A stretch of 64,000 bases of DNA, from the NCBI GenBank assembly GCA_963840455.1, contig CAWIYV010000014.1, forward strand, positions 352,001 to 416,000, in the 5' to 3' direction. Made by a program: the position numbers and the translations under genes. Numbering within the stretch: the stretch's first letter is position 1; the number at the start of each line of letters is the position of its first letter. Source of the stretch: Nitrospirota bacterium. GTDB lineage: Bacteria > Nitrospirota > UBA9217. The notes under the pieces were generated by a model. The model was not told where the DNA came from. It was given only the letters and a program-made list of their open reading frames with translations, and made no database searches. This document shows, one piece after another, positions 1 to 64,000 of the stretch.

Positions 1-1740
1 AAGCTGCCGGCCGTCGAGACGCTCGGCAGCACCACGGTCATCTGCACCGACAAGACCGGCACGCTCACGAAAAACGAGATGACCGTGAAGTTGGTCCACG
101 ACGGCGAGCACGTCTTCGAGTTGACCGGGACCGGGTACGACCCGGCCGGCGAGGTACTGCACCGGTGGCTTCCCATCACCGAGCAGGAGCGAAAGGACCT
201 ATTCCTGAACCTGCGGATCGGCCTGCTCTGCAACGAATCGGAGGTCTACGAGCAGGACGGCGCATACCGCGTCGACGGCGACCCGACCGAGGGCGCGCTC
301 ATCGTTTCAGCCATGAAGGCCGGCCTCCGCCCCGAGGAGGAGAAGCGGGACTGGCCGCTCGTCTCGATGGTCCCCTTCGAATCCGACCGCGGCTACATGG
401 CAACGCTGCACCGCCACAACGGAAAGAAGTACATCTTCGTCAAAGGAGGGCCGGAGCGCGTCATCGACCTCTGCACGGCATGCCACCTGACCGGCGCGTT
501 CCGGGCGAAGGAGGTCCTCGACGCGGCGCACCGCTTTGCCTCCGAGGGCATGCGCGTCCTGGCCATGGCGTATAAGGAGGCGCCTCCGGACCTCGAGGAA
601 CTGACGCACGAACAGGTGGAGGGGAACCTCACGCTTACGGGCCTCCAGGGTATGATCGATCCCCCGCGGCCCGAGGCCGTGGACGCGGTGAAAGGCTGCA
701 GGAAGGCGGGCATCCGCGTCGTCATGATCACCGGGGACCACGCCACCACGGCTGCGGCCATCGGCAGGATGATCGGCATCGGGGACGGGTCCGGCGCCGC
801 GCTCACGGGCAGGGAACTCGAGGAGATGGGCGACGACGAGCTGTTCGAGAAGGTCAGGACCGTATCGATCTTCGCCCGCGTGGCGCCGCACCACAAGCTG
901 CGCATCGCCCGGCAGCTCATCCGGCACGGCGAGATCGTGGCCATGACCGGCGACGGCGTGAACGACGCGCCGGCGCTCAAGGCCGCGCACATCGGCGTCG
1001 CCATGGGCAGGACCGGCACGGACGTGGCAAAGGAGGCGGCGGACATGGTGATCACCGACGACAACTTCGCCACGATCTTCGCGGCCGTCGAGGAAGGCCG
1101 GATCGTGTTCGACAACATCCAGAAGGTCGTCTTCTTCCTGATCCCCACGGGCGTCGCCGCGATCCTGTCGATCATCGGCACGATCGCGCTGGGGCTTCCT
1201 ATGCCCTACACGCCGTCCCAGCTGCTCTGGATCAACCTCGTGACGAACGGGCTCCAGGTGCTGGCGCTCACCTTCGAACCGGGCGAGCCGGGCGTCGTGC
1301 TCCGGCCGCCGCGGGACCCGAAGGAGGGGGTGATGTCGGCCGTGCTGGTGCAGCGCACGGTGCTGGTCGGAGCGCTCATCGCCGCCGGCGTCGTCTGGAG
1401 CTTCCACCACGCCCTCGCCATCGGCGAGCACCTCGAGCAGGCCCGGACCATCGCCGTGACCACCATGGTCTTCTTCCAGTTCTTCCAGACCTGGAACAGC
1501 CGGTCCGAGACGCTGTCGGTGTTCCGAATCGGCCTGCTGAGCAACCCGCTGCTGCTCTTCGCCATCGCGGCGTCGGTCCTGGCGCAGCTCGCGATGATCT
1601 ACGTGCCGGTCCTGCAGTGGATCTTCAAGACCGAGCCGCTCACCGTTGCGGAGTGGGCCCGGGTATGCCTGCTCTCACTTACCGTCGTCCTTGTCGTCGA
1701 GCTCGACAAATGGCTGCGCAGAAGGAGGGAACATGCTTGA
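1..1740 (+). CDS. P-type cation-transporting ATPase (P2A-like), 5' part outside window
   Basis: Frame is open from base 1 (KLPAVETLGSTTVICTDKTGT phosphorylation motif). Also GDPTE, KGGPE, MITGD, TGDGVNDAPAL and C-terminal TM helices. Confidence 0.95.
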   Translation, partial: KLPAVETLGSTTVICTDKTGTLTKNEMTVKLVHDGEHVFELTGTGYDPAGEVLHRWLPITEQERKDLFLNLRIGLLCNESEVYEQDGAYRVDGDPTEGALIVSAMKAGLRPEEEKRDWPLVSMVPFESDRGYMATLHRHNGKKYIFVKGGPERVIDLCTACHLTGAFRAKEVLDAAHRFASEGMRVLAMAYKEAPPDLEELTHEQVEGNLTLTGLQGMIDPPRPEAVDAVKGCRKAGIRVVMITGDHATTAAAIGRMIGIGDGSGAALTGRELEEMGDDELFEKVRTVSIFARVAPHHKLRIARQLIRHGEIVAMTGDGVNDAPALKAAHIGVAMGRTGTDVAKEAADMVITDDNFATIFAAVEEGRIVFDNIQKVVFFLIPTGVAAILSIIGTIALGLPMPYTPSQLLWINLVTNGLQVLALTFEPGEPGVVLRPPRDPKEGVMSAVLVQRTVLVGALIAAGVVWSFHHALAIGEHLEQARTIAVTTMVFFQFFQTWNSRSETLSVFRIGLLSNPLLLFAIAASVLAQLAMIYVPVLQWIFKTEPLTVAEWARVCLLSLTVVLVVELDKWLRRRREHA

Positions 1741-2131
1741 TATGCTCAAGAAGTTCGAAAAGGCGGTAACGGTCACGCTGGTCGTGCTGATGGCCGTCGT
1801 TTTGCTGCTGGCGACCTTCGAGCTGGGATGGATCATCATCAAGGACATCATCACACCGCCGGTACTCCTGCTCGAGATCGACGAGCTGCTGGACATCTTC
1901 GGGCTGTTCCTGCTGGTGCTGATCGGCGTGGAGCTCCTCGAGACGATCAAGGCCTACCTCAAGGAGAACGTGGTGCACTTCGAGGTGGTCCTGACCGTCG
2001 CCATGATCGCCATCGCGCGCAAGGTCATTATCCTGGACGTCAAGGAACTGCCGAACATGACGCTGGTGGGCATCGCGGCCATCATCGTGGCGCTGGCGGC
2101 GGCAAAGTATTTTTTCCGGAAGGCGAATTGA
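1733..2131 (+). CDS. Phosphate-starvation-inducible PsiE family membrane protein
   Basis: ATG 1733 after AGGAGG. Four TM segments with LIGVELLETIKAY and AIARKVIILD motifs. Confidence 0.8.
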   Translation: MLDMLKKFEKAVTVTLVVLMAVVLLLATFELGWIIIKDIITPPVLLLEIDELLDIFGLFLLVLIGVELLETIKAYLKENVVHFEVVLTVAMIAIARKVIILDVKELPNMTLVGIAAIIVALAAAKYFFRKAN

Positions 2132-2246
2132 GTCCCGCGGCGTGCAATCACCCGGCTCCCGCCGGGGGAGGAATGCGCCGTGGTCCGTGCTATAGCACAC
2201 CCGGCATTCGCCTTCCTTCCGGAGGCGCCCGGCAGTATTGCGTATC

Positions 2247-3284
2247 CTAGGATGTCCGTTTCCGGAACAGATAATGCGCCACCCACCACTCCTGGCCCTG
2301 CCGGAACCCCCAGAGCTCTGCGCAGGCCATGAAGAAGATCCTCCACCGCTGGAACCATACGGCGGCGTCCTTCTTCCCGTAGGTCCGTTCCAGCACCGGC
2401 ATAATAGCGTCTTTCCGTGCATCCATCTTCTGCAGCCAGTGGTTCGCGGTCCGCTCGTAGTGTGTACCGTCCACGCGCCAGTGGTCTTCGAGGACGACGT
2501 CGTCCTGGAAATAGAGCAGCAGGTCGTCGGACGGCATGATACCGCCGCTGAAGAAATGCCTGCCCATCCAGTTGTCCTCACCCTCGGCCTCGAAGAGGTA
2601 AGCGTATTCCTTGTGGCAGAAGATATGAACGAAGAGCCTGCCGTCGGGTTTCAGCCACGAAGCGATCTTCCGGAGCAGCAGCTCATAGTTCCGCATGTGC
2701 TCGAACATCTCGACCGAGACGACGCGGTCGAAACGCTCCTCGGTGTTGAAATGGTTCATGTCGGCAGTGATGACCTCCACGTTCCCGATGCCCTTCTCTC
2801 GGCAGAGTGCTGTGATAAATTCCCGTTGGGGATTGGAGTTCGATACGGCGGTTATTCGTGCTGCAGGATAGTGCTCCGCCATCCAGAGCGTGAGGGAGCC
2901 CCAGCCGCAGCCGAGCTCCAGGATGTCCATGCCGTCCCGAAGCTGCGCACGTTCGCCGGTGAGCGCAAGCATCTTCGCCTCAGCTACGTCGAGGCTCTCC
3001 GCTCCCGATGGATAGTAGCAGCAGCTGTACTTGCGGTTTTTTCCCAGAACGAGTTGAAAGAACTCCGGCGGGACCTCATAGTGCTGTTCGTTCGCAGCCT
3101 CGGTCAGGACCGCGATAGGGCTGTTCCGCAGCATCGTGATGAACGCTCGCTGGTGCTCCCGGAGTGCCTCGATGCCGCCGCGGTGTTCTTCCCGGAGGCG
3201 CTGCCGGTTCAGCAGGCCGATGCCGAAGCGGATGAGCCGGTCCGGCAGGCGGCCGGTCTCCGCCAGTTCGATGAGGATGCTCAT
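2247..3284 (-). CDS. SAM-dependent methyltransferase, cyclopropane-fatty-acid synthase/coclaurine N-methyltransferase-like
   Basis: [21 protein letters not shown] and [10 protein letters not shown] motifs. Confidence 0.9.
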
Positions 3285-3742
3285 GGCGCGGGAGGTGCTT
3301 CCTGCCAGCGCCTGCGGATCAGCTCGACGCGCTTCCGGTTTACCCCCAGGTCGGACGTGCCGAGCCGCGATGCAGAGCGAACGTGGATGACCTTGGCGCT
3401 GTCGTCAGCGAGGAATTCAACGTCATCGACGAACCGGAAGAGGGCGCTGGTGAATTCCACGTGGAGGTAGGTTCCGGTGTCCGTGATGACCGCTGTCCTC
3501 GGAAGGGAGCGGATGATCGCTGTAAGCCTGTTGATCGCGTCATCGAGAGATCCGGCATAGGTGAGGGGCGCGACGCGGTGCTCCTCGTCAGTCGCCTGGC
3601 TGGAGACGCAATTCGGACTTGACGGGCAGGGGAGCAGTCTGCCGTCACGGGACCCGAGGTTCACGGGCCGCGTTCCCTGACATCCGACCAGCAGGAACGC
3701 GGGCAGCAGCAGGAGCCATGAGCTATGCAGTGTGTGCGGCAT
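3281..3742 (-). CDS. DUF1499 family lipoprotein
   Basis: Lipobox [21 protein letters not shown] and [17 protein letters not shown]. Start reassigned to ATG 3742. Confidence 0.85.
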
Positions 3743-3750
3743 CCACAACC

Positions 3751-4284
3751 TTACCGGTCCGTCCTGTTGCCCTGTTCCGTGCGCTTGAGCATCGACACGT
3801 CGAATCCCCTGTCCTTCAGCCTCCCGACGATCTCCTGGTAGCGCTGCTCCTCCATCTTCGGCGTCCGAGAAAGGATCCAGAGGTACTTCCGGGACGGCGC
3901 GGAGACCACGGCGTACTCGTAGTCCCTGCCCAGCTCGATGATCCAGTAGTCGCCACGGAAGGGGCAGAAGAACGAGACCTTCAGCTTCGCGTTCGTGGCC
4001 TTGTCCATCACCCAGGCCTTGCCCTTGGCTGTGTCCACCTTGCCGTCCCGGAGGCAGCTGTTCAGCACCTCGACGTCGCCGTCGGTCCGGACCCGGTATT
4101 CGGCGCGCGAGTCGGTGCATCCTTTCTGGAACCGCTGCGGAAAGCTGGCGATCTCGAACCATGTCCCCATGTACCGGCCAAGGTCGACCTGCGGGACCGT
4201 TTCGAGCGGGGCTTGCGGAGGGCCTGCTGTCGCACAGGCGCAGAGGAACACGACGAGGGTGGTGGAGAATGCGATCTTTTCCAT
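3751..4284 (-). CDS. blc: Bacterial lipocalin (Blc-like) lipoprotein
   Basis: VDLGRYMGTWFEIA, GDYWII and YLWILSRTP motifs; lipobox. Confidence 0.88.
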   Translation of the reverse strand: MEKIAFSTTLVVFLCACATAGPPQAPLETVPQVDLGRYMGTWFEIASFPQRFQKGCTDSRAEYRVRTDGDVEVLNSCLRDGKVDTAKGKAWVMDKATNAKLKVSFFCPFRGDYWIIELGRDYEYAVVSAPSRKYLWILSRTPKMEEQRYQEIVGRLKDRGFDVSMLKRTEQGNRTDR

Positions 4285-4346
4285 GGGACCTCCAACAAGA
4301 AATTATGCAGACGCAGGCCGTGCTGTTATCACGAGAGACCATGCGA

Positions 4347-5153
4347 TCACATCGCTGTCTTGCTCATCTTGATCTTTCCGTGCTCGATCTTGTCATGGCA
4401 CCACAGACAGTCCACCTGTCTCTTGCCTACGTGCTTCTCGTGGATGAGCTTCACTTCGCCGATCCTGTCGGACCGGTCAACATGGCAGAAGAAGCACTTG
4501 TCCTTCGGCGTCATGCCGTCGCCCCGGGTGATCTGGGCATGGCACTGGCCGCACTTCTTGCCGGCCTTGAGCGCTGCCGCGTGGGAGAAGGTCCTGCCGT
4601 CCACTTTGATCGCCTCTTTGAGCGCGGTGTGGCACGACGGACAGCCGGTCACGGCCTCGCCGGGTTTCGCCCCCTTGAAGTGGCAGAGGTAGCAGACGTT
4701 CTTCGAGACCTTCACGTGCTCGCCCTGGACGATGTCGGAGTGGCAGCTTCGGCAGTGGAGCTTGATGCCCCTCTTCATGTCCAAGAAATGTGGCTTGTGG
4801 TCGAAGTTGATGTTCCACCTGGTGAAGAGCACTTTGGACTCCACGAGACGCTTGTCGTGGCATCCGCCCTGCAGGCAGTTTGCATCGGGTACGTTGGACA
4901 AGGGCCGCGGGTTGAACGAACCGGCCAGGAAGAGGAACTGGGACGCTACGGCCTTCTCCATTGTATACACATGGCATTTCAGGCAGGGAACGTTCTTGTG
5001 CGTTGAGGTCTTCCATTTTTCATAGAACGGCGCAATGTAGTGGCATGCCTTGCAATTCTCCGGATTAGGGAACACGACATATTTTGCCAAAACATAGAAG
5101 CCGAACGACAGCGTCACAAAGATCACTGCAATAAGGACCATGTGCTTCTTCAT
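4347..5153 (-). CDS. Membrane-anchored multiheme c-type cytochrome (8 CxxCH + 1 CX4CH)
   Basis: N-terminal TM helix. CKACH, CLKCH, CLQGGCH, CRSCH, CYLCH, CPSCH, CGQCH, CFFCH, CLWCH. ATG 5153 preceded by GGAGG. Confidence 0.9.
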   Translation of the reverse strand: MKKHMVLIAVIFVTLSFGFYVLAKYVVFPNPENCKACHYIAPFYEKWKTSTHKNVPCLKCHVYTMEKAVASQFLFLAGSFNPRPLSNVPDANCLQGGCHDKRLVESKVLFTRWNINFDHKPHFLDMKRGIKLHCRSCHSDIVQGEHVKVSKNVCYLCHFKGAKPGEAVTGCPSCHTALKEAIKVDGRTFSHAAALKAGKKCGQCHAQITRGDGMTPKDKCFFCHVDRSDRIGEVKLIHEKHVGKRQVDCLWCHDKIEHGKIKMSKTAM

Positions 5154-5538
5154 AGACCCCTCCTTCACATAGGCTTCGCTCCCTGCTTGTCCGCCGGATA
5201 CTGAGAATATAGCATCTTTTGCGGGCGACCGCGGGTATTTTGAGTAGGTCAGCGTATGCACCGTTGTGCAGGAATTCAGTCATCTCCCATCAGCATTTGC
5301 GATCACGCAGCGGCAGCTTATTGTTCGTCGGGACAGTCCTGTTACCGTATCGTTGCCGACCGCCGAGCAGCCGGAGTGGAACAGGATGAACGTTCCACCC
5401 ATGGTCAAAAGAGATGACCATCAGAGACCATAACCGTTCCAAATTATCTGGTATACTCAAAACAAGAAAAATTGTCCGTCCCCCCTCCCTCTGCGGAAGG
5501 GGGATGATGGATCCACGGAATATCGAGAGCCAGCAATT

Positions 5539-8500
5539 ATGAGCGACAGGGACAGGACCAAGACCGACCTTCAGAAAGAACTGGAGCGCCTGCGCAGGCG
5601 GATCGCGGAGCTCGAATCCCGGGGTGCGGGCGATGGGCGCCCCGAGGATCTGCGGGCGAATGAGATGCGGTGCCAGCTGCTTCTCGATACGATGATCCAC
5701 GGCGTTCAGGAGAACGACTGCTCCGGTGTGATCACGTACAGCAATCGAGCGCATCACCGGATCATGGGATATGAGCACGGCGAGCTCGTTGGCAAGACCG
5801 TCTGGCAACTGCTGCCCCCCGGTGGGGAGCAGGGAGCTTTGCGGGAGTATCTTGCCTACCTGGTGAAGGAACAGCCGAAGCCGGCCCCCTATCTCTCTGT
5901 AAGCAGAAAAAAGGACGGGTCTCTGGTCGATCTCCAGATAGACTGGGACTATCAGCGTGATGACGCGGGACGCCTGAAAGGATTTATATCGGTCATAACC
6001 GACATCACCGAGCGCAAGCAGGCCGAGGCTAACATCAGAAATGCCGCGCGGCTCTACGCCTTCCTGAGCCAGATCAACCAGGCCATCGTCCGCACCCGGG
6101 AACGCGACGAACTGTTTCGGACCATCTGCCGGGTGGCGGTCGAGTTCGGACAGTTTAGGATGGCCTGGGTCGGGCTTATCGACGAGGCAGCAGGAATCGT
6201 AAGGTCTTTCGCGCATGCAGGTCAGGAAGAGGGCTATCTGAACGTCCTTTCGATACGCATCAGCGACGAAACCACCGGCAAGGGACCTACCGGGTCCGCG
6301 CTCCGCGGAGGGGCGCTGACCATCTGCGACAATATTGCGACAGACCCCCGCATGCTGCCCTGGCGGGAAGAGGCGCTGAAACGGGGGTACCGTTCGTCAG
6401 CGGCCATCCCGTTCAGGCAGAAGGAGAAGGTCATCGGGTCGCTGAACCTGTACGCCGCGGAACCGGGCTTCTTCGCCGAGGACGAGCGGAAGCTGCTGAC
6501 GGAGATCGGCGTCGACATCTCCTTCGCACTCGACACCATGGAGAGCGAAAAAGAGCGGAAGCGGATCGAGGTGGCGCTGCGGGAAAGCGAGGAGCGCCTG
6601 AACTACATGATGTCCAACTCACCCGCGGTCATCTACACGTGCAGGCCGTCGGGCGACTTCGCCGCGACCTTCGTCAGCGAGAATGTCGTGCATCAGCTGG
6701 GATATGAAGCTTCTGCGTTCATCGCCGATCCGGGCTTCTGGGCCGCTCACATCCATCCTGATGACAAGAAACGGGTCTTTGACGGGCTTTCCGCCCTTTT
6801 TGCAGAGGGCTCGCACACACATGAATACCGGTTCCTGCACAAGGACGGGGCCTGGCGCTGGATGCATGATGAACTGAGGCTGATACGAAACGCTGCCGGC
6901 GAGCCGGTCGAGATCCTCGGCTCGTGGGTCGATATCACCGACCGCAAGCAGGCCGAGGACGCGCTCGGGGAGAGCGAGCGGAAATACCGTACCCTGTTCG
7001 ATTCTGCAACCGATGCCATCTTCATCCTCGACCTCAATGGCAATATCCTTGATATCAACCGGACCGCCCATGCCCGGCTCGGATATACGAAGCGGGAAAT
7101 GCTGTCCATGCACGTTAGCCGCCTCGATCCGCCGGAGTTCGCCGTCAGGGTCCCTGAACGGCTCACCGAGGTGTCCCGGTCCGGAGTGGCGGTCTTCGAA
7201 TCCGCCCATCTTAGGAAGGACGGTTCCGTGATGCCGGTGGAGATCAATTCCCGGCTGCTGGAATACGAAGGGCGGCAGGAGTATTTCAGCATCGTCAGGG
7301 ACATCACCGACCGCAAACGTGCCGAGGAGGCGCTCAGGGAAAGCGAGGAGCGGTTCCGGACGCTGCTTGCGCGGGTCGATTCAGTGGCGGTGCAGGGCTT
7401 CGGCCCTGACGGCGTGGTCCATTATTGGAACAAGGCCTCGGAGCGGCTATATGGCTATTCGGCGGAAGAGGCACAGGGACGCAATATTCTTGACCTCATT
7501 GCTTCCCCGGAGGCGCGCGGGCCCATTACGAACGCCATTACGCAGATGGCGGAAAGCGGGTCGCCGCTCCCTTCGTCGGAAGCGTCGCTCCTGCGGAAGG
7601 ACGGGTCGCGCGTAACGGTGTTCGCGAGTTATGCCGTGGTGAACATGCCCGGACGCGCCCCCGAACTGTACTGCATCGACATCGATCTCACCGACCGCAA
7701 GCGGTCTGAGCAGGAGCGCCTGGAGCTGGAGCGGCGGCTGCTTTATGCCCAGAAGCTCGAGAGCCTCGGGATCCTGGCCGGGGGCATCGCCCATGACTTC
7801 AACAACCTGCTGATGGCGGTCCTGGGCAACCTCGACCTTGCGCTCCGGAAGGTCTCCCCGGTCTCACCCGCCCGCGCGAACATCGAGCAGTCCGCGCAGG
7901 CCGCACGCCGCGCAACGGACCTGACGCGCCAGATGCTGGCCTATTCGGGCAAGGGCAGGTTCATCGTCAAGCCCATGGACCTGAGCGAACTCGTGGAGGA
8001 GAACACGCACCTGTTCCGGGCGAGTGTGGCCAGGACTGCGACGCTGGACATCCGCCTTGGCCGCTCGCTGCCCTCCATCGAGGCTGATGTCGGCCAGGTG
8101 CAGCAGGTGATCATGAACCTCATCACCAACGCCGCAGAAGCGATCGGAGATTCGTCCGGCAGGATCATCATCACGACCGGGATGCAGGAGTGCGACGCGC
8201 AGTGCCTGAAGCAGAGCCGGATCGAGGACGTGCCGCCTGCCGGCAGGTTCGTCTACCTGGAAGTGTCCGACACGGGGTGCGGGATGGACGAGCAGACGCA
8301 GCAGCGGCTCTTCGATCCCTTCTTCACGACCAAGGCCCCGGGCCGCGGGCTCGGGATGTCGGCGATCCTGGGCATCGTGCGAGGGCACGGGGGCGCAATC
8401 TTCGTCGAGAGCGGCCCGGGCAGGGGGACCTCGATACGCATCCTTTTCCCCGCGTTCGAAGGAGCACCGACGGAGAGCGTTGCATCGGCAGGCGCGCCCG

Positions 8501-8898
8501 CCGCGGAGGCGGGGGTGCCCGCGATGAGCGGGACCGTCCTGGTGGTGGACGACGAGGAGATCGTGCGCATGGTCTGCAAGGAGATGGTGGAAACCATGGG
8601 CCTGCAGGTGCTGACCGCGGTGGACGGCAGGGATGCCGTTGAAGTGTTCACGAGGCACGCCGACAGCATTAGCCATGTCATCCTCGATCTTTCGATGCCG
8701 AACATGGACGGCATGGCCGCGTTCACCGAACTGGTCCGCATCAAGCCGGGCCTCAAGGTCATTCTTTCCAGCGGGTACGACGAGCAGGACTCCCTGCAGC
8801 GATTGTCGGGCCCGGGACTGGCGGGATTCATCCAGAAGCCCTATTCAATGCAAAACCTGCGCGACGCCTTGGAAAAGGCGGGAGCGGCCGGCGCATGA
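5539..8898 (+). CDS. Cytoplasmic hybrid sensor histidine kinase (PAS-GAF-PASx3-HisKA-HATPase-REC)
   Basis: Repeated DITDRK PAC ends, GIAHDFNN H-box, DTGCGM/GRGLG boxes and a C-terminal receiver (LVVDDEE...DLSMP). Confidence 0.93.
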   Translation: MSDRDRTKTDLQKELERLRRRIAELESRGAGDGRPEDLRANEMRCQLLLDTMIHGVQENDCSGVITYSNRAHHRIMGYEHGELVGKTVWQLLPPGGEQGALREYLAYLVKEQPKPAPYLSVSRKKDGSLVDLQIDWDYQRDDAGRLKGFISVITDITERKQAEANIRNAARLYAFLSQINQAIVRTRERDELFRTICRVAVEFGQFRMAWVGLIDEAAGIVRSFAHAGQEEGYLNVLSIRISDETTGKGPTGSALRGGALTICDNIATDPRMLPWREEALKRGYRSSAAIPFRQKEKVIGSLNLYAAEPGFFAEDERKLLTEIGVDISFALDTMESEKERKRIEVALRESEERLNYMMSNSPAVIYTCRPSGDFAATFVSENVVHQLGYEASAFIADPGFWAAHIHPDDKKRVFDGLSALFAEGSHTHEYRFLHKDGAWRWMHDELRLIRNAAGEPVEILGSWVDITDRKQAEDALGESERKYRTLFDSATDAIFILDLNGNILDINRTAHARLGYTKREMLSMHVSRLDPPEFAVRVPERLTEVSRSGVAVFESAHLRKDGSVMPVEINSRLLEYEGRQEYFSIVRDITDRKRAEEALRESEERFRTLLARVDSVAVQGFGPDGVVHYWNKASERLYGYSAEEAQGRNILDLIASPEARGPITNAITQMAESGSPLPSSEASLLRKDGSRVTVFASYAVVNMPGRAPELYCIDIDLTDRKRSEQERLELERRLLYAQKLESLGILAGGIAHDFNNLLMAVLGNLDLALRKVSPVSPARANIEQSAQAARRATDLTRQMLAYSGKGRFIVKPMDLSELVEENTHLFRASVARTATLDIRLGRSLPSIEADVGQVQQVIMNLITNAAEAIGDSSGRIIITTGMQECDAQCLKQSRIEDVPPAGRFVYLEVSDTGCGMDEQTQQRLFDPFFTTKAPGRGLGMSAILGIVRGHGGAIFVESGPGRGTSIRILFPAFEGAPTESVASAGAPAAEAGVPAMSGTVLVVDDEEIVRMVCKEMVETMGLQVLTAVDGRDAVEVFTRHADSISHVILDLSMPNMDGMAAFTELVRIKPGLKVILSSGYDEQDSLQRLSGPGLAGFIQKPYSMQNLRDALEKAGAAGA

Positions 8899-9004
8899 CC
8901 GCGTTCGCAGTCATTGACATCGCATTGAGAACATTCGAAGGTGATCAGCCCAGGGAGTTGCTATCGATCATCCTGCAGATGCCGAAAAAAAGGGAGAACG
9001 AATC

Positions 9005-9400
9005 ATGACGATCAAAGAATATTTTGATGGTTCATCAGGGACCGGGGTACTGTCCACCGCCGATGCCGGCGGGAAGGTGGACGCGGCGATCTACTCGACG
9101 CCCCACGTGATGGACGACGGGACGGTGGCGTTCATCATGCGGGAGCGCTTGACGCACAATAACCTCCGATCGAACCCTTATGCAGCCTACCTGTTCATCG
9201 AGGACGGGCCTGGGCACCGGGGTCTTCGGCTCTTCCTGAAGAAGCTCCGGGAGGAAGACAATACCGAGGTCATCGCGGCTATGACCCGGAGACATCTGAA
9301 GCCCGACCTCGATGCCCAGAAGGGGCCGAAACACCTGGTCTATTTCGCGGTCGAGAAGGTCCTGCCGCTCATCGGGAGCGGAGAGCCGCCGGCCCGATGA
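9005..9400 (+). CDS. Pyridoxamine 5'-phosphate oxidase-like FMN-binding protein
   Basis: GVLSTADAGGKVDAAIYS...NLRSNPYAAYLF pattern; RBS GGGAG. Confidence 0.75.
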   Translation: MTIKEYFDGSSGTGVLSTADAGGKVDAAIYSTPHVMDDGTVAFIMRERLTHNNLRSNPYAAYLFIEDGPGHRGLRLFLKKLREEDNTEVIAAMTRRHLKPDLDAQKGPKHLVYFAVEKVLPLIGSGEPPAR

Positions 9401-9429
9401 CGGCCGCGTAAGAGAGCGGCCGGACGCGC

Positions 9430-9670
9430 ATGCGCAGGTTCTTCAACAGAATCCTCTGCCGGGCGGCATGATTCGCTGCCGTGCTCGGCGCCGTGAACGG
9501 CATGCCGTGGCTCGGCGTAACCGTTCCCGGCCGCGGTCGCGGTGCATCTCGTGCTCGCGGAAGAACGGAATGCCGAGTTGCTGCTGGCGCTGGCCGCAGC
9601 GGCCAGGGGATTCATGACCGACTCGGCGTTCATCGCCATGGGCCTATTCACGCCCGTATTTAAAGTCTTC
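9430..9670 (+). pseudogene. Degenerate DUF2878-like membrane protein fragment
   Basis: MRRFFNRILCRAA*FAAVLGAVNGMPWLG (TGA 9469 at an expected Trp), then a frameshift into VHLVLAEERNAELLLALAAAARGFMTDSAFIAMGLF. Confidence 0.55.
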
Positions 9671-9700
9671 ACCGCGATACGAAAGGAAGGTGCCTCTCTC

Positions 9701-10447
9701 ATGAGAGCTGTACTGTTCGCCGCCGCCGGATTTATGCTCTGTGCCGTGGTCACTACCCGTGACGCGTGCGCAGAATATGTACTCAACCTCCAGGGCGCAG
9801 CCGTCTTCACGGAAAAGAATGATGTCCGTATCCCGGGGGATAGCGGGACGAAGTTCTCCCTCTCCGACGACCTTGCGGCGGACAGTTCGTTCACCGGGCG
9901 GCTGGAAGCCGGGTACATCCACAAAGGACGGGATTATTTCGGCATCGTGGTCGCACCGCTCAGCGTGGACTCCCATGGCCGAGTTGACAAGGACATCCGC
10001 TTCGCGGGAACGGACTTCCTGGTGGGCACGGACCTCAACGCCACCTTCCGCTTCGACTCCTACCGGATCACGTGGCGGCGAAAGCTCGTGAGCCAGGACA
10101 AGCTCGATATCTGGCTGGGTGTGACCGGTAATATCCGGGATGCGGCGATCACGGTCGAGGGGGGAGGCCAGCAGGCGGAGAAGACCAACACGGGTTTCGT
10201 GCCGCTCATCAACTTCCTCATAGATTGGCGGTTCGCGCAGCCCTGGTCGTTCCGCATCGCCGGGGACGCCTTGGTAGGGCCGCAAGGCAGGGCCGAGGAC
10301 GTGATTTTTGCAATGCTGTACGACGTCAACCCGTCAACGAAGATCATCGCCGGATACCGGGTGCTGGAAGGCGGAGCGGATACCACAGACGTGTATACGT
10401 TCTCATTGTTCCATTTTGCGGTCGCGGGGATCGAGATACGGTTTTAG
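9701..10447 (+). CDS. Putative outer-membrane beta-barrel protein
   Basis: Signal peptide, alternating beta-strand pattern, C-terminal Phe (GIEIRF). ATG 9701 after AAGGAAGG. Confidence 0.7.
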   Translation: MRAVLFAAAGFMLCAVVTTRDACAEYVLNLQGAAVFTEKNDVRIPGDSGTKFSLSDDLAADSSFTGRLEAGYIHKGRDYFGIVVAPLSVDSHGRVDKDIRFAGTDFLVGTDLNATFRFDSYRITWRRKLVSQDKLDIWLGVTGNIRDAAITVEGGGQQAEKTNTGFVPLINFLIDWRFAQPWSFRIAGDALVGPQGRAEDVIFAMLYDVNPSTKIIAGYRVLEGGADTTDVYTFSLFHFAVAGIEIRF

Positions 10448-10510
10448 CGCAGGGAGATGGAAGCCGCGGCATTCCGCATCTGAACATCGATGTCATAAGG
10501 AGATTTTTAC

Positions 10511-11452
10511 GTGAGAGCGGTCATGATCGATCGGTATGGAACGAACGAGGTGGTCAGGGTCCGCGAGGCGCCGATGCCGGTGCCCGGGGCCCACGATGTC
10601 CTGGTCAAGGTCCGCGCCGCGAGCGTGAACCCGGTGGACTGGAAGGTGCGCTACGGACAGGCGAGGATCTTCACCGGATCGAAATTCCCCAAGGTGCTGG
10701 GGAGCGAGTGTGCCGGCGAGGTCGCCGAGACCGGGGCGGGTGCGGCGGAGTTCCGGAAGGGCGACCGGGTGGTCATATACACGAGCGTGAGGCGGCTGGG
10801 CGCGTTTGCCGAATACGCATGCACGGCAGAAGACCGGGTCTATCCCATTGCTGACGGCATCACCTTCGAGCAGGCCGCCTGCCTTCCCATCGCGGGCCTG
10901 ACCGCGCTCCAGTCGCTCCGGGACCACGGAAAGATCGCTGCCGGCAAGAAGGTGCTGATCAACGGGGCATCAGGCGGCGTCGGCCATTTCGCGGTCCAGA
11001 TCGCGAAGATCTTCGGGGCGGAGGTCACGGCGGTAACGAGCGGAAGGAATATTGAATTCGTCAAAGGCCTCGGCGCGGACAGGGTCATCGACTATGTGAA
11101 AGAAGATTTCGCCAAAGGCAGCGGGCAGTATGACCTTGTTTTCGACGCCGTATCAATGCGCTCTTTTGGGGTGTGCAAACGGGTCCTGACGCCTGCCGGC
11201 ATCTACGTGAATACCCTGCCGAACGCCACTATCGTTGTTCAGCTCATCACCAGTTTGCTGCCGGGGAAAAAGGCCCGTTCCATGTGGGTCAGGCCGAACG
11301 CGTCCGATATCGCCTGGATGATGGTGCAGATCAAGGCCGGAAAGGTCCGCATCGTCATCGAGCAGGCCTATCCGCTGGACCGGATCACGGACGCCCTTGC
11401 CGCGAGCGAGGCAGGCAGGACGAGGGGGAAGATCGTCGTCTCGGTGGGGTAA
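10511..11452 (+). CDS. NAD(P)-dependent MDR/quinone oxidoreductase-like alcohol dehydrogenase
   Basis: AASVNPVDWK, INGASGGVG and GKIVV motifs. Confidence 0.9.
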   Translation: MRAVMIDRYGTNEVVRVREAPMPVPGAHDVLVKVRAASVNPVDWKVRYGQARIFTGSKFPKVLGSECAGEVAETGAGAAEFRKGDRVVIYTSVRRLGAFAEYACTAEDRVYPIADGITFEQAACLPIAGLTALQSLRDHGKIAAGKKVLINGASGGVGHFAVQIAKIFGAEVTAVTSGRNIEFVKGLGADRVIDYVKEDFAKGSGQYDLVFDAVSMRSFGVCKRVLTPAGIYVNTLPNATIVVQLITSLLPGKKARSMWVRPNASDIAWMMVQIKAGKVRIVIEQAYPLDRITDALAASEAGRTRGKIVVSVG

Positions 11453-11509
11453 GCGCCGACACACGCAGGACGGTATGATCTCCTGCCGCGTTGATGCGGG
11501 GAAGTACGG

Positions 11510-12343
11510 TCACGGTTTGTAGTACATAAGCTTTCGTGCGAAGACTGCGGTGTCGCGGACGAGCTTCTTTTGTTCCTCCTCCGTCATGGGCTCGAACGCT
11601 TCGGCGAAACGGACGTTCTCCTCAAGCTGTGCGACATTGTCGCAGCCGACAACTATGTTCGTGACCGGATGGGAGAGGGCGAAGCGGAAGAAGGGCTCCA
11701 TGCCGGTGTACCCGGGGAGCTTCGAAGCGAATCCCCGGAAATAGACCTTCATGCCGATGACGCCCATGTTCTTCTCCAGGGCAAGAGGAAGGACCTCAGC
11801 AATAAAGCTCTTATACGCCGGTTCAGCGGGATTGACCGGCATCAGCACGGTATCGAAGTCGAAGCGCTCGATGCATGTCCTTATTATGGAAGGATGATGG
11901 TGCCCGGTGACGCCGATGAACCGCGTCTTGCCCCGTTGTTTCGCCTCGGAGAAGGCCTCGATCGCTCCACGCGGCCCGAAGATCTTCGCAAGCTCCTCTT
12001 CCTCCCGCACGTCGTGCACCTGCCACAGATCGAGATGGTCGGTCTGCATGTTCGCGAGCGTCTCGTGCAGATGGGCCAGCGCCCCCTTTCTGTCCCGGGC
12101 GTGGGACTTGCTCGTGAGGAAAATGTCCCTCCGCCGCTCCTTGAGCGCTTTTCCGTAATAGGATTCGCTTCCCGAGTACGCCCGCGCCGACTCGCAGTAG
12201 GAGATGCCCAGGTCCAGGGCCCGGTTGATGAGCGCATAGGCCTCCCGGTCGCGCCCAAAGGATCTGAGCACCCCCTCGCCGCCGAGGCCTAGGATGGTCA
12301 CTTCCCGGCCTGTCCTGCCGAGCATACGCTTCGGGATGGTCAT
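11510..12343 (-). CDS. Aldo/keto reductase
   Basis: KRMLGRTG, LGLGG, DHLDLWQVH and RFIGVTGH motifs. Confidence 0.9.
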   Translation of the reverse strand: MTIPKRMLGRTGREVTILGLGGEGVLRSFGRDREAYALINRALDLGISYCESARAYSGSESYYGKALKERRRDIFLTSKSHARDRKGALAHLHETLANMQTDHLDLWQVHDVREEEELAKIFGPRGAIEAFSEAKQRGKTRFIGVTGHHHPSIIRTCIERFDFDTVLMPVNPAEPAYKSFIAEVLPLALEKNMGVIGMKVYFRGFASKLPGYTGMEPFFRFALSHPVTNIVVGCDNVAQLEENVRFAEAFEPMTEEEQKKLVRDTAVFARKLMYYKP

Positions 12344-12413
12344 GACCGGATTATAGCATAGCGCCTCCCTTTCTTTCCTTTACATTCCCTCCGCGCTATG
12401 CTAAAAAATCGGC
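12344..12413. promoter_or_regulatory. Divergent extended -10 promoters, each 6 nt from an ATG
   Basis: Minus strand: TGC-TATAAT-CCGGTC-ATG. Plus strand: TTTACA-17-TAAAAA (with TGn)-ATCGGC-ATG. Confidence 0.55.
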
Positions 12414-15305
12414 ATGAAGCGCATTGAACTGCTTCCGGCAGGCATACTCCTCTTCATTGCCTGTTCCCTGCCCCTGGCCGCCCCTGCCGTCGAGCTTGAC
12501 GGTCTGCCCGTCACCGGGATCATCCTGAAGGACGACCTCGGCCGGCCGCTGCCCGACCATGACAATCTGCTGACGCTGATCGAAGTAAAGCCGGGCGATC
12601 CGCTCTCGCGGCAGATGGTCCGGAAAGGGATCGGCTATCTTTACCTTACGGGAAAGTTCCGCGACATCCGGGTGGAGGCTTTCCCGGATCAGGCCGGGGT
12701 GCGGCTCGAATACACGCTCGTCCCTATCATTATTGTGGAAAGGATCGTGCTCCGGGGGAACCATTCCCTGCCGGACCGCGTTATCCGCAACGCGGTGCGC
12801 GGGGTCGAGGGAAAGGAGCTGCGGGAGGAGAACTTTTCGGACATTCTCGCAGAGATCCAGGCGCGCTACCAGGCCGAGGGCTTCTACAACACGCGGGTCA
12901 CGTTCCGCCATGAGCCCGCCGCTGATCCACACCGGGTGGTCCTGTTCCTGTACATCACCGAACCCAAGCAGACGGTCATCGAGAAGGTCACGTTCAAGGG
13001 CACCAAGGTGTTCACCGATCAGGAACTGCTGAGTTCCATGCACAACCGGCCGGGCAGGCCCCTGCTCACGAACGTATTGCTCGAGGACGACATGGAGGCC
13101 CTCCGGCGAAAATACACCGATGCAGGGTATCCCGCCGCCGTGGCGGGTCCGGTGAGCATGAGCTTCCGGGACGAGCGGGCGTTCCTGGAGATCACGGGGG
13201 ACGAGGGGCCGAAGGTCACCCTGTCGTTCTCGGGGACCGATGCCTTCTGTGCAGAAAACTTCCCGGATCTGTTCGACCACGGACCGGACAACGACCAGCC
13301 GTTCACGGTGCTGCGGGAGGAGTGCGCGGCATACTTCCGCGATCTGCTCCTGATCGGGACCGAGCACGATGTGTCGGACACGGTGATCGAGAGCAGTGCG
13401 GACAAGATCAGGAAGGTATACCAGGACGAGGGCTACATGGATGTGAAGGTCGAAGTGAAGAAGACCGAAGCAGCCGGGCGCCTGGACATTGCCTTCCTGA
13501 TCCAGGAAGGGCAGAAGGTTGCCGTGGACAAGATCCGCGTGGAGGGGAACACGTTCTTTACCGCGAAGCAGATCAAGGACATTATGGCCACGCGGGAATC
13601 GGGGTGGTTTCGGTCTCGGCCGTACCGGGAGGATATCCTGGATAATGACGTTGACCTCATCACCAATCAGTATGTCGCTGACGGGTTCCAGTCGGCGGAG
13701 GTCAGGAGAACGGTGACACGGACGGCCGACGGCGGCAGGGCGCTGATCACGCTGAAGATCACCGAGGGCCGGCAGACCCTGACCGGGAACATCTCGTTCG
13801 AGGGGAACGCAGGCCTGGGCAATGAAGAGCTGGCAAAGGCGCTCCAGATGCGATCTGCTGCGCCTTTCAATGAACGGCTCCTGGAAGAGGACCGGTATCG
13901 CATCCTTTCCCTCTATTCCTCCCGGGGATACCTCAACGCGAGCGTCGAGGCGGAGAAGAAATCTGCCTTCGAGGGCGAGCCTGCGGGCAAGGACGGGAAG
14001 GGGGGGGCCGCAGACAACACCCCGGAGGTGATGAACATCAAGTACCGCATCACCGAGGACCAGCGGGTCTTTATCGGCAAGGTCATCCTCCGGGGGAACG
14101 TGGCGACCCGGGACTCTGTGATCCTGCGCGAGCTCGAGCCCCGGACCGGCGAGCCCTACAACTATGAGGCGATGCTGAAGAGCCAGCAGCGGGTCTACCG
14201 CTACGGCTACTTCAGCCTGGCGAAATTCGAGCCGGTCCACCCCAACGAAAAGGAGTCTGTCAAGGACATGCTCTTCACGGTGGAGGAGCGGCCCGCAGGC
14301 GCCGTGGAGTTCGGGATCGGGTACGGCACCCTGGACCGGCTGCGGGGGTTCGTGGAGGTTTCCCACCGGAACATCCTGGGCACGGCGCGCTACGCGAGGA
14401 TACGCTTCGAAGCGAGCGATATCCTGGAGCGTGCGGCATTCACGCTCCAGGAGCCATGGTACCTTGGGTATCGGAACCTGGAAAGCAAGTTCCTGCTGGC
14501 GTGGTCCAATGCGAAGCGGATCAACGAACAGACGCGCGAGATCTATTACGAGACCCGGAAGACGACCACCTCCTACGGCGTTGAGAAGACCTTCGACACG
14601 CTCAAGACCTCGCTCACCTACCAGTACGAGATCGTGACCAACTACAATGTGCAGCAAGCCGCGGAACTGACACCCGAGGACAGCGGGCATGTGCTCATCA
14701 GCAGTCTGAATCCAGCCGTCATCTGGGACCTCCGCGACAACCCGTTCAATCCCACACGCGGGAGCGTCCACGGCGCGAATCTCAAGGAAGCCATGGATCT
14801 CCTGGGGTCCAAAGCCAACTTTTCGAAAGTGACGGTACAATCAAGCTGGTTCTTTCCGGTCGCCGAACGCAAGATTCTTGCTTTCTCGGCGCGTGCGGGG
14901 ATGGCCTGGCCGCATAAGGACACGGCGGAGATCCCCATCAACGAGCGGTTCTACCTGGGCGGCGGCACCACGGTGCGGGGGTATATCCAGGACTCGATCG
15001 GGCCCCCCTCCGACGTGGCGGCCACCTCGAGCAAGGTACCGACGGGCGGCGACGGGATGATCCAGCTGAATGCCGAAATGCGTCTGAACACCGCCGAAAG
15101 CGGCGGGCTGGTGTTCTTTACCGACGCGGGGAACGTCTGGGTGCAGCAGGCCATCCACCTCAATGACCTCCGGGCGTCTTACGGAATGGGGCTCCGGTAT
15201 AACACCCCGGTCGGGCCCATCCGGGTGGACTACGGCCAGAAGATCCACCGCCGGACCGGCGAGAGCCCGGGAGAGCTCCATTTCAGCATAGGCCACGCTT
15301 TCTAA
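12414..15305 (+). CDS. Omp85 family outer-membrane assembly protein (BamA/TamA-like, multiple POTRA domains)
   Basis: Signal peptide, repeated POTRA patterns, ERFYLGGGTTVRGY, YNTPVGPIRVDYG and terminal SIGHAF. Confidence 0.9.
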   Translation: MKRIELLPAGILLFIACSLPLAAPAVELDGLPVTGIILKDDLGRPLPDHDNLLTLIEVKPGDPLSRQMVRKGIGYLYLTGKFRDIRVEAFPDQAGVRLEYTLVPIIIVERIVLRGNHSLPDRVIRNAVRGVEGKELREENFSDILAEIQARYQAEGFYNTRVTFRHEPAADPHRVVLFLYITEPKQTVIEKVTFKGTKVFTDQELLSSMHNRPGRPLLTNVLLEDDMEALRRKYTDAGYPAAVAGPVSMSFRDERAFLEITGDEGPKVTLSFSGTDAFCAENFPDLFDHGPDNDQPFTVLREECAAYFRDLLLIGTEHDVSDTVIESSADKIRKVYQDEGYMDVKVEVKKTEAAGRLDIAFLIQEGQKVAVDKIRVEGNTFFTAKQIKDIMATRESGWFRSRPYREDILDNDVDLITNQYVADGFQSAEVRRTVTRTADGGRALITLKITEGRQTLTGNISFEGNAGLGNEELAKALQMRSAAPFNERLLEEDRYRILSLYSSRGYLNASVEAEKKSAFEGEPAGKDGKGGAADNTPEVMNIKYRITEDQRVFIGKVILRGNVATRDSVILRELEPRTGEPYNYEAMLKSQQRVYRYGYFSLAKFEPVHPNEKESVKDMLFTVEERPAGAVEFGIGYGTLDRLRGFVEVSHRNILGTARYARIRFEASDILERAAFTLQEPWYLGYRNLESKFLLAWSNAKRINEQTREIYYETRKTTTSYGVEKTFDTLKTSLTYQYEIVTNYNVQQAAELTPEDSGHVLISSLNPAVIWDLRDNPFNPTRGSVHGANLKEAMDLLGSKANFSKVTVQSSWFFPVAERKILAFSARAGMAWPHKDTAEIPINERFYLGGGTTVRGYIQDSIGPPSDVAATSSKVPTGGDGMIQLNAEMRLNTAESGGLVFFTDAGNVWVQQAIHLNDLRASYGMGLRYNTPVGPIRVDYGQKIHRRTGESPGELHFSIGHAF

Positions 15306-15449
15306 CAGATCACGGAAAAAGGCGTTTTTTGTCTTTGCGAGCGTAGTGAGGCGATCTCGCGGTTAACCATAGCGGGTACTGAGAGATCGCTCCGTCGCAC
15401 AAATCGCTCCTCGCAATGGACCATTCGGGACTTTTTCAGCAAACGGTTA
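15303..15449. repeat. Nested REP/REPIN-like palindrome
   Basis: Inner GTCTTTGCGAG..GCGATCTC / GAGATCGC..CTCGCAATGGAC (15331-15421) inside an outer imperfect TAACAG..GAAAAAG / CTTTTTCAG..GGTTA pair. Confidence 0.6.
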
Positions 15450-15551
15450 AGGGCCGGATGCGGCACTGCTGCTGGACGAAACCGTTCCGTGATGGTATTA
15501 TGCCATTACGAACCTTGCCCGCGCCTGCGTGGCGGACCTTTCGACAAAACC

Positions 15552-17483
15552 ATGCATATCCATAGAAGACTCATTGTACTGGTCGGCCTGGGGATGCTCC
15601 TCATCATGACCATCACCGTGCTCTCGGTAGAGAACATCACCGGTGAGTTCTCCCAGACCGTTCGGAGTGTCGGGACGATCTCGCTCGAGGTCCGCAAGGT
15701 CTGGAACATCGAGCAGAAGATCGGCGACGCGACCCGGATGGTCCGCGAGTACGTCAGGACCGGCGATGAGCATTACCGGCGCAACTATCGGATATTCCAC
15801 GATGCCGCGGAGCAGATGCTGACGGAGATGAACGCCCTGGAGCTGGACAAGCGCGAGGTGAAGGTCCTTGGGGCGCTCATGAACGATTTCAACACCATCG
15901 AGGACAAGGTCGAAAGGATATTCGTCCTTGACCTTGCGCATGCCGGGACCCGAACCGAGGCCAACACGCTCCTGAACGACCTGGACAACCTGGCCGCATG
16001 GATGCAGCACGACATCGAGCGCTACAAGGAGGAGAACGCCCTCCGCCTGGACTCGGTGGCAAAGGACATCCAGGGAACCAAGCTCAGGATCAATATCCTC
16101 TTCGGCATCATCCTCGTTGCAATGGTGGGGTTCCTCCTGGCCTTCGGTTTGTATCTCTACCGGAAACTTTCCATTCCGCTGGTCCAGCTGTGGCAGGGGG
16201 CGGAAGAGATAAGCCGCGGAAACCTCGACTACCAGATGCAGGTGCGGGGCGAGACCGACATCGCCATGCTGGCGGAGCGGTTCAACGAGATGGCCCAGAA
16301 GCTCAAGGCATCCTACGCCGGCCTCGAGCAGAGGCTGATGGAGCGAACGCAGCAGGTGGCCGCGATGAACTCGGTCGCGCTCACCCTCGGCAGGACCGGT
16401 ACCCTCAGGGAGGTACTCCAGGAGTCCTTGAAGACGGTCCTGCAAAGCTACTCGGACATAGAACCTCGCGGCGGCATCTTCCTGTGCGATCCCGACGGCG
16501 AGACCCTGCGGCTCACCGCGCACCTGGGCCTTACTCCGGAGTTCGCCGCCCGCGAGGAACGGATCAGGATGGGCGAATGCCTCTGCGGGATGGTCGCCCA
16601 GACCGGCGAGATGATCTATGCCGACAAGGGCTGCGGCGACCCGCGCCACACACGGGGTGATTCGCACCCGGGCGGCTCACACATCGTTATCCCCATCAAA
16701 TCGCGGGGGATCGTCCTTGGCGTCATCTTTCTCTATCCGGCGAAGAGCTTCAGCCTCAAGCCGTCTGACGTACGGATGTTCGACACCATTGGGGCCCAGC
16801 TCGGGATGGCAGTGGAGAACATCAGACTCTATGCCGAGGTGAAGGAATCGAGCGAGAAGTACTGGGACCTCTTCGAGAAATCCCGCGACATCCTTTTTAC
16901 CGTGGACGGGGAGGGCCGGCTTACGGTGGTGAACGAATCGATGGAGCGGTTCCTCGGCCGCACCAAGCGGGAGATCATCGGCGCGAGCATCTTCGACATT
17001 CTGACCGAGGAAGGCAGGGCGCTCGCCCGGCGCATCCTGGCCGGCGAGGTCCCCCTGGGGGAGCGCATCTTCGAGTTCGCCGTGAACAGACCCAACGGCA
17101 GACAGGCCTATCTCGAGATCAGCGGACGGAGGCTCGTCGTGAAGAACCATGCCGCCGGATTCCAGTTCGCCGCGCGGGACGTGACGGAGCAGAAAGAGCT
17201 CCGCGAACTTCTCGTCAAGGCGGAGCGCCTGGCCGCCATCGGCCAGGTCGGCATTGCCATGCGGCACGAGATCAACAACCCGCTGACCACGGTCATCGGA
17301 AACACGGAGCTGCTCCTGGACCGGGTTGAAGGGAGAGAAGGGGAACTGAAGAAGCGGCTCGAGCTGATCCTGAGCAATGCCTTGAGGATCTCGGAGATCG
17401 TCAAACGGATGCAGGAGATCAAACAGGACAAGACCGTCGAGTACCTGAAGGGCGTGAAGATGACGGATCTGACGAAGGAGTAG
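15552..17483 (+). CDS. Membrane sensor (TM-HAMP-GAF-PAS-HisKA) lacking the HATPase domain
   Basis: Two TM helices, HAMP (FNEMA), GAF, PAS and MRHEINNPL H-box. Protein ends ~60 aa later with no N/G/F boxes. Confidence 0.85.
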   Translation: MHIHRRLIVLVGLGMLLIMTITVLSVENITGEFSQTVRSVGTISLEVRKVWNIEQKIGDATRMVREYVRTGDEHYRRNYRIFHDAAEQMLTEMNALELDKREVKVLGALMNDFNTIEDKVERIFVLDLAHAGTRTEANTLLNDLDNLAAWMQHDIERYKEENALRLDSVAKDIQGTKLRINILFGIILVAMVGFLLAFGLYLYRKLSIPLVQLWQGAEEISRGNLDYQMQVRGETDIAMLAERFNEMAQKLKASYAGLEQRLMERTQQVAAMNSVALTLGRTGTLREVLQESLKTVLQSYSDIEPRGGIFLCDPDGETLRLTAHLGLTPEFAAREERIRMGECLCGMVAQTGEMIYADKGCGDPRHTRGDSHPGGSHIVIPIKSRGIVLGVIFLYPAKSFSLKPSDVRMFDTIGAQLGMAVENIRLYAEVKESSEKYWDLFEKSRDILFTVDGEGRLTVVNESMERFLGRTKREIIGASIFDILTEEGRALARRILAGEVPLGERIFEFAVNRPNGRQAYLEISGRRLVVKNHAAGFQFAARDVTEQKELRELLVKAERLAAIGQVGIAMRHEINNPLTTVIGNTELLLDRVEGREGELKKRLELILSNALRISEIVKRMQEIKQDKTVEYLKGVKMTDLTKE

Positions 17484-17530
17484 ATACGGACACGGAGACA
17501 CGGGGACACGGGGACAAGGGGACAAGGGCA
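17483..17530 (+). repeat. 8-nt-period tandem tract GACA(C/A)GGG
   Basis: gacacgga gacacggg gacacggg gacaaggg gacaaggg fills the intergenic gap. Confidence 0.85.
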
Positions 17531-18187
17531 ATGCGGAGGCATGCAGCTGGATGGACCGTGGGAGCCGCGGTAATCATGGCCTGCCTGTGCATCCTGATTG
17601 CCGCCACGAGTCACGCCGTGCTGCTCGACCGGGTGGTCGCGGCGGTGAACAATGATGTCATCACGCTCTCCGAGCTCCAGCAGGCGGTCGCGTTCAACGC
17701 GGCCGTCGGCGGGAAGGCCAGCGGGAGCCGGCTCGAAATGGAGACCCTGCAGGGCATCATCAACCGGCGGCTGCTGCTGCAGGAGGCTTACCGCCTCAAG
17801 GTCGCTGAGGTGTCGGAACAGGACATCGCGGCTGAGGTCGTGCGGCTTCGCGAGCGGCTCGGGACCGAAGCCGCGTTCCGGGAGTTCCTTGCCCGGATCG
17901 GTTTGACCGAGGCGCAGCTCGAGAAGCTTCTGGGCGAGCGCCTGCTGGTCGAGCGGTTCGTGGAGAAGAAGATCGGTCTCTTCGCCCGCGTGAACCGGGA
18001 TGATGTCCAGGCCTACTTCCGAGAGCATCCTGACGAGTTCAGGGACAAGCGATTCACGGAGGTCCAGAAACAGATCACGGCGCGCCTGACCGAGCAGAAA
18101 GTAAGCCAGCAGCTCGACCAGTACGTGGATGAGCTCCGCAGCCGGGCGTTCATCAGGATCAATGCGGTGCGGGAAGACGGGCAGTAG
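17531..18187 (+). CDS. SurA N-terminal-domain chaperone protein
   Basis: DRVVAAVNNDVITLSEL, LLLQEA and VDELRSRAFI; no full PPIase domain. Confidence 0.8.
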   Translation: MRRHAAGWTVGAAVIMACLCILIAATSHAVLLDRVVAAVNNDVITLSELQQAVAFNAAVGGKASGSRLEMETLQGIINRRLLLQEAYRLKVAEVSEQDIAAEVVRLRERLGTEAAFREFLARIGLTEAQLEKLLGERLLVERFVEKKIGLFARVNRDDVQAYFREHPDEFRDKRFTEVQKQITARLTEQKVSQQLDQYVDELRSRAFIRINAVREDGQ

Positions 18188-18199
18188 GGAAGGACGAGG

Positions 18200-18241
<42 letters not shown>

Positions 18242-18293
18242 ACATCCCTTCCAGAAGCATTCATAGATTTTCCCGAAAAGGAGCATCGTTCCC

Positions 18294-19235
18294 ATGAAAA
18301 AGATCATATTCCCTGCAATTATTCTATTCTTGCTCGCGGGAGCCGGCGGCTGCACGTTCCTGAAGGTGAACATCGGGGACGAGGTCCAGCCGCTCACGGA
18401 AAAGGCCATTGCCGGCAAGGGACGGGACAAGGTCCTGGTCCTGGACATCAGCGGCATCATCATGGGCGGGGAGACCGGCTCCCCCCTGTCTGACCGGAAG
18501 AAGCCCGGCCTGATCGCTCGGGTGCGCGAGGCCCTTGACCGGGCGCGTCAGGACGCACAGGTGAAGGCGGTGGTGCTCCGCGTGAACAGCCCGGGCGGCG
18601 GCGTCACGGCGTCCGACATCCTGTACCACGAGCTCAAGACGTTCAAACAGGAGACGGGCGTGACGCTCGTGGCGCATATCATGGATGTGGGGGCTTCGGG
18701 CGCCTATTACGCGGCGCTGGCCGCAGATGCCATCACAGCGCAGCCCACGAGCGTGACCGGCAGCATCGGCGTCATCATGTACCGTATCGACGCCACGGGC
18801 CTGATGCAGAAGATCGGGCTCCAGACCGCGGAGATCGTGTCGGCAGACAAGAAGGGCATCGGCTCTCCCTTCCGGCCCCTCACGGACGACGAGCGGAAGA
18901 TCTTTCAGGGGTTCATCGATTCGCTCTACGGCCGGTTCACCGGCCTTGTCGCCGAGGAGCGGAGGATGACGCCGGACGCGGTGAAAAAGATGGCGGACGG
19001 AAGGATCTTTACGAGCCAGGAGGCGCAGGCGGGCGGGCTCATCGACGGGATCGGGTACCTGGAGGGCGCCATCGAGCTGGCGAAGAAGAAGGCGGGCCTG
19101 TCGGAGGCCACGGTGGTGACCTATTTCCGTCCGGGCGAATACCGGACCAATATCTATTCCATGAACCTGATCAACATCGACCTGGGGGACCTTGCGGACC
19201 CGGGAGCGAAGTTCCTTTATCTGTGGTGGCCGTAA
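18294..19235 (+). CDS. sppA: Signal peptide peptidase SppA (36K type)
   Basis: LRVNSPGG, ASGAYY, TGSIGV and DGRIF motifs. Confidence 0.92.
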   Translation: MKKIIFPAIILFLLAGAGGCTFLKVNIGDEVQPLTEKAIAGKGRDKVLVLDISGIIMGGETGSPLSDRKKPGLIARVREALDRARQDAQVKAVVLRVNSPGGGVTASDILYHELKTFKQETGVTLVAHIMDVGASGAYYAALAADAITAQPTSVTGSIGVIMYRIDATGLMQKIGLQTAEIVSADKKGIGSPFRPLTDDERKIFQGFIDSLYGRFTGLVAEERRMTPDAVKKMADGRIFTSQEAQAGGLIDGIGYLEGAIELAKKKAGLSEATVVTYFRPGEYRTNIYSMNLINIDLGDLADPGAKFLYLWWP

Positions 19236-19487
19236 GCAGGATCTGATGACACAATATATCATCCTGGCGACAGATATGTCACTCACGCGTGGCATTCGTT
19301 TTGCTGAAGCCGTTAACACCGAAAATTCGTTGATTCCGACTTAGCCCCTAACTAGACAATCATTGATTAGGCACATACGATAATCGACAAGTATCGGGCA
19401 TTGTTTTTGCTAAACTGGTAAGGAACGGAAATCCATACTTTACGACTTAGCTACGGCTAGATAATCATTGGTTATCTGGTAAATAAA

Positions 19488-20034
19488 ATGGACATTGGAT
19501 TCGACACTCGGAAGACTTGACTTCAAAAAACATTGAGATTCTCCATATCCCACTGAATGTCGTGGCGTAGAGGTAAAAAGTATTGACCTCGTTCTGCTCT
19601 CGGCGGACACGGTTGGTTGTATAACGACTTATTATGGCCGCTTTGGAAACATCAAAAAACTTGATCCAAAGCGAGAGAGTATTCTTAAACAGTGTCGTAT
19701 TGAACTAGCCGTGGTCGTTGAAAAACTCGATGGTTTTGCTAAAAAGTATTTTAAGGAGTTATTAACACTTACTGATATTGTGTTAAATGAACTAAACCCA
19801 ATCAAAAAGACTCCAGACGAATTATATAAATTCATTAATTCCGCCATTATAAAGCTTGAAGCTCTGAAGCTAGATGCAAAACCATTACAGGATGTTCAGA
19901 AAATGGCATCACAACATCGTCTGAATGGCTTGGGGAACTTGGGAAAGCGGTGCGAGAAGTTCAAAAGCAAGAAATCGAAACAGATACTGGAAACTCCCCC
20001 ACGCCCACGCTCATGCGAACAGGCCAATGCGTGA
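19488..20034 (+). pseudogene. Low-GC degenerate hypothetical gene (cassette-like remnant)
   Basis: The frame of the 19711 ORF extends upstream (PYPTECRGVEVKSIDLVLLSADTVGCITTYYGR) to a TGA at 19534. The nearest ATG (19488) is out of frame. Confidence 0.45.
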
Positions 20035-20413
20035 GTGGGCGGCAACCATCCATTTCCTCTACTGCTCTGGCTGGGGAATTCTCGCCGCGATTTTCTTGGG
20101 ATGGTGTAGGAATCAGTGTACTCCAGATCCTTACAATTGACACTTATGAGGCATTTTCGTGAACCATGTCGCCTCAGCCATTTGGCATAATTCGCCGACC
20201 GCTTCGCGGCGAGTGAACTCGTTGATAGCCGCGCTTCGCGAGGCACATCGACGGGATAATGGACCGACCTGATGTCTCGCGCGAAATCAGACGCGACGCC
20301 ATCAACCAGGTCGAGACGGACTTGCCCTCTCCGGGGGCACGCCGCTCACCCCGACCGCTAGACCTGCGCGGGGTATACAGTTTAAGTCATAATAAGCATG
20401 GAGGTAGGCGGAT

Positions 20414-20875
20414 ATGAAATCACAGAAAGCAATCGATGGGATTCTCATGGGTTTCTCATTTGTATCATTGCTGTTGATAGGATTCAGCGGTACAGCTATC
20501 GGAAGGTCATCGGCGGATGATGTTGCCATAAAGGGGTACGATACCGTCGCATATTTCAAGGCCGGCAAGGCGCTCAAAGGCAATGAGTCATTTACCTTCC
20601 CGTGGCATGGCATGACCTGGCATTTCTCAACCAAAGAGAACAGGGACCTGTTTGCGGCCGGTCCGGAGAAATACGCTCCGCAATATGATGGTTATTGTGC
20701 CTGGGCCATGACGGAGGCACGGAAAGCCATTACCGATCCTGAAGTATGGAAGATCGTTGACGGGAAGCTTTACCTGAATTGCAGCAGGGAAGCGTATGAA
20801 AAATGGAGCAGGGATATTCCCGGCAACATCAAAAAGGCCGATACGAACTGGTTAAAATTCTCCGGCAGAAATTGA
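20414..20875 (+). CDS. YHS-domain secreted protein (Cys form)
   Basis: AIKGYDTVAYF, PEKYAPQYDGYCAWA and WKIVDGKLYLN motifs; RBS GGAGG. Confidence 0.85.
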   Translation: MKSQKAIDGILMGFSFVSLLLIGFSGTAIGRSSADDVAIKGYDTVAYFKAGKALKGNESFTFPWHGMTWHFSTKENRDLFAAGPEKYAPQYDGYCAWAMTEARKAITDPEVWKIVDGKLYLNCSREAYEKWSRDIPGNIKKADTNWLKFSGRN

Positions 20876-20980
20876 TCGCATAACTTTCAAGACATCTGTG
20901 AGAGATCGAACGGAATCCGCAGTTATTACCCCACGATAGAGGCATCCTTGTCCCGCTGCATTTCTATCCAATAAGACTTT

Positions 20981-21122
20981 TAAATCCAGGAGCGAGCGCA
21001 TTCCCCGTAGCATGCTGCGGGGTTAGCGAGCGATTTTACTACCCTGAGGATCGAAGATTCCCTGCAGCTTGCTGCAGGGAGCTTCAATCCAGGAATGGGC
21101 GTAGTCCGCAGTTTGCTGCAGG
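20981..21122 (+). mobile_element. Family A ~110-bp double-hairpin element (one full unit plus a partial unit)
   Basis: AATCCAGGAGCGAGCG-CCCCGTAGCATGCTGCGGGG-TTAGCGAGCG...GAGGATCGAAGATTCCCTGCAGCTTGCTGCAGGGAGCTTCA; shared with five other loci. Confidence 0.85.
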
Positions 21123-21245
21123 AACTTCCCGGTATCAGGCCCTCCCACAAGTCATGAGCGGTCAGTGCGAACTGATCAAGATACTCCTTGAATAGGATAG
21201 GCCATTGTGTTAAATTTGACACAGTTTTTCCGGGGAGGGCCGGCA

Positions 21246-21800
21246 ATGAAAAAAGAACTTCTGCTGGCAGCTGCATCGTTCATTTTGTTCAGCACAGCGG
21301 CACCTGCTGATGAGAGGGCGTCATCCCGGGACTACCGCGCCGCGGAAAGGCTCTTCGCTGCCGAACAATATCAGGAAGCCCTTGTACTCTATAAAAAAAC
21401 GCTCTCTTCCCCGCCGGAGAACCTTTCCGCCGGCGTCATCAACAACAAGATCGGCGACACCTACTTCCGTCTCGCGGACTACCGGAACGCGCTCGACGCG
21501 TACCGCAAGGCGATCAGGGACCAGCGGCCAGCGGACCGTCCGCAGACGCAGTACTGGATCGGCTTCTGCTGCTACCTCGTCGGCCGCGATGCCGAGGCAG
21601 TGGACGAGTTCCTGAAGATTCCGGCCATGTATCCGGACGCCAAAGCGTGGGGTTCCACGGCGTACTACTGGGCCGGCAGGGCCAGCGAGCGCATGGGAAA
21701 AAAGGAACAGGCGGCAGAGTATTACCGGAAGGCAGGCGGCGGCAAATCCACGCAGGGGAAGTTCGCTCAGAAAAGGGCGGAGGCGGTAAAGGATAAATAG
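21246..21800 (+). CDS. Secreted tetratricopeptide repeat protein
   Basis: Signal peptide and TPR patterns (IGDTYFRLADYRNALDAYRKAI; AYYWAGRASE). Confidence 0.8.
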   Translation: MKKELLLAAASFILFSTAAPADERASSRDYRAAERLFAAEQYQEALVLYKKTLSSPPENLSAGVINNKIGDTYFRLADYRNALDAYRKAIRDQRPADRPQTQYWIGFCCYLVGRDAEAVDEFLKIPAMYPDAKAWGSTAYYWAGRASERMGKKEQAAEYYRKAGGGKSTQGKFAQKRAEAVKDK

Positions 21801-21866
21801 GGTCAAGGGGCAGGGGGCAAGGGTCAAGAAATGCGCATGAACGTGACCCATGACCCATATAAATCC

Positions 21867-23567
<1,701 letters not shown>

Positions 23568-23658
23568 CATTGCGGATCGCGAATTGTGGAATAGAAAAGC
23601 AGGCCAGACGGAGGCATGCATGACTGTCGACTGCCGGCTATCGACGAAGGACTGAACT

Positions 23659-23865
23659 ATGGGAAAGATCGTCATCAATGTAGAATATTGCAAGGGCTGC
23701 GAGCTCTGCACCACGGCCTGCGCCTTCAATCTGATCAAGCCCGGGAAGGGCTTCAATAAGAGCGGCTATTATGTGGTGGAGTTTCATGACCCCAAGGGGG
23801 CCTGCACCGGCTGCACACTGTGCGCAGAGATGTGCCCGGACGTGGCGATAGAGGTGTGGAAGTAG
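23659..23865 (+). CDS. 2x[4Fe-4S] ferredoxin, 2-oxoacid:ferredoxin oxidoreductase delta-like
   Basis: CKGCELCTTAC and CTGCTLCAEMCPD motifs; precedes a VorB-like gene. Confidence 0.88.
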   Translation: MGKIVINVEYCKGCELCTTACAFNLIKPGKGFNKSGYYVVEFHDPKGACTGCTLCAEMCPDVAIEVWK

Positions 23866-23954
23866 GGGACAGGAGACAGGAGACAGGAGGAATACCATCT
23901 TCCCTGCTTCTTTGAAGATATGTATCCCATCATGCGTCAGGAGAGTGTCAACAC

Positions 23955-25052
23955 GTGGCCAAGATCCTCATAACAGGTAATGAAGCGCTTGCCGAGGCAG
24001 CCATCCGCGCCGGCTGCAAGCGGTATTTCGGCTACCCCATCACGCCGCAGAACGAGGTCCCGGAGTATATGTCGCGCCGCATGCCGGAGATCGGCGGCAC
24101 GTTCATCCAGGCTGAGAGCGAGCTCGCGGCCATCAGTATGGTCTACGGCGCGGCCGCCGTGGGCGAGCGCGCCATGACATCATCGTCGAGCCCCGGCATC
24201 AGCCTCATGCAGGAGGCGCTTTCGTACATGGCTGCATGCGAGCTCCCTGCGGTGATCGTGAACGTTCAGCGCGGCGGACCCGGGCTCGGAAGCATCTCGG
24301 CATCGCAGGCGGACTATTTCCAGGCGGTGAAGGGCGGCGGCCACGGCGACTACAAGCTCCTCGTGTACGCGCCGGCCAACCTCCAGGAGGTCGTGGACCT
24401 CACGGTGAAGGCCTTCGACAAGGCCGATGAATACCGCACGCCGGTCATGATCCTGAGCGACGGCGTGATCGGCCAGATGATGGAACCCGTGGAGCTGCCG
24501 GAGTTCGCGCTGAAGCAGCCGGACAAGCCCTGGGCCCTTACGGGTGCAAAGAAGGGAAAGCCCCCCAAGGTCATCCGTTCGCTCTTCATGCTGCCGGGCG
24601 AGGAAGGCATGCTGGAGCAGCACAACTATGATCTCAAGGCGAAATACGACCGCATGGCCGAGCGTGAGGTAATGGCCGAGACCATGCAAATGGACGACGC
24701 TGAGCTCGCCGTCGTGGCGTTCGGGACCTCGGCGCGCATCGCGAAGAGCGCTTTAGCGATCGCGCGGGACGAGGGGATCAGGGTCGGGCTCATCCGGCCC
24801 ATCACGCTCTTCCCGTTCCCGGAGAAGGTCATCGCGAAGGCGGCGGAGAAGGTCGCTCATGTTCTCGTGGTGGAGATGAATCTCGGCCAGATGGTCGAGG
24901 ACGTTCGGCTCGCGGTGAACGGCAGGGTGCCGGTCTCGTTCTACGGCAGGCCGGGCGGCGCCATCCTTGGGGTGGATGACATCGTCCAAGCGATCCGGAG
25001 CAACGCCCAGTGCGGGGCACGGAACGAAGTGTGCTCTGCCCAGCAGCTCTGA
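23955..25052 (+). CDS. vorB: 2-oxoacid:ferredoxin oxidoreductase alpha-type subunit (VorB-like)
   Basis: [33 protein letters not shown] and RGGPGLG motifs. Confidence 0.85.
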
Positions 25053-25080
25053 GTATCGGGACGCCGGGCGCGAAGGAGGA

Positions 25081-26022
25081 ATGTTCGTGGCGAAGGATAA
25101 GAGCATTCTGGATATGATCGGCAACACGCCGATGATGAAGCTTTCCCGCATTGCGAAAGCGGACAATGCCGAGGTGTGGGTGAAGCTCGAGGGGTTCAAC
25201 CCGGGCGGCAGCGTAAAGGACCGCATTGCCCTCTCCATGATCGAGGAGGCGGAGCAGCGGGGAAGGCTGAAGAAGGGCATGAAGATCGTGGAGCCCACGA
25301 GCGGCAACACCGGCATCGGGCTCGCAATGGTTGCGGCGGTGAAGGGCTATCCCATTGTGCTGACCATGCCCGAGTCCATGAGCATGGAACGCCGCCAGCT
25401 CCTGCAGGCCTATGGCGCCGAACTGGTCCTGACCCCGGCTGCCAAGGGCATGCGGGGCGCTGTGGAAAAGGCCGGCGAGATCGCGGCGTCTGGTAAAGAA
25501 TATTTCATGCCGCAGCAGTTCGAGAATCCCGCGAACGCGATGGTCCACCGTCAGACCACGGCACGTGAGATCCTCGACTTCATGGGCGGGAAGCGCATTG
25601 ACGCCTTTGTCGCCGGCGTCGGCACCGGCGGAACGATCACGGGCGTGGGCGAGGTGCTCCGGAAGAAGGTCAAGGGCGTCAGGATCTATGCTGTCGAACC
25701 GGCTGCGTCGCCGGTCCTCTCGGGCGGACAGGCCGGCCCCCATCCCATCCAGGGCATCGGCGCAGGCTTTGTGCCGAAGGTCCTGAACACCAAGGTCTAT
25801 GATGAGATCATCCAGGTGACGGCCGACGACGCGAAGGGAACGGCGAAGCGGTTGGCCATGGAAGAGGGGCTCCTCGTAGGCATTTCCTCCGGAGCCGCGT
25901 GCTGGGCTGCGCTCCAGGTCGCGGTGAAGCTCGGCAAGGGCAAGCGGGTCGTCACCGTGTTCCCCGACGGCGGTGAGCGGTACCTGTCGATGGGGGTGTT
26001 CGGCAATCCAGAAGCGAAATGA
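25081..26022 (+). CDS. cysK: Cysteine synthase A
   Basis: [22 protein letters not shown] and GVGTGGT motifs. ATG 25081 after GGAGG. Confidence 0.95.
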
Positions 26023-26140
26023 TTTCACTGCTGAGATCGCAGCCAAAAGGAGGCGCTTCTCAGCGAGAGCGCAGAGGTTTGAATTTTGGTTGCTGCTTCT
26101 TTACTTCTTGTCCGCGTGCTCCGCGTCCTCTGCGGTAAAA
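26023..26140. repeat. Family B 9-mer inverted-repeat element carrying the 24-bp micro-insert
   Basis: ACTGCTGAG ATCGCAG[..]AGCGCAGAG ... CTCCGCGTCCTCTGCGGT. Confidence 0.75.
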
Positions 26141-26159
26141 TATTTTCTCCGGAAGTAAA

Positions 26160-27284
26160 ATGAACCGCATCTACCTCGACTATAACGCCAGTACCCCCAT
26201 CGCGCCTCAAGTTCTTGAGGCGATGATGCCCTACCTTACGACGAAGTTCGGTAATCCTTCTTCCTCTCACCGCTTCGGCGTGGAATCCCGGGCAGCTATC
26301 GAGCAGGCGCGGGAGCGACTTGCGAAGCTTCTGGACTGCGAAGCATCAGAGATCATCTTTACAAGCGGCGCCACTGAGTCGAATAACATGGTGATCAAGG
26401 GGCTTGCCAAGGCTTCGGGCAAAGGCAAACATTTCATCACGTCGCAGATCGAACACCCGGCTGTGCTGGAGCCCTGCCGGCACGTCGAGCGCTTTGGCTA
26501 CACGGTCACCTATCTTCCTGTCGACCAATACGGCCTGATCGATCCGGCTGACCTAGAGAAGGCGATCACACCGGACACAGCGCTCATCACCATCATGCAT
26601 TCGAACAACGAGGTCGGCACCATCCAGGACATCAGGGCGCTCGCGAAGATCGCGGCTTCCCGCAATGTGCCGCTCCACACCGACGCAGCGCAGAGTTGCG
26701 GCAAGGTCCCGTGCAGGGTGGATGAGCTTGGCATTGACTTCCTGACCGTGGCAGGCCATAAGTTCTACGCGCCGAAGGGCGTGGGTGCACTCTATATAAG
26801 GAAGGGGACAAAACTTCCGCCGATGCTGCACGGAGCAGGCCATGAACGCGGCATGCGGCCAGGCACCGAGAATCTCGCGAGCGTCGTCGGGCTCGGCGCT
26901 GCCTGCGAGCTTGCGATGCCGCTCCTCTCGACGGAAGGGCCGCGCCAGAAGAAGCTGGGCAAGCGATTGCTCGATGGACTGAAGAATGCCGGCCTCAAGG
27001 TCCACCTGAACGGACATCCCGAGCAGAAGCTTCCGAATACCGGGAACATCAGTTTCGAGGGCTATGACGCGGCGACGGTGATGGAAGCGCTCGGGAAGGA
27101 CATCGCGGTCTCTCCCGGCGCCGCGTGCCATGGCGATACGGTGAATGCTTCCCATGTTCTCGTCGCCATGGGCGTAGACCCAAAACTCAGCCGGGGCGCT
27201 GTCAGATTTAGCCTGGGCAGGGAAACGATGGAAAAAGATATCGATGAAGTCGTCGAGATCTTGAAAAGAAAGCTGAAAAAATAG
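26160..27284 (+). CDS. iscS: Cysteine desulfurase (IscS/NifS family)
   Basis: YLDYNASTP, FTSGATE, HTDAAQ, GHKFYAPKG and SPGAACH motifs. Confidence 0.88.
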   Translation: MNRIYLDYNASTPIAPQVLEAMMPYLTTKFGNPSSSHRFGVESRAAIEQARERLAKLLDCEASEIIFTSGATESNNMVIKGLAKASGKGKHFITSQIEHPAVLEPCRHVERFGYTVTYLPVDQYGLIDPADLEKAITPDTALITIMHSNNEVGTIQDIRALAKIAASRNVPLHTDAAQSCGKVPCRVDELGIDFLTVAGHKFYAPKGVGALYIRKGTKLPPMLHGAGHERGMRPGTENLASVVGLGAACELAMPLLSTEGPRQKKLGKRLLDGLKNAGLKVHLNGHPEQKLPNTGNISFEGYDAATVMEALGKDIAVSPGAACHGDTVNASHVLVAMGVDPKLSRGAVRFSLGRETMEKDIDEVVEILKRKLKK

Positions 27285-27377
27285 CGCTTATCTCGCAGAA
27301 ACGCAGATCTCCCGAAGACGGAGATAGATCGTCGCCGGCCGACTGTTAGTCAGATCGATTCAACTAGTGTTTGTCTT

Positions 27378-27920
27378 ATGGATTGCATGATGAGAACCAT
27401 AGGTCAACTGTTTATTCTATTTTCCATGCTTCTCGAAACTGGTGCCCATGCAGCCGACAGGCTCGACAACCTTCTTATTCAAGGGGAAAACTTTAGTATA
27501 TCGGTTAAAGAACCGATGGGGTGGAAAGGTGACTCGAGCACTTCGGCAGACCGCGGAAATCTTGTGTTTCATCGAATAAATGAAAATCTTCAGAATGCCA
27601 AAGCGGTGATTCGGGTTCTTGTCGCGAATAAAACAGATGAGAATACCATCGAAGATCTGAAGTACGACATGGAAAGCTATCGAAAGCAATATCCAAAAGT
27701 TCAATTTAAAGACATTTCTGTCAAACATCCTGCGTATAGTATATATCCAAAGTTATTTTATGTTGATGCTAATTTCTATGAGTATGTTACCTATCTCAAC
27801 CCCGGCAAAAATTATCCTTACATCATATGTGTTTCCATGAATCTGAAAAAAAATGAGGCGAGCAAAGAGGATATCGAAGCGTATTCCTCTGTAATAGAAT
27901 CCTTAAAGGCGTTGAAATAG
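27378..27920 (+). CDS. Low-GC hypothetical secreted protein (cassette-like)
   Basis: AT-rich 180-aa ORF with a signal peptide (AHA); sharply different composition from its neighbours. Confidence 0.7.
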   Translation: MDCMMRTIGQLFILFSMLLETGAHAADRLDNLLIQGENFSISVKEPMGWKGDSSTSADRGNLVFHRINENLQNAKAVIRVLVANKTDENTIEDLKYDMESYRKQYPKVQFKDISVKHPAYSIYPKLFYVDANFYEYVTYLNPGKNYPYIICVSMNLKKNEASKEDIEAYSSVIESLKALK

Positions 27921-28002
27921 AGAGTGCCCATCACTCAAAAGGGTCGCTGAAAGCCGCACCATCGAGCGAAGAGTTGTCTAACGCAAAGCGCAGAACAACC
28001 CT

Positions 28003-29376
<1,374 letters not shown>

Positions 29377-29466
29377 AGACATTGCGGATTGCGGAATAGC
29401 CGAAACAGAAACAAAAAACCTCCTCTTCTAACGCCCTTATACGGACAAACCGGAACCAAAACCGTG

Positions 29467-29574
29467 GAACCGCCAAGGCGCAAAGGTCGCGAAGAAAATC
29501 TTGAAGATTTTATATTAAAGCAAAATCCCTTTTGTTTGTGACGTCCTTCGCGTGCTTCGCGCCTTCGTGGTAAA
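29467..29574. repeat. Family B 108-bp inverted-repeat element, copy of 40938-41045
   Basis: GAACCGCCAAGGCGCAAAGG...CTTCGCGCCTTCGTGGTAAA; ungapped alignment to 40938-41045. Confidence 0.85.
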
Positions 29575-29643
29575 TGTTTTTCCCGTTGTGCATAGGATGT
29601 AATTCTTTATTTACGAACGCCTGTCGCCTGACGATAGTTTCTC

Positions 29644-30483
29644 ATGATCGAACTTCTCAACCTCTCCAAGAACTTCGGTAGCCTCGCTGCGGTGAGATCC
29701 GTCTCATTCTCCGTCGGCAAGGGCGAGGTCTTCGGCCTGCTCGGCCCGAACGGCGCGGGCAAGACCACGACCATCCGCATGCTGACGACGCTCACTCAGC
29801 CGTCATCGGGCACTGCGCTGGTCGGGGGGCATGACATCCTTGCTGACCCCATCGCCGTCAAGCGGTCCATCGGCGTCATCCCCCAGCTCTTGAACCTCGA
29901 CATCGACCTGACGCTCGCCGAGAACCTCGAGTACCACGGCCGGCTGCACCGCATGGAGCGGCTGGACCGCGCCAGCCGCACGGACGAGCTGCTCAAGTTC
30001 GTCGGGCTCTGGGAAAAGCGGGACACGCCGGTGGAGCACCTCTCGGGCGGCATGCGGCGGAGGCTGCTGATCGCCCGCGGGCTCATGCACCGGCCGCAGG
30101 TCGTGTTCATGGACGAACCCACGGTGGGGCTCGACCCCCAGGCGAGGCACCTCATCTGGGAGCTGATCGAAGACCTGAAGCAGAGCGGCATCACCATCCT
30201 GCTCACGACGCACTACATCGAGGAGGCCGACCGGCTCTGCGACCGCGTGGCCATCATGCAGCAGGGCAAGGTCGTGACCCTCGGCGCGCCGGCGGACCTG
30301 AAGGCGCTCGTGGGACGCTACGTGGCGGAATGCCATGGACGCCACGACCTGCGGCGGCAATTCCGGTGGACGCGGGACGAGGCGCTCGACGCGGGCAAGG
30401 GGATGGGCTGCAATGTGACGGTCCGCGACGTGACGCTCGAGGATGTGTTCATCGAGTTGACGGGGGAGAGGATAGATACGTAA
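29644..30483 (+). CDS. ABC transporter ATP-binding protein (DrrA/NodI-like)
   Basis: GPNGAGKT, LSGGM, DEPTVGLD and TTHY motifs. Confidence 0.93.
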   Translation: MIELLNLSKNFGSLAAVRSVSFSVGKGEVFGLLGPNGAGKTTTIRMLTTLTQPSSGTALVGGHDILADPIAVKRSIGVIPQLLNLDIDLTLAENLEYHGRLHRMERLDRASRTDELLKFVGLWEKRDTPVEHLSGGMRRRLLIARGLMHRPQVVFMDEPTVGLDPQARHLIWELIEDLKQSGITILLTTHYIEEADRLCDRVAIMQQGKVVTLGAPADLKALVGRYVAECHGRHDLRRQFRWTRDEALDAGKGMGCNVTVRDVTLEDVFIELTGERIDT

Positions 30484-30536
30484 CGCAATTGCGGATTCGG
30501 ATCGCGGACTCCTGAAAGGCGTTATGCAGGACCCTT

Positions 30537-30631
30537 GAACCGCCAAGACGCAAAGAGCGCAAAGAACTGATTTATAATACCTTCAGCAAAAGATCTAGAC
30601 TTTCTTCGCGCCCTTCGCGTCTTCGCGGTGA
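30537..30631. repeat. Family B 9-mer inverted-repeat element
   Basis: AACCGCCAAGACGCAAAGAGCGCAAAG ... CTTCGCGCCCTTCGCGTCTTCGCGGT. Confidence 0.8.
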
Positions 30632-30729
30632 GGTGATTTGATCTTGATTTTATCGTGTTCATCCGTGGTTATTAATAGTCTGAGTTCTGCCTCTATCTTT
30701 GTTCATCGGTGGTTGCATAGGGTCATGCT

Positions 30730-31461
30730 ATGAATTTTTATCCTATCTTCTGGAAAGACATGCTGCTCATAACCAAGAAGCCCGGGAAATTCCTCGCGGC
30801 CAGCATGGTCACCCCGCTCCTCTATCTCGTCACCTTCGGCTGGGGGCTGGGCAGGGGCATGAGCATCGGCGGCGGGACCTACCTCGACTTTGTGCTGCCC
30901 GGTCTCCTGGCACTCTCGGCCATGAACAACAGCTTCGGCCCGGTCTCAACCTCGGTGAACGTGAGCAAGCTCTACACCAAGACCATCGAGGAGGTGCTGG
31001 TCTCCCCCGTGGGTCCCTGGTCCATTGCCCTCGGCAGGGCGCTCACGGGCACGGTGCGCGGGTTGTTCTCGGCATCGCTCCTGCTTATTGTCGGACTGGT
31101 CTCCGGGGTCCATGTGGACCTGTCGCCCTTCTTCTTTCTCGTGCTTGCGCTCACGGCCTTCTGCTTCTCCTCGGCCGCTGTCGCCGCCGCCATGGTCGCG
31201 AAATCGCACGAGGACATGTCGAACTTCAACAGCTTCGTCATCATCCCCATGTCCTTCCTCTCCGGGACCTTCTTCTCGCCCGACAAACTTCCGGAGCCCT
31301 TTCATAGTATGGTCCTGGTCTATCCCTTGACCCACGCGAGCCTCGTCCTCCGCACGCTTTCCACCGGCAGGGTGCCCGAAGCCGGATCGATCCTCATCCT
31401 CGCGGCCTACTCCGCGCTCTTCTTTTATCTCGCCGGCAGGACGGTGAAGCGGGTGGTATGA
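30730..31461 (+). CDS. ABC-2 type permease
   Basis: YLDFVLPG, PMSFLSGTFF and PLTH motifs; six TM segments. Confidence 0.9.
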   Translation: MNFYPIFWKDMLLITKKPGKFLAASMVTPLLYLVTFGWGLGRGMSIGGGTYLDFVLPGLLALSAMNNSFGPVSTSVNVSKLYTKTIEEVLVSPVGPWSIALGRALTGTVRGLFSASLLLIVGLVSGVHVDLSPFFFLVLALTAFCFSSAAVAAAMVAKSHEDMSNFNSFVIIPMSFLSGTFFSPDKLPEPFHSMVLVYPLTHASLVLRTLSTGRVPEAGSILILAAYSALFFYLAGRTVKRVV

Positions 31462-31621
31462 TCCTAACATGCTTCTTGAAACGCGATCCGGAATGAAGGA
31501 ACCGGATGACTGGAGAAGAAGCTCTGGTTCGTAGCGTATCGCATGAGCACAAACACGTCCCTGAAAAAGTGTATATAGGTAAATGCATTATTATTGATTT
31601 GTCATTGGCGGAAGGATAGAC

Positions 31622-32596
31622 ATGAGGACCAGTAAACCCCACGGGCTGAGAAATGCAGTCTTGGTTGCGTTGTTCCTTCTCAGCAGCGGGACACTTGCAA
31701 ACAGGTACTTGAATGATAGCGGATCACGCGACAAGAATCGTGTTATCGATAGGCCTGGCTCTTATGGGGTTAGCCGGCGGATTGTTGAGACTCCCGTCTT
31801 CTCGTTTTTGCCCAGATGGCCTCTCAAGAGAGGGGCCGTGTCAATCTCGCGGGAACGCAACGCCAGTGTATTGAAGAACGTGTTTGAGGTGTTCGATCCA
31901 TCACTGAGATCTTTTCTGACATCGGTGCCGATAATTTTGGATTCCTCGGCAAATACCGCGAAGGCCTATCCTGCAAAAGGCTACATTGGGGTCAGTCCAG
32001 ACTGGGACAATACCGTGCTTCAATCAGAGTATAGGGCGATTTATGAACAAAGGGGAATGAAGCCGGAGGATCCTGTATTCATGCTTCGCTTCAAGACGGA
32101 TTTGTTGATACACGAATTCCTGCACATACTCCAGGTCCACCAGGGAATTGATAGTCGTTTGTGTTACGAAGCGGTTGCGCGATGGTATAGAGATCCGCGG
32201 TATGGCATGCCGTCTCCGAGTGGCGTAGTCTACGCTGACACGACGAAAGACAGAAGACTTGATGCACTCGCGATGAATAGGATGAAATATATTGTATGGC
32301 ATGAGTTGTACAATTATCGAAAGTTAAGCGATGTGCCTCAGGACGAGAGTTGGAAGAATATGCATTATGGGGAAAGGTACCGGTTGGCGGAAAAGGGAGT
32401 GGAGGAGTTCGCCTACATCGGGCAAGAAATACTCTCCAGCGGAAGCAGTTCTGAGAACTACGTTAAGACAGGTCAGTGGTGCGATAAGGACTGGAAGAAT
32501 AAGAAGATGAGGTTGTTGGAGGTCTCCCCAGAAGTTATTGCAGTTTTCAGGGGCGTGTTCAATCCTGAATTGACGCGCCAGCAAATGCCGAACTAG
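31622..32596 (+). CDS. Lower-GC hypothetical exported protein with HExxH (HEFLH), putative zinc metallopeptidase
   Basis: 324-aa ORF with an N-terminal hydrophobic segment, LLIHEFLH and downstream EEFA. Confidence 0.65.
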   Translation: MRTSKPHGLRNAVLVALFLLSSGTLANRYLNDSGSRDKNRVIDRPGSYGVSRRIVETPVFSFLPRWPLKRGAVSISRERNASVLKNVFEVFDPSLRSFLTSVPIILDSSANTAKAYPAKGYIGVSPDWDNTVLQSEYRAIYEQRGMKPEDPVFMLRFKTDLLIHEFLHILQVHQGIDSRLCYEAVARWYRDPRYGMPSPSGVVYADTTKDRRLDALAMNRMKYIVWHELYNYRKLSDVPQDESWKNMHYGERYRLAEKGVEEFAYIGQEILSSGSSSENYVKTGQWCDKDWKNKKMRLLEVSPEVIAVFRGVFNPELTRQQMPN

Positions 32597-32657
32597 GCGT
32601 TCGAGCGGACAGCGGCAGCGGTCACCTACATGCCGCCGCTCAATGCCGGTGTTCACC
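32587..32657 (+). mobile_element. attC-like integron cassette recombination site
   Basis: GCCGAAC...GGCGTT-C-GAGCGG pairs with CCGCTC-AATGCC (one extrahelical C). Inner GCGGCA/TGCCGC stem; ends in GTT; overlaps the stop of the upstream ORF. Confidence 0.65.
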
Positions 32658-32700
32658 GAGAGCTGCACCTGTCTTCATAATCCTGTAGTTCGGTCCCCCT

Positions 32701-33243
32701 ATGGCCTCTGCATTCACTCATGGATTCGTCGCTCTTGCCGCCGGGAAGCTGGTCGTCCCGGAGCGGATGCCTATGCGTTTCTGGGTCCTGTTGATCGTCT
32801 GCACGGTCCTGCCGGACGTTGACGTGGTCGGCTTCTTTCTCGGGGTGCGTTACAGCACCGCTCTGGGCCACCGCGGTTTTTCGCATTCCCTCCTGTTCGC
32901 CCTTCTCGTTGCTGCTCTGGTCACGGCCGCCGCGTTCCCTGCTGTCAGGCGGCTCTCGAAGCAGTGGTGGCTGCTGATCGCCTGCTTTTTCGTGTCGACG
33001 GCCTCCCACGGTGTTCTCGACGCCATGACCGACGGGGGGTGCGGCGTCGCGTTCTTCAGCCCCTTCAGCAACGTCCGCTACTTCCTTCCCTGGCGTCCGC
33101 TCGAGGTCGCGCCCATCGGTGTGCGCGGCTTTTTCAGCCGGTGGGGGTGGGATGTTCTCATGAGCGAACTGCTCTGGATCTGGGTGCCGGTGACGCTGCT
33201 TCTGGTCGTCGTATCCCTTGCCCGGAGACAGCGTTCGAGTTGA
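32701..33243 (+). CDS. YdjM-like inner-membrane metal-dependent hydrolase
   Basis: TH, LPDVD, HRGFSHS and SHGVLDAMTDGG motifs. Confidence 0.9.
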   Translation: MASAFTHGFVALAAGKLVVPERMPMRFWVLLIVCTVLPDVDVVGFFLGVRYSTALGHRGFSHSLLFALLVAALVTAAAFPAVRRLSKQWWLLIACFFVSTASHGVLDAMTDGGCGVAFFSPFSNVRYFLPWRPLEVAPIGVRGFFSRWGWDVLMSELLWIWVPVTLLLVVVSLARRQRSS

Positions 33244-33318
33244 CCGCATCGTGCATCCATCGTCCTCGATTTTACCGCTCAGTATCCGCGAGAAGGCCCG
33301 TCAATGCCCTGATTCCGA

Positions 33319-33347
33319 TTGACTTTTCCCGCTTCAGGGGCTAATAT
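33319..33347 (+). promoter_or_regulatory. Sigma-70-type promoter
   Basis: TTGACT-17-TAATAT upstream of the GH57 gene. Confidence 0.5.
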
Positions 33348-33404
33348 TCCAGTCTGTATCTCCAGAACCGAAACGCAGGGAAAATCAGAGGATTTACCGC
33401 ATCA

Positions 33405-35585
33405 ATGCCCAAGGTCCAGTTCATCTTCGCCATCCATAACCATCAGCCTGTCGGGAACTTCGACTCCGTCGCCGAGGAAGCGTACCAGAAGGCCTACCTT
33501 CCGTTCATCAATGTGCTGAAGCGCTACCGGTCGGTCAAGATCACCCTCCACTATACGGGCATCCTGTACCGGTTCTTTGAGGAGAAGCACCCGGAGTTCA
33601 TCGACACGCTCCGGGAACTTGTTGCCGAGGGCAGGGCGGAGGTCCTGTCGGGAGGCTTCTACGAGCCCATCCTGGCAGTCCTGCCCGACGAGGACAAGGC
33701 CGGCCAGGTACGGGCTCTCTCGGACTATGTTAAAAAGAAGATCGGCTACGACTGCCGCGGCATGTGGCTGGCCGAGCGGGTCTGGGAGCCGCACCTTCCA
33801 CGGTGCATAGCCGAGGCCGGCATCGACCATGTGGTGGTGGACGACTTCCATTTCAAGATGGCGGGACTCCGCGACCCCGACCTCGACGGCTACTACCTCA
33901 CCGAGGAGCTGGGCGGTCTGATCCGCATCTTCCCGGGCAGCGAGAAGCTCCGGTACCTGATCCCGTTCCACCGGCCTGAGGAGACAATCGAGTTCCTTGC
34001 GACGCTCAAGTCCACGGAGCGCAACCGGCTGGCGGTCATGGCGGACGACGGTGAGAAGTTCGGCGTCTGGCCGGAGACCCACAAGACGGTCTATGAAGAA
34101 GGCTGGCTCGAGCGGTTCTTTGCGCTGCTCGAGCAGAACAACGAATGGCTCGAGACAACGACCTTTGCCGAGTATCTCCGGATGGAGCCGGCCCGGGGCA
34201 GGACCTACCTGCCCACCGCGTCGTACATGGAGATGGGGGAATGGGCGCTCCCGACGGCGACGATGATGGAATACGAGGACGCCCTCACCATGCTGAAGGG
34301 GCTGCCGGACGGCGGGAAGATCCGGCCCTTCATCAAGGGCGGCATCTGGAGGAACTTCCTGGCCAAGTATCCCGAAAGCAACCACATGCACAAGCGCATG
34401 CTGATGGTGAGTGAAAAGGTCCACCGCGTCCTCGATGCGCCGGGATCCGCCGCGAAGCTCGACCGGGAATCGGCCCGCATGCTCGACCATCTCTATCAGT
34501 GCCAGTGCAACGACTCCTACTGGCATGGCGTGTTCGGCGGGCTGTACCTGCCGCACCTCCGTTCTGCAGTGTACGAGCATCTCATCCAGGCGGAGTACCT
34601 TGCGGACAGGGTACTGAAGATGCAAGGTCCGGTGCTGCGGGGCAAAGCTCCGGGGAAAAAAGCAGCGAAGGACTCCTGGCTTTCCATCGAGCGGGGCGAC
34701 TTCGACCGGGACGGGAACGAGGAGTTCATGGCGAACACCGAACTGATGAACATCTTCGTGGACCCGGCCGACGGCGGCAGGATCACGGAGCTGGACTGGA
34801 AGCCCCGCTCCTTCAACCTGACGAACAGCCTCACGCGCAGGCGCGAAGGCTACCACGACAAGATCGTCCATGCGGGCAAGGAGTCCCCGGCGGGCGGCGC
34901 GAAGACCATCCATGACCGGGTGGTGGTGAAGGAGGAGGGCCTCCAGCACCATCTGCAGTACGACTGGTATACGCGCGGATCGCTCCTCGATCATTTCCTG
35001 GAGTCCGGCGTGGACCTCGCAAGCTTCATACGGTGCGAGTACTACGAAGCAGGCGACTTCGTCCTCGGTGCCTATGGGGCGACGGTACGGAAGCAGCGGG
35101 ACAGCGCGGCCCTCGTCCTCGAGCGCGAGGGGAACGCCGCAGGGCTCCGCACGCGCATCTGCAAGACCATAGCGCTTCGCGCATCCGGTCACGCGGTCAC
35201 GGTGCGGTACGAGATCACGAACCTGGACAAGGAAGAGCTGAACACCACCTTTGGAAGCGAGTTCAATTTCTCGCTCCTGGCGGGCAACGCTCATGACCGC
35301 TACTACGATATCCCCGGACACATCCTGGACAAGCGCAACCTGGCATCCCTTGGCGAGACGAACAATGTACGGCAGGTGAGCCTGGTGGACGAGTGGCTGA
35401 AGCTCTCCATAATCCTGGCGTTCTCCCAGGCCGCCGTTCTCTGGCGCGCGCCGGTGGAGACGGTTTCACAATCCGAGGCGGGGTTCGAGCGGGTTTACCA
35501 GAGCTCGATGGTGATGCCGCTCTGGCGCATCTCCCTCGGCCCGGGCAAGACCTGGGAGACGGAGATCACGATAGGGATCGAATAA
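33405..35585 (+). CDS. GH57 alpha-amylase/4-alpha-glucanotransferase
   Basis: HNHQPVGN, WLAERVWEP, DDGEKFGVWP, QCNDSYWHGVFGGLY and VSQSEAGFE motifs. Confidence 0.93.
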   Translation: MPKVQFIFAIHNHQPVGNFDSVAEEAYQKAYLPFINVLKRYRSVKITLHYTGILYRFFEEKHPEFIDTLRELVAEGRAEVLSGGFYEPILAVLPDEDKAGQVRALSDYVKKKIGYDCRGMWLAERVWEPHLPRCIAEAGIDHVVVDDFHFKMAGLRDPDLDGYYLTEELGGLIRIFPGSEKLRYLIPFHRPEETIEFLATLKSTERNRLAVMADDGEKFGVWPETHKTVYEEGWLERFFALLEQNNEWLETTTFAEYLRMEPARGRTYLPTASYMEMGEWALPTATMMEYEDALTMLKGLPDGGKIRPFIKGGIWRNFLAKYPESNHMHKRMLMVSEKVHRVLDAPGSAAKLDRESARMLDHLYQCQCNDSYWHGVFGGLYLPHLRSAVYEHLIQAEYLADRVLKMQGPVLRGKAPGKKAAKDSWLSIERGDFDRDGNEEFMANTELMNIFVDPADGGRITELDWKPRSFNLTNSLTRRREGYHDKIVHAGKESPAGGAKTIHDRVVVKEEGLQHHLQYDWYTRGSLLDHFLESGVDLASFIRCEYYEAGDFVLGAYGATVRKQRDSAALVLEREGNAAGLRTRICKTIALRASGHAVTVRYEITNLDKEELNTTFGSEFNFSLLAGNAHDRYYDIPGHILDKRNLASLGETNNVRQVSLVDEWLKLSIILAFSQAAVLWRAPVETVSQSEAGFERVYQSSMVMPLWRISLGPGKTWETEITIGIE

Positions 35586-35597
35586 AGACCAGTGCTC

Positions 35598-35689
35598 TTC
35601 ACCGCAGAGGTCGCAGAAGATGCGGAGAAAAGCATCCATGGTCCATCAATTCAGGTTCAAGCCCTGCGAGCTCTGCGTTCTCCGCGGTA
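35598..35689. repeat. Family B 9-mer inverted-repeat element
   Basis: ACCGCAGAGGTCGCAGAAGATGCGGAG ... CTCTGCGTTCTCCGCGGT. Confidence 0.75.
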
Positions 35690-35728
35690 CAGGAGCTTTT
35701 GATGATCAATAGAAAAAGAGGATATGAA

Positions 35729-37528
35729 ATGAAAAAGGTACATGTGATCGTGATCCTGGTGTCCATGTTCATTTCTTCGGTGGCCTTTGCAGACAAGCCC
35801 CTGGGCCCGGTGGATATGACCTCGATCGATGAGCTGGCCTATGCGATCGCCTCGTACTTCCCGAAGGTGCAGGGCGGGGTGACGGCGGTGCACGGCGACC
35901 TGCTCACCATCGCTCTCGGCGAGAAGAACGGGCTCGTGCCCGGCATGGTCCTGACGGTATGGAGGGACGGCAGCGAGATCCTGCATCCGGTGACCAAGGC
36001 CGTCATCGGCCGGGCCGAGGACGAGGTCGGGACGATCGAAGTGGTGAGCGTCAAGGAAACAACGTCCGAAGCCGTGATGAAAAAACAGGTGAAAGAGCCG
36101 AAAGCGGGTGACCGGGCGAGGATCACGCCGAAGAAGATCAGCATCGGCGTCCTGCCGCTCCAGAACGACCGGCCCGAGATCATCCTTGGACTTACGGGGC
36201 GCCTGGGCGAGCTGGGCAGGTTCACGGTGCTGGGGAACGACAAGGTCTCGGCGTTCCTGAAGGACCGGAAACAGTTGGACGCATCCGTGATCAAGGAGAT
36301 GGGCAGCACCTTCAGCCTCGATGCGGTGGTGGCCGTGGGCATATTCCCCTCGGAAGGGAAGTATATCGTCACCGGCAGGATATTCACTGCCGACGACGCA
36401 AAGCCCATCGACACGATCGTGGCGCGCCTGAACCTCACCTCGAAACGCGAAGCGCTGGGCGATGTCCGGCCGTTCTTCGCGCCCGTGAAGGACCTGTCGG
36501 GGAAGATGCCGGACGTGCCGGTTGCAGCGCGCTACTTTGCCATTGCCGACCTCGACGGGGATGGTGCTGTCGAGTACGTTTTCTCCGATGAGAAAAAGCT
36601 CTCTATCTATCGGGCCGACAAATCCGGATGGAAGGAAGTATGGACGGAGCCCGTCGAAAGGAAAGAGCAGGAGATGCAGCAGTTCCGGATCGACGTTGCC
36701 GACATCAACGGGAACGGACGGCCTGAGATCTTCGTGACGCGTATGCTCGACGGGAGGGTCTCCTCCTATGTTGTGGAGTTCGAGAACGGGTCCTTTCGCC
36801 GGACCGCAGACATCCCGGGGTTCCTGCGGGTGGTTAGATATCCCGGCAGGGGGTTGGTGCTGATCGGGCAGGATTATGCCCCCGAGAGCTTCTTTGCCGG
36901 GCAGCCCCACGAATATGCATGGTCCGGAAGCGCATACAGTCCCGGTGCGCCGGTGGTACTTCCGAAGGGGACCGACCTCTACAGCTTTGTCTACGCAGAT
37001 TTCGGCGAGGGGCGCCCGCTTCTGGTCTCCTTTGATGACGACCGGCATCTGGTCGTGTATTCCGGGGATACGGCCCTGTGGAAGAGCGAAGAGCGCTACC
37101 ATACGTTCGAGACCGTGCTGACAAAGCCCCTGACCGGGATCGATGCTGCCGTGGCGAGCGACTCTGCCGATTTTAACAAAGCGAATATTCTGCCAGGCCC
37201 TATGATCGACAAGAGCCGGCTGGTCCATATCAACGGCAGACTGATCGCGGTCGACCTGTACGGGAGCGGCAAGGACGACCTTGTTGTTGCGAAGAACACC
37301 CCGCAGACCCTCCTCGGCGGGTACAAGGGAGGGGAGCTGGAGATCCTCACCTGGACCGGCGTCCGGCTTGAACCTCGTTGGAGTTTCAAGGACCTAGCCG
37401 GGCCGGTCCTTGATATCCAGGTCTCCCGGCCCGACAAGGCCGGCGTGCAGGTCAACGGATTGGTGAAGGTGTCCGGCGGTATCTTCAGCAAGGACGCGCT
37501 GCGGGTGGAGAAATACGAGGGAAAGTAA
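35729..37528 (+). CDS. Exported FG-GAP/VCBS repeat protein
   Basis: Signal peptide (AFA); ADLDGDG, ADINGNGRPEI and DLYGSGKDDL repeats. Start reassigned to ATG 35729. Confidence 0.8.
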   Translation: MKKVHVIVILVSMFISSVAFADKPLGPVDMTSIDELAYAIASYFPKVQGGVTAVHGDLLTIALGEKNGLVPGMVLTVWRDGSEILHPVTKAVIGRAEDEVGTIEVVSVKETTSEAVMKKQVKEPKAGDRARITPKKISIGVLPLQNDRPEIILGLTGRLGELGRFTVLGNDKVSAFLKDRKQLDASVIKEMGSTFSLDAVVAVGIFPSEGKYIVTGRIFTADDAKPIDTIVARLNLTSKREALGDVRPFFAPVKDLSGKMPDVPVAARYFAIADLDGDGAVEYVFSDEKKLSIYRADKSGWKEVWTEPVERKEQEMQQFRIDVADINGNGRPEIFVTRMLDGRVSSYVVEFENGSFRRTADIPGFLRVVRYPGRGLVLIGQDYAPESFFAGQPHEYAWSGSAYSPGAPVVLPKGTDLYSFVYADFGEGRPLLVSFDDDRHLVVYSGDTALWKSEERYHTFETVLTKPLTGIDAAVASDSADFNKANILPGPMIDKSRLVHINGRLIAVDLYGSGKDDLVVAKNTPQTLLGGYKGGELEILTWTGVRLEPRWSFKDLAGPVLDIQVSRPDKAGVQVNGLVKVSGGIFSKDALRVEKYEGK

Positions 37529-37561
37529 CGCTATTATTGCGGATTGCGGAATGTGGATTTC

Positions 37562-37766
37562 GGATCGAAGATTCCCTGCAGCCGGCTGCAGGGAATCTCT
37601 AATCGCTCGCTAACCCGGCAGCACGCTGCGGGGAATGCGCTCGCTCCTGGATTTAAGCTCCCAGATGCATACTGCATGGAGCTTCGATCCTCAGGGTAGT
37701 ACGTTTATCCTAATCGCTCGCTATTCCCGCAGCAAGCTAAGGGGAACGCGCTCGCTCCTGGATTCA
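37562..37766 (-). mobile_element. Family A tandem elements (minus strand), preceded by a TGCGGAT tract
   Basis: Two CGCTCGCTCCTGGATT units with CCCGCAGC/GCTGCGGG-type hairpins. Confidence 0.85.
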
Positions 37767-37813
37767 ATAAAAAAGAGGGACGACCACCGATCTAGACGCG
37801 GATCACGGGCAGT

Positions 37814-38605
37814 ATGAAAAAGAAAGAGTCATCAATAGCAGATCTCCGGGCGCGGCTTGATCCGGACAGCGTGCCCAGGCACATTGCCATCATCATGGAC
37901 GGCAACGGGCGCTGGGCGGTTCGGCGCGGCATGCCGAGGATCATGGGGCACAAGCGGGGGGCCGAAACGGTCCGGAACGTGGTGGAGCAGTGCCGGAAGC
38001 TCGGCATCGGGGTCCTGACGCTGTATGCCTTTTCCGACGAGAACTGGGGGAGGCCGCGGCAGGAAGTGAGCTTTCTCATGAACATGCTCGGCGGCTACCT
38101 CCGGTCCGAGATCGCGACAATGAAGACGAACGGCATCCGGTTCCGCACCATCGGCAGGACCGAACGGCTCCCGAAAACGGCGCAGAAGTGGGTCCAGAAG
38201 GCCGTCTCCGAGACCACGCGGAATACCGGCATGATACTGAACCTGGCACTGTCCTACGGCGGAAGGGGCGAGATCCTCGAAGCCGTACGGCGGCTTCGGT
38301 CCTCTGCAGGCATCCCCGAGGAACTCGACGAGGCACAGTTCTCATCATATCTCGATACGGCGGGGCTGCCCGATCCGGACCTGATCGTCCGCACGAGCGG
38401 CGAGAAGCGGATCAGCAACTTCCTGCTGTGGCAGGCTGCTTACGCCGAGCTTTATTTCACCGATGTCCTCTGGCCGGACTTCAATGAGAAGGAGCTGCTT
38501 GCCGCACTCCTCGATTACCAGGGGCGGCAGCGCCGTTTCGGCCTCACCGAGGAGCAGCTCGAATCCAGGAGCGAGCGCAAGCCCGGCAGCGTGCTGCGGG
38601 GTTAG
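37814..38605 (+). CDS. uppS: Undecaprenyl diphosphate synthase
   Basis: HIAIIMDGNGRWA, YAFSDENW, RTSGEKRISNFLLWQ and RRFG motifs. Confidence 0.97.
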   Translation: MKKKESSIADLRARLDPDSVPRHIAIIMDGNGRWAVRRGMPRIMGHKRGAETVRNVVEQCRKLGIGVLTLYAFSDENWGRPRQEVSFLMNMLGGYLRSEIATMKTNGIRFRTIGRTERLPKTAQKWVQKAVSETTRNTGMILNLALSYGGRGEILEAVRRLRSSAGIPEELDEAQFSSYLDTAGLPDPDLIVRTSGEKRISNFLLWQAAYAELYFTDVLWPDFNEKELLAALLDYQGRQRRFGLTEEQLESRSERKPGSVLRG

Positions 38606-38784
38606 CAAGCGATGAGAATAAAGGAGTTCCTTGAGGATCGAAGCTCCAAGCCTTTTGTAGCCGGGAGCTTAAATCCAGGAGCGAGCGCAAGCCCGGCAGC
38701 GTGCTGCGGGGTTAGCAAGCGATGAGAATAACCATGCTACGCTGAGGATCGAAGATTCCCTGCAGCTGGCTGCAGGGAGCTTCA
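38561..38784 (+). mobile_element. Family A tandem dimer (units start at 38561 and 38671)
   Basis: The first ~59 nt of the two units are identical; the dimer overlaps the uppS 3' end. Confidence 0.9.
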
Positions 38785-38848
38785 CCGCAGTTCCGGCGGC
38801 CCGCTCCGGCCGTCCGCGCTCAAATCCCGAGAGTAACGGAGACCCTGT

Positions 38849-39652
38849 ATGAGCACGACCCGTGTCCTGAGCAGCCTCGCGCTGGTCCCCATCCTTTTAG
38901 TCGTGGTCTGGCTGCTGCCGCCCGCGTATTTCACCGGGTTGGCGGTCTTCGCGGCCGCCTTGGGACAGTACGAACTGTACGGCATGGCGAAGGCTCGGGG
39001 CATCATGCCGCAGACCGCGGCCGGCATCGTGCTCGGGTCCCTGATCGTCATCAATTTCTACCGTCCGCTTTACCCGTACGTGGGCGGGACCTTGTTCTGG
39101 ACCACGCTGTGCATACTGGCGGTCATGGTCACACGGCTCTTTTCCCGACGGGCCGTGGAGGGCGCTCTTGAGGACATTGCGGTCACGGCTGCAGGCATCT
39201 TCTACGTTGCACTGCTGTTCGGGTTCCAGGTCGCGATCCTTGCAGGCGGTCCCGGGAAGAGGTGGCTGGTGTTCCTGTACCTGGTGATCTGGGCATCGGA
39301 CACGGGAGCGTACTATGTAGGGACGGCCTTCGGCAGGCACCGTCTCTACGAGAAGATCAGCCCCAAGAAGAGCATTGAGGGGCTTCTGGGCGGGCTGCTT
39401 GCGTCCATGATCATTGCGCTGCTCTGCAAAGTGTGGCTCGTGCCATCGGTCGGCCTCCTCGAAGCGGCCGTTCTCGGAGCTTTCCTTGCGGCAGTCGGCA
39501 CCGTGGGAGACCTTGTTGAATCGCTCATAAAGCGGAGCGCCGGGGTCAAGGACTCCGGGTCCCTCATCCCCGGGCATGGCGGTATCCTGGACCGCATGGA
39601 CAGCATGCTCTTCGCCGCTCCGGTGCTGTTCTACTATCTGAGAATGAGATGA
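38849..39652 (+). CDS. cdsA: Phosphatidate cytidylyltransferase
   Basis: SDTGAY, ISPKKSIEG and KDSGSLIPGHGGILDRMDS motifs. Confidence 0.96.
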   Translation: MSTTRVLSSLALVPILLVVVWLLPPAYFTGLAVFAAALGQYELYGMAKARGIMPQTAAGIVLGSLIVINFYRPLYPYVGGTLFWTTLCILAVMVTRLFSRRAVEGALEDIAVTAAGIFYVALLFGFQVAILAGGPGKRWLVFLYLVIWASDTGAYYVGTAFGRHRLYEKISPKKSIEGLLGGLLASMIIALLCKVWLVPSVGLLEAAVLGAFLAAVGTVGDLVESLIKRSAGVKDSGSLIPGHGGILDRMDSMLFAAPVLFYYLRMR

Positions 39653-39660
39653 GGAACGTC

Positions 39661-39747
39661 CGGGAGACAGGGGCCAGGAGACAGAATACAGAAGAGAACC
39701 GGTTGCATCTTCCGTATCTTCCCCTGACCCCTGGCCCCTGACACCTG
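39661..39747. repeat. 7-nt-period inverted element
   Basis: GGAGACA GGGGCCA GGAGACA GAATACA ... CCCCTGA CCCCTGG CCCCTGA CACCTG. Confidence 0.7.
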
Positions 39748-39751
39748 CATT

Positions 39752-40924
39752 ATGAAAAAGATCGCCATACTCGGTTCCACCGGCTCCATCGGCACCTCGA
39801 CGCTCGCGGTTGCGGAACAGTTCCCGGACCGGTTCAAGGTCGTGGCCATTGCCGGAGGGAACAACAGTAAGCTCCTGGAATCGCAGATCCGGAAGTTCAA
39901 ACCGTCCCTCACGGCCATTGCGGACGCGAAGGCCGCGGAATCCCTGCGGAAGAAGTGCAATGATATGCCGGTCAGGATCGTCTCGGGCGTGGAAGGGATG
40001 ATCGAGGTAGCGACAGCGGAGGATGCGGACATCACCGTGTCCGCCATCGTAGGCACCGCAGGCCTCGTGCCCACCATTGCGGCGATCCAGGCAGGCAAGG
40101 ACATCGCCCTGGCGAACAAGGAGGTGCTCGTCACCGCCGGGGAACTGGTCATGGCGGAGTGCCGCAGATGGAACGTACGGCTCTTCCCGGTGGACAGCGA
40201 GCACAGCGCCATCTTCCAGTGCCTGCATTCGGGACAGCGCGGCGACGTGAAGCGGCTCATTCTTACGGCGTCGGGCGGCCCGTTCCGGAACCATTCGAAA
40301 GATGATCTTGCAAAGGTGAGGCTGGCCGAGGCGCTCAAGCATCCGAACTGGAGCATGGGCAGGAAGATCACCATCGATTCGGCCACGCTCATGAACAAGG
40401 GGCTCGAGGTGATCGAGGCGCACTGGCTCTTCGGCATGGCGCCGGAGCAGATCAAGGTGCTGGTCCACCCTCAGAGCATCGTGCATTCGCTCGTGGAGTA
40501 CCGGGACGGATCCGTCGTTGCCCAGCTCGGCATGCCCGACATGAAGGGGCCCATTGCCTACGCACTTTCCTATCCAGAGCGGCTTCCCGATGTGTCGCCG
40601 GGTCTCGATCTCGCGTCCATCGCCACGCTTACCTTCCAGGAGCCGGACCGGGACCTGTTCCCCTGCCTGGGCTACGCCTATGATGCGCTCAAAGCGGGAG
40701 GCAGCATGCCGGCCGTCCTGTCCGCGGCCAACGAGGTGGCGGTCAGATATTTCCTGGAGGAGAAGATCGGGTTCCTCGATGTCCCCCGGGTCCTGAAGTT
40801 CGTCATGGAGGCCCACACACCGGTCTCCCTCAAGACCGTGGACGAGGCGCTTGAGGCGGACCTCTGGGCGCGGCAGGAGGCGGAAAAGGTCATTGCGGAT
40901 CTCGGATTGCGGATTGCGGATTAA
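39752..40924 (+). CDS. dxr: 1-deoxy-D-xylulose-5-phosphate reductoisomerase
   Basis: LGSTGSIG, ALANKE, PVDSEH and HPNWSMGRKITIDSAT motifs. Confidence 0.97.
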   Translation: MKKIAILGSTGSIGTSTLAVAEQFPDRFKVVAIAGGNNSKLLESQIRKFKPSLTAIADAKAAESLRKKCNDMPVRIVSGVEGMIEVATAEDADITVSAIVGTAGLVPTIAAIQAGKDIALANKEVLVTAGELVMAECRRWNVRLFPVDSEHSAIFQCLHSGQRGDVKRLILTASGGPFRNHSKDDLAKVRLAEALKHPNWSMGRKITIDSATLMNKGLEVIEAHWLFGMAPEQIKVLVHPQSIVHSLVEYRDGSVVAQLGMPDMKGPIAYALSYPERLPDVSPGLDLASIATLTFQEPDRDLFPCLGYAYDALKAGGSMPAVLSAANEVAVRYFLEEKIGFLDVPRVLKFVMEAHTPVSLKTVDEALEADLWARQEAEKVIADLGLRIAD

Positions 40925-40937
40925 AGACCATAACAGG

Positions 40938-41045
40938 GAACCGCGAAGGCGCAAAGGACGCGAAGGAAATCTTGGAGATCTTGCAGTAAAGCAAAATAAC
41001 TTTTGTTTTTGACGTTCTTCGCGTTCTTTGCGTCTTCGCGGTAAA
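40938..41045. repeat. Family B 108-bp inverted-repeat element, copy of 29467-29574
   Basis: ACCGCGAAGGCGCAAAGGACGCGAAG ... CTTCGCGTTCTTTGCGTCTTCGCGGT. Confidence 0.85.
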
Positions 41046-41067
41046 CATTCTTTCCTTAGGAGTTGAA

Positions 41068-42351
41068 ATGACCTTAGTATATTTCTTGATCGTGATCGGC
41101 ATCCTCGTATTCGTGCATGAGTTCGGCCACTTCATCATGGCGAAGCGGGCCGGCGTGCGCGTGGAGAAGTTCTCCCTCGGCATGGGGCCGAAACTGTTCG
41201 GCTACAAGAAGGGCGACACGGACTACATCATTTCGGCGCTTCCGCTCGGAGGATACGTGAAGATGGCCGGCGAGAACCCCGATGAGGAGCCCACGGGCGC
41301 GCCGGACGAGTTCCCGTCCAAGACCGTCTGGCAGCGCGCAAAGATCGCCGCGGCCGGCTCACTCACGAACATCGTGCTCGCCTTCCTGCTGATGCCGTTG
41401 GTGTTCATGGTCGGCACCTACGCCGAAGGCCCGGCGAAGGTCGGGTTCGTGGAAAAGGGCTCTCCCGCAGAGAAGGCCGGGTTCCAGGCGGGCGACGTGA
41501 TCGAGGAGATCAACGGCAGGCGGATCAGCGACTGGACCAAGGCCCTGACGCTCATTGCGGTGAATCCCGATACGGACGTTGCGGTCACGCTGGACCGGAA
41601 CGGCGAGAAAAAGGTCCTCGCGCTCCGGCCCGAGGCGGTCTCGGAGCTCCGGATCGGATCCTCGGGGCTCATGCCGGACATGCCTGCCGAGATCGGCAGG
41701 CTCCGGCCCGGACTTCCCGCGGAAAAGGCCGGCCTCAGGGTGAACGACAAGATCCTAGAGGTCAACGGCAAAACGATCTATCACTGGAACCAGTTCTCGC
41801 TCATGGTGAAAGAGAGCGAGGGCAAGGACCTTCTGATCCTCCTGTCGCGCGAGGGGAAGCGCGAGCAGAAGACCATCAAGCCCGTCATGGACGGCGGGCG
41901 GTTCGTTATCGGCGTCGAACCAGCTGTCCGGCTGGTCTTCAAGAAGTACGGCTTCTTCGAGTCGGTGCAGATGGGATTCACCAAGACCGTCGAGACCGCC
42001 GACCTGACCTTCATCACGCTCAAAAAACTGTTCACATTCTCGCTCTCCATCAAGACGCTGGGCGGGCCGGTCATGATCGCCCAGATGTCGGGGCAGGCCG
42101 CTGCGGCGGGGCTTTCGGCCTTCATCGCGCTCATGGCGACCATCAGCCTTTCCCTCGGCATGCTGAACCTGCTGCCCATCCCGGTGCTCGACGGGGGCAT
42201 GCTCCTGTTCCTCGCCATCGAGGCGGTCCGGAAGCGGCCCCTGAGCCAGAAGGTCATGGAAGTCAGCCAGGGCATCGGCGCGGCGCTCTTGATAACCCTG
42301 ATCGCGGTCGTATCGTACAACGACGTGATGCGGCTGTTCTTCAGCAAATAA
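41068..42351 (+). CDS. rseP: RIP metalloprotease RseP
   Basis: HEFGH, PLGGYVKM, two PDZ domains and NLLPIPVLDGG. Confidence 0.96.
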   Translation: MTLVYFLIVIGILVFVHEFGHFIMAKRAGVRVEKFSLGMGPKLFGYKKGDTDYIISALPLGGYVKMAGENPDEEPTGAPDEFPSKTVWQRAKIAAAGSLTNIVLAFLLMPLVFMVGTYAEGPAKVGFVEKGSPAEKAGFQAGDVIEEINGRRISDWTKALTLIAVNPDTDVAVTLDRNGEKKVLALRPEAVSELRIGSSGLMPDMPAEIGRLRPGLPAEKAGLRVNDKILEVNGKTIYHWNQFSLMVKESEGKDLLILLSREGKREQKTIKPVMDGGRFVIGVEPAVRLVFKKYGFFESVQMGFTKTVETADLTFITLKKLFTFSLSIKTLGGPVMIAQMSGQAAAAGLSAFIALMATISLSLGMLNLLPIPVLDGGMLLFLAIEAVRKRPLSQKVMEVSQGIGAALLITLIAVVSYNDVMRLFFSK

Positions 42352-42409
42352 CGACGCTTGCAGGCCTGCAGGCTGGCAAGCATGCAAGCTCGGGCGGAAC
42401 GCGAGACCC

Positions 42410-43483
42410 ATGAATCCCATTCCCCGCAAGAAGACCCGCCAGATAACGCTCGGCCCCGTGAAGATCGGCTGGGGCGCGCCGGTGGTGGTGCAGTCCATGT
42501 GCAACACGAACACCCGGGACGTCGCGGCGACGCTGGCACAGATCGATCGGCTTGAGGCCGCCGGCTGTGAGGTCGTGCGGCTCGCGGTCCCGGACGAGGA
42601 CGCAGCGAAGGCGCTCGGGAATATCAGGAAGGGAACGAAGGTCCCCCTGGTCGCGGACATCCATTTCAGCCATACCCTCGCGATGGAAGCAGTGAAGCAG
42701 GGCGTGGACGGGCTACGGATCAACCCGGGCAATATCGGCGGCAAGGACAAGGTCAGCGAGGTCGTGAAGGCCTGCAAGGAAAGGAAGATACCCATCCGCA
42801 TCGGCGTGAACGCCGGCTCGCTCGAAAAGCATCTGCTCGAGAAGTACGGCCATCCCACGCCCGAGGCCATCGTCGAGAGCGCCTTCGGCCATCTACGCAT
42901 CCTCGAGGACCTGGATTACGGGGAGATCAAGGTCTCGCTCAAGGCATCGGACGTGCTCACGACGGTTGAGGCGTACCGGCTCTTCGCGACGCAGTCGGAC
43001 TACCCCGTGCACATCGGCATTTCCGAGGCGGGGACCATCCACGCCGGCACGATCAAGTCGAGCGTGGGCCTCGGTATCCTTCTGGCCGAGGGCATCGGCG
43101 ATACCATGCGGGTCTCGCTTACCGCAGACCCGGTCGAGGAGGTCCGCGTCGCCTACGAAATATTGAAATCCCTCAAGGTCCGGCAGCGCGGCGTGAACCT
43201 CATCTCCTGCCCCACCTGCGGCAGGACCGAGATCAACATCATCGGACTTGCCGAGGAAGTAGAGCGGCGGCTCAGTCACATCAAGGAGCCGCTCACGGTG
43301 GCGGTCATGGGCTGCGTGGTGAACGGCCCCGGCGAGGCGCGCGAGGCGGACATCGGGATAGCCGGCGGCAAAGGCGTGGGAATGCTGTTCAGGCACGGCG
43401 AGATCGTCAGGAAGTTCGATGAGAAGGACCTGGCGGATGTGCTGGTGAAGGAAGTGGAAGAGATCGTTAAGAGTAGACAGTAG
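42410..43483 (+). CDS. ispG: (E)-4-hydroxy-3-methylbut-2-enyl-diphosphate synthase
   Basis: VQSM, RINPGNIG, SCPTCGR and MGCVVNGPGE motifs. Confidence 0.97.
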   Translation: MNPIPRKKTRQITLGPVKIGWGAPVVVQSMCNTNTRDVAATLAQIDRLEAAGCEVVRLAVPDEDAAKALGNIRKGTKVPLVADIHFSHTLAMEAVKQGVDGLRINPGNIGGKDKVSEVVKACKERKIPIRIGVNAGSLEKHLLEKYGHPTPEAIVESAFGHLRILEDLDYGEIKVSLKASDVLTTVEAYRLFATQSDYPVHIGISEAGTIHAGTIKSSVGLGILLAEGIGDTMRVSLTADPVEEVRVAYEILKSLKVRQRGVNLISCPTCGRTEINIIGLAEEVERRLSHIKEPLTVAVMGCVVNGPGEAREADIGIAGGKGVGMLFRHGEIVRKFDEKDLADVLVKEVEEIVKSRQ

Positions 43484-43601
43484 ACGGTAGACGGTAAACA
43501 AGAGAAAAAAGCAGACGGTAAACGGTAGCGGCAAACAGGAGACAGGAAACTGCAAGCATCAAAGCCTTTCCCGTATACCGTATGCTGTATACCGTCTACC
43601 G
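43472..43601. repeat. 7-nt-period inverted element
   Basis: AGTAGAC AGTAGAC GGTAGAC GGTAAAC ... GTATACC GTATGCT GTATACC GTCTACC. Confidence 0.75.
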
Positions 43602-43616
43602 CTCTTCGGAGGTTCC

Positions 43617-45308
<1,692 letters not shown>

Positions 45309-45311
45309 CGG

Positions 45312-45396
45312 CAGTTCAAAGCGCACAGTTCAAAGTTCATGGTGTGCATGCACAGTCTGTTTTTTCTCTGAACGACGAACTCAGAACTCTGAACTG
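45312..45396. repeat. 7-nt-period inverted element
   Basis: CAGTTCA AAGCGCA CAGTTCA AAGTTCA ... TGAACGA CGAACTC AGAACTC TGAACTG. Confidence 0.75.
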
Positions 45397-45404
45397 GAGG
45401 TATC

Positions 45405-45644
45405 ATGGACCAGGACATCGAGAAGATCAAAGCGGTCATTGCGGAGAAGAGCAAGCGGTACCAGTCAAAGATGGGCGAAGTGACCTTCGCCGGCATCGAG
45501 GGCGGTACCGTGAAGATCGCTCCGTCGGGCTTCTGCTGGCGTTGACACGTCACCCGGATAGCCCTGGTCGAGGGCTTGCAAAAGGAGCTGAGCGCGGCGT
45601 TCCCCTGGGTCAAAAGGGTCATTGTGGTCAGGCCGGAGCCGTGA
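45405..45644 (+). CDS. Putative selenoprotein, NifU/Nfu C-terminal-like, 79 aa with CxxU
   Basis: GGAGG RBS and ATG 45405. In-frame TGA 45543-45545 in GFCWR-U, followed by 32 more codons (HVTRIALVEGLQKELSAAFPWVKRVIVVRPEP). GCCCT-GGTCG-AGGGC hairpin downstream of the UGA. Confidence 0.75.
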
Positions 45645-45909
45645 ATCCAAGAGCGAGTGCGCCCCCCGCGGCTTATCGCGGGGTTAGCGAACGAATAGAA
45701 TAACGATAGTTCCTTGAGGATCGAAGCTCCATGCCTCTTGCAATAGGGAGCTTGAATCCAGGAGCGAGCGTAATCCCCGCAGTTTGCTGTCGGGTTAGCA
45801 AGCGATTAGGATAAATATATATCCTGCGGATCGAAGATTCCCTGCAGCGGGGCTGCAGGGAGCTTCAATCCAGGAGCGAGCGCATTCACTGCAGCTTGCC
45901 GCAGAGAGG
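45642..45909 (+). mobile_element. Family A tandem array (~2.4 units, starts 45643, 45754, 45866)
   Basis: Repeated AATCCAGGAGCGAGCG...GGGAGCTT units. Confidence 0.88.
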
Positions 45910-45929
45910 TGCAATTGCACAAAAAAAGC

Positions 45930-45958
45930 TTGAATTCCCGTGGTGAAGTGCCTATAAT
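45930..45958 (+). promoter_or_regulatory. Sigma-70-type promoter
   Basis: TTGAAT-17-TATAAT upstream of GGAGG and ATG 45982. Confidence 0.65.
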
Positions 45959-45981
45959 TTACTCCATTGGAGGCTCACACC

Positions 45982-46212
45982 ATGGCCGATGATGCTTTAA
46001 GACTGAAGCTCACCCCCCAGCAGAGTGCAGAGATCAAGAAGCAGATCGGTTTCGAGCTTACTGAGATCTATCTCACCAAGCGTGCCTTGAACAAGCTCAG
46101 GGTGTTCCGGCTCCGCCTCAGCGAGGACCAGCAACAGAGCATCGCCGATGCCTGGGGGCAGAAGGTGAAGGAACTGACGGTTACGCGGTCGGTGGCAACG
46201 CGGATCATGTAG
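45982..46212 (+). CDS. Small hypothetical protein with an internal duplication
   Basis: Own promoter and RBS. LRLKLTPQQSAEIKKQIGFELTEI aligns with FRLRLSEDQQQSIADAWGQKVKEL. Confidence 0.75.
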   Translation: MADDALRLKLTPQQSAEIKKQIGFELTEIYLTKRALNKLRVFRLRLSEDQQQSIADAWGQKVKELTVTRSVATRIM

Positions 46213-46306
46213 TTAGTACCGGTCCCGTCCGGTGCCCGCATGGCCCCTTCAGATACTATTTATCCTGTTCATTCTGACGACATACCATGAAAGGAGGTGA
46301 CCTTCC

Positions 46307-46504
46307 TTGAGAAAACTGTTCGCAGTACTGCTTTCATTGCTTATCGTAGCGGCATTCGTTCTTATCGGCTGCGAGAAGAAGCCCGCACCCCCGAAACCTG
46401 CCCCGGCCCCGGTGGTAACGCCGCCGCCCGCACCGGCTCCCGCACCGGCGCCAGCTCCGGCACCGACGCCAGCTCCGGCACCTGCGAAGCCCGCGAAGAA
46501 GTAA
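46307..46504 (+). CDS. Small Pro/Ala-rich lipoprotein
   Basis: AAGGAGGTG RBS, TTG start, lipobox LIGC, (PA)n tail and a terminator downstream. Confidence 0.75.
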   Translation: MRKLFAVLLSLLIVAAFVLIGCEKKPAPPKPAPAPVVTPPPAPAPAPAPAPAPTPAPAPAKPAKK

Positions 46505-46538
46505 TAGCCTGCGGGAACGATCAGCTTGAGATCCTATC

Positions 46539-46566
46539 AAGGCCCCCGTCTGGGGGCCTTTTCTTT
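46539..46566 (+). terminator. Rho-independent terminator
   Basis: AAGGCCCCC-GTCT-GGGGGCCTT followed by TTCTTT. Confidence 0.75.
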
Positions 46567-46756
46567 GGCGAGAGCAAGGGCTGACCGCGCACCGGATGCA
46601 AAGGGCGCCTTGGATTCAACATCATTTGCCGCCGAGAACTTGGCCGCAGACCACAGGCAGGTTCACCGGGAGAGGCCATGATCAGGAGCATGCTCGGCTT
46701 TCCTCTGTGTCCTCGGGGGTGAACAATAGGTTCTTCTCTTTCTTCATACATCATTT

Positions 46757-48550
46757 ATGAACAGACTCACCACAGAGATGCTTTCCGATATCCTGCTCAG
46801 GGCGGGGAAGATCGGGCCCGAGCAGGCAAAAGAGATCAAGTTGAAGCAGGACGTCCAGCGGATGAAGATCCTGAAGGCCCGGGGCGACCATCTCCGGGGC
46901 AGGGTGCATCTCGAGGACGAGGTGTCCGCCATCGAGGTCGCCGTGAGCCTTGAGCTGGAGCTGCCCGGAGAGCCCGGCAAGAAGCTCACCGAGGACATGA
47001 TCACCGAGGCCGTTGCCCGGCATGCCGGCATGCCGTTCAAGAAGATCGATCCTCTGATGCTCAATCCCGAGATCGTCACCCAGATTCTTCCCCGGGCCTT
47101 TGCCCGAAAGAACAGCGCCGTGCCGATCGAGCGGGCCGAGGACAAGCTCATTGTCGCCGTCTCGGACCCTTACAACCTCGAGGTCGTGGAGAACATCGAG
47201 CGGATGGGGTATAAGGTCGCCCGCGTGCTGTCGCCCAAGACGGACATCCTGAAGATCATCACCGAGTTCTACGGGTTCCGGTCCTCGGTGAGCGCTGCGG
47301 CCAAGGAGATGGGCTCGGAGGTGGACCTGGGGAACCTCGAGCAGTTCGTGAAGATGAAGGCCGTGAGCGAGATCGAGGCCACGGACAAGCACATCGTGAA
47401 CGCCGTGGAGTTCCTGTTCCGCTATGCCTTCGACCAGCGGGCCAGCGACATCCACATCGAGCCCAAGCGCGACCATTCCGAGGTCCGGTTCAGGATCGAC
47501 GGCATGCTCCACACGATCCATAAGGTCCCGAAGCAGGTGCACCCGGCGTTCGTCTCGCGCGTCAAGATGCTTTCCCGCATGGACATCGCCGAGAAGCGCC
47601 GGCCCCAGGACGGCCGCATCAAGACCGAATACAAGGGCCGCGAGGTCGAGTTCCGCGTGTCCACCATGCCCGTGGCCTTCGGCGAGAAGGTGGTCCTCAG
47701 GATCTTCGACCCCGACATCATCCTGCAGGACCTGGAAGAACTGGGATTCTCGCCGCGGGAATACGAGCTGTTCCGTTCCTTCATCACGCGGCCCCACGGC
47801 ATCATCCTCGTCACCGGCCCAACGGGGAGCGGCAAGACCACAACGCTCTATTCGGCCCTCAAGACCATTTCCACTCCTGAAGTGAACGTGATCACCGTCG
47901 AGGATCCCATTGAAATGGTCTATGACCGCTTCAACCAGGTAGGCGTCCAGCCGCAGATCGGCGTCACCTTCGGCACGACGCTGCGGACCATCCTGCGTCA
48001 GGACCCGGACGTCATCATGGTGGGCGAGGTCCGCGATCTCGAGACCGCCGAGAATGCTGTTCAGGCTTCCCTGACCGGCCATCTGGTCTTCTCGACCCTG
48101 CACACCAACGATGCGCCCAGTTCCATCACCCGTCTCCTGGACCTGGGTCTGCCGGCATACCTCATCGCTTCCACGGTCGTGGGCATCATGGCCCAGAGGC
48201 TGCTGCGGAAAATCTGCAAACACTGCGAACGGTCGTACCAGCTGCTGCCCGAAGAGGCCGCTGCCGTGGGCCTCGCTTCGGACCTGAGCAAACCCATCAT
48301 GGTGAAGTACGGCGAGGGCTGCGCCCAGTGCCGGGGCACCGGCTACCTCGGCAGGACCGGCATCTTCGAGGTCATGGAAGTGAACGACAAGATCCGTCCG
48401 CTGGTCACCGAGAAGGCCGATGCCGAGTTCATCAAACGGACGGCCATTGCGGACGGTATGGTGCCCCTCCGCGAGGGAGCGGTCCGGAAGATGCTGAACG
48501 GCGAGACGACGTTCGATGAAGTGATCCGCGTGACGGGGGAGAAGATCTGA
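46757..48550 (+). CDS. GspE/PilB family secretion/pilus assembly ATPase
   Basis: ASDIHIEP, RPQDGRI, GPTGSGKTTT, LRQDPD, STLHTND and two CxxC motifs. Confidence 0.93.
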   Translation: MNRLTTEMLSDILLRAGKIGPEQAKEIKLKQDVQRMKILKARGDHLRGRVHLEDEVSAIEVAVSLELELPGEPGKKLTEDMITEAVARHAGMPFKKIDPLMLNPEIVTQILPRAFARKNSAVPIERAEDKLIVAVSDPYNLEVVENIERMGYKVARVLSPKTDILKIITEFYGFRSSVSAAAKEMGSEVDLGNLEQFVKMKAVSEIEATDKHIVNAVEFLFRYAFDQRASDIHIEPKRDHSEVRFRIDGMLHTIHKVPKQVHPAFVSRVKMLSRMDIAEKRRPQDGRIKTEYKGREVEFRVSTMPVAFGEKVVLRIFDPDIILQDLEELGFSPREYELFRSFITRPHGIILVTGPTGSGKTTTLYSALKTISTPEVNVITVEDPIEMVYDRFNQVGVQPQIGVTFGTTLRTILRQDPDVIMVGEVRDLETAENAVQASLTGHLVFSTLHTNDAPSSITRLLDLGLPAYLIASTVVGIMAQRLLRKICKHCERSYQLLPEEAAAVGLASDLSKPIMVKYGEGCAQCRGTGYLGRTGIFEVMEVNDKIRPLVTEKADAEFIKRTAIADGMVPLREGAVRKMLNGETTFDEVIRVTGEKI

Positions 48551-48650
48551 CAGAGTGAGGCCCGGGCACAGGAGCAAGGGTCCCGGTAAGCATTGAGCAG
48601 TTCTTGACCCCTGGCCATACAGCGTATTTACGGACAAGGGCATAAAGATT

Positions 48651-48741
48651 TTGCCACAGAGGTCTGCGAGGACACCGAGAAAAGATTACGAAAATTCAGT
48701 TGTAGCCGGCCCTTCTCGGTGCTCTCTGTGTTCTCTGGCGG
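48651..48741. repeat. Family B 9-mer inverted-repeat element (degenerate)
   Basis: GCCACAGAG..GACACCGAGA ... TCTCGGTGCTCTCTGTGTTCTCTGGCGG. Confidence 0.6.
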
Positions 48742-48779
48742 GGACAGATGGTATCAATACTATGCACTCCTTTATAACT

Positions 48780-50060
48780 ATGGATTCGTTCACCACATTT
48801 CTTTCCGAACACGTGTACCTTTTTGCCGGAGTGCTCGCCAGCATCCTGATGGCGGCCTTCTTCGCCGCATCCGAAACGGCCATGCTGTTCGCGAACAAGG
48901 CGCGTCTGCATCAGCTTGCCGATGCGGGGAACGCCCGGGCCGGAGCAGCGCTGAAGCTCGCCCTTGAGCGGGAACGTTTGCATAGCGCCCTCCTGCTGGT
49001 GGAGAACTTCTTCCTTGTCCTGGCGGTGGTCTTGAGCACGGTCATCGCGCTTGACCTGTTCGGCGGAACGCTTGCGGCGATTGTGGTGACGGCGGTCGTG
49101 ATGAGCATCGTGGTCGTCTTGTTCGCCAAGCTCGCGCCCAAGGGGCTCACCGCGCGCGATCCTGACAGCCTGGCACTCATTGTTGCCTATCCCATGCTGT
49201 TCGTCATGAAGATGGTCTCCCCCGTTTCCCGCATGGTCGCCGCCGCCGCGGATCTCTTCTCCGGTCCCGCCGCGACCCGGGGGCTTTCCTGCACCGCGGT
49301 GGTGACCGAGGAAGACATCAAGGCGATGATAAACCTCGGCGAGGAGGAGGGGGCCCTCAAAGAGGAGGAGAAGGAGCTCCTGCACAAGGTCTTTGAGTTC
49401 GGCGACACCCTGGCGTCGGAGGCCATGCGGCCGCGTACCGAGATCGTCAGCATCCCTGCCGCCGCGGCGATCAAGGACGTGCTCGCGCTGGTCTCTGAGT
49501 TCGGTTTTTCGCGCTACCCGGTCATCGAGCAGACCGTGGACACGGTCACCGGCATCCTGTATATCAAGGACATCCTGATCGCCATGTCCGCGGGCGACGT
49601 GAAACGCGAAGACCCGATCCAGCCGTTCGTCCGGCAGTCCTACTTCATCCCCGAGAACAAGAAGGTCAGCGAGCTTCTCGCCGAGATGCAGCGGGACAAG
49701 TTCCAGATCGCCATCGTCATCGACGAGTTCGGCGGCACGGCGGGCCTGGTGACGCTGGAGGACCTCATCGAGGAGATCGTTGGCAGCATCCACGACGAAC
49801 TGGAGTCCGTGGACAGGGACGTGGAGGTTGTTGACGAGAAAAATGTGATGGTGTCCGGCCAGTCGGAGATCGACGAAGTGAACGAACTCCTCGACACCCG
49901 CATCCAGACGACGGATTTCAACACCATAGGAGGGTTTGTCTTCGGGCTCTTCGGCAGGATGCCCAGGGCGGGCGAGCAGATCCGGTACAAGGACCTCAAG
50001 TTCGAGGTCCTGGAGCTCGACGGGAGGAAGATCGACAAGATCAAGATCACGAAATTATAA
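48780..50060 (+). CDS. HlyC/CorC (CNNM-CBS-CorC) family transporter
   Basis: FFAASETA, MRPRTE, SRYPV and DEFGGTAGLVTLEDLIEEIVG motifs. Start could be 48762. Confidence 0.9.
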   Translation: MDSFTTFLSEHVYLFAGVLASILMAAFFAASETAMLFANKARLHQLADAGNARAGAALKLALERERLHSALLLVENFFLVLAVVLSTVIALDLFGGTLAAIVVTAVVMSIVVVLFAKLAPKGLTARDPDSLALIVAYPMLFVMKMVSPVSRMVAAAADLFSGPAATRGLSCTAVVTEEDIKAMINLGEEEGALKEEEKELLHKVFEFGDTLASEAMRPRTEIVSIPAAAAIKDVLALVSEFGFSRYPVIEQTVDTVTGILYIKDILIAMSAGDVKREDPIQPFVRQSYFIPENKKVSELLAEMQRDKFQIAIVIDEFGGTAGLVTLEDLIEEIVGSIHDELESVDRDVEVVDEKNVMVSGQSEIDEVNELLDTRIQTTDFNTIGGFVFGLFGRMPRAGEQIRYKDLKFEVLELDGRKIDKIKITKL

Positions 50061-50240
50061 AAGAGCACCATGACGGGGGGGAATATCAAAAGGATATTTG
50101 ACACTGATGACACTGAGAAAGTCTATGAAACATCCAGCCCTTCCTTTTCATAGCCTTGTCTGTATCCTCAGTGTCTGAATGGTTATTTCCAATCTCTGTG
50201 TCCCTGTGGTGGACGTTGATATTTTTTTGGGAGGTGTATC

Positions 50241-51164
50241 GTGCGGAAGAAAGTAACGGTTATCGGAGCAGGCAATGTGGGCGCGACGCTCGCGCAGCGG
50301 ATCGCGGAGACGGACCTCGCTGACGTGGTGCTGGTGGACGTGGCGGAGGGTGTGCCGCAGGGCAAGGCGCTGGACCTTGCGGAGTCCGGCCCCATCCTGG
50401 GGTATGACTCGCGGCTGACCGGGACGAACGGCTACGATGATACGGCGGGATCGGATGTGATCATCATCACGGCCGGGCTGGCGCGGAAGCCGGGCATGAG
50501 CCGGGATGACCTGCTGGCGGCGAATGGCGACATCGTGAAGGCCTGCGCAACGGAGTCCGGCAAGCGGTCACCCAAGGCGGTCATGATCGTGGTGACGAAC
50601 CCCATGGATGTGATGGCCTTCGTGGCAATGAAGGCGACGGGATTTCCCCGCGAGCGCGTCTTCGGCATGGGCGGCGTGCTCGACTCGGCCCGATTCCGGA
50701 CGTTCATCGCCATGGAACTGAAGGTGTCGGTCGAGAACACCCACGCATTCGTGCTCGGCGGGCACGGGGACACCATGGTCCCGCTGCCGCGCTTCTCGAC
50801 CGTGGCGGGCATCCCGATCACGGAGCTCCTGAGCACCGACCGGATCAACAAACTGGTCGAGCGGACGCGGAACGGCGGGGCCGAGATCGTATCATTGCTC
50901 AAGACCGGGAGTGCGTACTATGCGCCGTCCGCGGCGGCGCTCGAGATGGTGGAAGCTATCCTTCTGGACAAGAAGAAGATCCTCCCCTGCTCGGCGCTCC
51001 TGGAGGGCGAGTACGGCGTGAAGAGCGTGTTCGCCGGAATTCCGGTGAAGCTCGGCGCCAAGGGCATCGAGCAGTTCGTCGAGGTAAAGCTCAATGCAGA
51101 GGAGAAGGCCGGGTTCATGAGGTCCGTGGAGGCGGTGAGGTCGGGATGCGCGAAATTCATGTAG
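50241..51164 (+). CDS. mdh: Malate dehydrogenase (LDH-like)
   Basis: [21 protein letters not shown] and GSAYYAP motifs. Confidence 0.95.
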
Positions 51165-51985
51165 ACGAGATCCGGGACAATGTGGCGCAGATCTGCATCG
51201 AGGCCGCCTACGACCTGAGCGAGGACGTCTGCACGGCCTTCGACCGGGCGCAGGAGACCGAGACCGCGCCTGCGGCCAAAGCGGTCATCGGCCTCCTGAA
51301 AGAGAACGCCCGCATCGCCCGGGAGGACCGCATCCCCATCTGTCAGGACACGGGCATCGCCGTGTTCTTCGTCGAGATTGGACAGGACCTGCGGATCAAG
51401 AATGGGTTCCTGACCGACGCCATCAATGAAGGGGTGCGGAAAGGCTACAAGGAGGGCTACCTCCGGAAGTCCGTGGTCGACCCCCTGACGCGGAAGAACA
51501 CCGGCGACAATACCCCGGCAATCATCTACACCGAGGTTGTGCCGGGCGACAAGCTCAGGATCTCCTTCATGCCCAAGGGCGCGGGGAGCGAGAACATGAG
51601 CGCCATCAGGATGCTCCGCCCCACCGAAGGGATCGAGGGCATCAAAGATTTCGTTCTGGAATGCGTTAGGAAGGCAGGGGCCAATCCCTGTCCGCCGATC
51701 GTTGTCGGCGTCGGCATCGGCGGCACGTTCGAGAAGGCTGCGGTGATGGCGAAAAAGTCGCTCCTTCGCCATATCGGCAGCCCCAATCCGAAGCTCGAAC
51801 TCGCGGCGCTCGAAGAGGATCTGCTCAAGGCGGTGAACCGGATGGGCATCGGGCCCGAGGGGTTGGGCGGCGAGGTGACTGCCATGGCCGTGCACGTGGA
51901 GAGCCATCCGTGCCATATCGCGAGCCTGCCCGTGGCGGTGAACATCAACTGCCACGCAGCACGGCACAAGACGATCATTCTGTAA
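51146..51985 (+). CDS. Fe-S fumarate hydratase class I, alpha subunit
   Basis: CQDTG, KGAGSEN, NPCPP and CHAARH motifs. Confidence 0.92.
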
Positions 51986-51989
51986 AGAA

Positions 51990-52141
51990 ACCACGGATGA
52001 CCAAAAGTAGGCGCCTCTAGGCGACACGGCCAGAACCTTTTCACCACAGAGGACGCAGAGAACGCTGAGGAAGATTCAATGTCTTTTTAATAATTCAAGC
52101 TCAAATCTTTTCTCTGCGCGCTCCGCGATCTCTGCGGTAAA
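51990..52141. repeat. Family B elements with the 24-bp micro-insert
   Basis: CCACGGATGA[insert]CACGG, then ACCACAGAGGACGCAGAGAACGCTGAG ... CTCTGCGCGCTCCGCGATCTCTGCGGT. Confidence 0.8.
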
Positions 52142-52154
52142 TACATGGTGATTC

Positions 52155-52721
52155 ATGACTGAACCTATCAAAATAACTCCTCCCCTGACCGACGAGGTCA
52201 TCACAAAGCTCAAGGCAGGCGACCGGGTACTGATCACCGGTGTTATCTACACGGGCAGGGACATGGCGCACAAGGCCATGGTCGAGGGCCACAGGAAGGG
52301 GCAGCCGTTCCCCTTCGATCTTGCGGGACAAGTACTGTACTATACCGGTCCTACTCCGGCGCCGCCGGGACGGCCCATTGGTGCGGCGGGCCCGACCACG
52401 AGCTACCGCATGGACAAGTATGCGCCGTACTTACTTGAGCACGGGCTCAAAGGCATGATCGGAAAAGGACCGCGCGGAACCGAGGTCAAGGACTCCATCA
52501 GGAAGAATACGGCCGTCTATTTTGCCGCCATCGGCGGTGCAGGCGCGCTCATCTCAAAGGCCATCAAGAAGGCCGAGGTCATCGCGTACCCTGAGCTCGG
52601 CACCGAGGCGGTCATGCGGCTCGAGGTGGAGGACTTCCCCGCCTTTGTGGTGAACGATGTCCACGGCGGAGACCTTTACGAGATGGGAGTCAGGGAGTAC
52701 GGCGAAGTAAAAGAGAAATAA
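52155..52721 (+). CDS. Fe-S fumarate hydratase class I, beta subunit
   Basis: TGRDMAH, GPTTSYRM and MIGKG motifs. Confidence 0.92.
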   Translation: MTEPIKITPPLTDEVITKLKAGDRVLITGVIYTGRDMAHKAMVEGHRKGQPFPFDLAGQVLYYTGPTPAPPGRPIGAAGPTTSYRMDKYAPYLLEHGLKGMIGKGPRGTEVKDSIRKNTAVYFAAIGGAGALISKAIKKAEVIAYPELGTEAVMRLEVEDFPAFVVNDVHGGDLYEMGVREYGEVKEK

Positions 52722-52732
52722 GAAAAAAGTGA

Positions 52733-52866
52733 TTTTACCGCAGAGGACGCAGAGGAAAAAACGACCGAACACGAATGTCACGAATAAACGAATAGCACGA
52801 ATGAATGCAGGACCTTGATTTAGATCTATTCGTGTCATTAGTCCCATTCGTGTCATTCGTGATAAA
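52733..52866. repeat. Family B arm plus ACGAAT-type inverted repeat
   Basis: ACCGCAGAGGACGCAGAG; CACGAATGTCACGAATAAACGAATAGCACGAAT ... ATTCGTGTCATTAGTCCCATTCGTGTCATTCGTG. Confidence 0.75.
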
Positions 52867-52895
52867 GCTTTTGATCATGCTTCAGGAGGATTTAG

Positions 52896-53429
52896 ATGAC
52901 GATCAAGTCAAAGATCAGGACCGTGCCAAACTACCCCAAGAAAGGCATCATGTTCCGCGACATCACCACGCTCATCAAGGACCCCGTGGGGTTCCGGCTG
53001 GTGATCGACACGATCACGCAGCGGTACATCCATGAGAACTACAACTTCAACGTCATCGTGGGTATCGAATCGCGCGGGTTCATCATCGGCGGCGCGCTGG
53101 CCTACACGCTCGGCAAGGGATTCGTGCCCATCCGAAAGAAGGGCAAGCTGCCGGCCGAGGTGGTCTCGCAGGAGTACCAGCTCGAGTACGGCACGGACAG
53201 GATTGAGGTCCACAAGGACGCCATCAAGAAGGGCGACCGGGTGCTGCTGATCGACGACCTGCTTGCCACAGGCGGCACGGCGCTTGCTGCCGCGGCCCTC
53301 ATCGAGAAGCTTGGCGGTACGATCGTGGAGATGGCCTTCATCGTGGATCTGCCGGACGTGGGCGGGAAGAAGAAGCTCAAGGAGAAGGGTTATAAGGTCT
53401 ACGCGTTGACGGAGTTCGAAGGGGATTAA
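52896..53429 (+). CDS. apt: Adenine phosphoribosyltransferase
   Basis: FRDITT, ESRGF, RKKGKLP and DDLLATGGT motifs. Confidence 0.96.
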   Translation: MTIKSKIRTVPNYPKKGIMFRDITTLIKDPVGFRLVIDTITQRYIHENYNFNVIVGIESRGFIIGGALAYTLGKGFVPIRKKGKLPAEVVSQEYQLEYGTDRIEVHKDAIKKGDRVLLIDDLLATGGTALAAAALIEKLGGTIVEMAFIVDLPDVGGKKKLKEKGYKVYALTEFEGD

Positions 53430-53456
53430 GACCATCCCGGACAAGGACGGAACGGG

Positions 53457-53490
53457 AAAGGCCCTGCTCGGTATTTGCAGGGCCTTTTTT
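53457..53490. terminator. Rho-independent terminator between convergent genes
   Basis: AAAGGCCCTGC...GCAGGGCCTTTTTT. Confidence 0.8.
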
Positions 53491-53519
53491 ATTGCATGGT
53501 CATTAATAGAGCAGCGGGG

Positions 53520-54803
53520 TCAGTGCACCGAGCAGGAGATGCACGGGTCGTAGGACCGGACGAGCATCTGGGCGAGGAGCTCGATGTCCCGGTCCTTCTT
53601 TCCTTCTTTTGCATACTGCTCCGCCAGCGCGGTCAGGTCATGCTGGATGTTGGCGTGGTTCTGGCTCGTAGGGATCACGCAGTCGCTCTTAACGATCCTG
53701 CCTTCCCTGTCGAACTCGTAGCAGTGGTAGAGGATCCCGCGCGGTACTTCCACGGCACCCACGCCGACACCTTCCTTCGGCACCACCTTCTGCCGTGGCT
53801 CCTTCCAGTCCGAATCGATCATCCCGTTGATCAGGTCGATCGACTCCATGACCACATGCACGCATTCCACGAGCTGGGCGATGTTGTTCATGAAGGGATT
53901 GTGGTTCACCGGTCTGAGCCCGAAGCCTTGCGAGATCTCTTTGGCTGCCGGGTGGAGGAACTCGAAGTTGTTGTTCAGCCGGGCGAGGGCGCCGACTGCC
54001 AGGGACGCGCGCGAGAGCTTGCTCCATTTGGAGGTCGACGTGGAGACCATATATTCGTTCGTCATTAGCCGGTACTCGTGCTCTTTCTTCACCACGCCGT
54101 CGGTCGAGACGAGGTCGCCGCCGATGAAGGGATAATCGCTCTTGCCCTTGAGCGACACGAACTCGGTTTCGCGGCTGAAGTCCGGCAGGCTGAACTGGTG
54201 GAAGAGCTCGGCGGTCCGGGTGAGATCATCCACGATGTCCTGGAGCCGGTACTTGAACGTGCGGAGCTCTTCCTTCTTCGGCAGCATGGTGAACCCGCCC
54301 ACGATTGTCCGGGTCGGGTGCATGCGCCTGCCGCCGACGCAATCGCAGAGGTCGTTCGCCAGGAGCTTGATCTTGGCTGCGCGCTTCACCACGTCGGGGT
54401 GGGAGTTGATGAGCGGGAACACGCTGCCCACGTTCACGAAATCCGGGGCCGCAAGGAAGTAGAGATGGAGGATGTGGCTCTGGAGCGTCTCCATGTGCTT
54501 GAGCAGGATGCGAAGCTTCTTCGTCTGGTCCGTCGGCACGATGCCGAAGGCGTTCTCAACCGCCCGGATGCTGGCGAGCGTGTGCCCGATGGAGCAGATA
54601 CCGCAGATCCTGCCGCAGATCCAGGGCGCGTTCTCCCACTTCTTGTTGACCAGCATGGCCTCGAAGAAGCGCGGCGTCTCGACGACCTCCCAGGCCGCTT
54701 CCTCGACCTTCCCGTCCTTGATGGCGATCCTGATGTTGCCGTGGCCTTCGACCCGGGTGAGATGGTGTATGTCGATGGACTGGGAAATTTTCATATGAGT
54801 CAA
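53520..54803 (-). CDS. Group 3b-type [NiFe] hydrogenase large (alpha) subunit
   Basis: RVEGHG, RICGIC..H, EVPRG and DPCISCSVH. Confidence 0.93.
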   Translation of the reverse strand: MTHMKISQSIDIHHLTRVEGHGNIRIAIKDGKVEEAAWEVVETPRFFEAMLVNKKWENAPWICGRICGICSIGHTLASIRAVENAFGIVPTDQTKKLRILLKHMETLQSHILHLYFLAAPDFVNVGSVFPLINSHPDVVKRAAKIKLLANDLCDCVGGRRMHPTRTIVGGFTMLPKKEELRTFKYRLQDIVDDLTRTAELFHQFSLPDFSRETEFVSLKGKSDYPFIGGDLVSTDGVVKKEHEYRLMTNEYMVSTSTSKWSKLSRASLAVGALARLNNNFEFLHPAAKEISQGFGLRPVNHNPFMNNIAQLVECVHVVMESIDLINGMIDSDWKEPRQKVVPKEGVGVGAVEVPRGILYHCYEFDREGRIVKSDCVIPTSQNHANIQHDLTALAEQYAKEGKKDRDIELLAQMLVRSYDPCISCSVH

Positions 54804-54808
54804 TAGTA

Positions 54809-54891
54809 TTTGCCACAGGGCACACAGAGTTCACCGACGAGAGAAGGATCGCGAGCTTTTCACTGTGCTCTCGGTGACCTTGGTGGCAAAA
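54809..54891. repeat. Family B 9-mer inverted-repeat element
   Basis: TTGCCACAGGGCACACAGAGTTCACCGA ... CTGTGCTCTCGGTGACCTTGGTGGCAA. Confidence 0.65.
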
Positions 54892-54904
54892 ATCCCTTCT
54901 GTAG

Positions 54905-55714
54905 TTATTTTGCAGTCTGCCTTCTTAATTCTGCTGCGTGTACAGCGAATCCCCCGAAGCACTCCAGCCGATCGAGCATCGTCTCCTCGGAGAATCCGTA
55001 CTTCTTCATGATCTCCCGCATCTGGTCCACATTGGCGTCCACGGTCGGGCCGCGGCAGCCCCAGCATCCGAAGCGGCTGTTCGGGCACCATGAATCGCAT
55101 CCGCCCCGGGTGATGGGCCCCAGGCAGGGTTCGCCCAGGTCGAAGAGGCAGGTGTTCTCGTTCGCCTTGCACTCCATGCAGACAGGGTATTTGGGATGGA
55201 CGATGGTCTTCCCGAGCACCACGTTCGTCACGATCTTCTCGACCTCTTCCTTCTTGACCGGGCATCCGTAGATTTCAAGGTCCACCTTCACGAAGTCCCC
55301 GAGCGGTCTCGCCTCGTCGTTCGTCTCGATGGGGTTGGATCCGTAGACCTCCCGCCTGACCCACGCGGCGTCCTGGAACCGGTTCCTGAGCTGGTTCACA
55401 CCGCCGAAGCAGGCGCAGGAGCCGAAGGCCACGAGTACGGCTGCCTGCCCGCGGATTTTCTTAAGCCGCTCGATCTCATCGCTGCGGGTGACGCTGCCCT
55501 CGACAAAAGCAATGTCGTAATCATCATGCTTTTCCGTCATGGCCTCGCGGAATGTCCGCACGTTTACGAGGGACAGAAAGTCGAGCAGCGTGGCCTCGTT
55601 GTTCACAAGCTGGAGCTGGCAGCCCTCGCAGGAGGAGAGCTCGAAGAAGGCGACCTTCGGACGGTGAACGGGCAGTCCGAGGTAGGTCCTGGTCTCGCTG
55701 GCTTTCGAGTCCAT
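54905..55714 (-). CDS. [NiFe] hydrogenase small (delta) subunit
   Basis: SSCEGC, GSCACFGG, GCP, CLGP and CWGCRG motifs. Start MDSKASE near 55714. Confidence 0.9.
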   Translation of the reverse strand: MDSKASETRTYLGLPVHRPKVAFFELSSCEGCQLQLVNNEATLLDFLSLVNVRTFREAMTEKHDDYDIAFVEGSVTRSDEIERLKKIRGQAAVLVAFGSCACFGGVNQLRNRFQDAAWVRREVYGSNPIETNDEARPLGDFVKVDLEIYGCPVKKEEVEKIVTNVVLGKTIVHPKYPVCMECKANENTCLFDLGEPCLGPITRGGCDSWCPNSRFGCWGCRGPTVDANVDQMREIMKKYGFSEETMLDRLECFGGFAVHAAELRRQTAK

Positions 55715-56619
55715 TAGATGGCCTCTTTCAGGTTCATGACGGTCCAGTAGTCGAACACCGGCCCCTTGAGGCAGGTGTAGGTGGAGCCCACGTTGCAGCG
55801 GCAGCACTTGCCCATGCCGCAGTGCATCCGGCGCTCCAGGTCCACGAACATCTTCTGCATGGGCACGCCGCGCTCGGAGAGCATGGTGCAGACGGACTTG
55901 AACATGACGGGCGGGCCGCAGACGATGGCATACGTGTTGGCGAGGTAGGAATCGTCCCGGCCCTTCACGATCTCCTCCAGGACCTTGGTGGTGAATCCCA
56001 CCGGCCCGGTCCAGGAGGGATCTGCTTTTTCCAGGATGATGTGGAGCCCGATGTCATCCTTCTTCCACATCTCGTACTGGAACTTGAAGAGCAGGCGGGA
56101 GGTGTCCTTCGTGCCGTACACGATGTCCACTTTGTCGAACATGCTCCGGTGCTCCTGCACGTGGGCGATGGGCGATCGCAGGGGAACGAGGCCCAGCCCG
56201 CCTGCGATGAGCAGGATGTTCCCGCCGTGCATGCGCTCCATGGGGAAGCTGGTGCCGAAGGGGCCGCGGATACCGACGCGCGTGCCACGCTCGGCCCGGC
56301 TCAGGAAGGTCGTCAGGTTTCCCACGGCTCGGATGCAGAGTTCGATGTCCTCATGGTTGCTCGGCGACGACGAAATGGAGATGGGCGATTCGCCGATGCC
56401 CGGAAGTTCGAGCATGATGAACTGGCCGGGGCGGAAGGAGAAGTGCCTGCGGTCCTCGTTGTCCAGTATCCGGATGCGGTACAGGTTCTCCTGTTCCGTG
56501 AGCTTGTATACGCTCGTGATCTCGGCCTTGTAAGTGAACTCGAAACTGTCGAGGTCGGCTTTGCGATGGTACCTGTGGTAGTGGGGGTGCACGTCGTGGA
56601 ACGCGAGACGGTGGTCCAT
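55714..56619 (-). CDS. Hydrogenase FAD/NAD(P)-binding (gamma) subunit
   Basis: RPGQF, RGPFG, AGGLG, CGPP and CGMGKCCRC motifs. Confidence 0.92.
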
Positions 56620-56620
56620 A

Positions 56621-57664
56621 TCAGTGCTCCTCTCCCCGGACGCTTGCGATCACCTCGGGCACGGTGATGCCGGCAAGGCAGGCCTCGCCGCAGCGGCCGC
56701 AGCCCACGCAGAGAGACTCCTCGTAGGCTTCAACGAACCCGCGGTGCTTGTGGTAGTAGCGGTACTTGAGCCTGGTGCTCCGTTCGGGCCGGAAGTTGTG
56801 GCCGCCGGCGACCTCGGCGAAGTCCACGATATTGCAGGAATAGAGCGATTTGGTCTTCTTCGCGTGCTGGAGATCCACATCCACGGTCTCCTCCACGCCA
56901 TAGCAGTAGCAGGTGGGGCAGACGTTGGCGCAGGTGCCGCAGCCCAGGCACTTGTCGCCCCACTGCTTCCAGACCGGGGACTGGAACTCCATGTCCAGGA
57001 TCTTGGTGAGGTCCGTGGTGTCCACATGTGCGGTGAACTGCTTGTTCTTCTCCGCCACGGTCCGCATGTACTGCAGGTGGTCGGATTCCTTCGGTGCCTC
57101 CGTTTTCAGGTCCTTGGCGATCTCGTAGGCCTCGGCCGAAAGGATCTCGATGAAATACTTGTCGCCGATGTCCGTCAGGAAGAGATCGAAGCCGTGGAGC
57201 ACGGTGTCGGCGCCCATGGAGCGGCAGAAACAGAAGGGCTGGGGCCGGCAGTCGATGCCGATGATGAACATGTTCTTCCGCTTCGCCGCGTAGTAGGGCA
57301 TGGGATAGACAGGGCCCATCAGCACCTTGTCGAGCTTGTTCAGGGCGTTGATGTCGCAGGCGTGGAGCCCGAAGAGCACATAGGGCCGGTCGATGTTGTA
57401 GCCGATCTGCTTGGTCCATTCCCTGCCGCTTATCGTGAAGGTGGCGAGGTCCTCGCGGAAGGGGAGGAAGTACCGCTTTGCCGGGAGGCGGGTAGTGGTG
57501 TAGCTAAGGTCGAGCTTCTGAAAATCCGCTATCTGCTCGAAGGCGTAGAGGGGGGCGCCGTTCCGGTCCTTGCCCGTCGGGACCGGTCCGACAACCGCGT
57601 TCGTCTCGGCGAGCATGTTGTAGAGAGTTTTGATCTCGTTTTTTTCGGCGACACGGAAGAGCAT
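56621..57664 (-). CDS. Hydrogenase 4Fe-4S (beta) subunit
   Basis: [16 protein letters not shown] and [11 protein letters not shown] motifs. Confidence 0.92.
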
Positions 57665-57838
57665 GGTCGGCTACCACGATGAAAAAGTCAGATGAAAAAG
57701 ATGAAGCTCAAAAGTGAAACTAGGCTAATTATAGCAGGCAGTGGCGAATATAATGCAATTTATTATTCATTGCGGGAATTTGGAGGGACGCGGATTCCGC
57801 CTTGAAGCAGGAAAGGTCATTCGTTGCGATAGGAAGGA

Positions 57839-59788
57839 TCAGCTCAGGCCTGACACGAGCTGGTGGAGCGCCGGGTAATCGTTCTGCGCAGTGGTGGTCT
57901 CTTCCCGCAGCAGCCGGAGCGCCTCGGGGACGTACTTCAGGAAATACTTCTTGCCCTTCAACGCGGAGAGGAACCCGTACGCACCAAGTGCCTGCATGTG
58001 GCGCTGGAGTCGGCAGGAAAGCAGTGTTTCGCGGAAAGCGTCGGCGTCGAAGTCCTTCGCAGATCTTTTCATCTCCTCGATATAGTACGAGATAAGCCGC
58101 TCCCGCATCGTGTCGTCGAGCCGGTGGTAGGGGTCCCAGAGGATCGAAGCGAGGTCATAGGCCGGCGGGGCCATGCGGGCGCCCTGGAAGTCGATGACGT
58201 GGGGAATACCGGCTTTCATCATGATGTTCTGACTCTGAAAGTCCCGGTGGATGATCGCCGGCAGGAAGGAACTGACGGACTTCGCGAGGTTGTGAAGATC
58301 CTCATCGAGCGCTTTCCGGTCCGCGATCCGCGCTTTTCTGAGGCCGGTGACGAACCGCTCGAGGAAGTATGTTGTTTCCCAGCGCAAATGGTCGTAATCG
58401 AACATCCGTGATGCAAGCGGCGGGCACTCGTCGACGTGCTCCGATGCCCGGCCGTGGAGGCCGACGAGGATGTCGAGCACGCGGCGATAAAGGGCTTCAA
58501 CGATGTCGGCGTCATGGGGGAACCTGAGCCAGGAGTGGAGCGACAGGTCGCCGAGGTCCTCGAAAAGCGCACGCTTGCCCGCCTCGTCGGTCCCGAGGAG
58601 GCGCGGAACCGGAACACCGTGGCTATGGAAGAACTTCGTGTAGGTGAGATGGCGTTCGTAGTCGGGATCCTCGCGGCCGCACTCCATCAGGACCGCGGAA
58701 AGCGTCCCCTTTTGCACCCGGAAATAGCGGCGGTCGGAACCGCCGAGGCCGATGAGGACCGCCTTCGCGATGCTGCCTTTGCCCGCGGCCGGGGCGTCGA
58801 AGTGGGAGAACAGCGGGCCGGCGAGGCCGACGTCCTTTTTCATCGCCCAATGGGTCGACGGCTGCATCTCGATCTCCCTGAGCGGGAGCTCGTAGTCGGG
58901 GCCGATGATGCAGTTCTCGTGGCTGCCGGCGACCTCCGTGCCGGGCATGATGATGCAGTTCCTGAGCGTGCTGCCGCCCCGCACCGCACAGCCCTGTTCG
59001 ATCACCGCGTAGCCGTCCACATCGATCTCCCCGGCTCGCGCCGAGGAGGAGCAGTAGACCGTCTCCCCGATCATCCGAAGCGTGTCCAGGACCGCCGCGG
59101 CGTAGCTCGTGGGAGTGCCGATATCGCTCCAGTAGGAGCCGGTGAAGTCCACGGTCTTGACCTTGTAGCCGGCCCGGGAAGCGGCGATCCATGCGTCGGT
59201 CGCATGGGACACGCCGGGGGACAGGAACCTGAGGATGTCGGGCGAATAGACGGCCACGCCGGTGTAGGCGACCTTCTTGCCGATGCGGGCAGGGTTCGGC
59301 CGCGAGTCGCCCGGGTTCTCGACGTCGATCACGCAGTCGTTCTCGTCAATGACGACGTTGCTGAGCGCGGGATGCCGATGGGTCACGAGGGTGGCGATGT
59401 TGCCCGAGGCGAAATGGGCCTCGGTGAGCTTGCTGAACGAGATGTCCAGCAGGATGTCGGCGTTGTGGACGATGAAATGTCCCTCGGCAAGCAAGGGTTC
59501 GGCGTTCTTGAGCGCTCCGCCGGTGCCGAGCAGGGCGTCCTCATGAAAGAACGTTACCTGGTTCGCGTAGGAAGAGCTCCGGAACCACTCGCGGATCATC
59601 TCCGGCCGGTGATGGAGGTTGACGCCGATCTTGCCCTCGCAGATCGAGGTGAGCTTCCCAAGGATGATGCCGATGAGCGGCCGGCCGAGAAGCGGCAGCA
59701 GCGGTTTCGGGATGTGGTTCGTCACCGGCCTGAGCCGCTCGCCGAGGCCGGCTGCGGGGAGGAATATGTTGAGCGGGATCTTGGGCAT
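57839..59788 (-). CDS. Fused nucleotidyltransferase (MurU-like) and APH-family sugar kinase (AmgK-like)
   Basis: N-terminal AAGLGERLRP..PKPL; C-terminal GSDRRYFR, HRDFQSQN, IDFQGA and QRHMQALGAY. Confidence 0.85.
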   Translation of the reverse strand: MPKIPLNIFLPAAGLGERLRPVTNHIPKPLLPLLGRPLIGIILGKLTSICEGKIGVNLHHRPEMIREWFRSSSYANQVTFFHEDALLGTGGALKNAEPLLAEGHFIVHNADILLDISFSKLTEAHFASGNIATLVTHRHPALSNVVIDENDCVIDVENPGDSRPNPARIGKKVAYTGVAVYSPDILRFLSPGVSHATDAWIAASRAGYKVKTVDFTGSYWSDIGTPTSYAAAVLDTLRMIGETVYCSSSARAGEIDVDGYAVIEQGCAVRGGSTLRNCIIMPGTEVAGSHENCIIGPDYELPLREIEMQPSTHWAMKKDVGLAGPLFSHFDAPAAGKGSIAKAVLIGLGGSDRRYFRVQKGTLSAVLMECGREDPDYERHLTYTKFFHSHGVPVPRLLGTDEAGKRALFEDLGDLSLHSWLRFPHDADIVEALYRRVLDILVGLHGRASEHVDECPPLASRMFDYDHLRWETTYFLERFVTGLRKARIADRKALDEDLHNLAKSVSSFLPAIIHRDFQSQNIMMKAGIPHVIDFQGARMAPPAYDLASILWDPYHRLDDTMRERLISYYIEEMKRSAKDFDADAFRETLLSCRLQRHMQALGAYGFLSALKGKKYFLKYVPEALRLLREETTTAQNDYPALHQLVSGLS

Positions 59789-59850
59789 GGGATAGATGCA
59801 GAAGTCAAAAATCAGGAGTCAGGTGAAAATCCAAGGGATGCAAACGGCTT

Positions 59851-59962
59851 TTCACCCCGAAGACGCGACCAAAAGTAGGCGCTTCTAAGCGAGGACGCCA
59901 GGAAATCCTGGACGGGGACTCTTAAGTCGTTACCTTCGCGACCTTAGCGCCTAAGCGGTTCA
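59851..59962. repeat. Family B element with the 24-bp micro-insert
   Basis: CCGAAGACGCGA[insert]GGACGCCAGG ... CCTTCGCGACCTTAGCGCCTAAGCGGTT. Confidence 0.7.
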
Positions 59963-59994
59963 TGACTCTTATCGGCTTCCTGTCCGGCTCCTTT

Positions 59995-61179
59995 TCATTT
60001 ATACAGTAAGTACTGCCTGCGGACCTTCTCGAACGCCTTCGTTTCTTCCTTCCACCACGCTTCCATTTCCCTGATGTCCTTCCAGGCCTCGATGTCCTTC
60101 CGGAGCCGTTCGCTTCCCGCCAGGATGTCGATGGGCATCTTGATCTCTTCGTACTCATAGGGCGGCTGCTTCCAGGCGAAATGGCGGGGCCAGGTGTTGT
60201 GGACCGCCTTCAGGATCGCCACGCCGGTGCGGAAGGGTCTGAACTTCTCCCGGTCTGTCACATGGATCTGGGCGCCGCCGCAGAGCCTGCCCGCGTGTTT
60301 CTGGAACGTGGGTTGGAAGGAGATCGGCCGGAAGACGACACCGGAGAGCCTGAACTCTCTGAGCTCCTTCACGATGGTCTCGGGATCGATGAAGGGCGCG
60401 CCGAACATCTCGAAGGGCCGGGTCGTGCCGCGGCCTTCCGACAGATTCGTGCCCTCGAGCAGGCACATGCCGGGATAGACGAGCGCGGTGTCGAGCGTCG
60501 GCATGTTGGGCGACGGCAGGACCCAGGGGAGGGCGGTCTCATCGAACCACTGCCTCCGCTTCCAGCCCCGCATCGGAATGACGCGGTAATGGACTCCGGG
60601 ATGGAACTGGTCCTCGAAATAATGCCCGATTTCCGCGATGGTCATGCCGTGCCGTATCGGCAGCGGCCTGAGGCCGACGAAGGACCGGTATCCGGGCTGC
60701 AGCACCGGGCCTTCGGTGAGACGGCCGCCGAGGGGATTCGGCCGGTCGAGCACGACCACGGTCTTTCCCTCCTCGCGGCAGGCCTGCATGCAGAGGTCCA
60801 GGGTCCATATGAAGGTGTAGTAACGGCTTCCCACGTCCTGCAGGTCGATGGCGAGGACGTCAATGTCTTTCAGCATTTCCGGAGAAGGTCTCCTGACCTT
60901 GCCGTACAGGCTATACACGGGCAGGCCGGTGGCGGGGTCGCGAAAGCCCTCCCACTCCACCATGTTGTCCTGCGTCTGTCCGTGGATGCCGTGCTGGGGG
61001 CCGAAGAGCGCACTGAGCCGAAACTTCTTCGAGCGGCGGAAGACGTCAACGGCATGCTCGAGCGTGTGGTCCACGCTCGCTGGATGCGCCACGAGGCCGA
61101 TGCGCGCGCCCTTCAGGTCCTTGGGCCAGAGCTTCTCGACGAGGTCGAGGCCGGTCAGCGCCGCTTTCTTCAAAGCCAT
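59995..61179 (-). CDS. DUF1343/NamZ exo-beta-N-acetylmuramidase family
   Basis: FGPQHG, DLQDVGSRYYT, DRPNP, PSPNMP and SEGRGTTRPF motifs. Start ATG 61179. Confidence 0.9.
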   Translation of the reverse strand: MALKKAALTGLDLVEKLWPKDLKGARIGLVAHPASVDHTLEHAVDVFRRSKKFRLSALFGPQHGIHGQTQDNMVEWEGFRDPATGLPVYSLYGKVRRPSPEMLKDIDVLAIDLQDVGSRYYTFIWTLDLCMQACREEGKTVVVLDRPNPLGGRLTEGPVLQPGYRSFVGLRPLPIRHGMTIAEIGHYFEDQFHPGVHYRVIPMRGWKRRQWFDETALPWVLPSPNMPTLDTALVYPGMCLLEGTNLSEGRGTTRPFEMFGAPFIDPETIVKELREFRLSGVVFRPISFQPTFQKHAGRLCGGAQIHVTDREKFRPFRTGVAILKAVHNTWPRHFAWKQPPYEYEEIKMPIDILAGSERLRKDIEAWKDIREMEAWWKEETKAFEKVRRQYLLYK

Positions 61180-61268
61180 GGCCGGATTATAGTGAGTATC
61201 GGCGGTGATGGCAACAGAAATTTCCCCGCACGGTTGAAATATCGCGTTGTCTCCTCTATAATAGCGCC
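61180..61268. promoter_or_regulatory. Divergent sigma-70 promoters, each 6 nt from an ATG
   Basis: Minus strand: TTGCCA-17-TATAAT-CCGGCC-ATG. Plus strand: TTGAAA-17-TATAAT-AGCGCC-ATG. Confidence 0.7.
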
Positions 61269-61475
61269 ATGACGTACAAGGTCGTGGAGACAAGCACCGT
61301 GACGGACGAGGAGATCGAGCGCCTGGTGAACGCTTGGGACGCGAAGGGCTACGCCTTTGCCAGCATCCACTTCGTCACCACCCAGGCCTCCCGGCGTCCG
61401 GTGATGGCGTTTTTGTTCTTTACGGGGCCGGGCGATGAAAAATCACCCGGCATTTCGGACAGGACCGGCGTATGA
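61269..61475 (+). CDS. Small DUF4177-like protein
   Basis: YKVVETSTVTDEEIERLVN...SRRPVMAFLFF; overlaps the next ATG (ATGA). Confidence 0.7.
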   Translation: MTYKVVETSTVTDEEIERLVNAWDAKGYAFASIHFVTTQASRRPVMAFLFFTGPGDEKSPGISDRTGV

Positions 61476-62513
61476 CCAGCAATCCGCTCCGCCAGCTTAA
61501 ATCGGCGGTCTTCGCGCTCGTCCTTCTGGTGCTCATCGGGTCGGCAGGCTATGTGGTGCTCGAAGGGTGGTCCTTCCTGGATGCCCTGTACATGACCGTT
61601 ACCACGATCACGACGGTGGGGTATATGGAAGTTCACTCGCTCAGCCGGACGGGTCGCCTCTTCACGCTGCTGCTCATCGTCTCCGGCGTGACAGTCCTGT
61701 TCTACACGGTCGGCAAGATCGCCCAAGTGATGTTCGAGGGCCAGTTCCAGCGATATTTCGGGAGGATGAAGGTGGAAAAAAAGATCGAATCGATGCGGGA
61801 CCACTATATCATCTGCGGTTTCGGCAGGATCGGCTCGCTTATCTGCAAGGAGTTCGCGGCAAAGCCGCTCTCCGTTCGTTGTCGTGGAGAACAAGCAGGA
61901 CGTGATCGAGAAGCTTGAAGCGGAGGACTACCCCTACCTCCGGGGGAACGCCACGGAGGACGAGACCCTGCTGAAGGCCGGCATCAAGCGCGCCAAAGGG
62001 CTCATCTCCGTCGTGACGTCGGATACGGAGAATGTGTACATTACCCTCACGGCCCGGGGGCTGAACCCCGACCTCTACATCCTTGCCCGGGCAGGCGAGG
62101 AAGGCTCCGAGGTCAAGCTGAAGCGCGCCGGCGCCAACAAGGTGATCTCGCCCTACCACATCGGCGGGAGCCGCATGGCCCAGGCCATCCTGCGGCCGAA
62201 CGTCGTGGATTTCATCGAGATCGCGACGGGACGCGACCATTTCGATCTTCAGATGGAGGAGATCAGCATTCCCGCAGTGTCGTACTGCGTGGGCGAGAAC
62301 CTGCTCTCCTCTGGCTTCCGCAAGCAGACCGGCGTCATCATCGTGGGCGTCAAGAAGACCAGCGGCAAGATGGTGTTCAATCCCGACTCACAGACCCGCC
62401 TCGACGCCCTCGATACCCTGATCATCCTGGGCGAGCCTTCGGCGATCACGAAGCTGGAGCAGCTCGTGGCCCTGAAGAACGCCAACGATGCGGCAATCAG
62501 CGGTACGCGGTAG
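61472..62513 (+). pseudogene. Potassium channel (2TM pore plus RCK/TrkA-N/C), frameshifted near 61870
   Basis: TVGY filter and CGFGRIG in the first ORF; the RCK domain continues in another frame after CCGCTC-T-CCGTTC. Confidence 0.8.
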
Positions 62514-62542
62514 ATCTGTCCTCATGCCCCCGGTGCGTTAAC

Positions 62543-62813
62543 GCTCCCTGCAGCAGGCATCAGGGCATCTTCGATCCCTGAGAATTCTCGTTATCCTAGC
62601 GCGGACAAGCCGGGATCAGATCCTTTGAACCGCCAGGGTGTGAAGGTCGCCGGAAAATCAGCAGCGCCTGATCTTACGCCCAAAACACGTTGCCGTCCTT
62701 CGCGTCTTCGCGGTAAAAATTTCCTGCCATTTTTAGAAGAGTTCGATCCTTGATCAATGGATCACCCGCTGACCCGCAGCAAACTGCGGGGACTGAGTTC
62801 GCTCATGGATTCA
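62543..62813 (-). mobile_element. Degenerate family A element(s) with a family B element (62624-62718) in between
   Basis: GCTCCCTGCAGC..TTCGATCC..TTATCCTA, then AACCGCCAGG..CTTCGCGTCTTCGCGGT, then CCCGCAGCAAACTGCGGGG..GCTCATGGATTCA. Confidence 0.7.
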
Positions 62814-62935
62814 TCTTCCTCTTGCCAAGAATGAGGCAAGTGTCGTATAGTAGGCACGCTCCGGTCAAGGAGCATCGTTGGCCACGTTGTCATTTAGCTC
62901 GCACTGGCGAAGCGGAAACGAAGGATATCCTGTCT

Positions 62936-63625
62936 ATGAAACATCGTGCGGTCTTTCTGGTCCTTGTCCTATCACTGCTGTCCTATGCCGCTGCAGGCTT
63001 CAGCGGCTGCGGCAATAAACACAATTCCCTGTCAGCGATCATCGTGACACCGTTGGATCCGGTCGTTGCCATGGGGAAGACGCTTCAGCTTTCCGTTACC
63101 GCGATCTTTTCCGATGGGCTGATAGTGACATCGTGGTCCCAGGTAACGTGGCAATCATCGGATCCCGCAGTCGCGGCTGTCGGCAGTTCCGGTCTTGTAT
63201 CCGTGTCCACGGTCACAACAGGTGCCGCAGTGATCACGGCAACGGATATCTTCCATCCGCACATCACCCGCAGCGTCACGGTCTACGTCACCGAACTTCT
63301 TTCCATCACGATATCTCCGCCGGACCCCATCATTAGCCTTGGCACCGTTTCATCCCAGACATTTTCGGCAACCGGTCTCTACTCGCTGAATACTCCCTCT
63401 GCCTGGTCTTCTTCTTCCACCTGGCCGCTGGTGGACCTGACGCAGCTGGTTTCCTGGGTCTCGTCGAGCACTGATGTTGCGGTGATCAGCACTGCTACGG
63501 GCACGCGTGGGATCGCTACGGCTGTCTATACGGGAACAACGGGAACAACGGGAATAACGACGATCACTGCAACGGACCCGATATCCGGTATGACGGGAAC
63601 CACGACCTTGACAGTTAACCCTTGA
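62936..63625 (+). CDS. Ser/Thr-rich lipoprotein with two Big_2 Ig-like domains
   Basis: Lipobox FSGC; VTWQSSDPAVA and VSWVSSSTDVA; ITAT motifs. Confidence 0.82.
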   Translation: MKHRAVFLVLVLSLLSYAAAGFSGCGNKHNSLSAIIVTPLDPVVAMGKTLQLSVTAIFSDGLIVTSWSQVTWQSSDPAVAAVGSSGLVSVSTVTTGAAVITATDIFHPHITRSVTVYVTELLSITISPPDPIISLGTVSSQTFSATGLYSLNTPSAWSSSSTWPLVDLTQLVSWVSSSTDVAVISTATGTRGIATAVYTGTTGTTGITTITATDPISGMTGTTTLTVNP

Positions 63626-63665
63626 CGGTTCACGAGGGTGAGCTGCTGCACGTCACCGGTCGGGT

Positions 63666-63772
63666 GGATCCAGGAGCGAGCGTTGACCCCGCAGCTTGCA
63701 GCGGGGTTGGCGAGCGATGAGAATAATGATAGTTCCCTAAGGATCGAAGATCCCCTGCTACAGGGAGCTTCA
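63666..63772 (+). mobile_element. Family A single unit
   Basis: ATCCAGGAGCGAGCG..CCCCGCAGCTTGCAGCGGGG..GGATCGAAGATCCCCTG..CAGGGAGCTTCA. Confidence 0.85.
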
Positions 63773-63900
63773 CTGTCCATCAAGGATACATCCGCCTTTA
63801 TCCGGCGCATATCCGTTCGATCCGTGTCAAATGCCGTTCGCAGTATCATAACGTGTTTCTCGAGAGAGATGAGGAATAGACCTTGCCCGAGAGGGAACCG

Positions 63901-64000
63901 GTGAACGTGCTCATCGTCAAGAATGTTGCCGCCGAAGGCCCCGGCACCATTGAGGACCATCTCCGAGCTGCGAACATCCCTTTTACCCTCATCGACCTCG
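63901..64000 (+). CDS. Type 1 glutamine amidotransferase, 5' fragment
   Basis: GTG start after GAGGG; VLIVKNVAAEGPGTI resembles the GATase1 N-terminus; runs off the window. Confidence 0.6.
   Translation, partial: MNVLIVKNVAAEGPGTIEDHLRAANIPFTLIDL

Follow-up and report, generated by a model that had tools for sequence, protein, structure and literature searches.

The question raised by this locus is what kind of DNA a very short sequence can be that recurs three times in the window (the whole stretch analysed, 64,000 nucleotides from a Nitrospirota bacterium), each time within the arm of another repeat. The initial annotation had described three 24-mers, whose coordinates proved exact (Table 1); at up to three mismatches 0.00 matches are expected by chance (100 shuffles), against the three found. 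All of them lie on the plus strand and, as had also been claimed, each interrupts the purine-rich arm of a different repeat subtype (CGCAG/CGCTGAG, CACGGAT and CGCGAAG/CGCTAAG, one per copy).

Table 1. Copies of the micro-element in the window and the repeats that host them
Feature	Coordinates	Strand	Details
Micro-element copy 1	26043..26066	+	Inserted unit 26043-26065, shared target A at 26066; GGAG and TCTC-loop variant
Host hairpin repeat of copy 1	26023..26141	+	Left arm 26023-26042, resuming 26066-26078; right arm ~26108-26141
Micro-element copy 2	52001..52024	+	Inserted unit 52001-52023, A at 52024; C-G stem variant
Host of copy 2	51990..52037	+	Lone CACGGAT-type arm (accacggatga, insertion point, cacggccagaacc)
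Micro-element copy 3	59869..59892	+	Inserted unit 59869-59891, A at 59892
Host hairpin repeat of copy 3	59849..59962	+	Left arm 59849-59868, resuming 59892-59902; right arm ~59933-59962; folded

The host of copy 1 is an intergenic repeat located between the upstream stop codon and the next gene, and the DNA of 26015-26145 folds with -22.6 kcal/mol (z -2.04). The edge of the unit in this copy was deduced from paralogous empty arms of the form GCAGAGATCGCCG-A-GAGCGCAGAG, and the paralogous empty arms of the copy 3 host read CGCGAAGACGCGA-A-GGACGCGAAG. No complementary arm was found near the host of copy 2, and its junction is classed as unpaired downstream. A separate, uninterrupted hairpin repeat lies 3' of this host, at ~52038-52142.

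The inserted unit and its target

The inserted unit is 23 nt long (CCAAAAGKAGGCGCYTCTMRGCG) and sits between a purine on its 5' side and an A on its 3' side. The length of 24 bp given initially has to be corrected, since both the empty paralogous arms and strain contigs lacking exactly 23 letters assign the final A to the target; a single A stands in 24 of the 27 listed paralogous uninterrupted arms where the filled arms have the 24-mer. Among 163 non-redundant copies, the base at -1 is mostly A (87) or G (66), rarely T (9) and never C (0), and the unit is followed by A, then by C or G (140/163) and then by a purine (154/163). There is no target duplication: the bounding GA...GA, interpreted earlier as a 2-bp duplication, does not generalise, because GA precedes the element in just 23 of the 163 copies. 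The junctions of these copies also show no terminal inverted repeats.

The micro-element has no coding capacity. It consists of an A-rich/GTAG head of 11 nt followed by a hairpin of 4-5 bp, with GTAG (GGAG or GCAG in some copies) directly 5' of the stem. The covariation that had been noticed in this hairpin extends to the larger set, in which positions 15 and 20 of the stem are C-G in 84 copies, T-A in 75, T-G in 3 and C-A in 1 (a Watson-Crick pair in 159/163), and in the copies of relatives the loop varies and the stem is kept; the two stem variants could nevertheless be two lineages instead of repeated compensatory change. Taken alone the hairpin, 4 bp capped by a tetraloop, is only marginally stable (-3.1 to -3.6 kcal/mol, z -0.7 to -1.3).

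On the purine-rich strand insertion usually takes place at R^A-S-R-C, and the micro-element favours the 5' purine-rich arm of intergenic repeats that form hairpins or consist of tandem units. In 107 of 157 copies a predicted hairpin has the junction in its 5' arm, and a 5-mer is repeated across the junction in 95 of 162 copies, compared with 562 of 5000 random sites. Within repeat arms the orientation is constant, the head pointing away from the loop and the hairpin towards it. The hosts include arms of the subtypes CGCGAAG, CGCAGAG, CACGGAT, CGCAAAG, CGCTAAG, CGCAGATT and CACGAAA as well as REP-like stems (judged by eye), and each subtype is far commoner without the micro-element. The proposed confinement to arms of a 9-mer repeat does not hold. 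About 80% of the copies (126/157) lie in tandem units or predicted hairpin arms, REP-like stems among them, and a few are found elsewhere: in the atpA-atpG spacer, in an istB region and in the reverse-transcriptase gene of a group II intron. Some copies interrupt mobile-element genes. Copies are mostly single, both arms of one host being filled in a few cases (e.g. loci L153 and L158). Most lie on the 3' side of a gene (the flanking genes are co-directional in 27 pairs, convergent in 9 and divergent in 1), and a bias towards the sense strand in a first sample (19 vs 8) was not reproduced in a second one (20 sense vs 18 antisense).

Distribution among genomes and strains

The source genome contains 14 copies at up to two mismatches, and the six genomes of its genus 14, 63, 92, 6, 66 and 98 copies. 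Other genomes of the family are positive in 8 of 19 cases (1-26 copies), and 16 genomes from other families yielded none; a reversed control pattern gave 0. It reappears in a methanotroph family, where 8 of 61 genomes contain 60, 18, 7, 3, 2, 2, 1 and 1 copies, 43 of the 60 in the richest genome being identical. The 80 titled matches listed for the exact sequence comprise 25 with names beginning in Nitrospir, 23 Methylobacter/Methylococcaceae, 11 Sulfuricella-like, 7 Geobacter-like and 14 other entries, and they include the cultured strains Methylobacter tundripaludum SV96, Methylobacter svalbardensis LS7T4A and Geotalea toluenoxydans JCM 15764. Spread across phyla is patchy and marked by bursts, and the exact matches from different phyla mostly share both orientation and place, namely the 5' arm, rich in purines, of repeats built as hairpins or tandem units.

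An empty orthologous site, which had been proposed as something to look for, exists at 59869, where the 23-nt unit is missing exactly in near-identical strains from two sequencing runs of different studies (X1 and X5); this allele is represented by one contig per run, not by raw reads, and the contigs are ~99% identical over 214 nt. The direction of this change (loss or gain) is inferred rather than directly observed. The orthologous copy 3 of another genome (G003) is identical in 24/24 positions, with 142/174 in the flanks.

Relation to known elements and enzymes

Small dispersed repeats (SDRs) of cyanobacteria, a little-studied group, are the closest known kind, and the micro-element is read here as a new cross-phylum variant of it. 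SDR families range from 21 to 27 nt. Shared with them are the size class, the lack of coding capacity, the many dispersed copies with unrelated flanks (163 non-redundant ones here), the precise nesting in one orientation inside another repeat or palindrome, and the presence at a site in one strain and absence in a close relative (59869, one contig per run). In the relevant passages of the papers that cite Elhai et al., families SDR1-8 of Nostocaceae are described (PMC5861425, PMC4390886, PMC13756078, PMC3116915), SDR5 is given as 21 nt long (PMC13756078) and as inserted between the third and fourth base of HIP1 (PMC4390886), SDRs are reported in Nostocaceae only (PMC5861425), and their mechanism and function are listed as unknown in 2026 (PMC13756078). 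The statement that this was not a described element is accordingly right for the sequence, as the literature search did not find this 23-mer in print, and not for the kind, which the same passages describe in Nostocaceae as SDRs (PMC5861425, PMC4390886, PMC13756078). In contrast to SDRs, from whose sequences its own differs as far as the descriptions in the citing papers go, the micro-element spans several phyla and targets R^A, within purine-rich arms of hairpins or tandem units, instead of HIP1, and in 201 cyanobacterial genomes it is at chance level (three single matches at three mismatches, and also three for the reversed control).

REP sequences are 20-40 nt long and have GTAG directly 5' of the stem. 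The micro-element resembles this layout in part, its GTAG (or GGAG/GCAG) standing before a stem far shorter than in REPs. Like REPs and REPINs it is extragenic, hairpin-forming and of high and variable copy number, and copies are found beside or inside REP-like stems. It is, however, much shorter than a REP, with a stem of just 4-5 bp, and its copies are mostly single, not the inverted doublets of REPINs. No cognate RAYT was found: a RAYT-like gene (147 aa) occurs only in the three methanotroph genomes with the most copies, where its flanks hold other hairpins, and the six genomes of the source genus, with 63-98 copies in four of them, have no homologue. MITEs resemble the micro-element in being non-autonomous, multi-copy and intergenic, but it lacks terminal inverted repeats and target duplication, is several-fold smaller, and lives inside MITE-like hairpin repeats instead of being one.

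With IS200/IS605 elements it has in common the absence of target duplication, the exact gain or loss of a unit, an asymmetric, hairpin-bearing structure that lacks terminal inverted repeats, and a short sequence needed next to one end. Known HUH transposon substrates of this group have a hairpin at each end, whereas the micro-element is 23 nt long with a single hairpin at its 3' end, no transposase can be linked to it, and it has no consistent lagging-strand-template bias; the strand bias of the copies is weak, with 12/15 in the source genome and 37/66 in three other genomes on the G-rich strand (20-kb GC skew, a rough proxy of replication direction). Y1_Tnp genes occur in 33 of 41 relatives and in 55 of 61 methanotroph-family genomes regardless of the presence of the element; one genome has 33 Y1 matches and zero copies, and the only two Y1 genes of the source genome are both broken. 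Among the genomes compared and the matches listed, no shared enzyme, phage carrier or long version of the micro-element was found, and Rfam gave 0 matches at gathering score in the whole window.

Origin of the micro-element

The micro-element is probably a non-autonomous mobile unit of 23 nt mobilised in trans, with an HUH/Y1-type enzyme as the best guess. Because it encodes nothing, some enzyme must move it in trans. We infer active mobilisation, the identity of the enzyme and a single-stranded DNA intermediate: a single-strand DNA cutting and joining enzyme, possibly of the HUH/Y1 type, would place the exact unit between a purine and A, neither duplicating nor deleting target bases, and would probably also remove it as an exact unit. 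The lack of duplication and the exact loss allele are HUH-like traits, and the arrangement of GTAG and hairpin would be another if it matches that of REP elements; the lack of an enzyme that tracks the element, the weak strand bias and the single marginal hairpin count against this reading, and no new insertion events were observed directly. The initial suggestion of an ultra-short parasite of a parasite agrees with an optional, sharp-ended unit in many unrelated host repeats, its patchy bursts and its exact 23-nt polymorphism. More tentatively, it may form a family that crosses phyla and belongs to the smallest mobile elements known from bacteria, with exact insertion and excision by an unrecognised enzyme or mechanism and tied to no transposase family examined.

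Selection offers another way to account for a short conserved motif. A binding site or RNA motif beneficial to the host, for instance a hairpin recognised by a protein within 3' untranslated hairpin repeats, could have moved from repeat to repeat through recombination or gene conversion and have been passed on when carrier repeats were transferred horizontally. Maintained by selection, such a motif would fit the identity of the orthologous copy within diverged flanks, the covariation of the stem, the location downstream of genes and the first sense bias. It is nonetheless unlikely, given that the bias disappeared in the second sample, close relatives have from 0 to 98 copies, some copies interrupt mobile-element genes and one is exactly missing in near-identical strains; furthermore, hosts without shared homology are out of the reach of gene conversion, and letter-for-letter identity across phyla would demand an extremely conserved partner, with no Rfam match in the window. 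That the unit is instead a fixed segment of a single repeat subfamily has next to no probability: it is nearly always inside repeats, but in many arm subtypes that are each far oftener without it, and a fixed part of one repeat family is refuted by this variety of flanks.

The initial annotation had also offered a scar, that is, a 23-mer left after excision or recombination of a larger repeat-targeting element, such as joined insertion sequence termini. Insertion sequences favour such repeats as targets, the unit has sharp ends and no coding capacity, and a truncated left half of 14 nt stands beside a full copy at one locus (L271). This origin was not borne out and is decidedly improbable, as all 14 left halves in the source genome run straight into right halves, its sole stray right-half match is a chance one in a coding region, and left halves with another continuation are chance or coding matches and loop variants, with no recurrent long form among the ~120 matches listed; the 43 identical copies of one genome would, moreover, need as many identical excisions of an unseen parent. 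Somewhat less probable again is a by-product of replication or repair, in which housekeeping enzymes alone copy the segment from arm to arm, by template switching or quasi-palindrome correction at stalled hairpins. The targets are indeed hairpin arms, no dedicated enzyme was found, and the symmetric filling of both arms at L158 and L153 is what arm-to-arm copying would give. Against it, the ends are invariant whatever the flanking microhomology, the loss allele is 23 nt and not the 24 nt predicted from the flanking GCGA/GCGA homology, the element is also inserted in hosts with no sequence in common with the donor arms, and housekeeping enzymes alone would lead one to expect a far wider spread than 8/61 and 14/41 genomes.

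The micro-element is smaller than the members of the usual classes of mobile DNA, SDRs being the only described examples so small and confined to one family. If its reading as a mobile family is true, the puzzle of SDR mobility would become open to experiment in the cultured hosts, and exact ends, a simple target rule, natural polymorphism and bursts to 60-98 copies in unrelated phyla are further assets for such study, which could reveal a new way to cut and join DNA at hairpins. Intergenic hairpin repeats appear as habitats for smaller parasites, and in Nitrospirota, methanotrophs and Geobacter-like bacteria the resulting 23-nt indels will be a source of confusion in sequence alignment, in the annotation of repeats and in strain typing.

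The 23-nt unit and its presence and absence

The micro-element is composed of an A-rich head with a GTAG motif, followed by a hairpin of 4-5 bp, and occurs three times in the window, exactly where the initial annotation placed it (see the table); 3 matches with at most three mismatches were found against 0.00 expected (100 dinucleotide-preserving shuffles). Each copy interrupts an arm, a purine-rich stretch built of short tandem units, whose subtype differs from copy to copy. A complementary pyrimidine-rich arm lies 40-70 nt downstream in two of the three hosts, and the host of the copy at 52001 is a lone arm adjoining a separate complete hairpin repeat. The source genome (G000, 4.03 Mb in 14 contigs, the window being C14:352001-416000) contains 14 copies when up to two mismatches are allowed: six are exact, four differ at one position and four at two, and each strand has seven. 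All 14 are hosted by purine-rich arms of the CGCGAAG, CGCAG/CGCTGAG, CACGGAT, CGCAAAG and CGCTAAG types, or else by purine-rich runs that resemble arms. Two further matches at five mismatches are both within arms, and a 26-nt variant, in which an extra GC gives a longer stem, is hosted again by a CGCGAAG-type arm. A de novo k-mer block scan of G000 recovered other repeat modules and not the micro-element, because its exact copies are too few in this genome.

The unit, previously taken as 24 bp, is in fact an insert of 23 nt. Close uninterrupted sister arms are present elsewhere in G000 for 6 of the 14 copies and show a single A in place of the 24-mer; between the flanks of the 27 sister-arm matches listed there is a single A in 24, a G in 2 (one locus twice) and nothing in 1, so that a filled arm is an empty one to which 23 nt have been added directly before that A. 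In a reverse-transcriptase gene, 26 nt separate the reading frames that flank the micro-element, and subtraction of 23 nt would leave 3 nt, that is, one codon, which fits this length, as does a methanotroph repeat that exists both filled (locus L107) and empty (L133).

Public contigs were aligned to window positions 51500-60500. The 23 nt are missing at 59869 in one contig from each of two sequencing runs of near-identical strains (X1 and X5, from different studies), and the X1 contig, which spans 59806-60039, shows only two letters and one 3-letter insertion as other differences. The contigs lacking the unit also have GTC inserted behind 59981 and two substitutions, indicating that they come from a distinct strain. 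This deletion is unshiftable because the flanking bases differ, and its length is 23 nt, not the 24 nt favoured by the flanking GCGA...GCGA repeat. At 52001, the contigs jump from 51972 to 52154, and the region is replaced there.

Only one congener, G003, keeps the host repeat of 59869, and it is filled at the same position. The two micro-elements are identical (24/24), in an intergenic region where the remaining alignment, which has 23 columns with gaps, matches at 142 of 174 aligned positions; the calculated chance of 24 straight matches at 81.6% identity is about 0.008. This copy is either constrained in sequence, or has been re-inserted or homogenised. The filled state in two species, together with the empty state in strains about 99% identical to G000, makes an exact loss (excision) within the species the simplest reading, the alternative being an independent gain at a hot spot. 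At 26043 and 52001 the congeners carry quite different repeats, and the search of these genomes for orthologous empty sites gave none that were comparable, intergenic repeats turning over too fast.

Coordinates of the micro-element copies and of associated features (window positions unless a genome or record is named)
Feature	Position	Strand	Details
Micro-element	26043	+	tttcactgctgagatcgcag before, gagcgcagagg after
Micro-element	52001	+	accacggatga before, cacggcc after
Micro-element	59869	+	ttttcaccccgaagacgcga before, ggacgccagg after
26-nt variant	G000:C11:881961-881986
Sister micro-elements	L181, L203, L289, L179, L270, L207, L262, L263, L222, L184
Sister micro-element	L008:1407	-
Degenerate micro-element by RAYT-like gene	L299:1900-2030, L300:1860-1990, L302
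IS200-type tnpA	G000:C10:393728-394087 (L178:1729-2088, - strand)		in-frame TAG
Y1 plus helix-turn-helix genes	L172:1700-3100, L173:600-6600, L174:1800-3200, L175:700-2200		congeners G001, G005, G002
Tandem-array spacers	17488-17528, 18200-18241, 21799-21858, 23864-23889, 40892-40922, 43472-43601, 45313-45395
Other modular repeats	37555-37640		also genome-wide

Insertion target and hairpin

The insertion context was studied in 163 copies after removal of redundancy; 14 are from G000, 28 come from relatives and 121 from named records. Orientation is constant, with the CCAAAAG end outward and the hairpin toward the remaining arm and loop, and in palindromic hosts with both arms filled (L158, L153) the copies mirror each other. 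In 95 of 162 copies, the 16 nt after the micro-element repeat a 5-mer of the 12 nt before it, versus 562 of 5000 random genome positions; this test took the place of a period detector that flagged 30 of 161 copies and was too strict. After in silico removal of the micro-element, 107 of 157 copies have their junction within the 5' arm of a predicted hairpin. The claim that the micro-element occurs only inside the arms of another repeat is therefore correct as a predominant trend, involving hairpin or tandem-unit arms of many kinds (126 of 157 copies pass at least one of the two tests, and many of the 31 that fail both are arms or REP-like stems by eye), although it does not hold for clear exceptions: a group II intron reverse-transcriptase gene (L073), the region before istB (L055), another transposase-like gene (L117) and the atpA-atpG spacer (L118).

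Of the 163 copies, 87 have A, 66 have G, 9 have T and none has C directly before the unit; the unit is followed by the shared A, and the three bases after it are, in order, C or G (140 copies), a purine (154) and C (105). GA precedes the micro-element in only 23 of the 163, so the GA...GA borders that had been read as a 2-bp duplication are a coincidence. No likeness to rRNA was detected among the flanks of the 163 copies, and Rfam had no matches within the whole window; no RNA record carrying the motif was listed either. The 23S rRNA gene was not found in the G000 assembly, despite 100% marker-gene completeness, and for this reason the micro-element might, in G000, still derive from a conserved RNA.

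Each copy folds as DNA into a 4-bp stem with a tetraloop (-3.1 to -3.6 kcal/mol), an energy no better than that of shuffles (z -0.7 to -1.3), so that support for the hairpin is comparative. The covariation reported initially is borne out: positions 15/20 are C-G in 84, T-A in 75, T-G in 3 and C-A in 1 of the 163 copies, as counted with a search pattern permitting all four combinations. The two main stem forms could be two lineages, which makes this covariation a poor count of events. In one congener copy both sides of the next stem pair are changed (GCAC...GGTG), and related elements keep the stem and differ in their loops.

Distribution across genomes and phyla

The micro-element is carried by 14 of 41 related genomes: all six of the genus of G000 (14, 63, 92, 6, 66 and 98 copies, G000 included), 8 of 19 other genomes of the same family (1 to 26 copies per genome) and none of 16 genomes from ten other families of the phylum; a reversed control pattern gave 0 everywhere in these 41. 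A scan across prokaryotes for the exact motif, with one genome per species, found at least 123 loci. The 80 titled matches listed comprise 25 with Nitrospir* labels, 23 with Methylobacter / Methylococcaceae, 11 with Sulfuricella / Sulfurimicrobium / Sulfuricellaceae, 7 with Geobacter / Geotalea / Geobacteraceae and 14 with other labels (Methylophilaceae, Burkholderiales, Dongiaceae, Solimonas, Spongiibacteraceae, unclassified proteobacteria and one 'Bacillales' MAG), and three cultured strains, Methylobacter tundripaludum SV96 and one of Geotalea toluenoxydans among them, are included in the exact-motif matches listed. Among 61 sampled genomes of the Methylobacter tundripaludum family there are 8 carriers, with 60, 18, 7, 3, 2, 2, 1 and 1 copies, and 43 of the copies in the richest genome are identical. 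In 201 cyanobacterial genomes there were just 3 single matches at three mismatches, versus 3 of the reversed control; 2.9 million viral contigs gave 0 matches, and among plasmids a near-full copy was found in one record only.

Sister micro-elements share the same head and have other loops or stems (e.g., with the Y base missing, or with a CATGAG or CCTGAG loop), a further form being GCAAAAGGAGACGTCTCTAGGCGA; several of them lie within REP-like stems of marine gammaproteobacteria.

Candidate mobilisers and relation to described elements

The micro-element is too small to encode anything, and there is good support for its moving as an exact unit. Its invariant ends, the absence of duplication or removal, the single hairpin, the foldable targets and the strict arm orientation argue that it is probably moved by an activity dedicated to cutting and joining DNA, and not by polymerase slippage. 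The best-known activities with such a signature are the single-strand HUH/Y1 transposases. As a mobiliser, Y1_Tnp showed no link to the micro-element: this Pfam domain is present in 33 of the 41 relatives and in 55 of the 61 methanotroph-family genomes with no relation to copy number. The Y1 genes of G000 are only two remnants, each with an in-frame stop, which, as a single observation, fits the small, partly decayed copy set of this genome. In an IS200-type tnpA of G000, the TAG corresponds to a tyrosine codon in the close homologue of the congener G004 (YKKE*HLVW vs YKTEYHLVW).

Close orthologues (91-100% identity) of a 147-aa RAYT-like gene are limited to the three methanotroph genomes richest in copies. 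This gene was discarded as mobiliser because it has no homologue in the genus of G000, and its co-occurrence with the micro-element in methanotrophs is therefore read as shared ancestry; upstream of it there is only a degenerate micro-element, within a REP-like stem, at a conserved position in three methanotroph genomes. Strand biases in the first samples did not recur in larger ones: relative to GC skew, 12 of 15 copies are on the G-rich strand in G000, against 37 of 66 when three other genomes are counted, and relative to flanking co-directional genes, 19 sense versus 8 antisense copies at first became 20 versus 18 in the larger sample, G001 loci overlapping slightly between the two. The larger parent element envisaged initially, either as a long version enclosing a gene or as split halves, is absent from G000, and a wider scan of genome contigs gave neither form among the matches listed, which were mostly chance and coding matches.

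In three congeners, genes of about 325 aa encode a Y1_Tnp domain and, at the C-terminus, a helix-turn-helix with a weak resemblance to the C-terminal domain of DnaA. Inverted GGGGACGTTG... / ...CAACGTCCCC repeats enclose these genes, with gene-specific short tandem units farther out (e.g., TAGGTGTCCCC five times), and the genes may be autonomous partners of the tandem-unit intergenic repeats; the G000 version is only a broken remnant. Many window spacers open, directly after the stop codon, with 7-9-mer tandem arrays (GGACACGG x5, GTCAGGA x6, ATTGCGG x4, AGTAGAC x4 and others), some with a complementary array downstream. Other high-copy modular repeats (AATCCAGGAGCGAGCGCAT, 194 copies; TTATTCTAATCGCTCGCTAACCCC, 108; CGAAGATTCCCTGCAGCTTGCTGCAGGGAGCTTCAA, 98) join into composite elements.

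The GTAG-plus-hairpin layout is reminiscent of REP elements. Unlike REPINs, the micro-element has neither doublets nor a cognate RAYT; unlike MITEs, it has neither inverted ends nor a duplication, and it differs from standard IS200/IS605 derivatives in having one hairpin and no consistent strand bias. Six substrings of the motif had no occurrence in the literature searched. The Geobacter genome papers mention numerous 'multicopy nucleotide sequences', with palindromes and 6-42 nt direct repeats among them, and their lists may contain the motif.

The closest described kind is that of the small dispersed repeats (SDRs) of Nostocaceae. According to published accounts, the 'repeat module' SDR5, 21 nt long, splits the HIP1 palindrome at a precise point, between its 3rd and 4th base (PMC4390886, PMC13756078), and SDRs are found in Nostocaceae only, their function being still unknown (PMC5861425, PMC13756078). 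The micro-element agrees with them in size, nesting, precision and polymorphism, but its sequence and target are different, and so, most of all, is its occurrence across phyla. It is a real, non-trivial, exactly bounded 23-nt hairpin insert that has settled in the arms of other repeats, with 0 to about 100 copies among relatives, polymorphic in nature and letter-identical in distant phyla, and its best place is within the SDR kind, as a cross-phylum variant.

Follow-up and report, generated by a model that had tools for sequence, protein, structure and literature searches.

A short reading frame behind proS, in a stretch of 64,000 nucleotides from a Nitrospirota bacterium (contig CAWIYV010000014.1, positions 352,001 to 416,000; the whole stretch is referred to here as the window), raises the question of whether its in-frame TGA ends a peptide of 46 residues or specifies selenocysteine (Sec) within a longer protein. 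An earlier note on this DNA had proposed the second of these, a NifU/Nfu-like selenoprotein, and every coordinate that it gave proved correct: the GGAGG, the ATG at 45405, the TGA at 45543-45545, the 32 open codons up to the TGA at 45642, and a hairpin whose loop lies ~20 nt beyond the first TGA (Table 1). Translation yields 46 codons from the ATG, ending in ...VKIAPSGFCWR, followed by the internal TGA (45543-45545), 32 further sense codons (HVTRIALVEGLQKELSAAFPWVKRVIVVRPEP) and the TGA at 45642-45644. Of the 12 sequences compared below, 11 have TGA and one (L010) has TAA at this second stop, and the first G of the hairpin loop is located 20 nt past the A of the UGA. When the evidence described below is taken together, 45405-45644 very probably forms a single gene with a Sec-decoded UGA, which encodes an Nfu-type protein of 79 residues and one domain.

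The immediate surroundings of the frame add detail to this gene model. The closest relative (L001) has GGAGA at the Shine-Dalgarno position, and the upstream regions of the remaining loci are unconserved; at the other end, protein conservation in the 12-sequence comparison fades out near the terminal stop (45642..45644). The gap upstream of the gene, on the proS side, is 96 nt long and no promoter or terminator was called in it, and it is plausible that the gene belongs to the uppS-proS operon. The overlapping ORFs at 45008-45622 (-), 45344-45700 (+) and 45468-45650 (-) have no Pfam family match.

Table 1. Elements of the proposed selenoprotein gene, in positions of the window.
Feature	Position	Strand	Remarks
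Shine-Dalgarno-like GGAGG	45396..45400	+	Read directly; 4 nt 5' of the start codon
ATG start codon	45405-45407	+	Read directly
CDS of predicted 79-residue Nfu/NifU-domain selenoprotein (M1 to P79, U47; terminal TGA included)	45405..45644	+	
Cys44 codon (first residue of C-x-x-U)	45534..45536	+	TGC in 12/12 sequences
In-frame TGA, proposed selenocysteine codon U47	45543..45545	+	TGA in 12/12 sequences
SECIS-like hairpin, 6-bp stem A-GCCCU / AGGGC-U	45560..45576	+	Apical loop GGUCG at 45566-45570
True stop codon TGA	45642..45644	+	Second in-frame stop

An in-frame TGA between open codons is a common occurrence in this window. Its G+C content is 60%, and over the six frames there are 379 in-frame TGAs flanked on either side by 25 or more open codons; the combination of a TGA, an open frame and a hairpin is by itself mostly not above chance. 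At this locus the pattern does stand above chance, because a full NifU match requires read-through and because comparative evidence (a TGA in 12/12 sequences, together with purifying selection) accompanies it. The same codon is also an ordinary stop in this genome, as it terminates 16 of the 38 window genes backed by a match in Pfam or NCBIfam and terminates this very gene in 11/12 sequences; therefore, genome-wide reassignment of TGA is excluded and the recoding is local. Another candidate selenoprotein gene in the window (5290-6216 on the reverse strand, beside a multihaem cytochrome) was rejected because it is a junk ORF, antisense and out of frame.

The identity of the encoded protein depends on which of the two stops is used. 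With U counted as C, the read-through product scores 34.1 bits against Pfam PF01106 (cut-off 27; E 3e-8) and covers the entire profile (1-67 of 67, residues 8-73), whereas the 46-aa stub reaches only 13.7 bits (E 0.072). A family profile built from 13 full-length sequences matches five solved NifU-like domains (1veh, 2m5o, 1xhj, 2z51 and 2jnv) at E 4.8e-6 to 2.3e-3, and in three profile alignments G-F-C-W-R-U is placed on G-S-C-T-S-C of NFU1/HIRIP5 and on G-A-C-G-T-C of 1xhj, with Cys44 at the first and U47 at the second Cys of the NFU1/HIRIP5 CxxC. The spacing and register of C-x-x-C are retained, while TGA (proposed Sec) occupies the second position and the residues between and after the pair are atypical.

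Structure prediction leads to the same domain. An AlphaFold2 model from the 13-row alignment (pLDDT 86.3, pTM 0.73) contains a helix (2-20), two strands (25-32 and 35-41), a second helix (48-65) and a third strand (71-74), and because helix 2 spans residues 48-65, C44 and U47 are located in the loop before it; the stub alone would be half a domain, without helix 2 and strand 3. The top PDB matches of the model in Foldseek are the C-terminal domain of NFU1 (2m5o, TMq 0.76), CnfU (2z51) and HIRIP5 (1veh), with E-values of 2e-5 to 4e-4 and TMq of 0.71-0.76 for these three, and the structure matches share 23-29% identity with the query. The proposal of a 79-aa NifU/Nfu-like protein with C-W-R-U is upheld by these data, since the Pfam cut-off is passed with read-through only and the model is closest to the NFU1 C-domain, and so is the assignment of the UGA to the second Cys position in CxxC, as C-W-R-U lines up with C-T-S-C of NFU1/HIRIP5. 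The profiles for NfuA (TIGR03341, NF008392) and NifU proper (TIGR02000) are matched in their C-terminal domain region only, with scores of 19.3, 12.3 and 11.9 bits where the cut-offs are 273.3, 269.35 and 268, and on such scores (12-21 bits vs. 268-273) the protein is not an equivalog of either.

Public sequence collections give a very different picture of this gene. A search with the window protein of 5.8 billion clusters (90% identity) returned 43 matches, 41 of which end exactly at ...G-[F/Y]-C-W-R; the other two are P0004, in which the continuation is apparently in another frame, and P0003 (102 aa), which reads through and carries W, G and P at the positions of C44, U47 and H48. When 1.84 billion representatives were searched with a profile, 61 matches were obtained, which include 13 N-terminal pieces with the same end point (by matched profile range), 5 C-terminal fragments that start just past the truncation point, and 39 ordinary NifU-domain proteins with an E-value of 1.1e-6 or worse; four long multi-stretch repeat proteins in this set were regarded as spurious. 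A profile of seven distant N-terminal pieces, searched for lengths up to 90 residues, gave 121 matches, and 119 of the 120 matches listed end at C-x-x, mostly as GYCWR, GFCWR, GYCYR or GYCHR. Of the 163 related clusters among the matches listed, 160 end precisely at C-x-R, directly before the UGA. The family motif C-[W/Y/H]-R-U-H is conserved and takes the form G-F-C-W-R-U-H in the window. All nine source labels found name Nitrospirae, Nitrospirota or Thermodesulfovibrionales, most entries being unlabelled. For the distant branch (GYCWR, GYCYR and GYCHR), the shared truncation point suggests that a TGA and a SECIS are present there as well.

These searches also bear on whether a cysteine version of the protein exists. 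No full-length Cys form is found among the 120 matches listed for lengths to 90 residues, and neither the cluster nor the profile search yields a close Cys-containing orthologue among the matches listed. The Cys forms are distant Nfu proteins only, so the Sec/Cys pair rests on matches of 23-29% identity. Within 24 of the 61 profile matches that were inspected there are ten such Cys forms, which have small residues between the cysteines and, in 7/10, Pro after the second one. Since no Cys orthologue was found, Sec seems indispensable in this family.

The databases name these entries as 'NifU family protein', 'NfuA' or 'hypothetical protein' of 46-49 residues, in addition to separate C-terminal fragments. 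This annotation, like the role of TGA as a normal stop in this organism, would be expected if the internal TGA were a true stop, so that the product is a 46-residue peptide and the downstream part is a remnant in decay, the second half of a split gene with its own translation, or a sequence conserved only at the RNA or DNA level. The half domain left to such a stub speaks against this explanation, and a comparison of related loci makes it extremely improbable.

The comparison set contains 12 sequences, the window plus 11 loci from one scan of genome contigs, all of them from Nitrospirota metagenome-assembled genomes. In all 11 loci, the tblastn matches cross the stop (from query residues 1-4 to 74-79) and the internal TGA is retained at the same codon, giving 12/12 with the window. 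Beyond the TGA, the 11 loci share the pattern H-[V/I/A/L]-T-R-[I/V]-A-L-V-x-G-L-[Q/E]-...-F-[P/T]-W-V-..-V-[I/V]-V. The median dN/dS is 0.247 upstream of the internal TGA and 0.165 in the 28 codons downstream of it. Variable columns past the TGA number 16, 8 and 24 of 28 at codon positions 1, 2 and 3, and the +1 frame of this region contains 27 stops summed over the 12 sequences. As judged from the alignment, no restart codon is conserved downstream of the TGA, where GTG at codon 2 (after His48) occurs in only 4/12 sequences and TTG at +11 in 7/12. The low downstream dN/dS, the third-position bias of change in the same frame and the lack of a conserved restart therefore rule out decay, a split gene and constraint on RNA only.

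The earlier note had suggested a tBLASTn search for homologues that alternate between Cys and TGA at this codon and are conserved past it. The TGA and the downstream conservation were found in 11/11 loci, but no alternation was seen, the codon being TGA in 12/12 sequences. Homologues that end at the UGA or lose conservation beyond it, named in the same note as the observation that would speak against a selenoprotein, are not what these loci contain: 11/11 keep the TGA and a conserved, codon-periodic part downstream.

Wherever the flanks are visible, the gene order is dxr, rseP, ispG, proS, this gene, a conserved stretch of ~650 nt, a pilB-like ATPase, a CNNM transporter, mdh and fumA, with the ATPase missing from L009 and L011, and the neighbouring proteins are 59-98% identical across loci. 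The shared order and this range of identity indicate that the loci are orthologues in one lineage, which is of considerable depth (mean synonymous difference 0.52-0.54). Because all 12 DNA sequences come from this one syntenic lineage, retention of the TGA reflects inheritance and not independent recurrence; for the same reason, the ispG/proS neighbourhood does not independently attest a functional link.

The claim that a SECIS-like hairpin lies just 3' of the UGA was evaluated against the bSECISearch model, as summarised in the legend to Fig. 2 of a recent review (PMC13188914). In this summary, the apical loop measures 3-9 nt and has a G within its first two positions, for the most part with G or U after it; the upper stem has 4-16 bp, the loop lies 16-37 nt from the UGA and the energy is at most -7.5 kcal/mol (PMC13188914). 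The hairpins of 12/12 sequences lie within these bounds, with loops of 3-6 nt (GGUCG, GGUCAG, GUC or GUU; a G, then G or U), stems of 6-10 bp, a spacing of 20-21 nt and an energy for the hairpin alone of -9.4 to -13.5 kcal/mol, so the claim stands.

Codon use is also distinctive at the hairpin. The three codons Ala+6 (GCC in 12/12), Leu+7 (CTG in 12/12) and Val+8 (GTC in 11/12) are frozen, while invariant residues elsewhere use two to five codons each; synonymous change is suppressed exactly at the hairpin. In the stem, 97.2% of alignment cells are paired, and the closing pair covaries by way of conservative codon substitutions, being A-U in 8 sequences (Ile-ATA with Leu-UUG), G-C in 2 (Val-GUG with Leu-CUG), G-U in 1 and a mismatch in 1. 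Support from covariation is weak, as there is a single compensatory pair and 55/500 shuffles reach the observed score; the hairpin is therefore conserved rather than proven by covariation, and its shortness and near-invariance leave little room for covariation. In folding energy the stretch has no advantage over shuffled sequences (z of +0.77 and +1.03, with 150 and 174 of 200 shuffles folding at least as well). No Rfam family reaches its gathering score in the window, and an E-value scan of 45380-46800 gave weak, chance-level matches only and no SECIS family. The long-range pairs outside the hairpin that RNAalifold proposed over 95 columns are nearly invariant or partly broken and were not adopted.

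From this gene anatomy, it is proposed that Sec is inserted at codon 47 in a SelB-dependent manner. The UGA at 45543 would not act as a stop, the hairpin 20 nt downstream would act as a bacterial SECIS, and this element would recruit SelB with Sec-tRNA(Sec) to the ribosome, making selenocysteine residue 47. Family scans of 65 chosen window ORFs detected no selA, selB, selC or selD, and a tRNA scan of the whole window and all 11 loci found no tRNA, so no tRNA(Sec). For the phylum, selB overlapping selC has been described in a groundwater lineage of Nitrospirae (PMC8124441), and tRNA(Sec)-like selC* tRNA(Cys) genes have been described in anaerobes, including Thermodesulfovibrio and possibly Nitrospirae; the genomes concerned had a complete Sec apparatus as well (PMC5389517). 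These two reports make use of Sec in the phylum plausible and leave a small chance of Cys insertion.

It is conceivable that the UGA is read, through SECIS and SelB or by near-cognate suppression, as a residue other than Sec, either Cys (via a selC* tRNA(Cys)) or Trp (by leaky read-through), and sequence data cannot separate Sec from Cys at position 47. The known selC* genes of anaerobes lend this some substance (PMC5389517), yet the genomes that hold them have the full Sec apparatus too, and for insertion of Cys a TGC or TGT would suffice, whereas TGA is fixed in 12/12 sequences and marks the truncation point in 160/163 clusters among the matches listed. An amino acid other than Sec at this codon is, on balance, very improbable.

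The alignment and the model show U47 in the place of the second cysteine of CxxC, where helix 2 begins. With Sec at codon 47, a bridging [4Fe-4S] cluster could be held by Cys44 and Sec47, contributed by each subunit or by the protein and a partner carrier, and ligation by a selenolate could tune the ease of its uptake or release. In the NFU1 C-domain, the CXXC binds a [4Fe-4S] cluster and change of either cysteine abolishes binding (PMC10388178). A late-acting Fe-S cluster carrier is the favoured, though tentative, assignment of function, which we hold at a little under even confidence. A more specific proposal is that this is an obligately selenium-dependent Nfu carrier, found lineage-wide in Nitrospirota (including Thermodesulfovibrionales) without a Cys version, in which the U47 selenolate would ligate a transferable [4Fe-4S] cluster and a pocket of Trp/Tyr-Arg and His would control its release or protect it from oxidation; this is possible rather than probable.

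The residues around the ligand positions allow a different function for the same gene model. The bulky Trp-Arg between the ligands and the His after Sec, unlike those of the Cys forms, may argue against plain cluster ligation, and C44-x-x-U47 could instead be a redox-active selenenylsulfide couple at the N-terminus of a helix, which reduces disulfides or persulfides or relays sulfur or selenium in cluster assembly. The conservation of bulky or charged residues in C-[W/Y/H]-R-U-H, at sites that hold small residues and then Pro in the ten Cys-type Nfu proteins examined, is in keeping with such a couple, as is the position of the motif directly before helix 48-65 in the model, and the C-domain of human NFU reportedly has thioredoxin-like activity. 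The predicted fold is nevertheless that of Nfu, not thioredoxin, and no gene for a redox partner adjoins. While most prokaryotic selenoproteins carry redox motifs of the CxxU/UxxC type and probably have redox functions (PMC13188914), the homologous cysteines of NFU1 are cluster ligands (PMC10388178). A redox couple is the main alternative to the carrier and is considered somewhat unlikely.

The carrier reading leads to a possible client in the conserved neighbourhood of the gene. ispG encodes a [4Fe-4S] enzyme, and carriers of the NfuA/ErpA type serve IspG and IspH in E. coli. The conserved block with ispG suggests IspG as a candidate client of the Nfu-type protein, which is a lead and not evidence.

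This is probably a new selenoprotein family on a known domain. The terms 'NifU' and 'Nfu' have 0 occurrences in the main text of a May 2026 review (PMC13188914) and of a 2022 review (PMC9312934), and Table 1 of the former has no PF01106 entry among its 119 families and subfamilies. NCBIfam 20.0 contains no dedicated model and gives weak, generic NifU/NfuA matches only. Searches of the open full-text literature on selenoproteins with NifU, SECIS or Thermodesulfovibrio found no description of the family, which could be listed in supplementary tables of large selenoproteome screens.

Several consequences follow from this gene model. The gene is systematically misannotated, in that 160 of the 163 related clusters listed from a collection of 5.8 billion are truncated at the UGA. 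With a model built for this family, the selenoproteome of an entire group at the level of a phylum would be corrected. The family would also add an Nfu-type Fe-S biogenesis factor to the selenoproteins, where HesB-like is the sole carrier-like family in the 2026 inventory (PMC13188914). It is, in addition, a natural test case for the use of selenium versus sulfur at an Fe-S ligand or a CxxC-type site.

Comparison with known systems shows which features of this protein are shared and which set it apart. The C-domain of NFU1 (2m5o), mouse HIRIP5 (1veh), Arabidopsis CnfU (2z51) and Staphylococcus epidermidis SE0630 (1xhj) have the same domain by Pfam, profile and fold; Nfu proteins and this family have the order helix-strand-strand-helix-strand, with the Gly and the two ligand positions in register with G-x-C-x-x-C. 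The second ligand is TGA-encoded (Sec) here and Cys in the Nfu Cys forms, and C-[W/Y/H]-R-U-H takes the place of the C-x-x-C-P with small residues in the Cys forms inspected. A further difference is that the protein described here consists of one domain of 79 residues and lacks an N-domain. The hairpins resemble the bSECIS consensus (PMC13188914) in loop, stem, G-position, spacing and energy in 12/12 cases, and the one described here is short.

Among known selenoproteins, the HesB-like A-type carrier (TIGR01911, motif UxGP) in Table 1 of PMC13188914 is an earlier example of a carrier with Sec where a cluster ligand is presumed to lie. The HesB-like protein has an unrelated fold and belongs to an unrelated family, its motif and Sec position differ from those of the Nfu-type protein, and TIGR01911 is absent from the NCBIfam matches of the latter at E up to 1. 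Cys homologues of the HesB-like selenoprotein act in Fe-S cluster biogenesis. Redox-type CxxU selenoproteins such as SelW-like, AhpD-like and GrdA (PMC13188914, Table 1) have the same C-x-x-U spacing, in which Sec is the more C-terminal of the two residues, on thioredoxin-like, AhpD-like or other folds, whereas the model places this motif on the Nfu fold.

The protein collection contained a single full-length relative of the selenoprotein, the metagenomic protein P0003 (102 aa), in which Trp, Gly and Pro replace Cys44, Sec47 and His48 of the C-W-R-U-H motif, and identity over the remainder amounts to 69%. P0003 could be either a de-selenised derivative that is devoid of the ligands or an assembly variant. 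Four long proteins were also matched by the family profile (P0049, P0063, P0073 and P0083; 733-1372 aa), each in 3-12 short stretches. P0049, the one of the four that was inspected, is a tandem-repeat protein in which the motif F-A-G-H-D-G-G-F ... F-L-W-R recurs, and the likeness of all four to the profile is probably due to chance or low complexity.

Downstream, the selenoprotein gene is flanked by a ~111-nt intergenic repeat (core AATCCAGGAGCGAGCG) that is dispersed through the window, where copies at other sites frequently occur as tandem pairs with a spacing of ~110 nt. When the related loci L001-L011 were compared, the repeat at the selenoprotein-gene site was common only to L001, the closest relative. 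Also downstream of the selenoprotein gene lies a conserved small-gene unit, of which ~650 nt are 70-79% identical in loci L002-L007, and its two ORFs had no above-threshold match to a Pfam or NCBIfam family. Among the related loci, the gap between proS and the selenoprotein gene is ~1.9 kb in L003 (L003 4051-5995) versus ~100-150 nt in the others, and a pilB-like ATPase gene, located between the small-gene unit and a CNNM transporter gene, is missing from L009 and L011.

Coordinates of features within the window
Feature	Position	Strand	Remarks
NapC/NirT-like multihaem cytochrome c gene	4347-5261	-	Cytochrome_C7 match
Long ORF with TGA read-through candidate	5290-6216	-	C-U context; adjoins cytochrome gene
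cysK, then NifS/IscS-type cysteine desulfurase gene	24967-27284		cysK scores 449 bits as cysteine synthase A
Next ORF	27378-27920		No family matched
Repeat, three tandem copies	45634-45968		First copy starts on the selenoprotein gene's stop codon
Further repeat copies	near 20983, 21086, 38562, 38672, 63667	+	
Further repeat copies	near 37764, 37653, 62811	-	
Small-gene unit	45930-46570		
Predicted sigma-70-like promoter	45930-45958		TTGAAT-17-TATAAT
76-aa ORF	45982-46212		In small-gene unit
65-aa lipoprotein-like ORF	46307-46504		Pro/Ala-rich
G+C-rich hairpin and T-run	near 46540-46570		After 65-aa ORF

The long minus-strand ORF beside the cytochrome gene was considered as a second selenoprotein candidate; it runs antisense to the gene for a PAS/GAF histidine kinase and seems to be spurious. 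The cysteine desulfurase gene that follows cysK lies 18 kb upstream of the selenoprotein gene. Its product scored 454.8 bits against FeS_nifS, short of the equivalog cut-off of 530.75, and its match to the selenocysteine lyase SclA fell far under the cut-off for that family.
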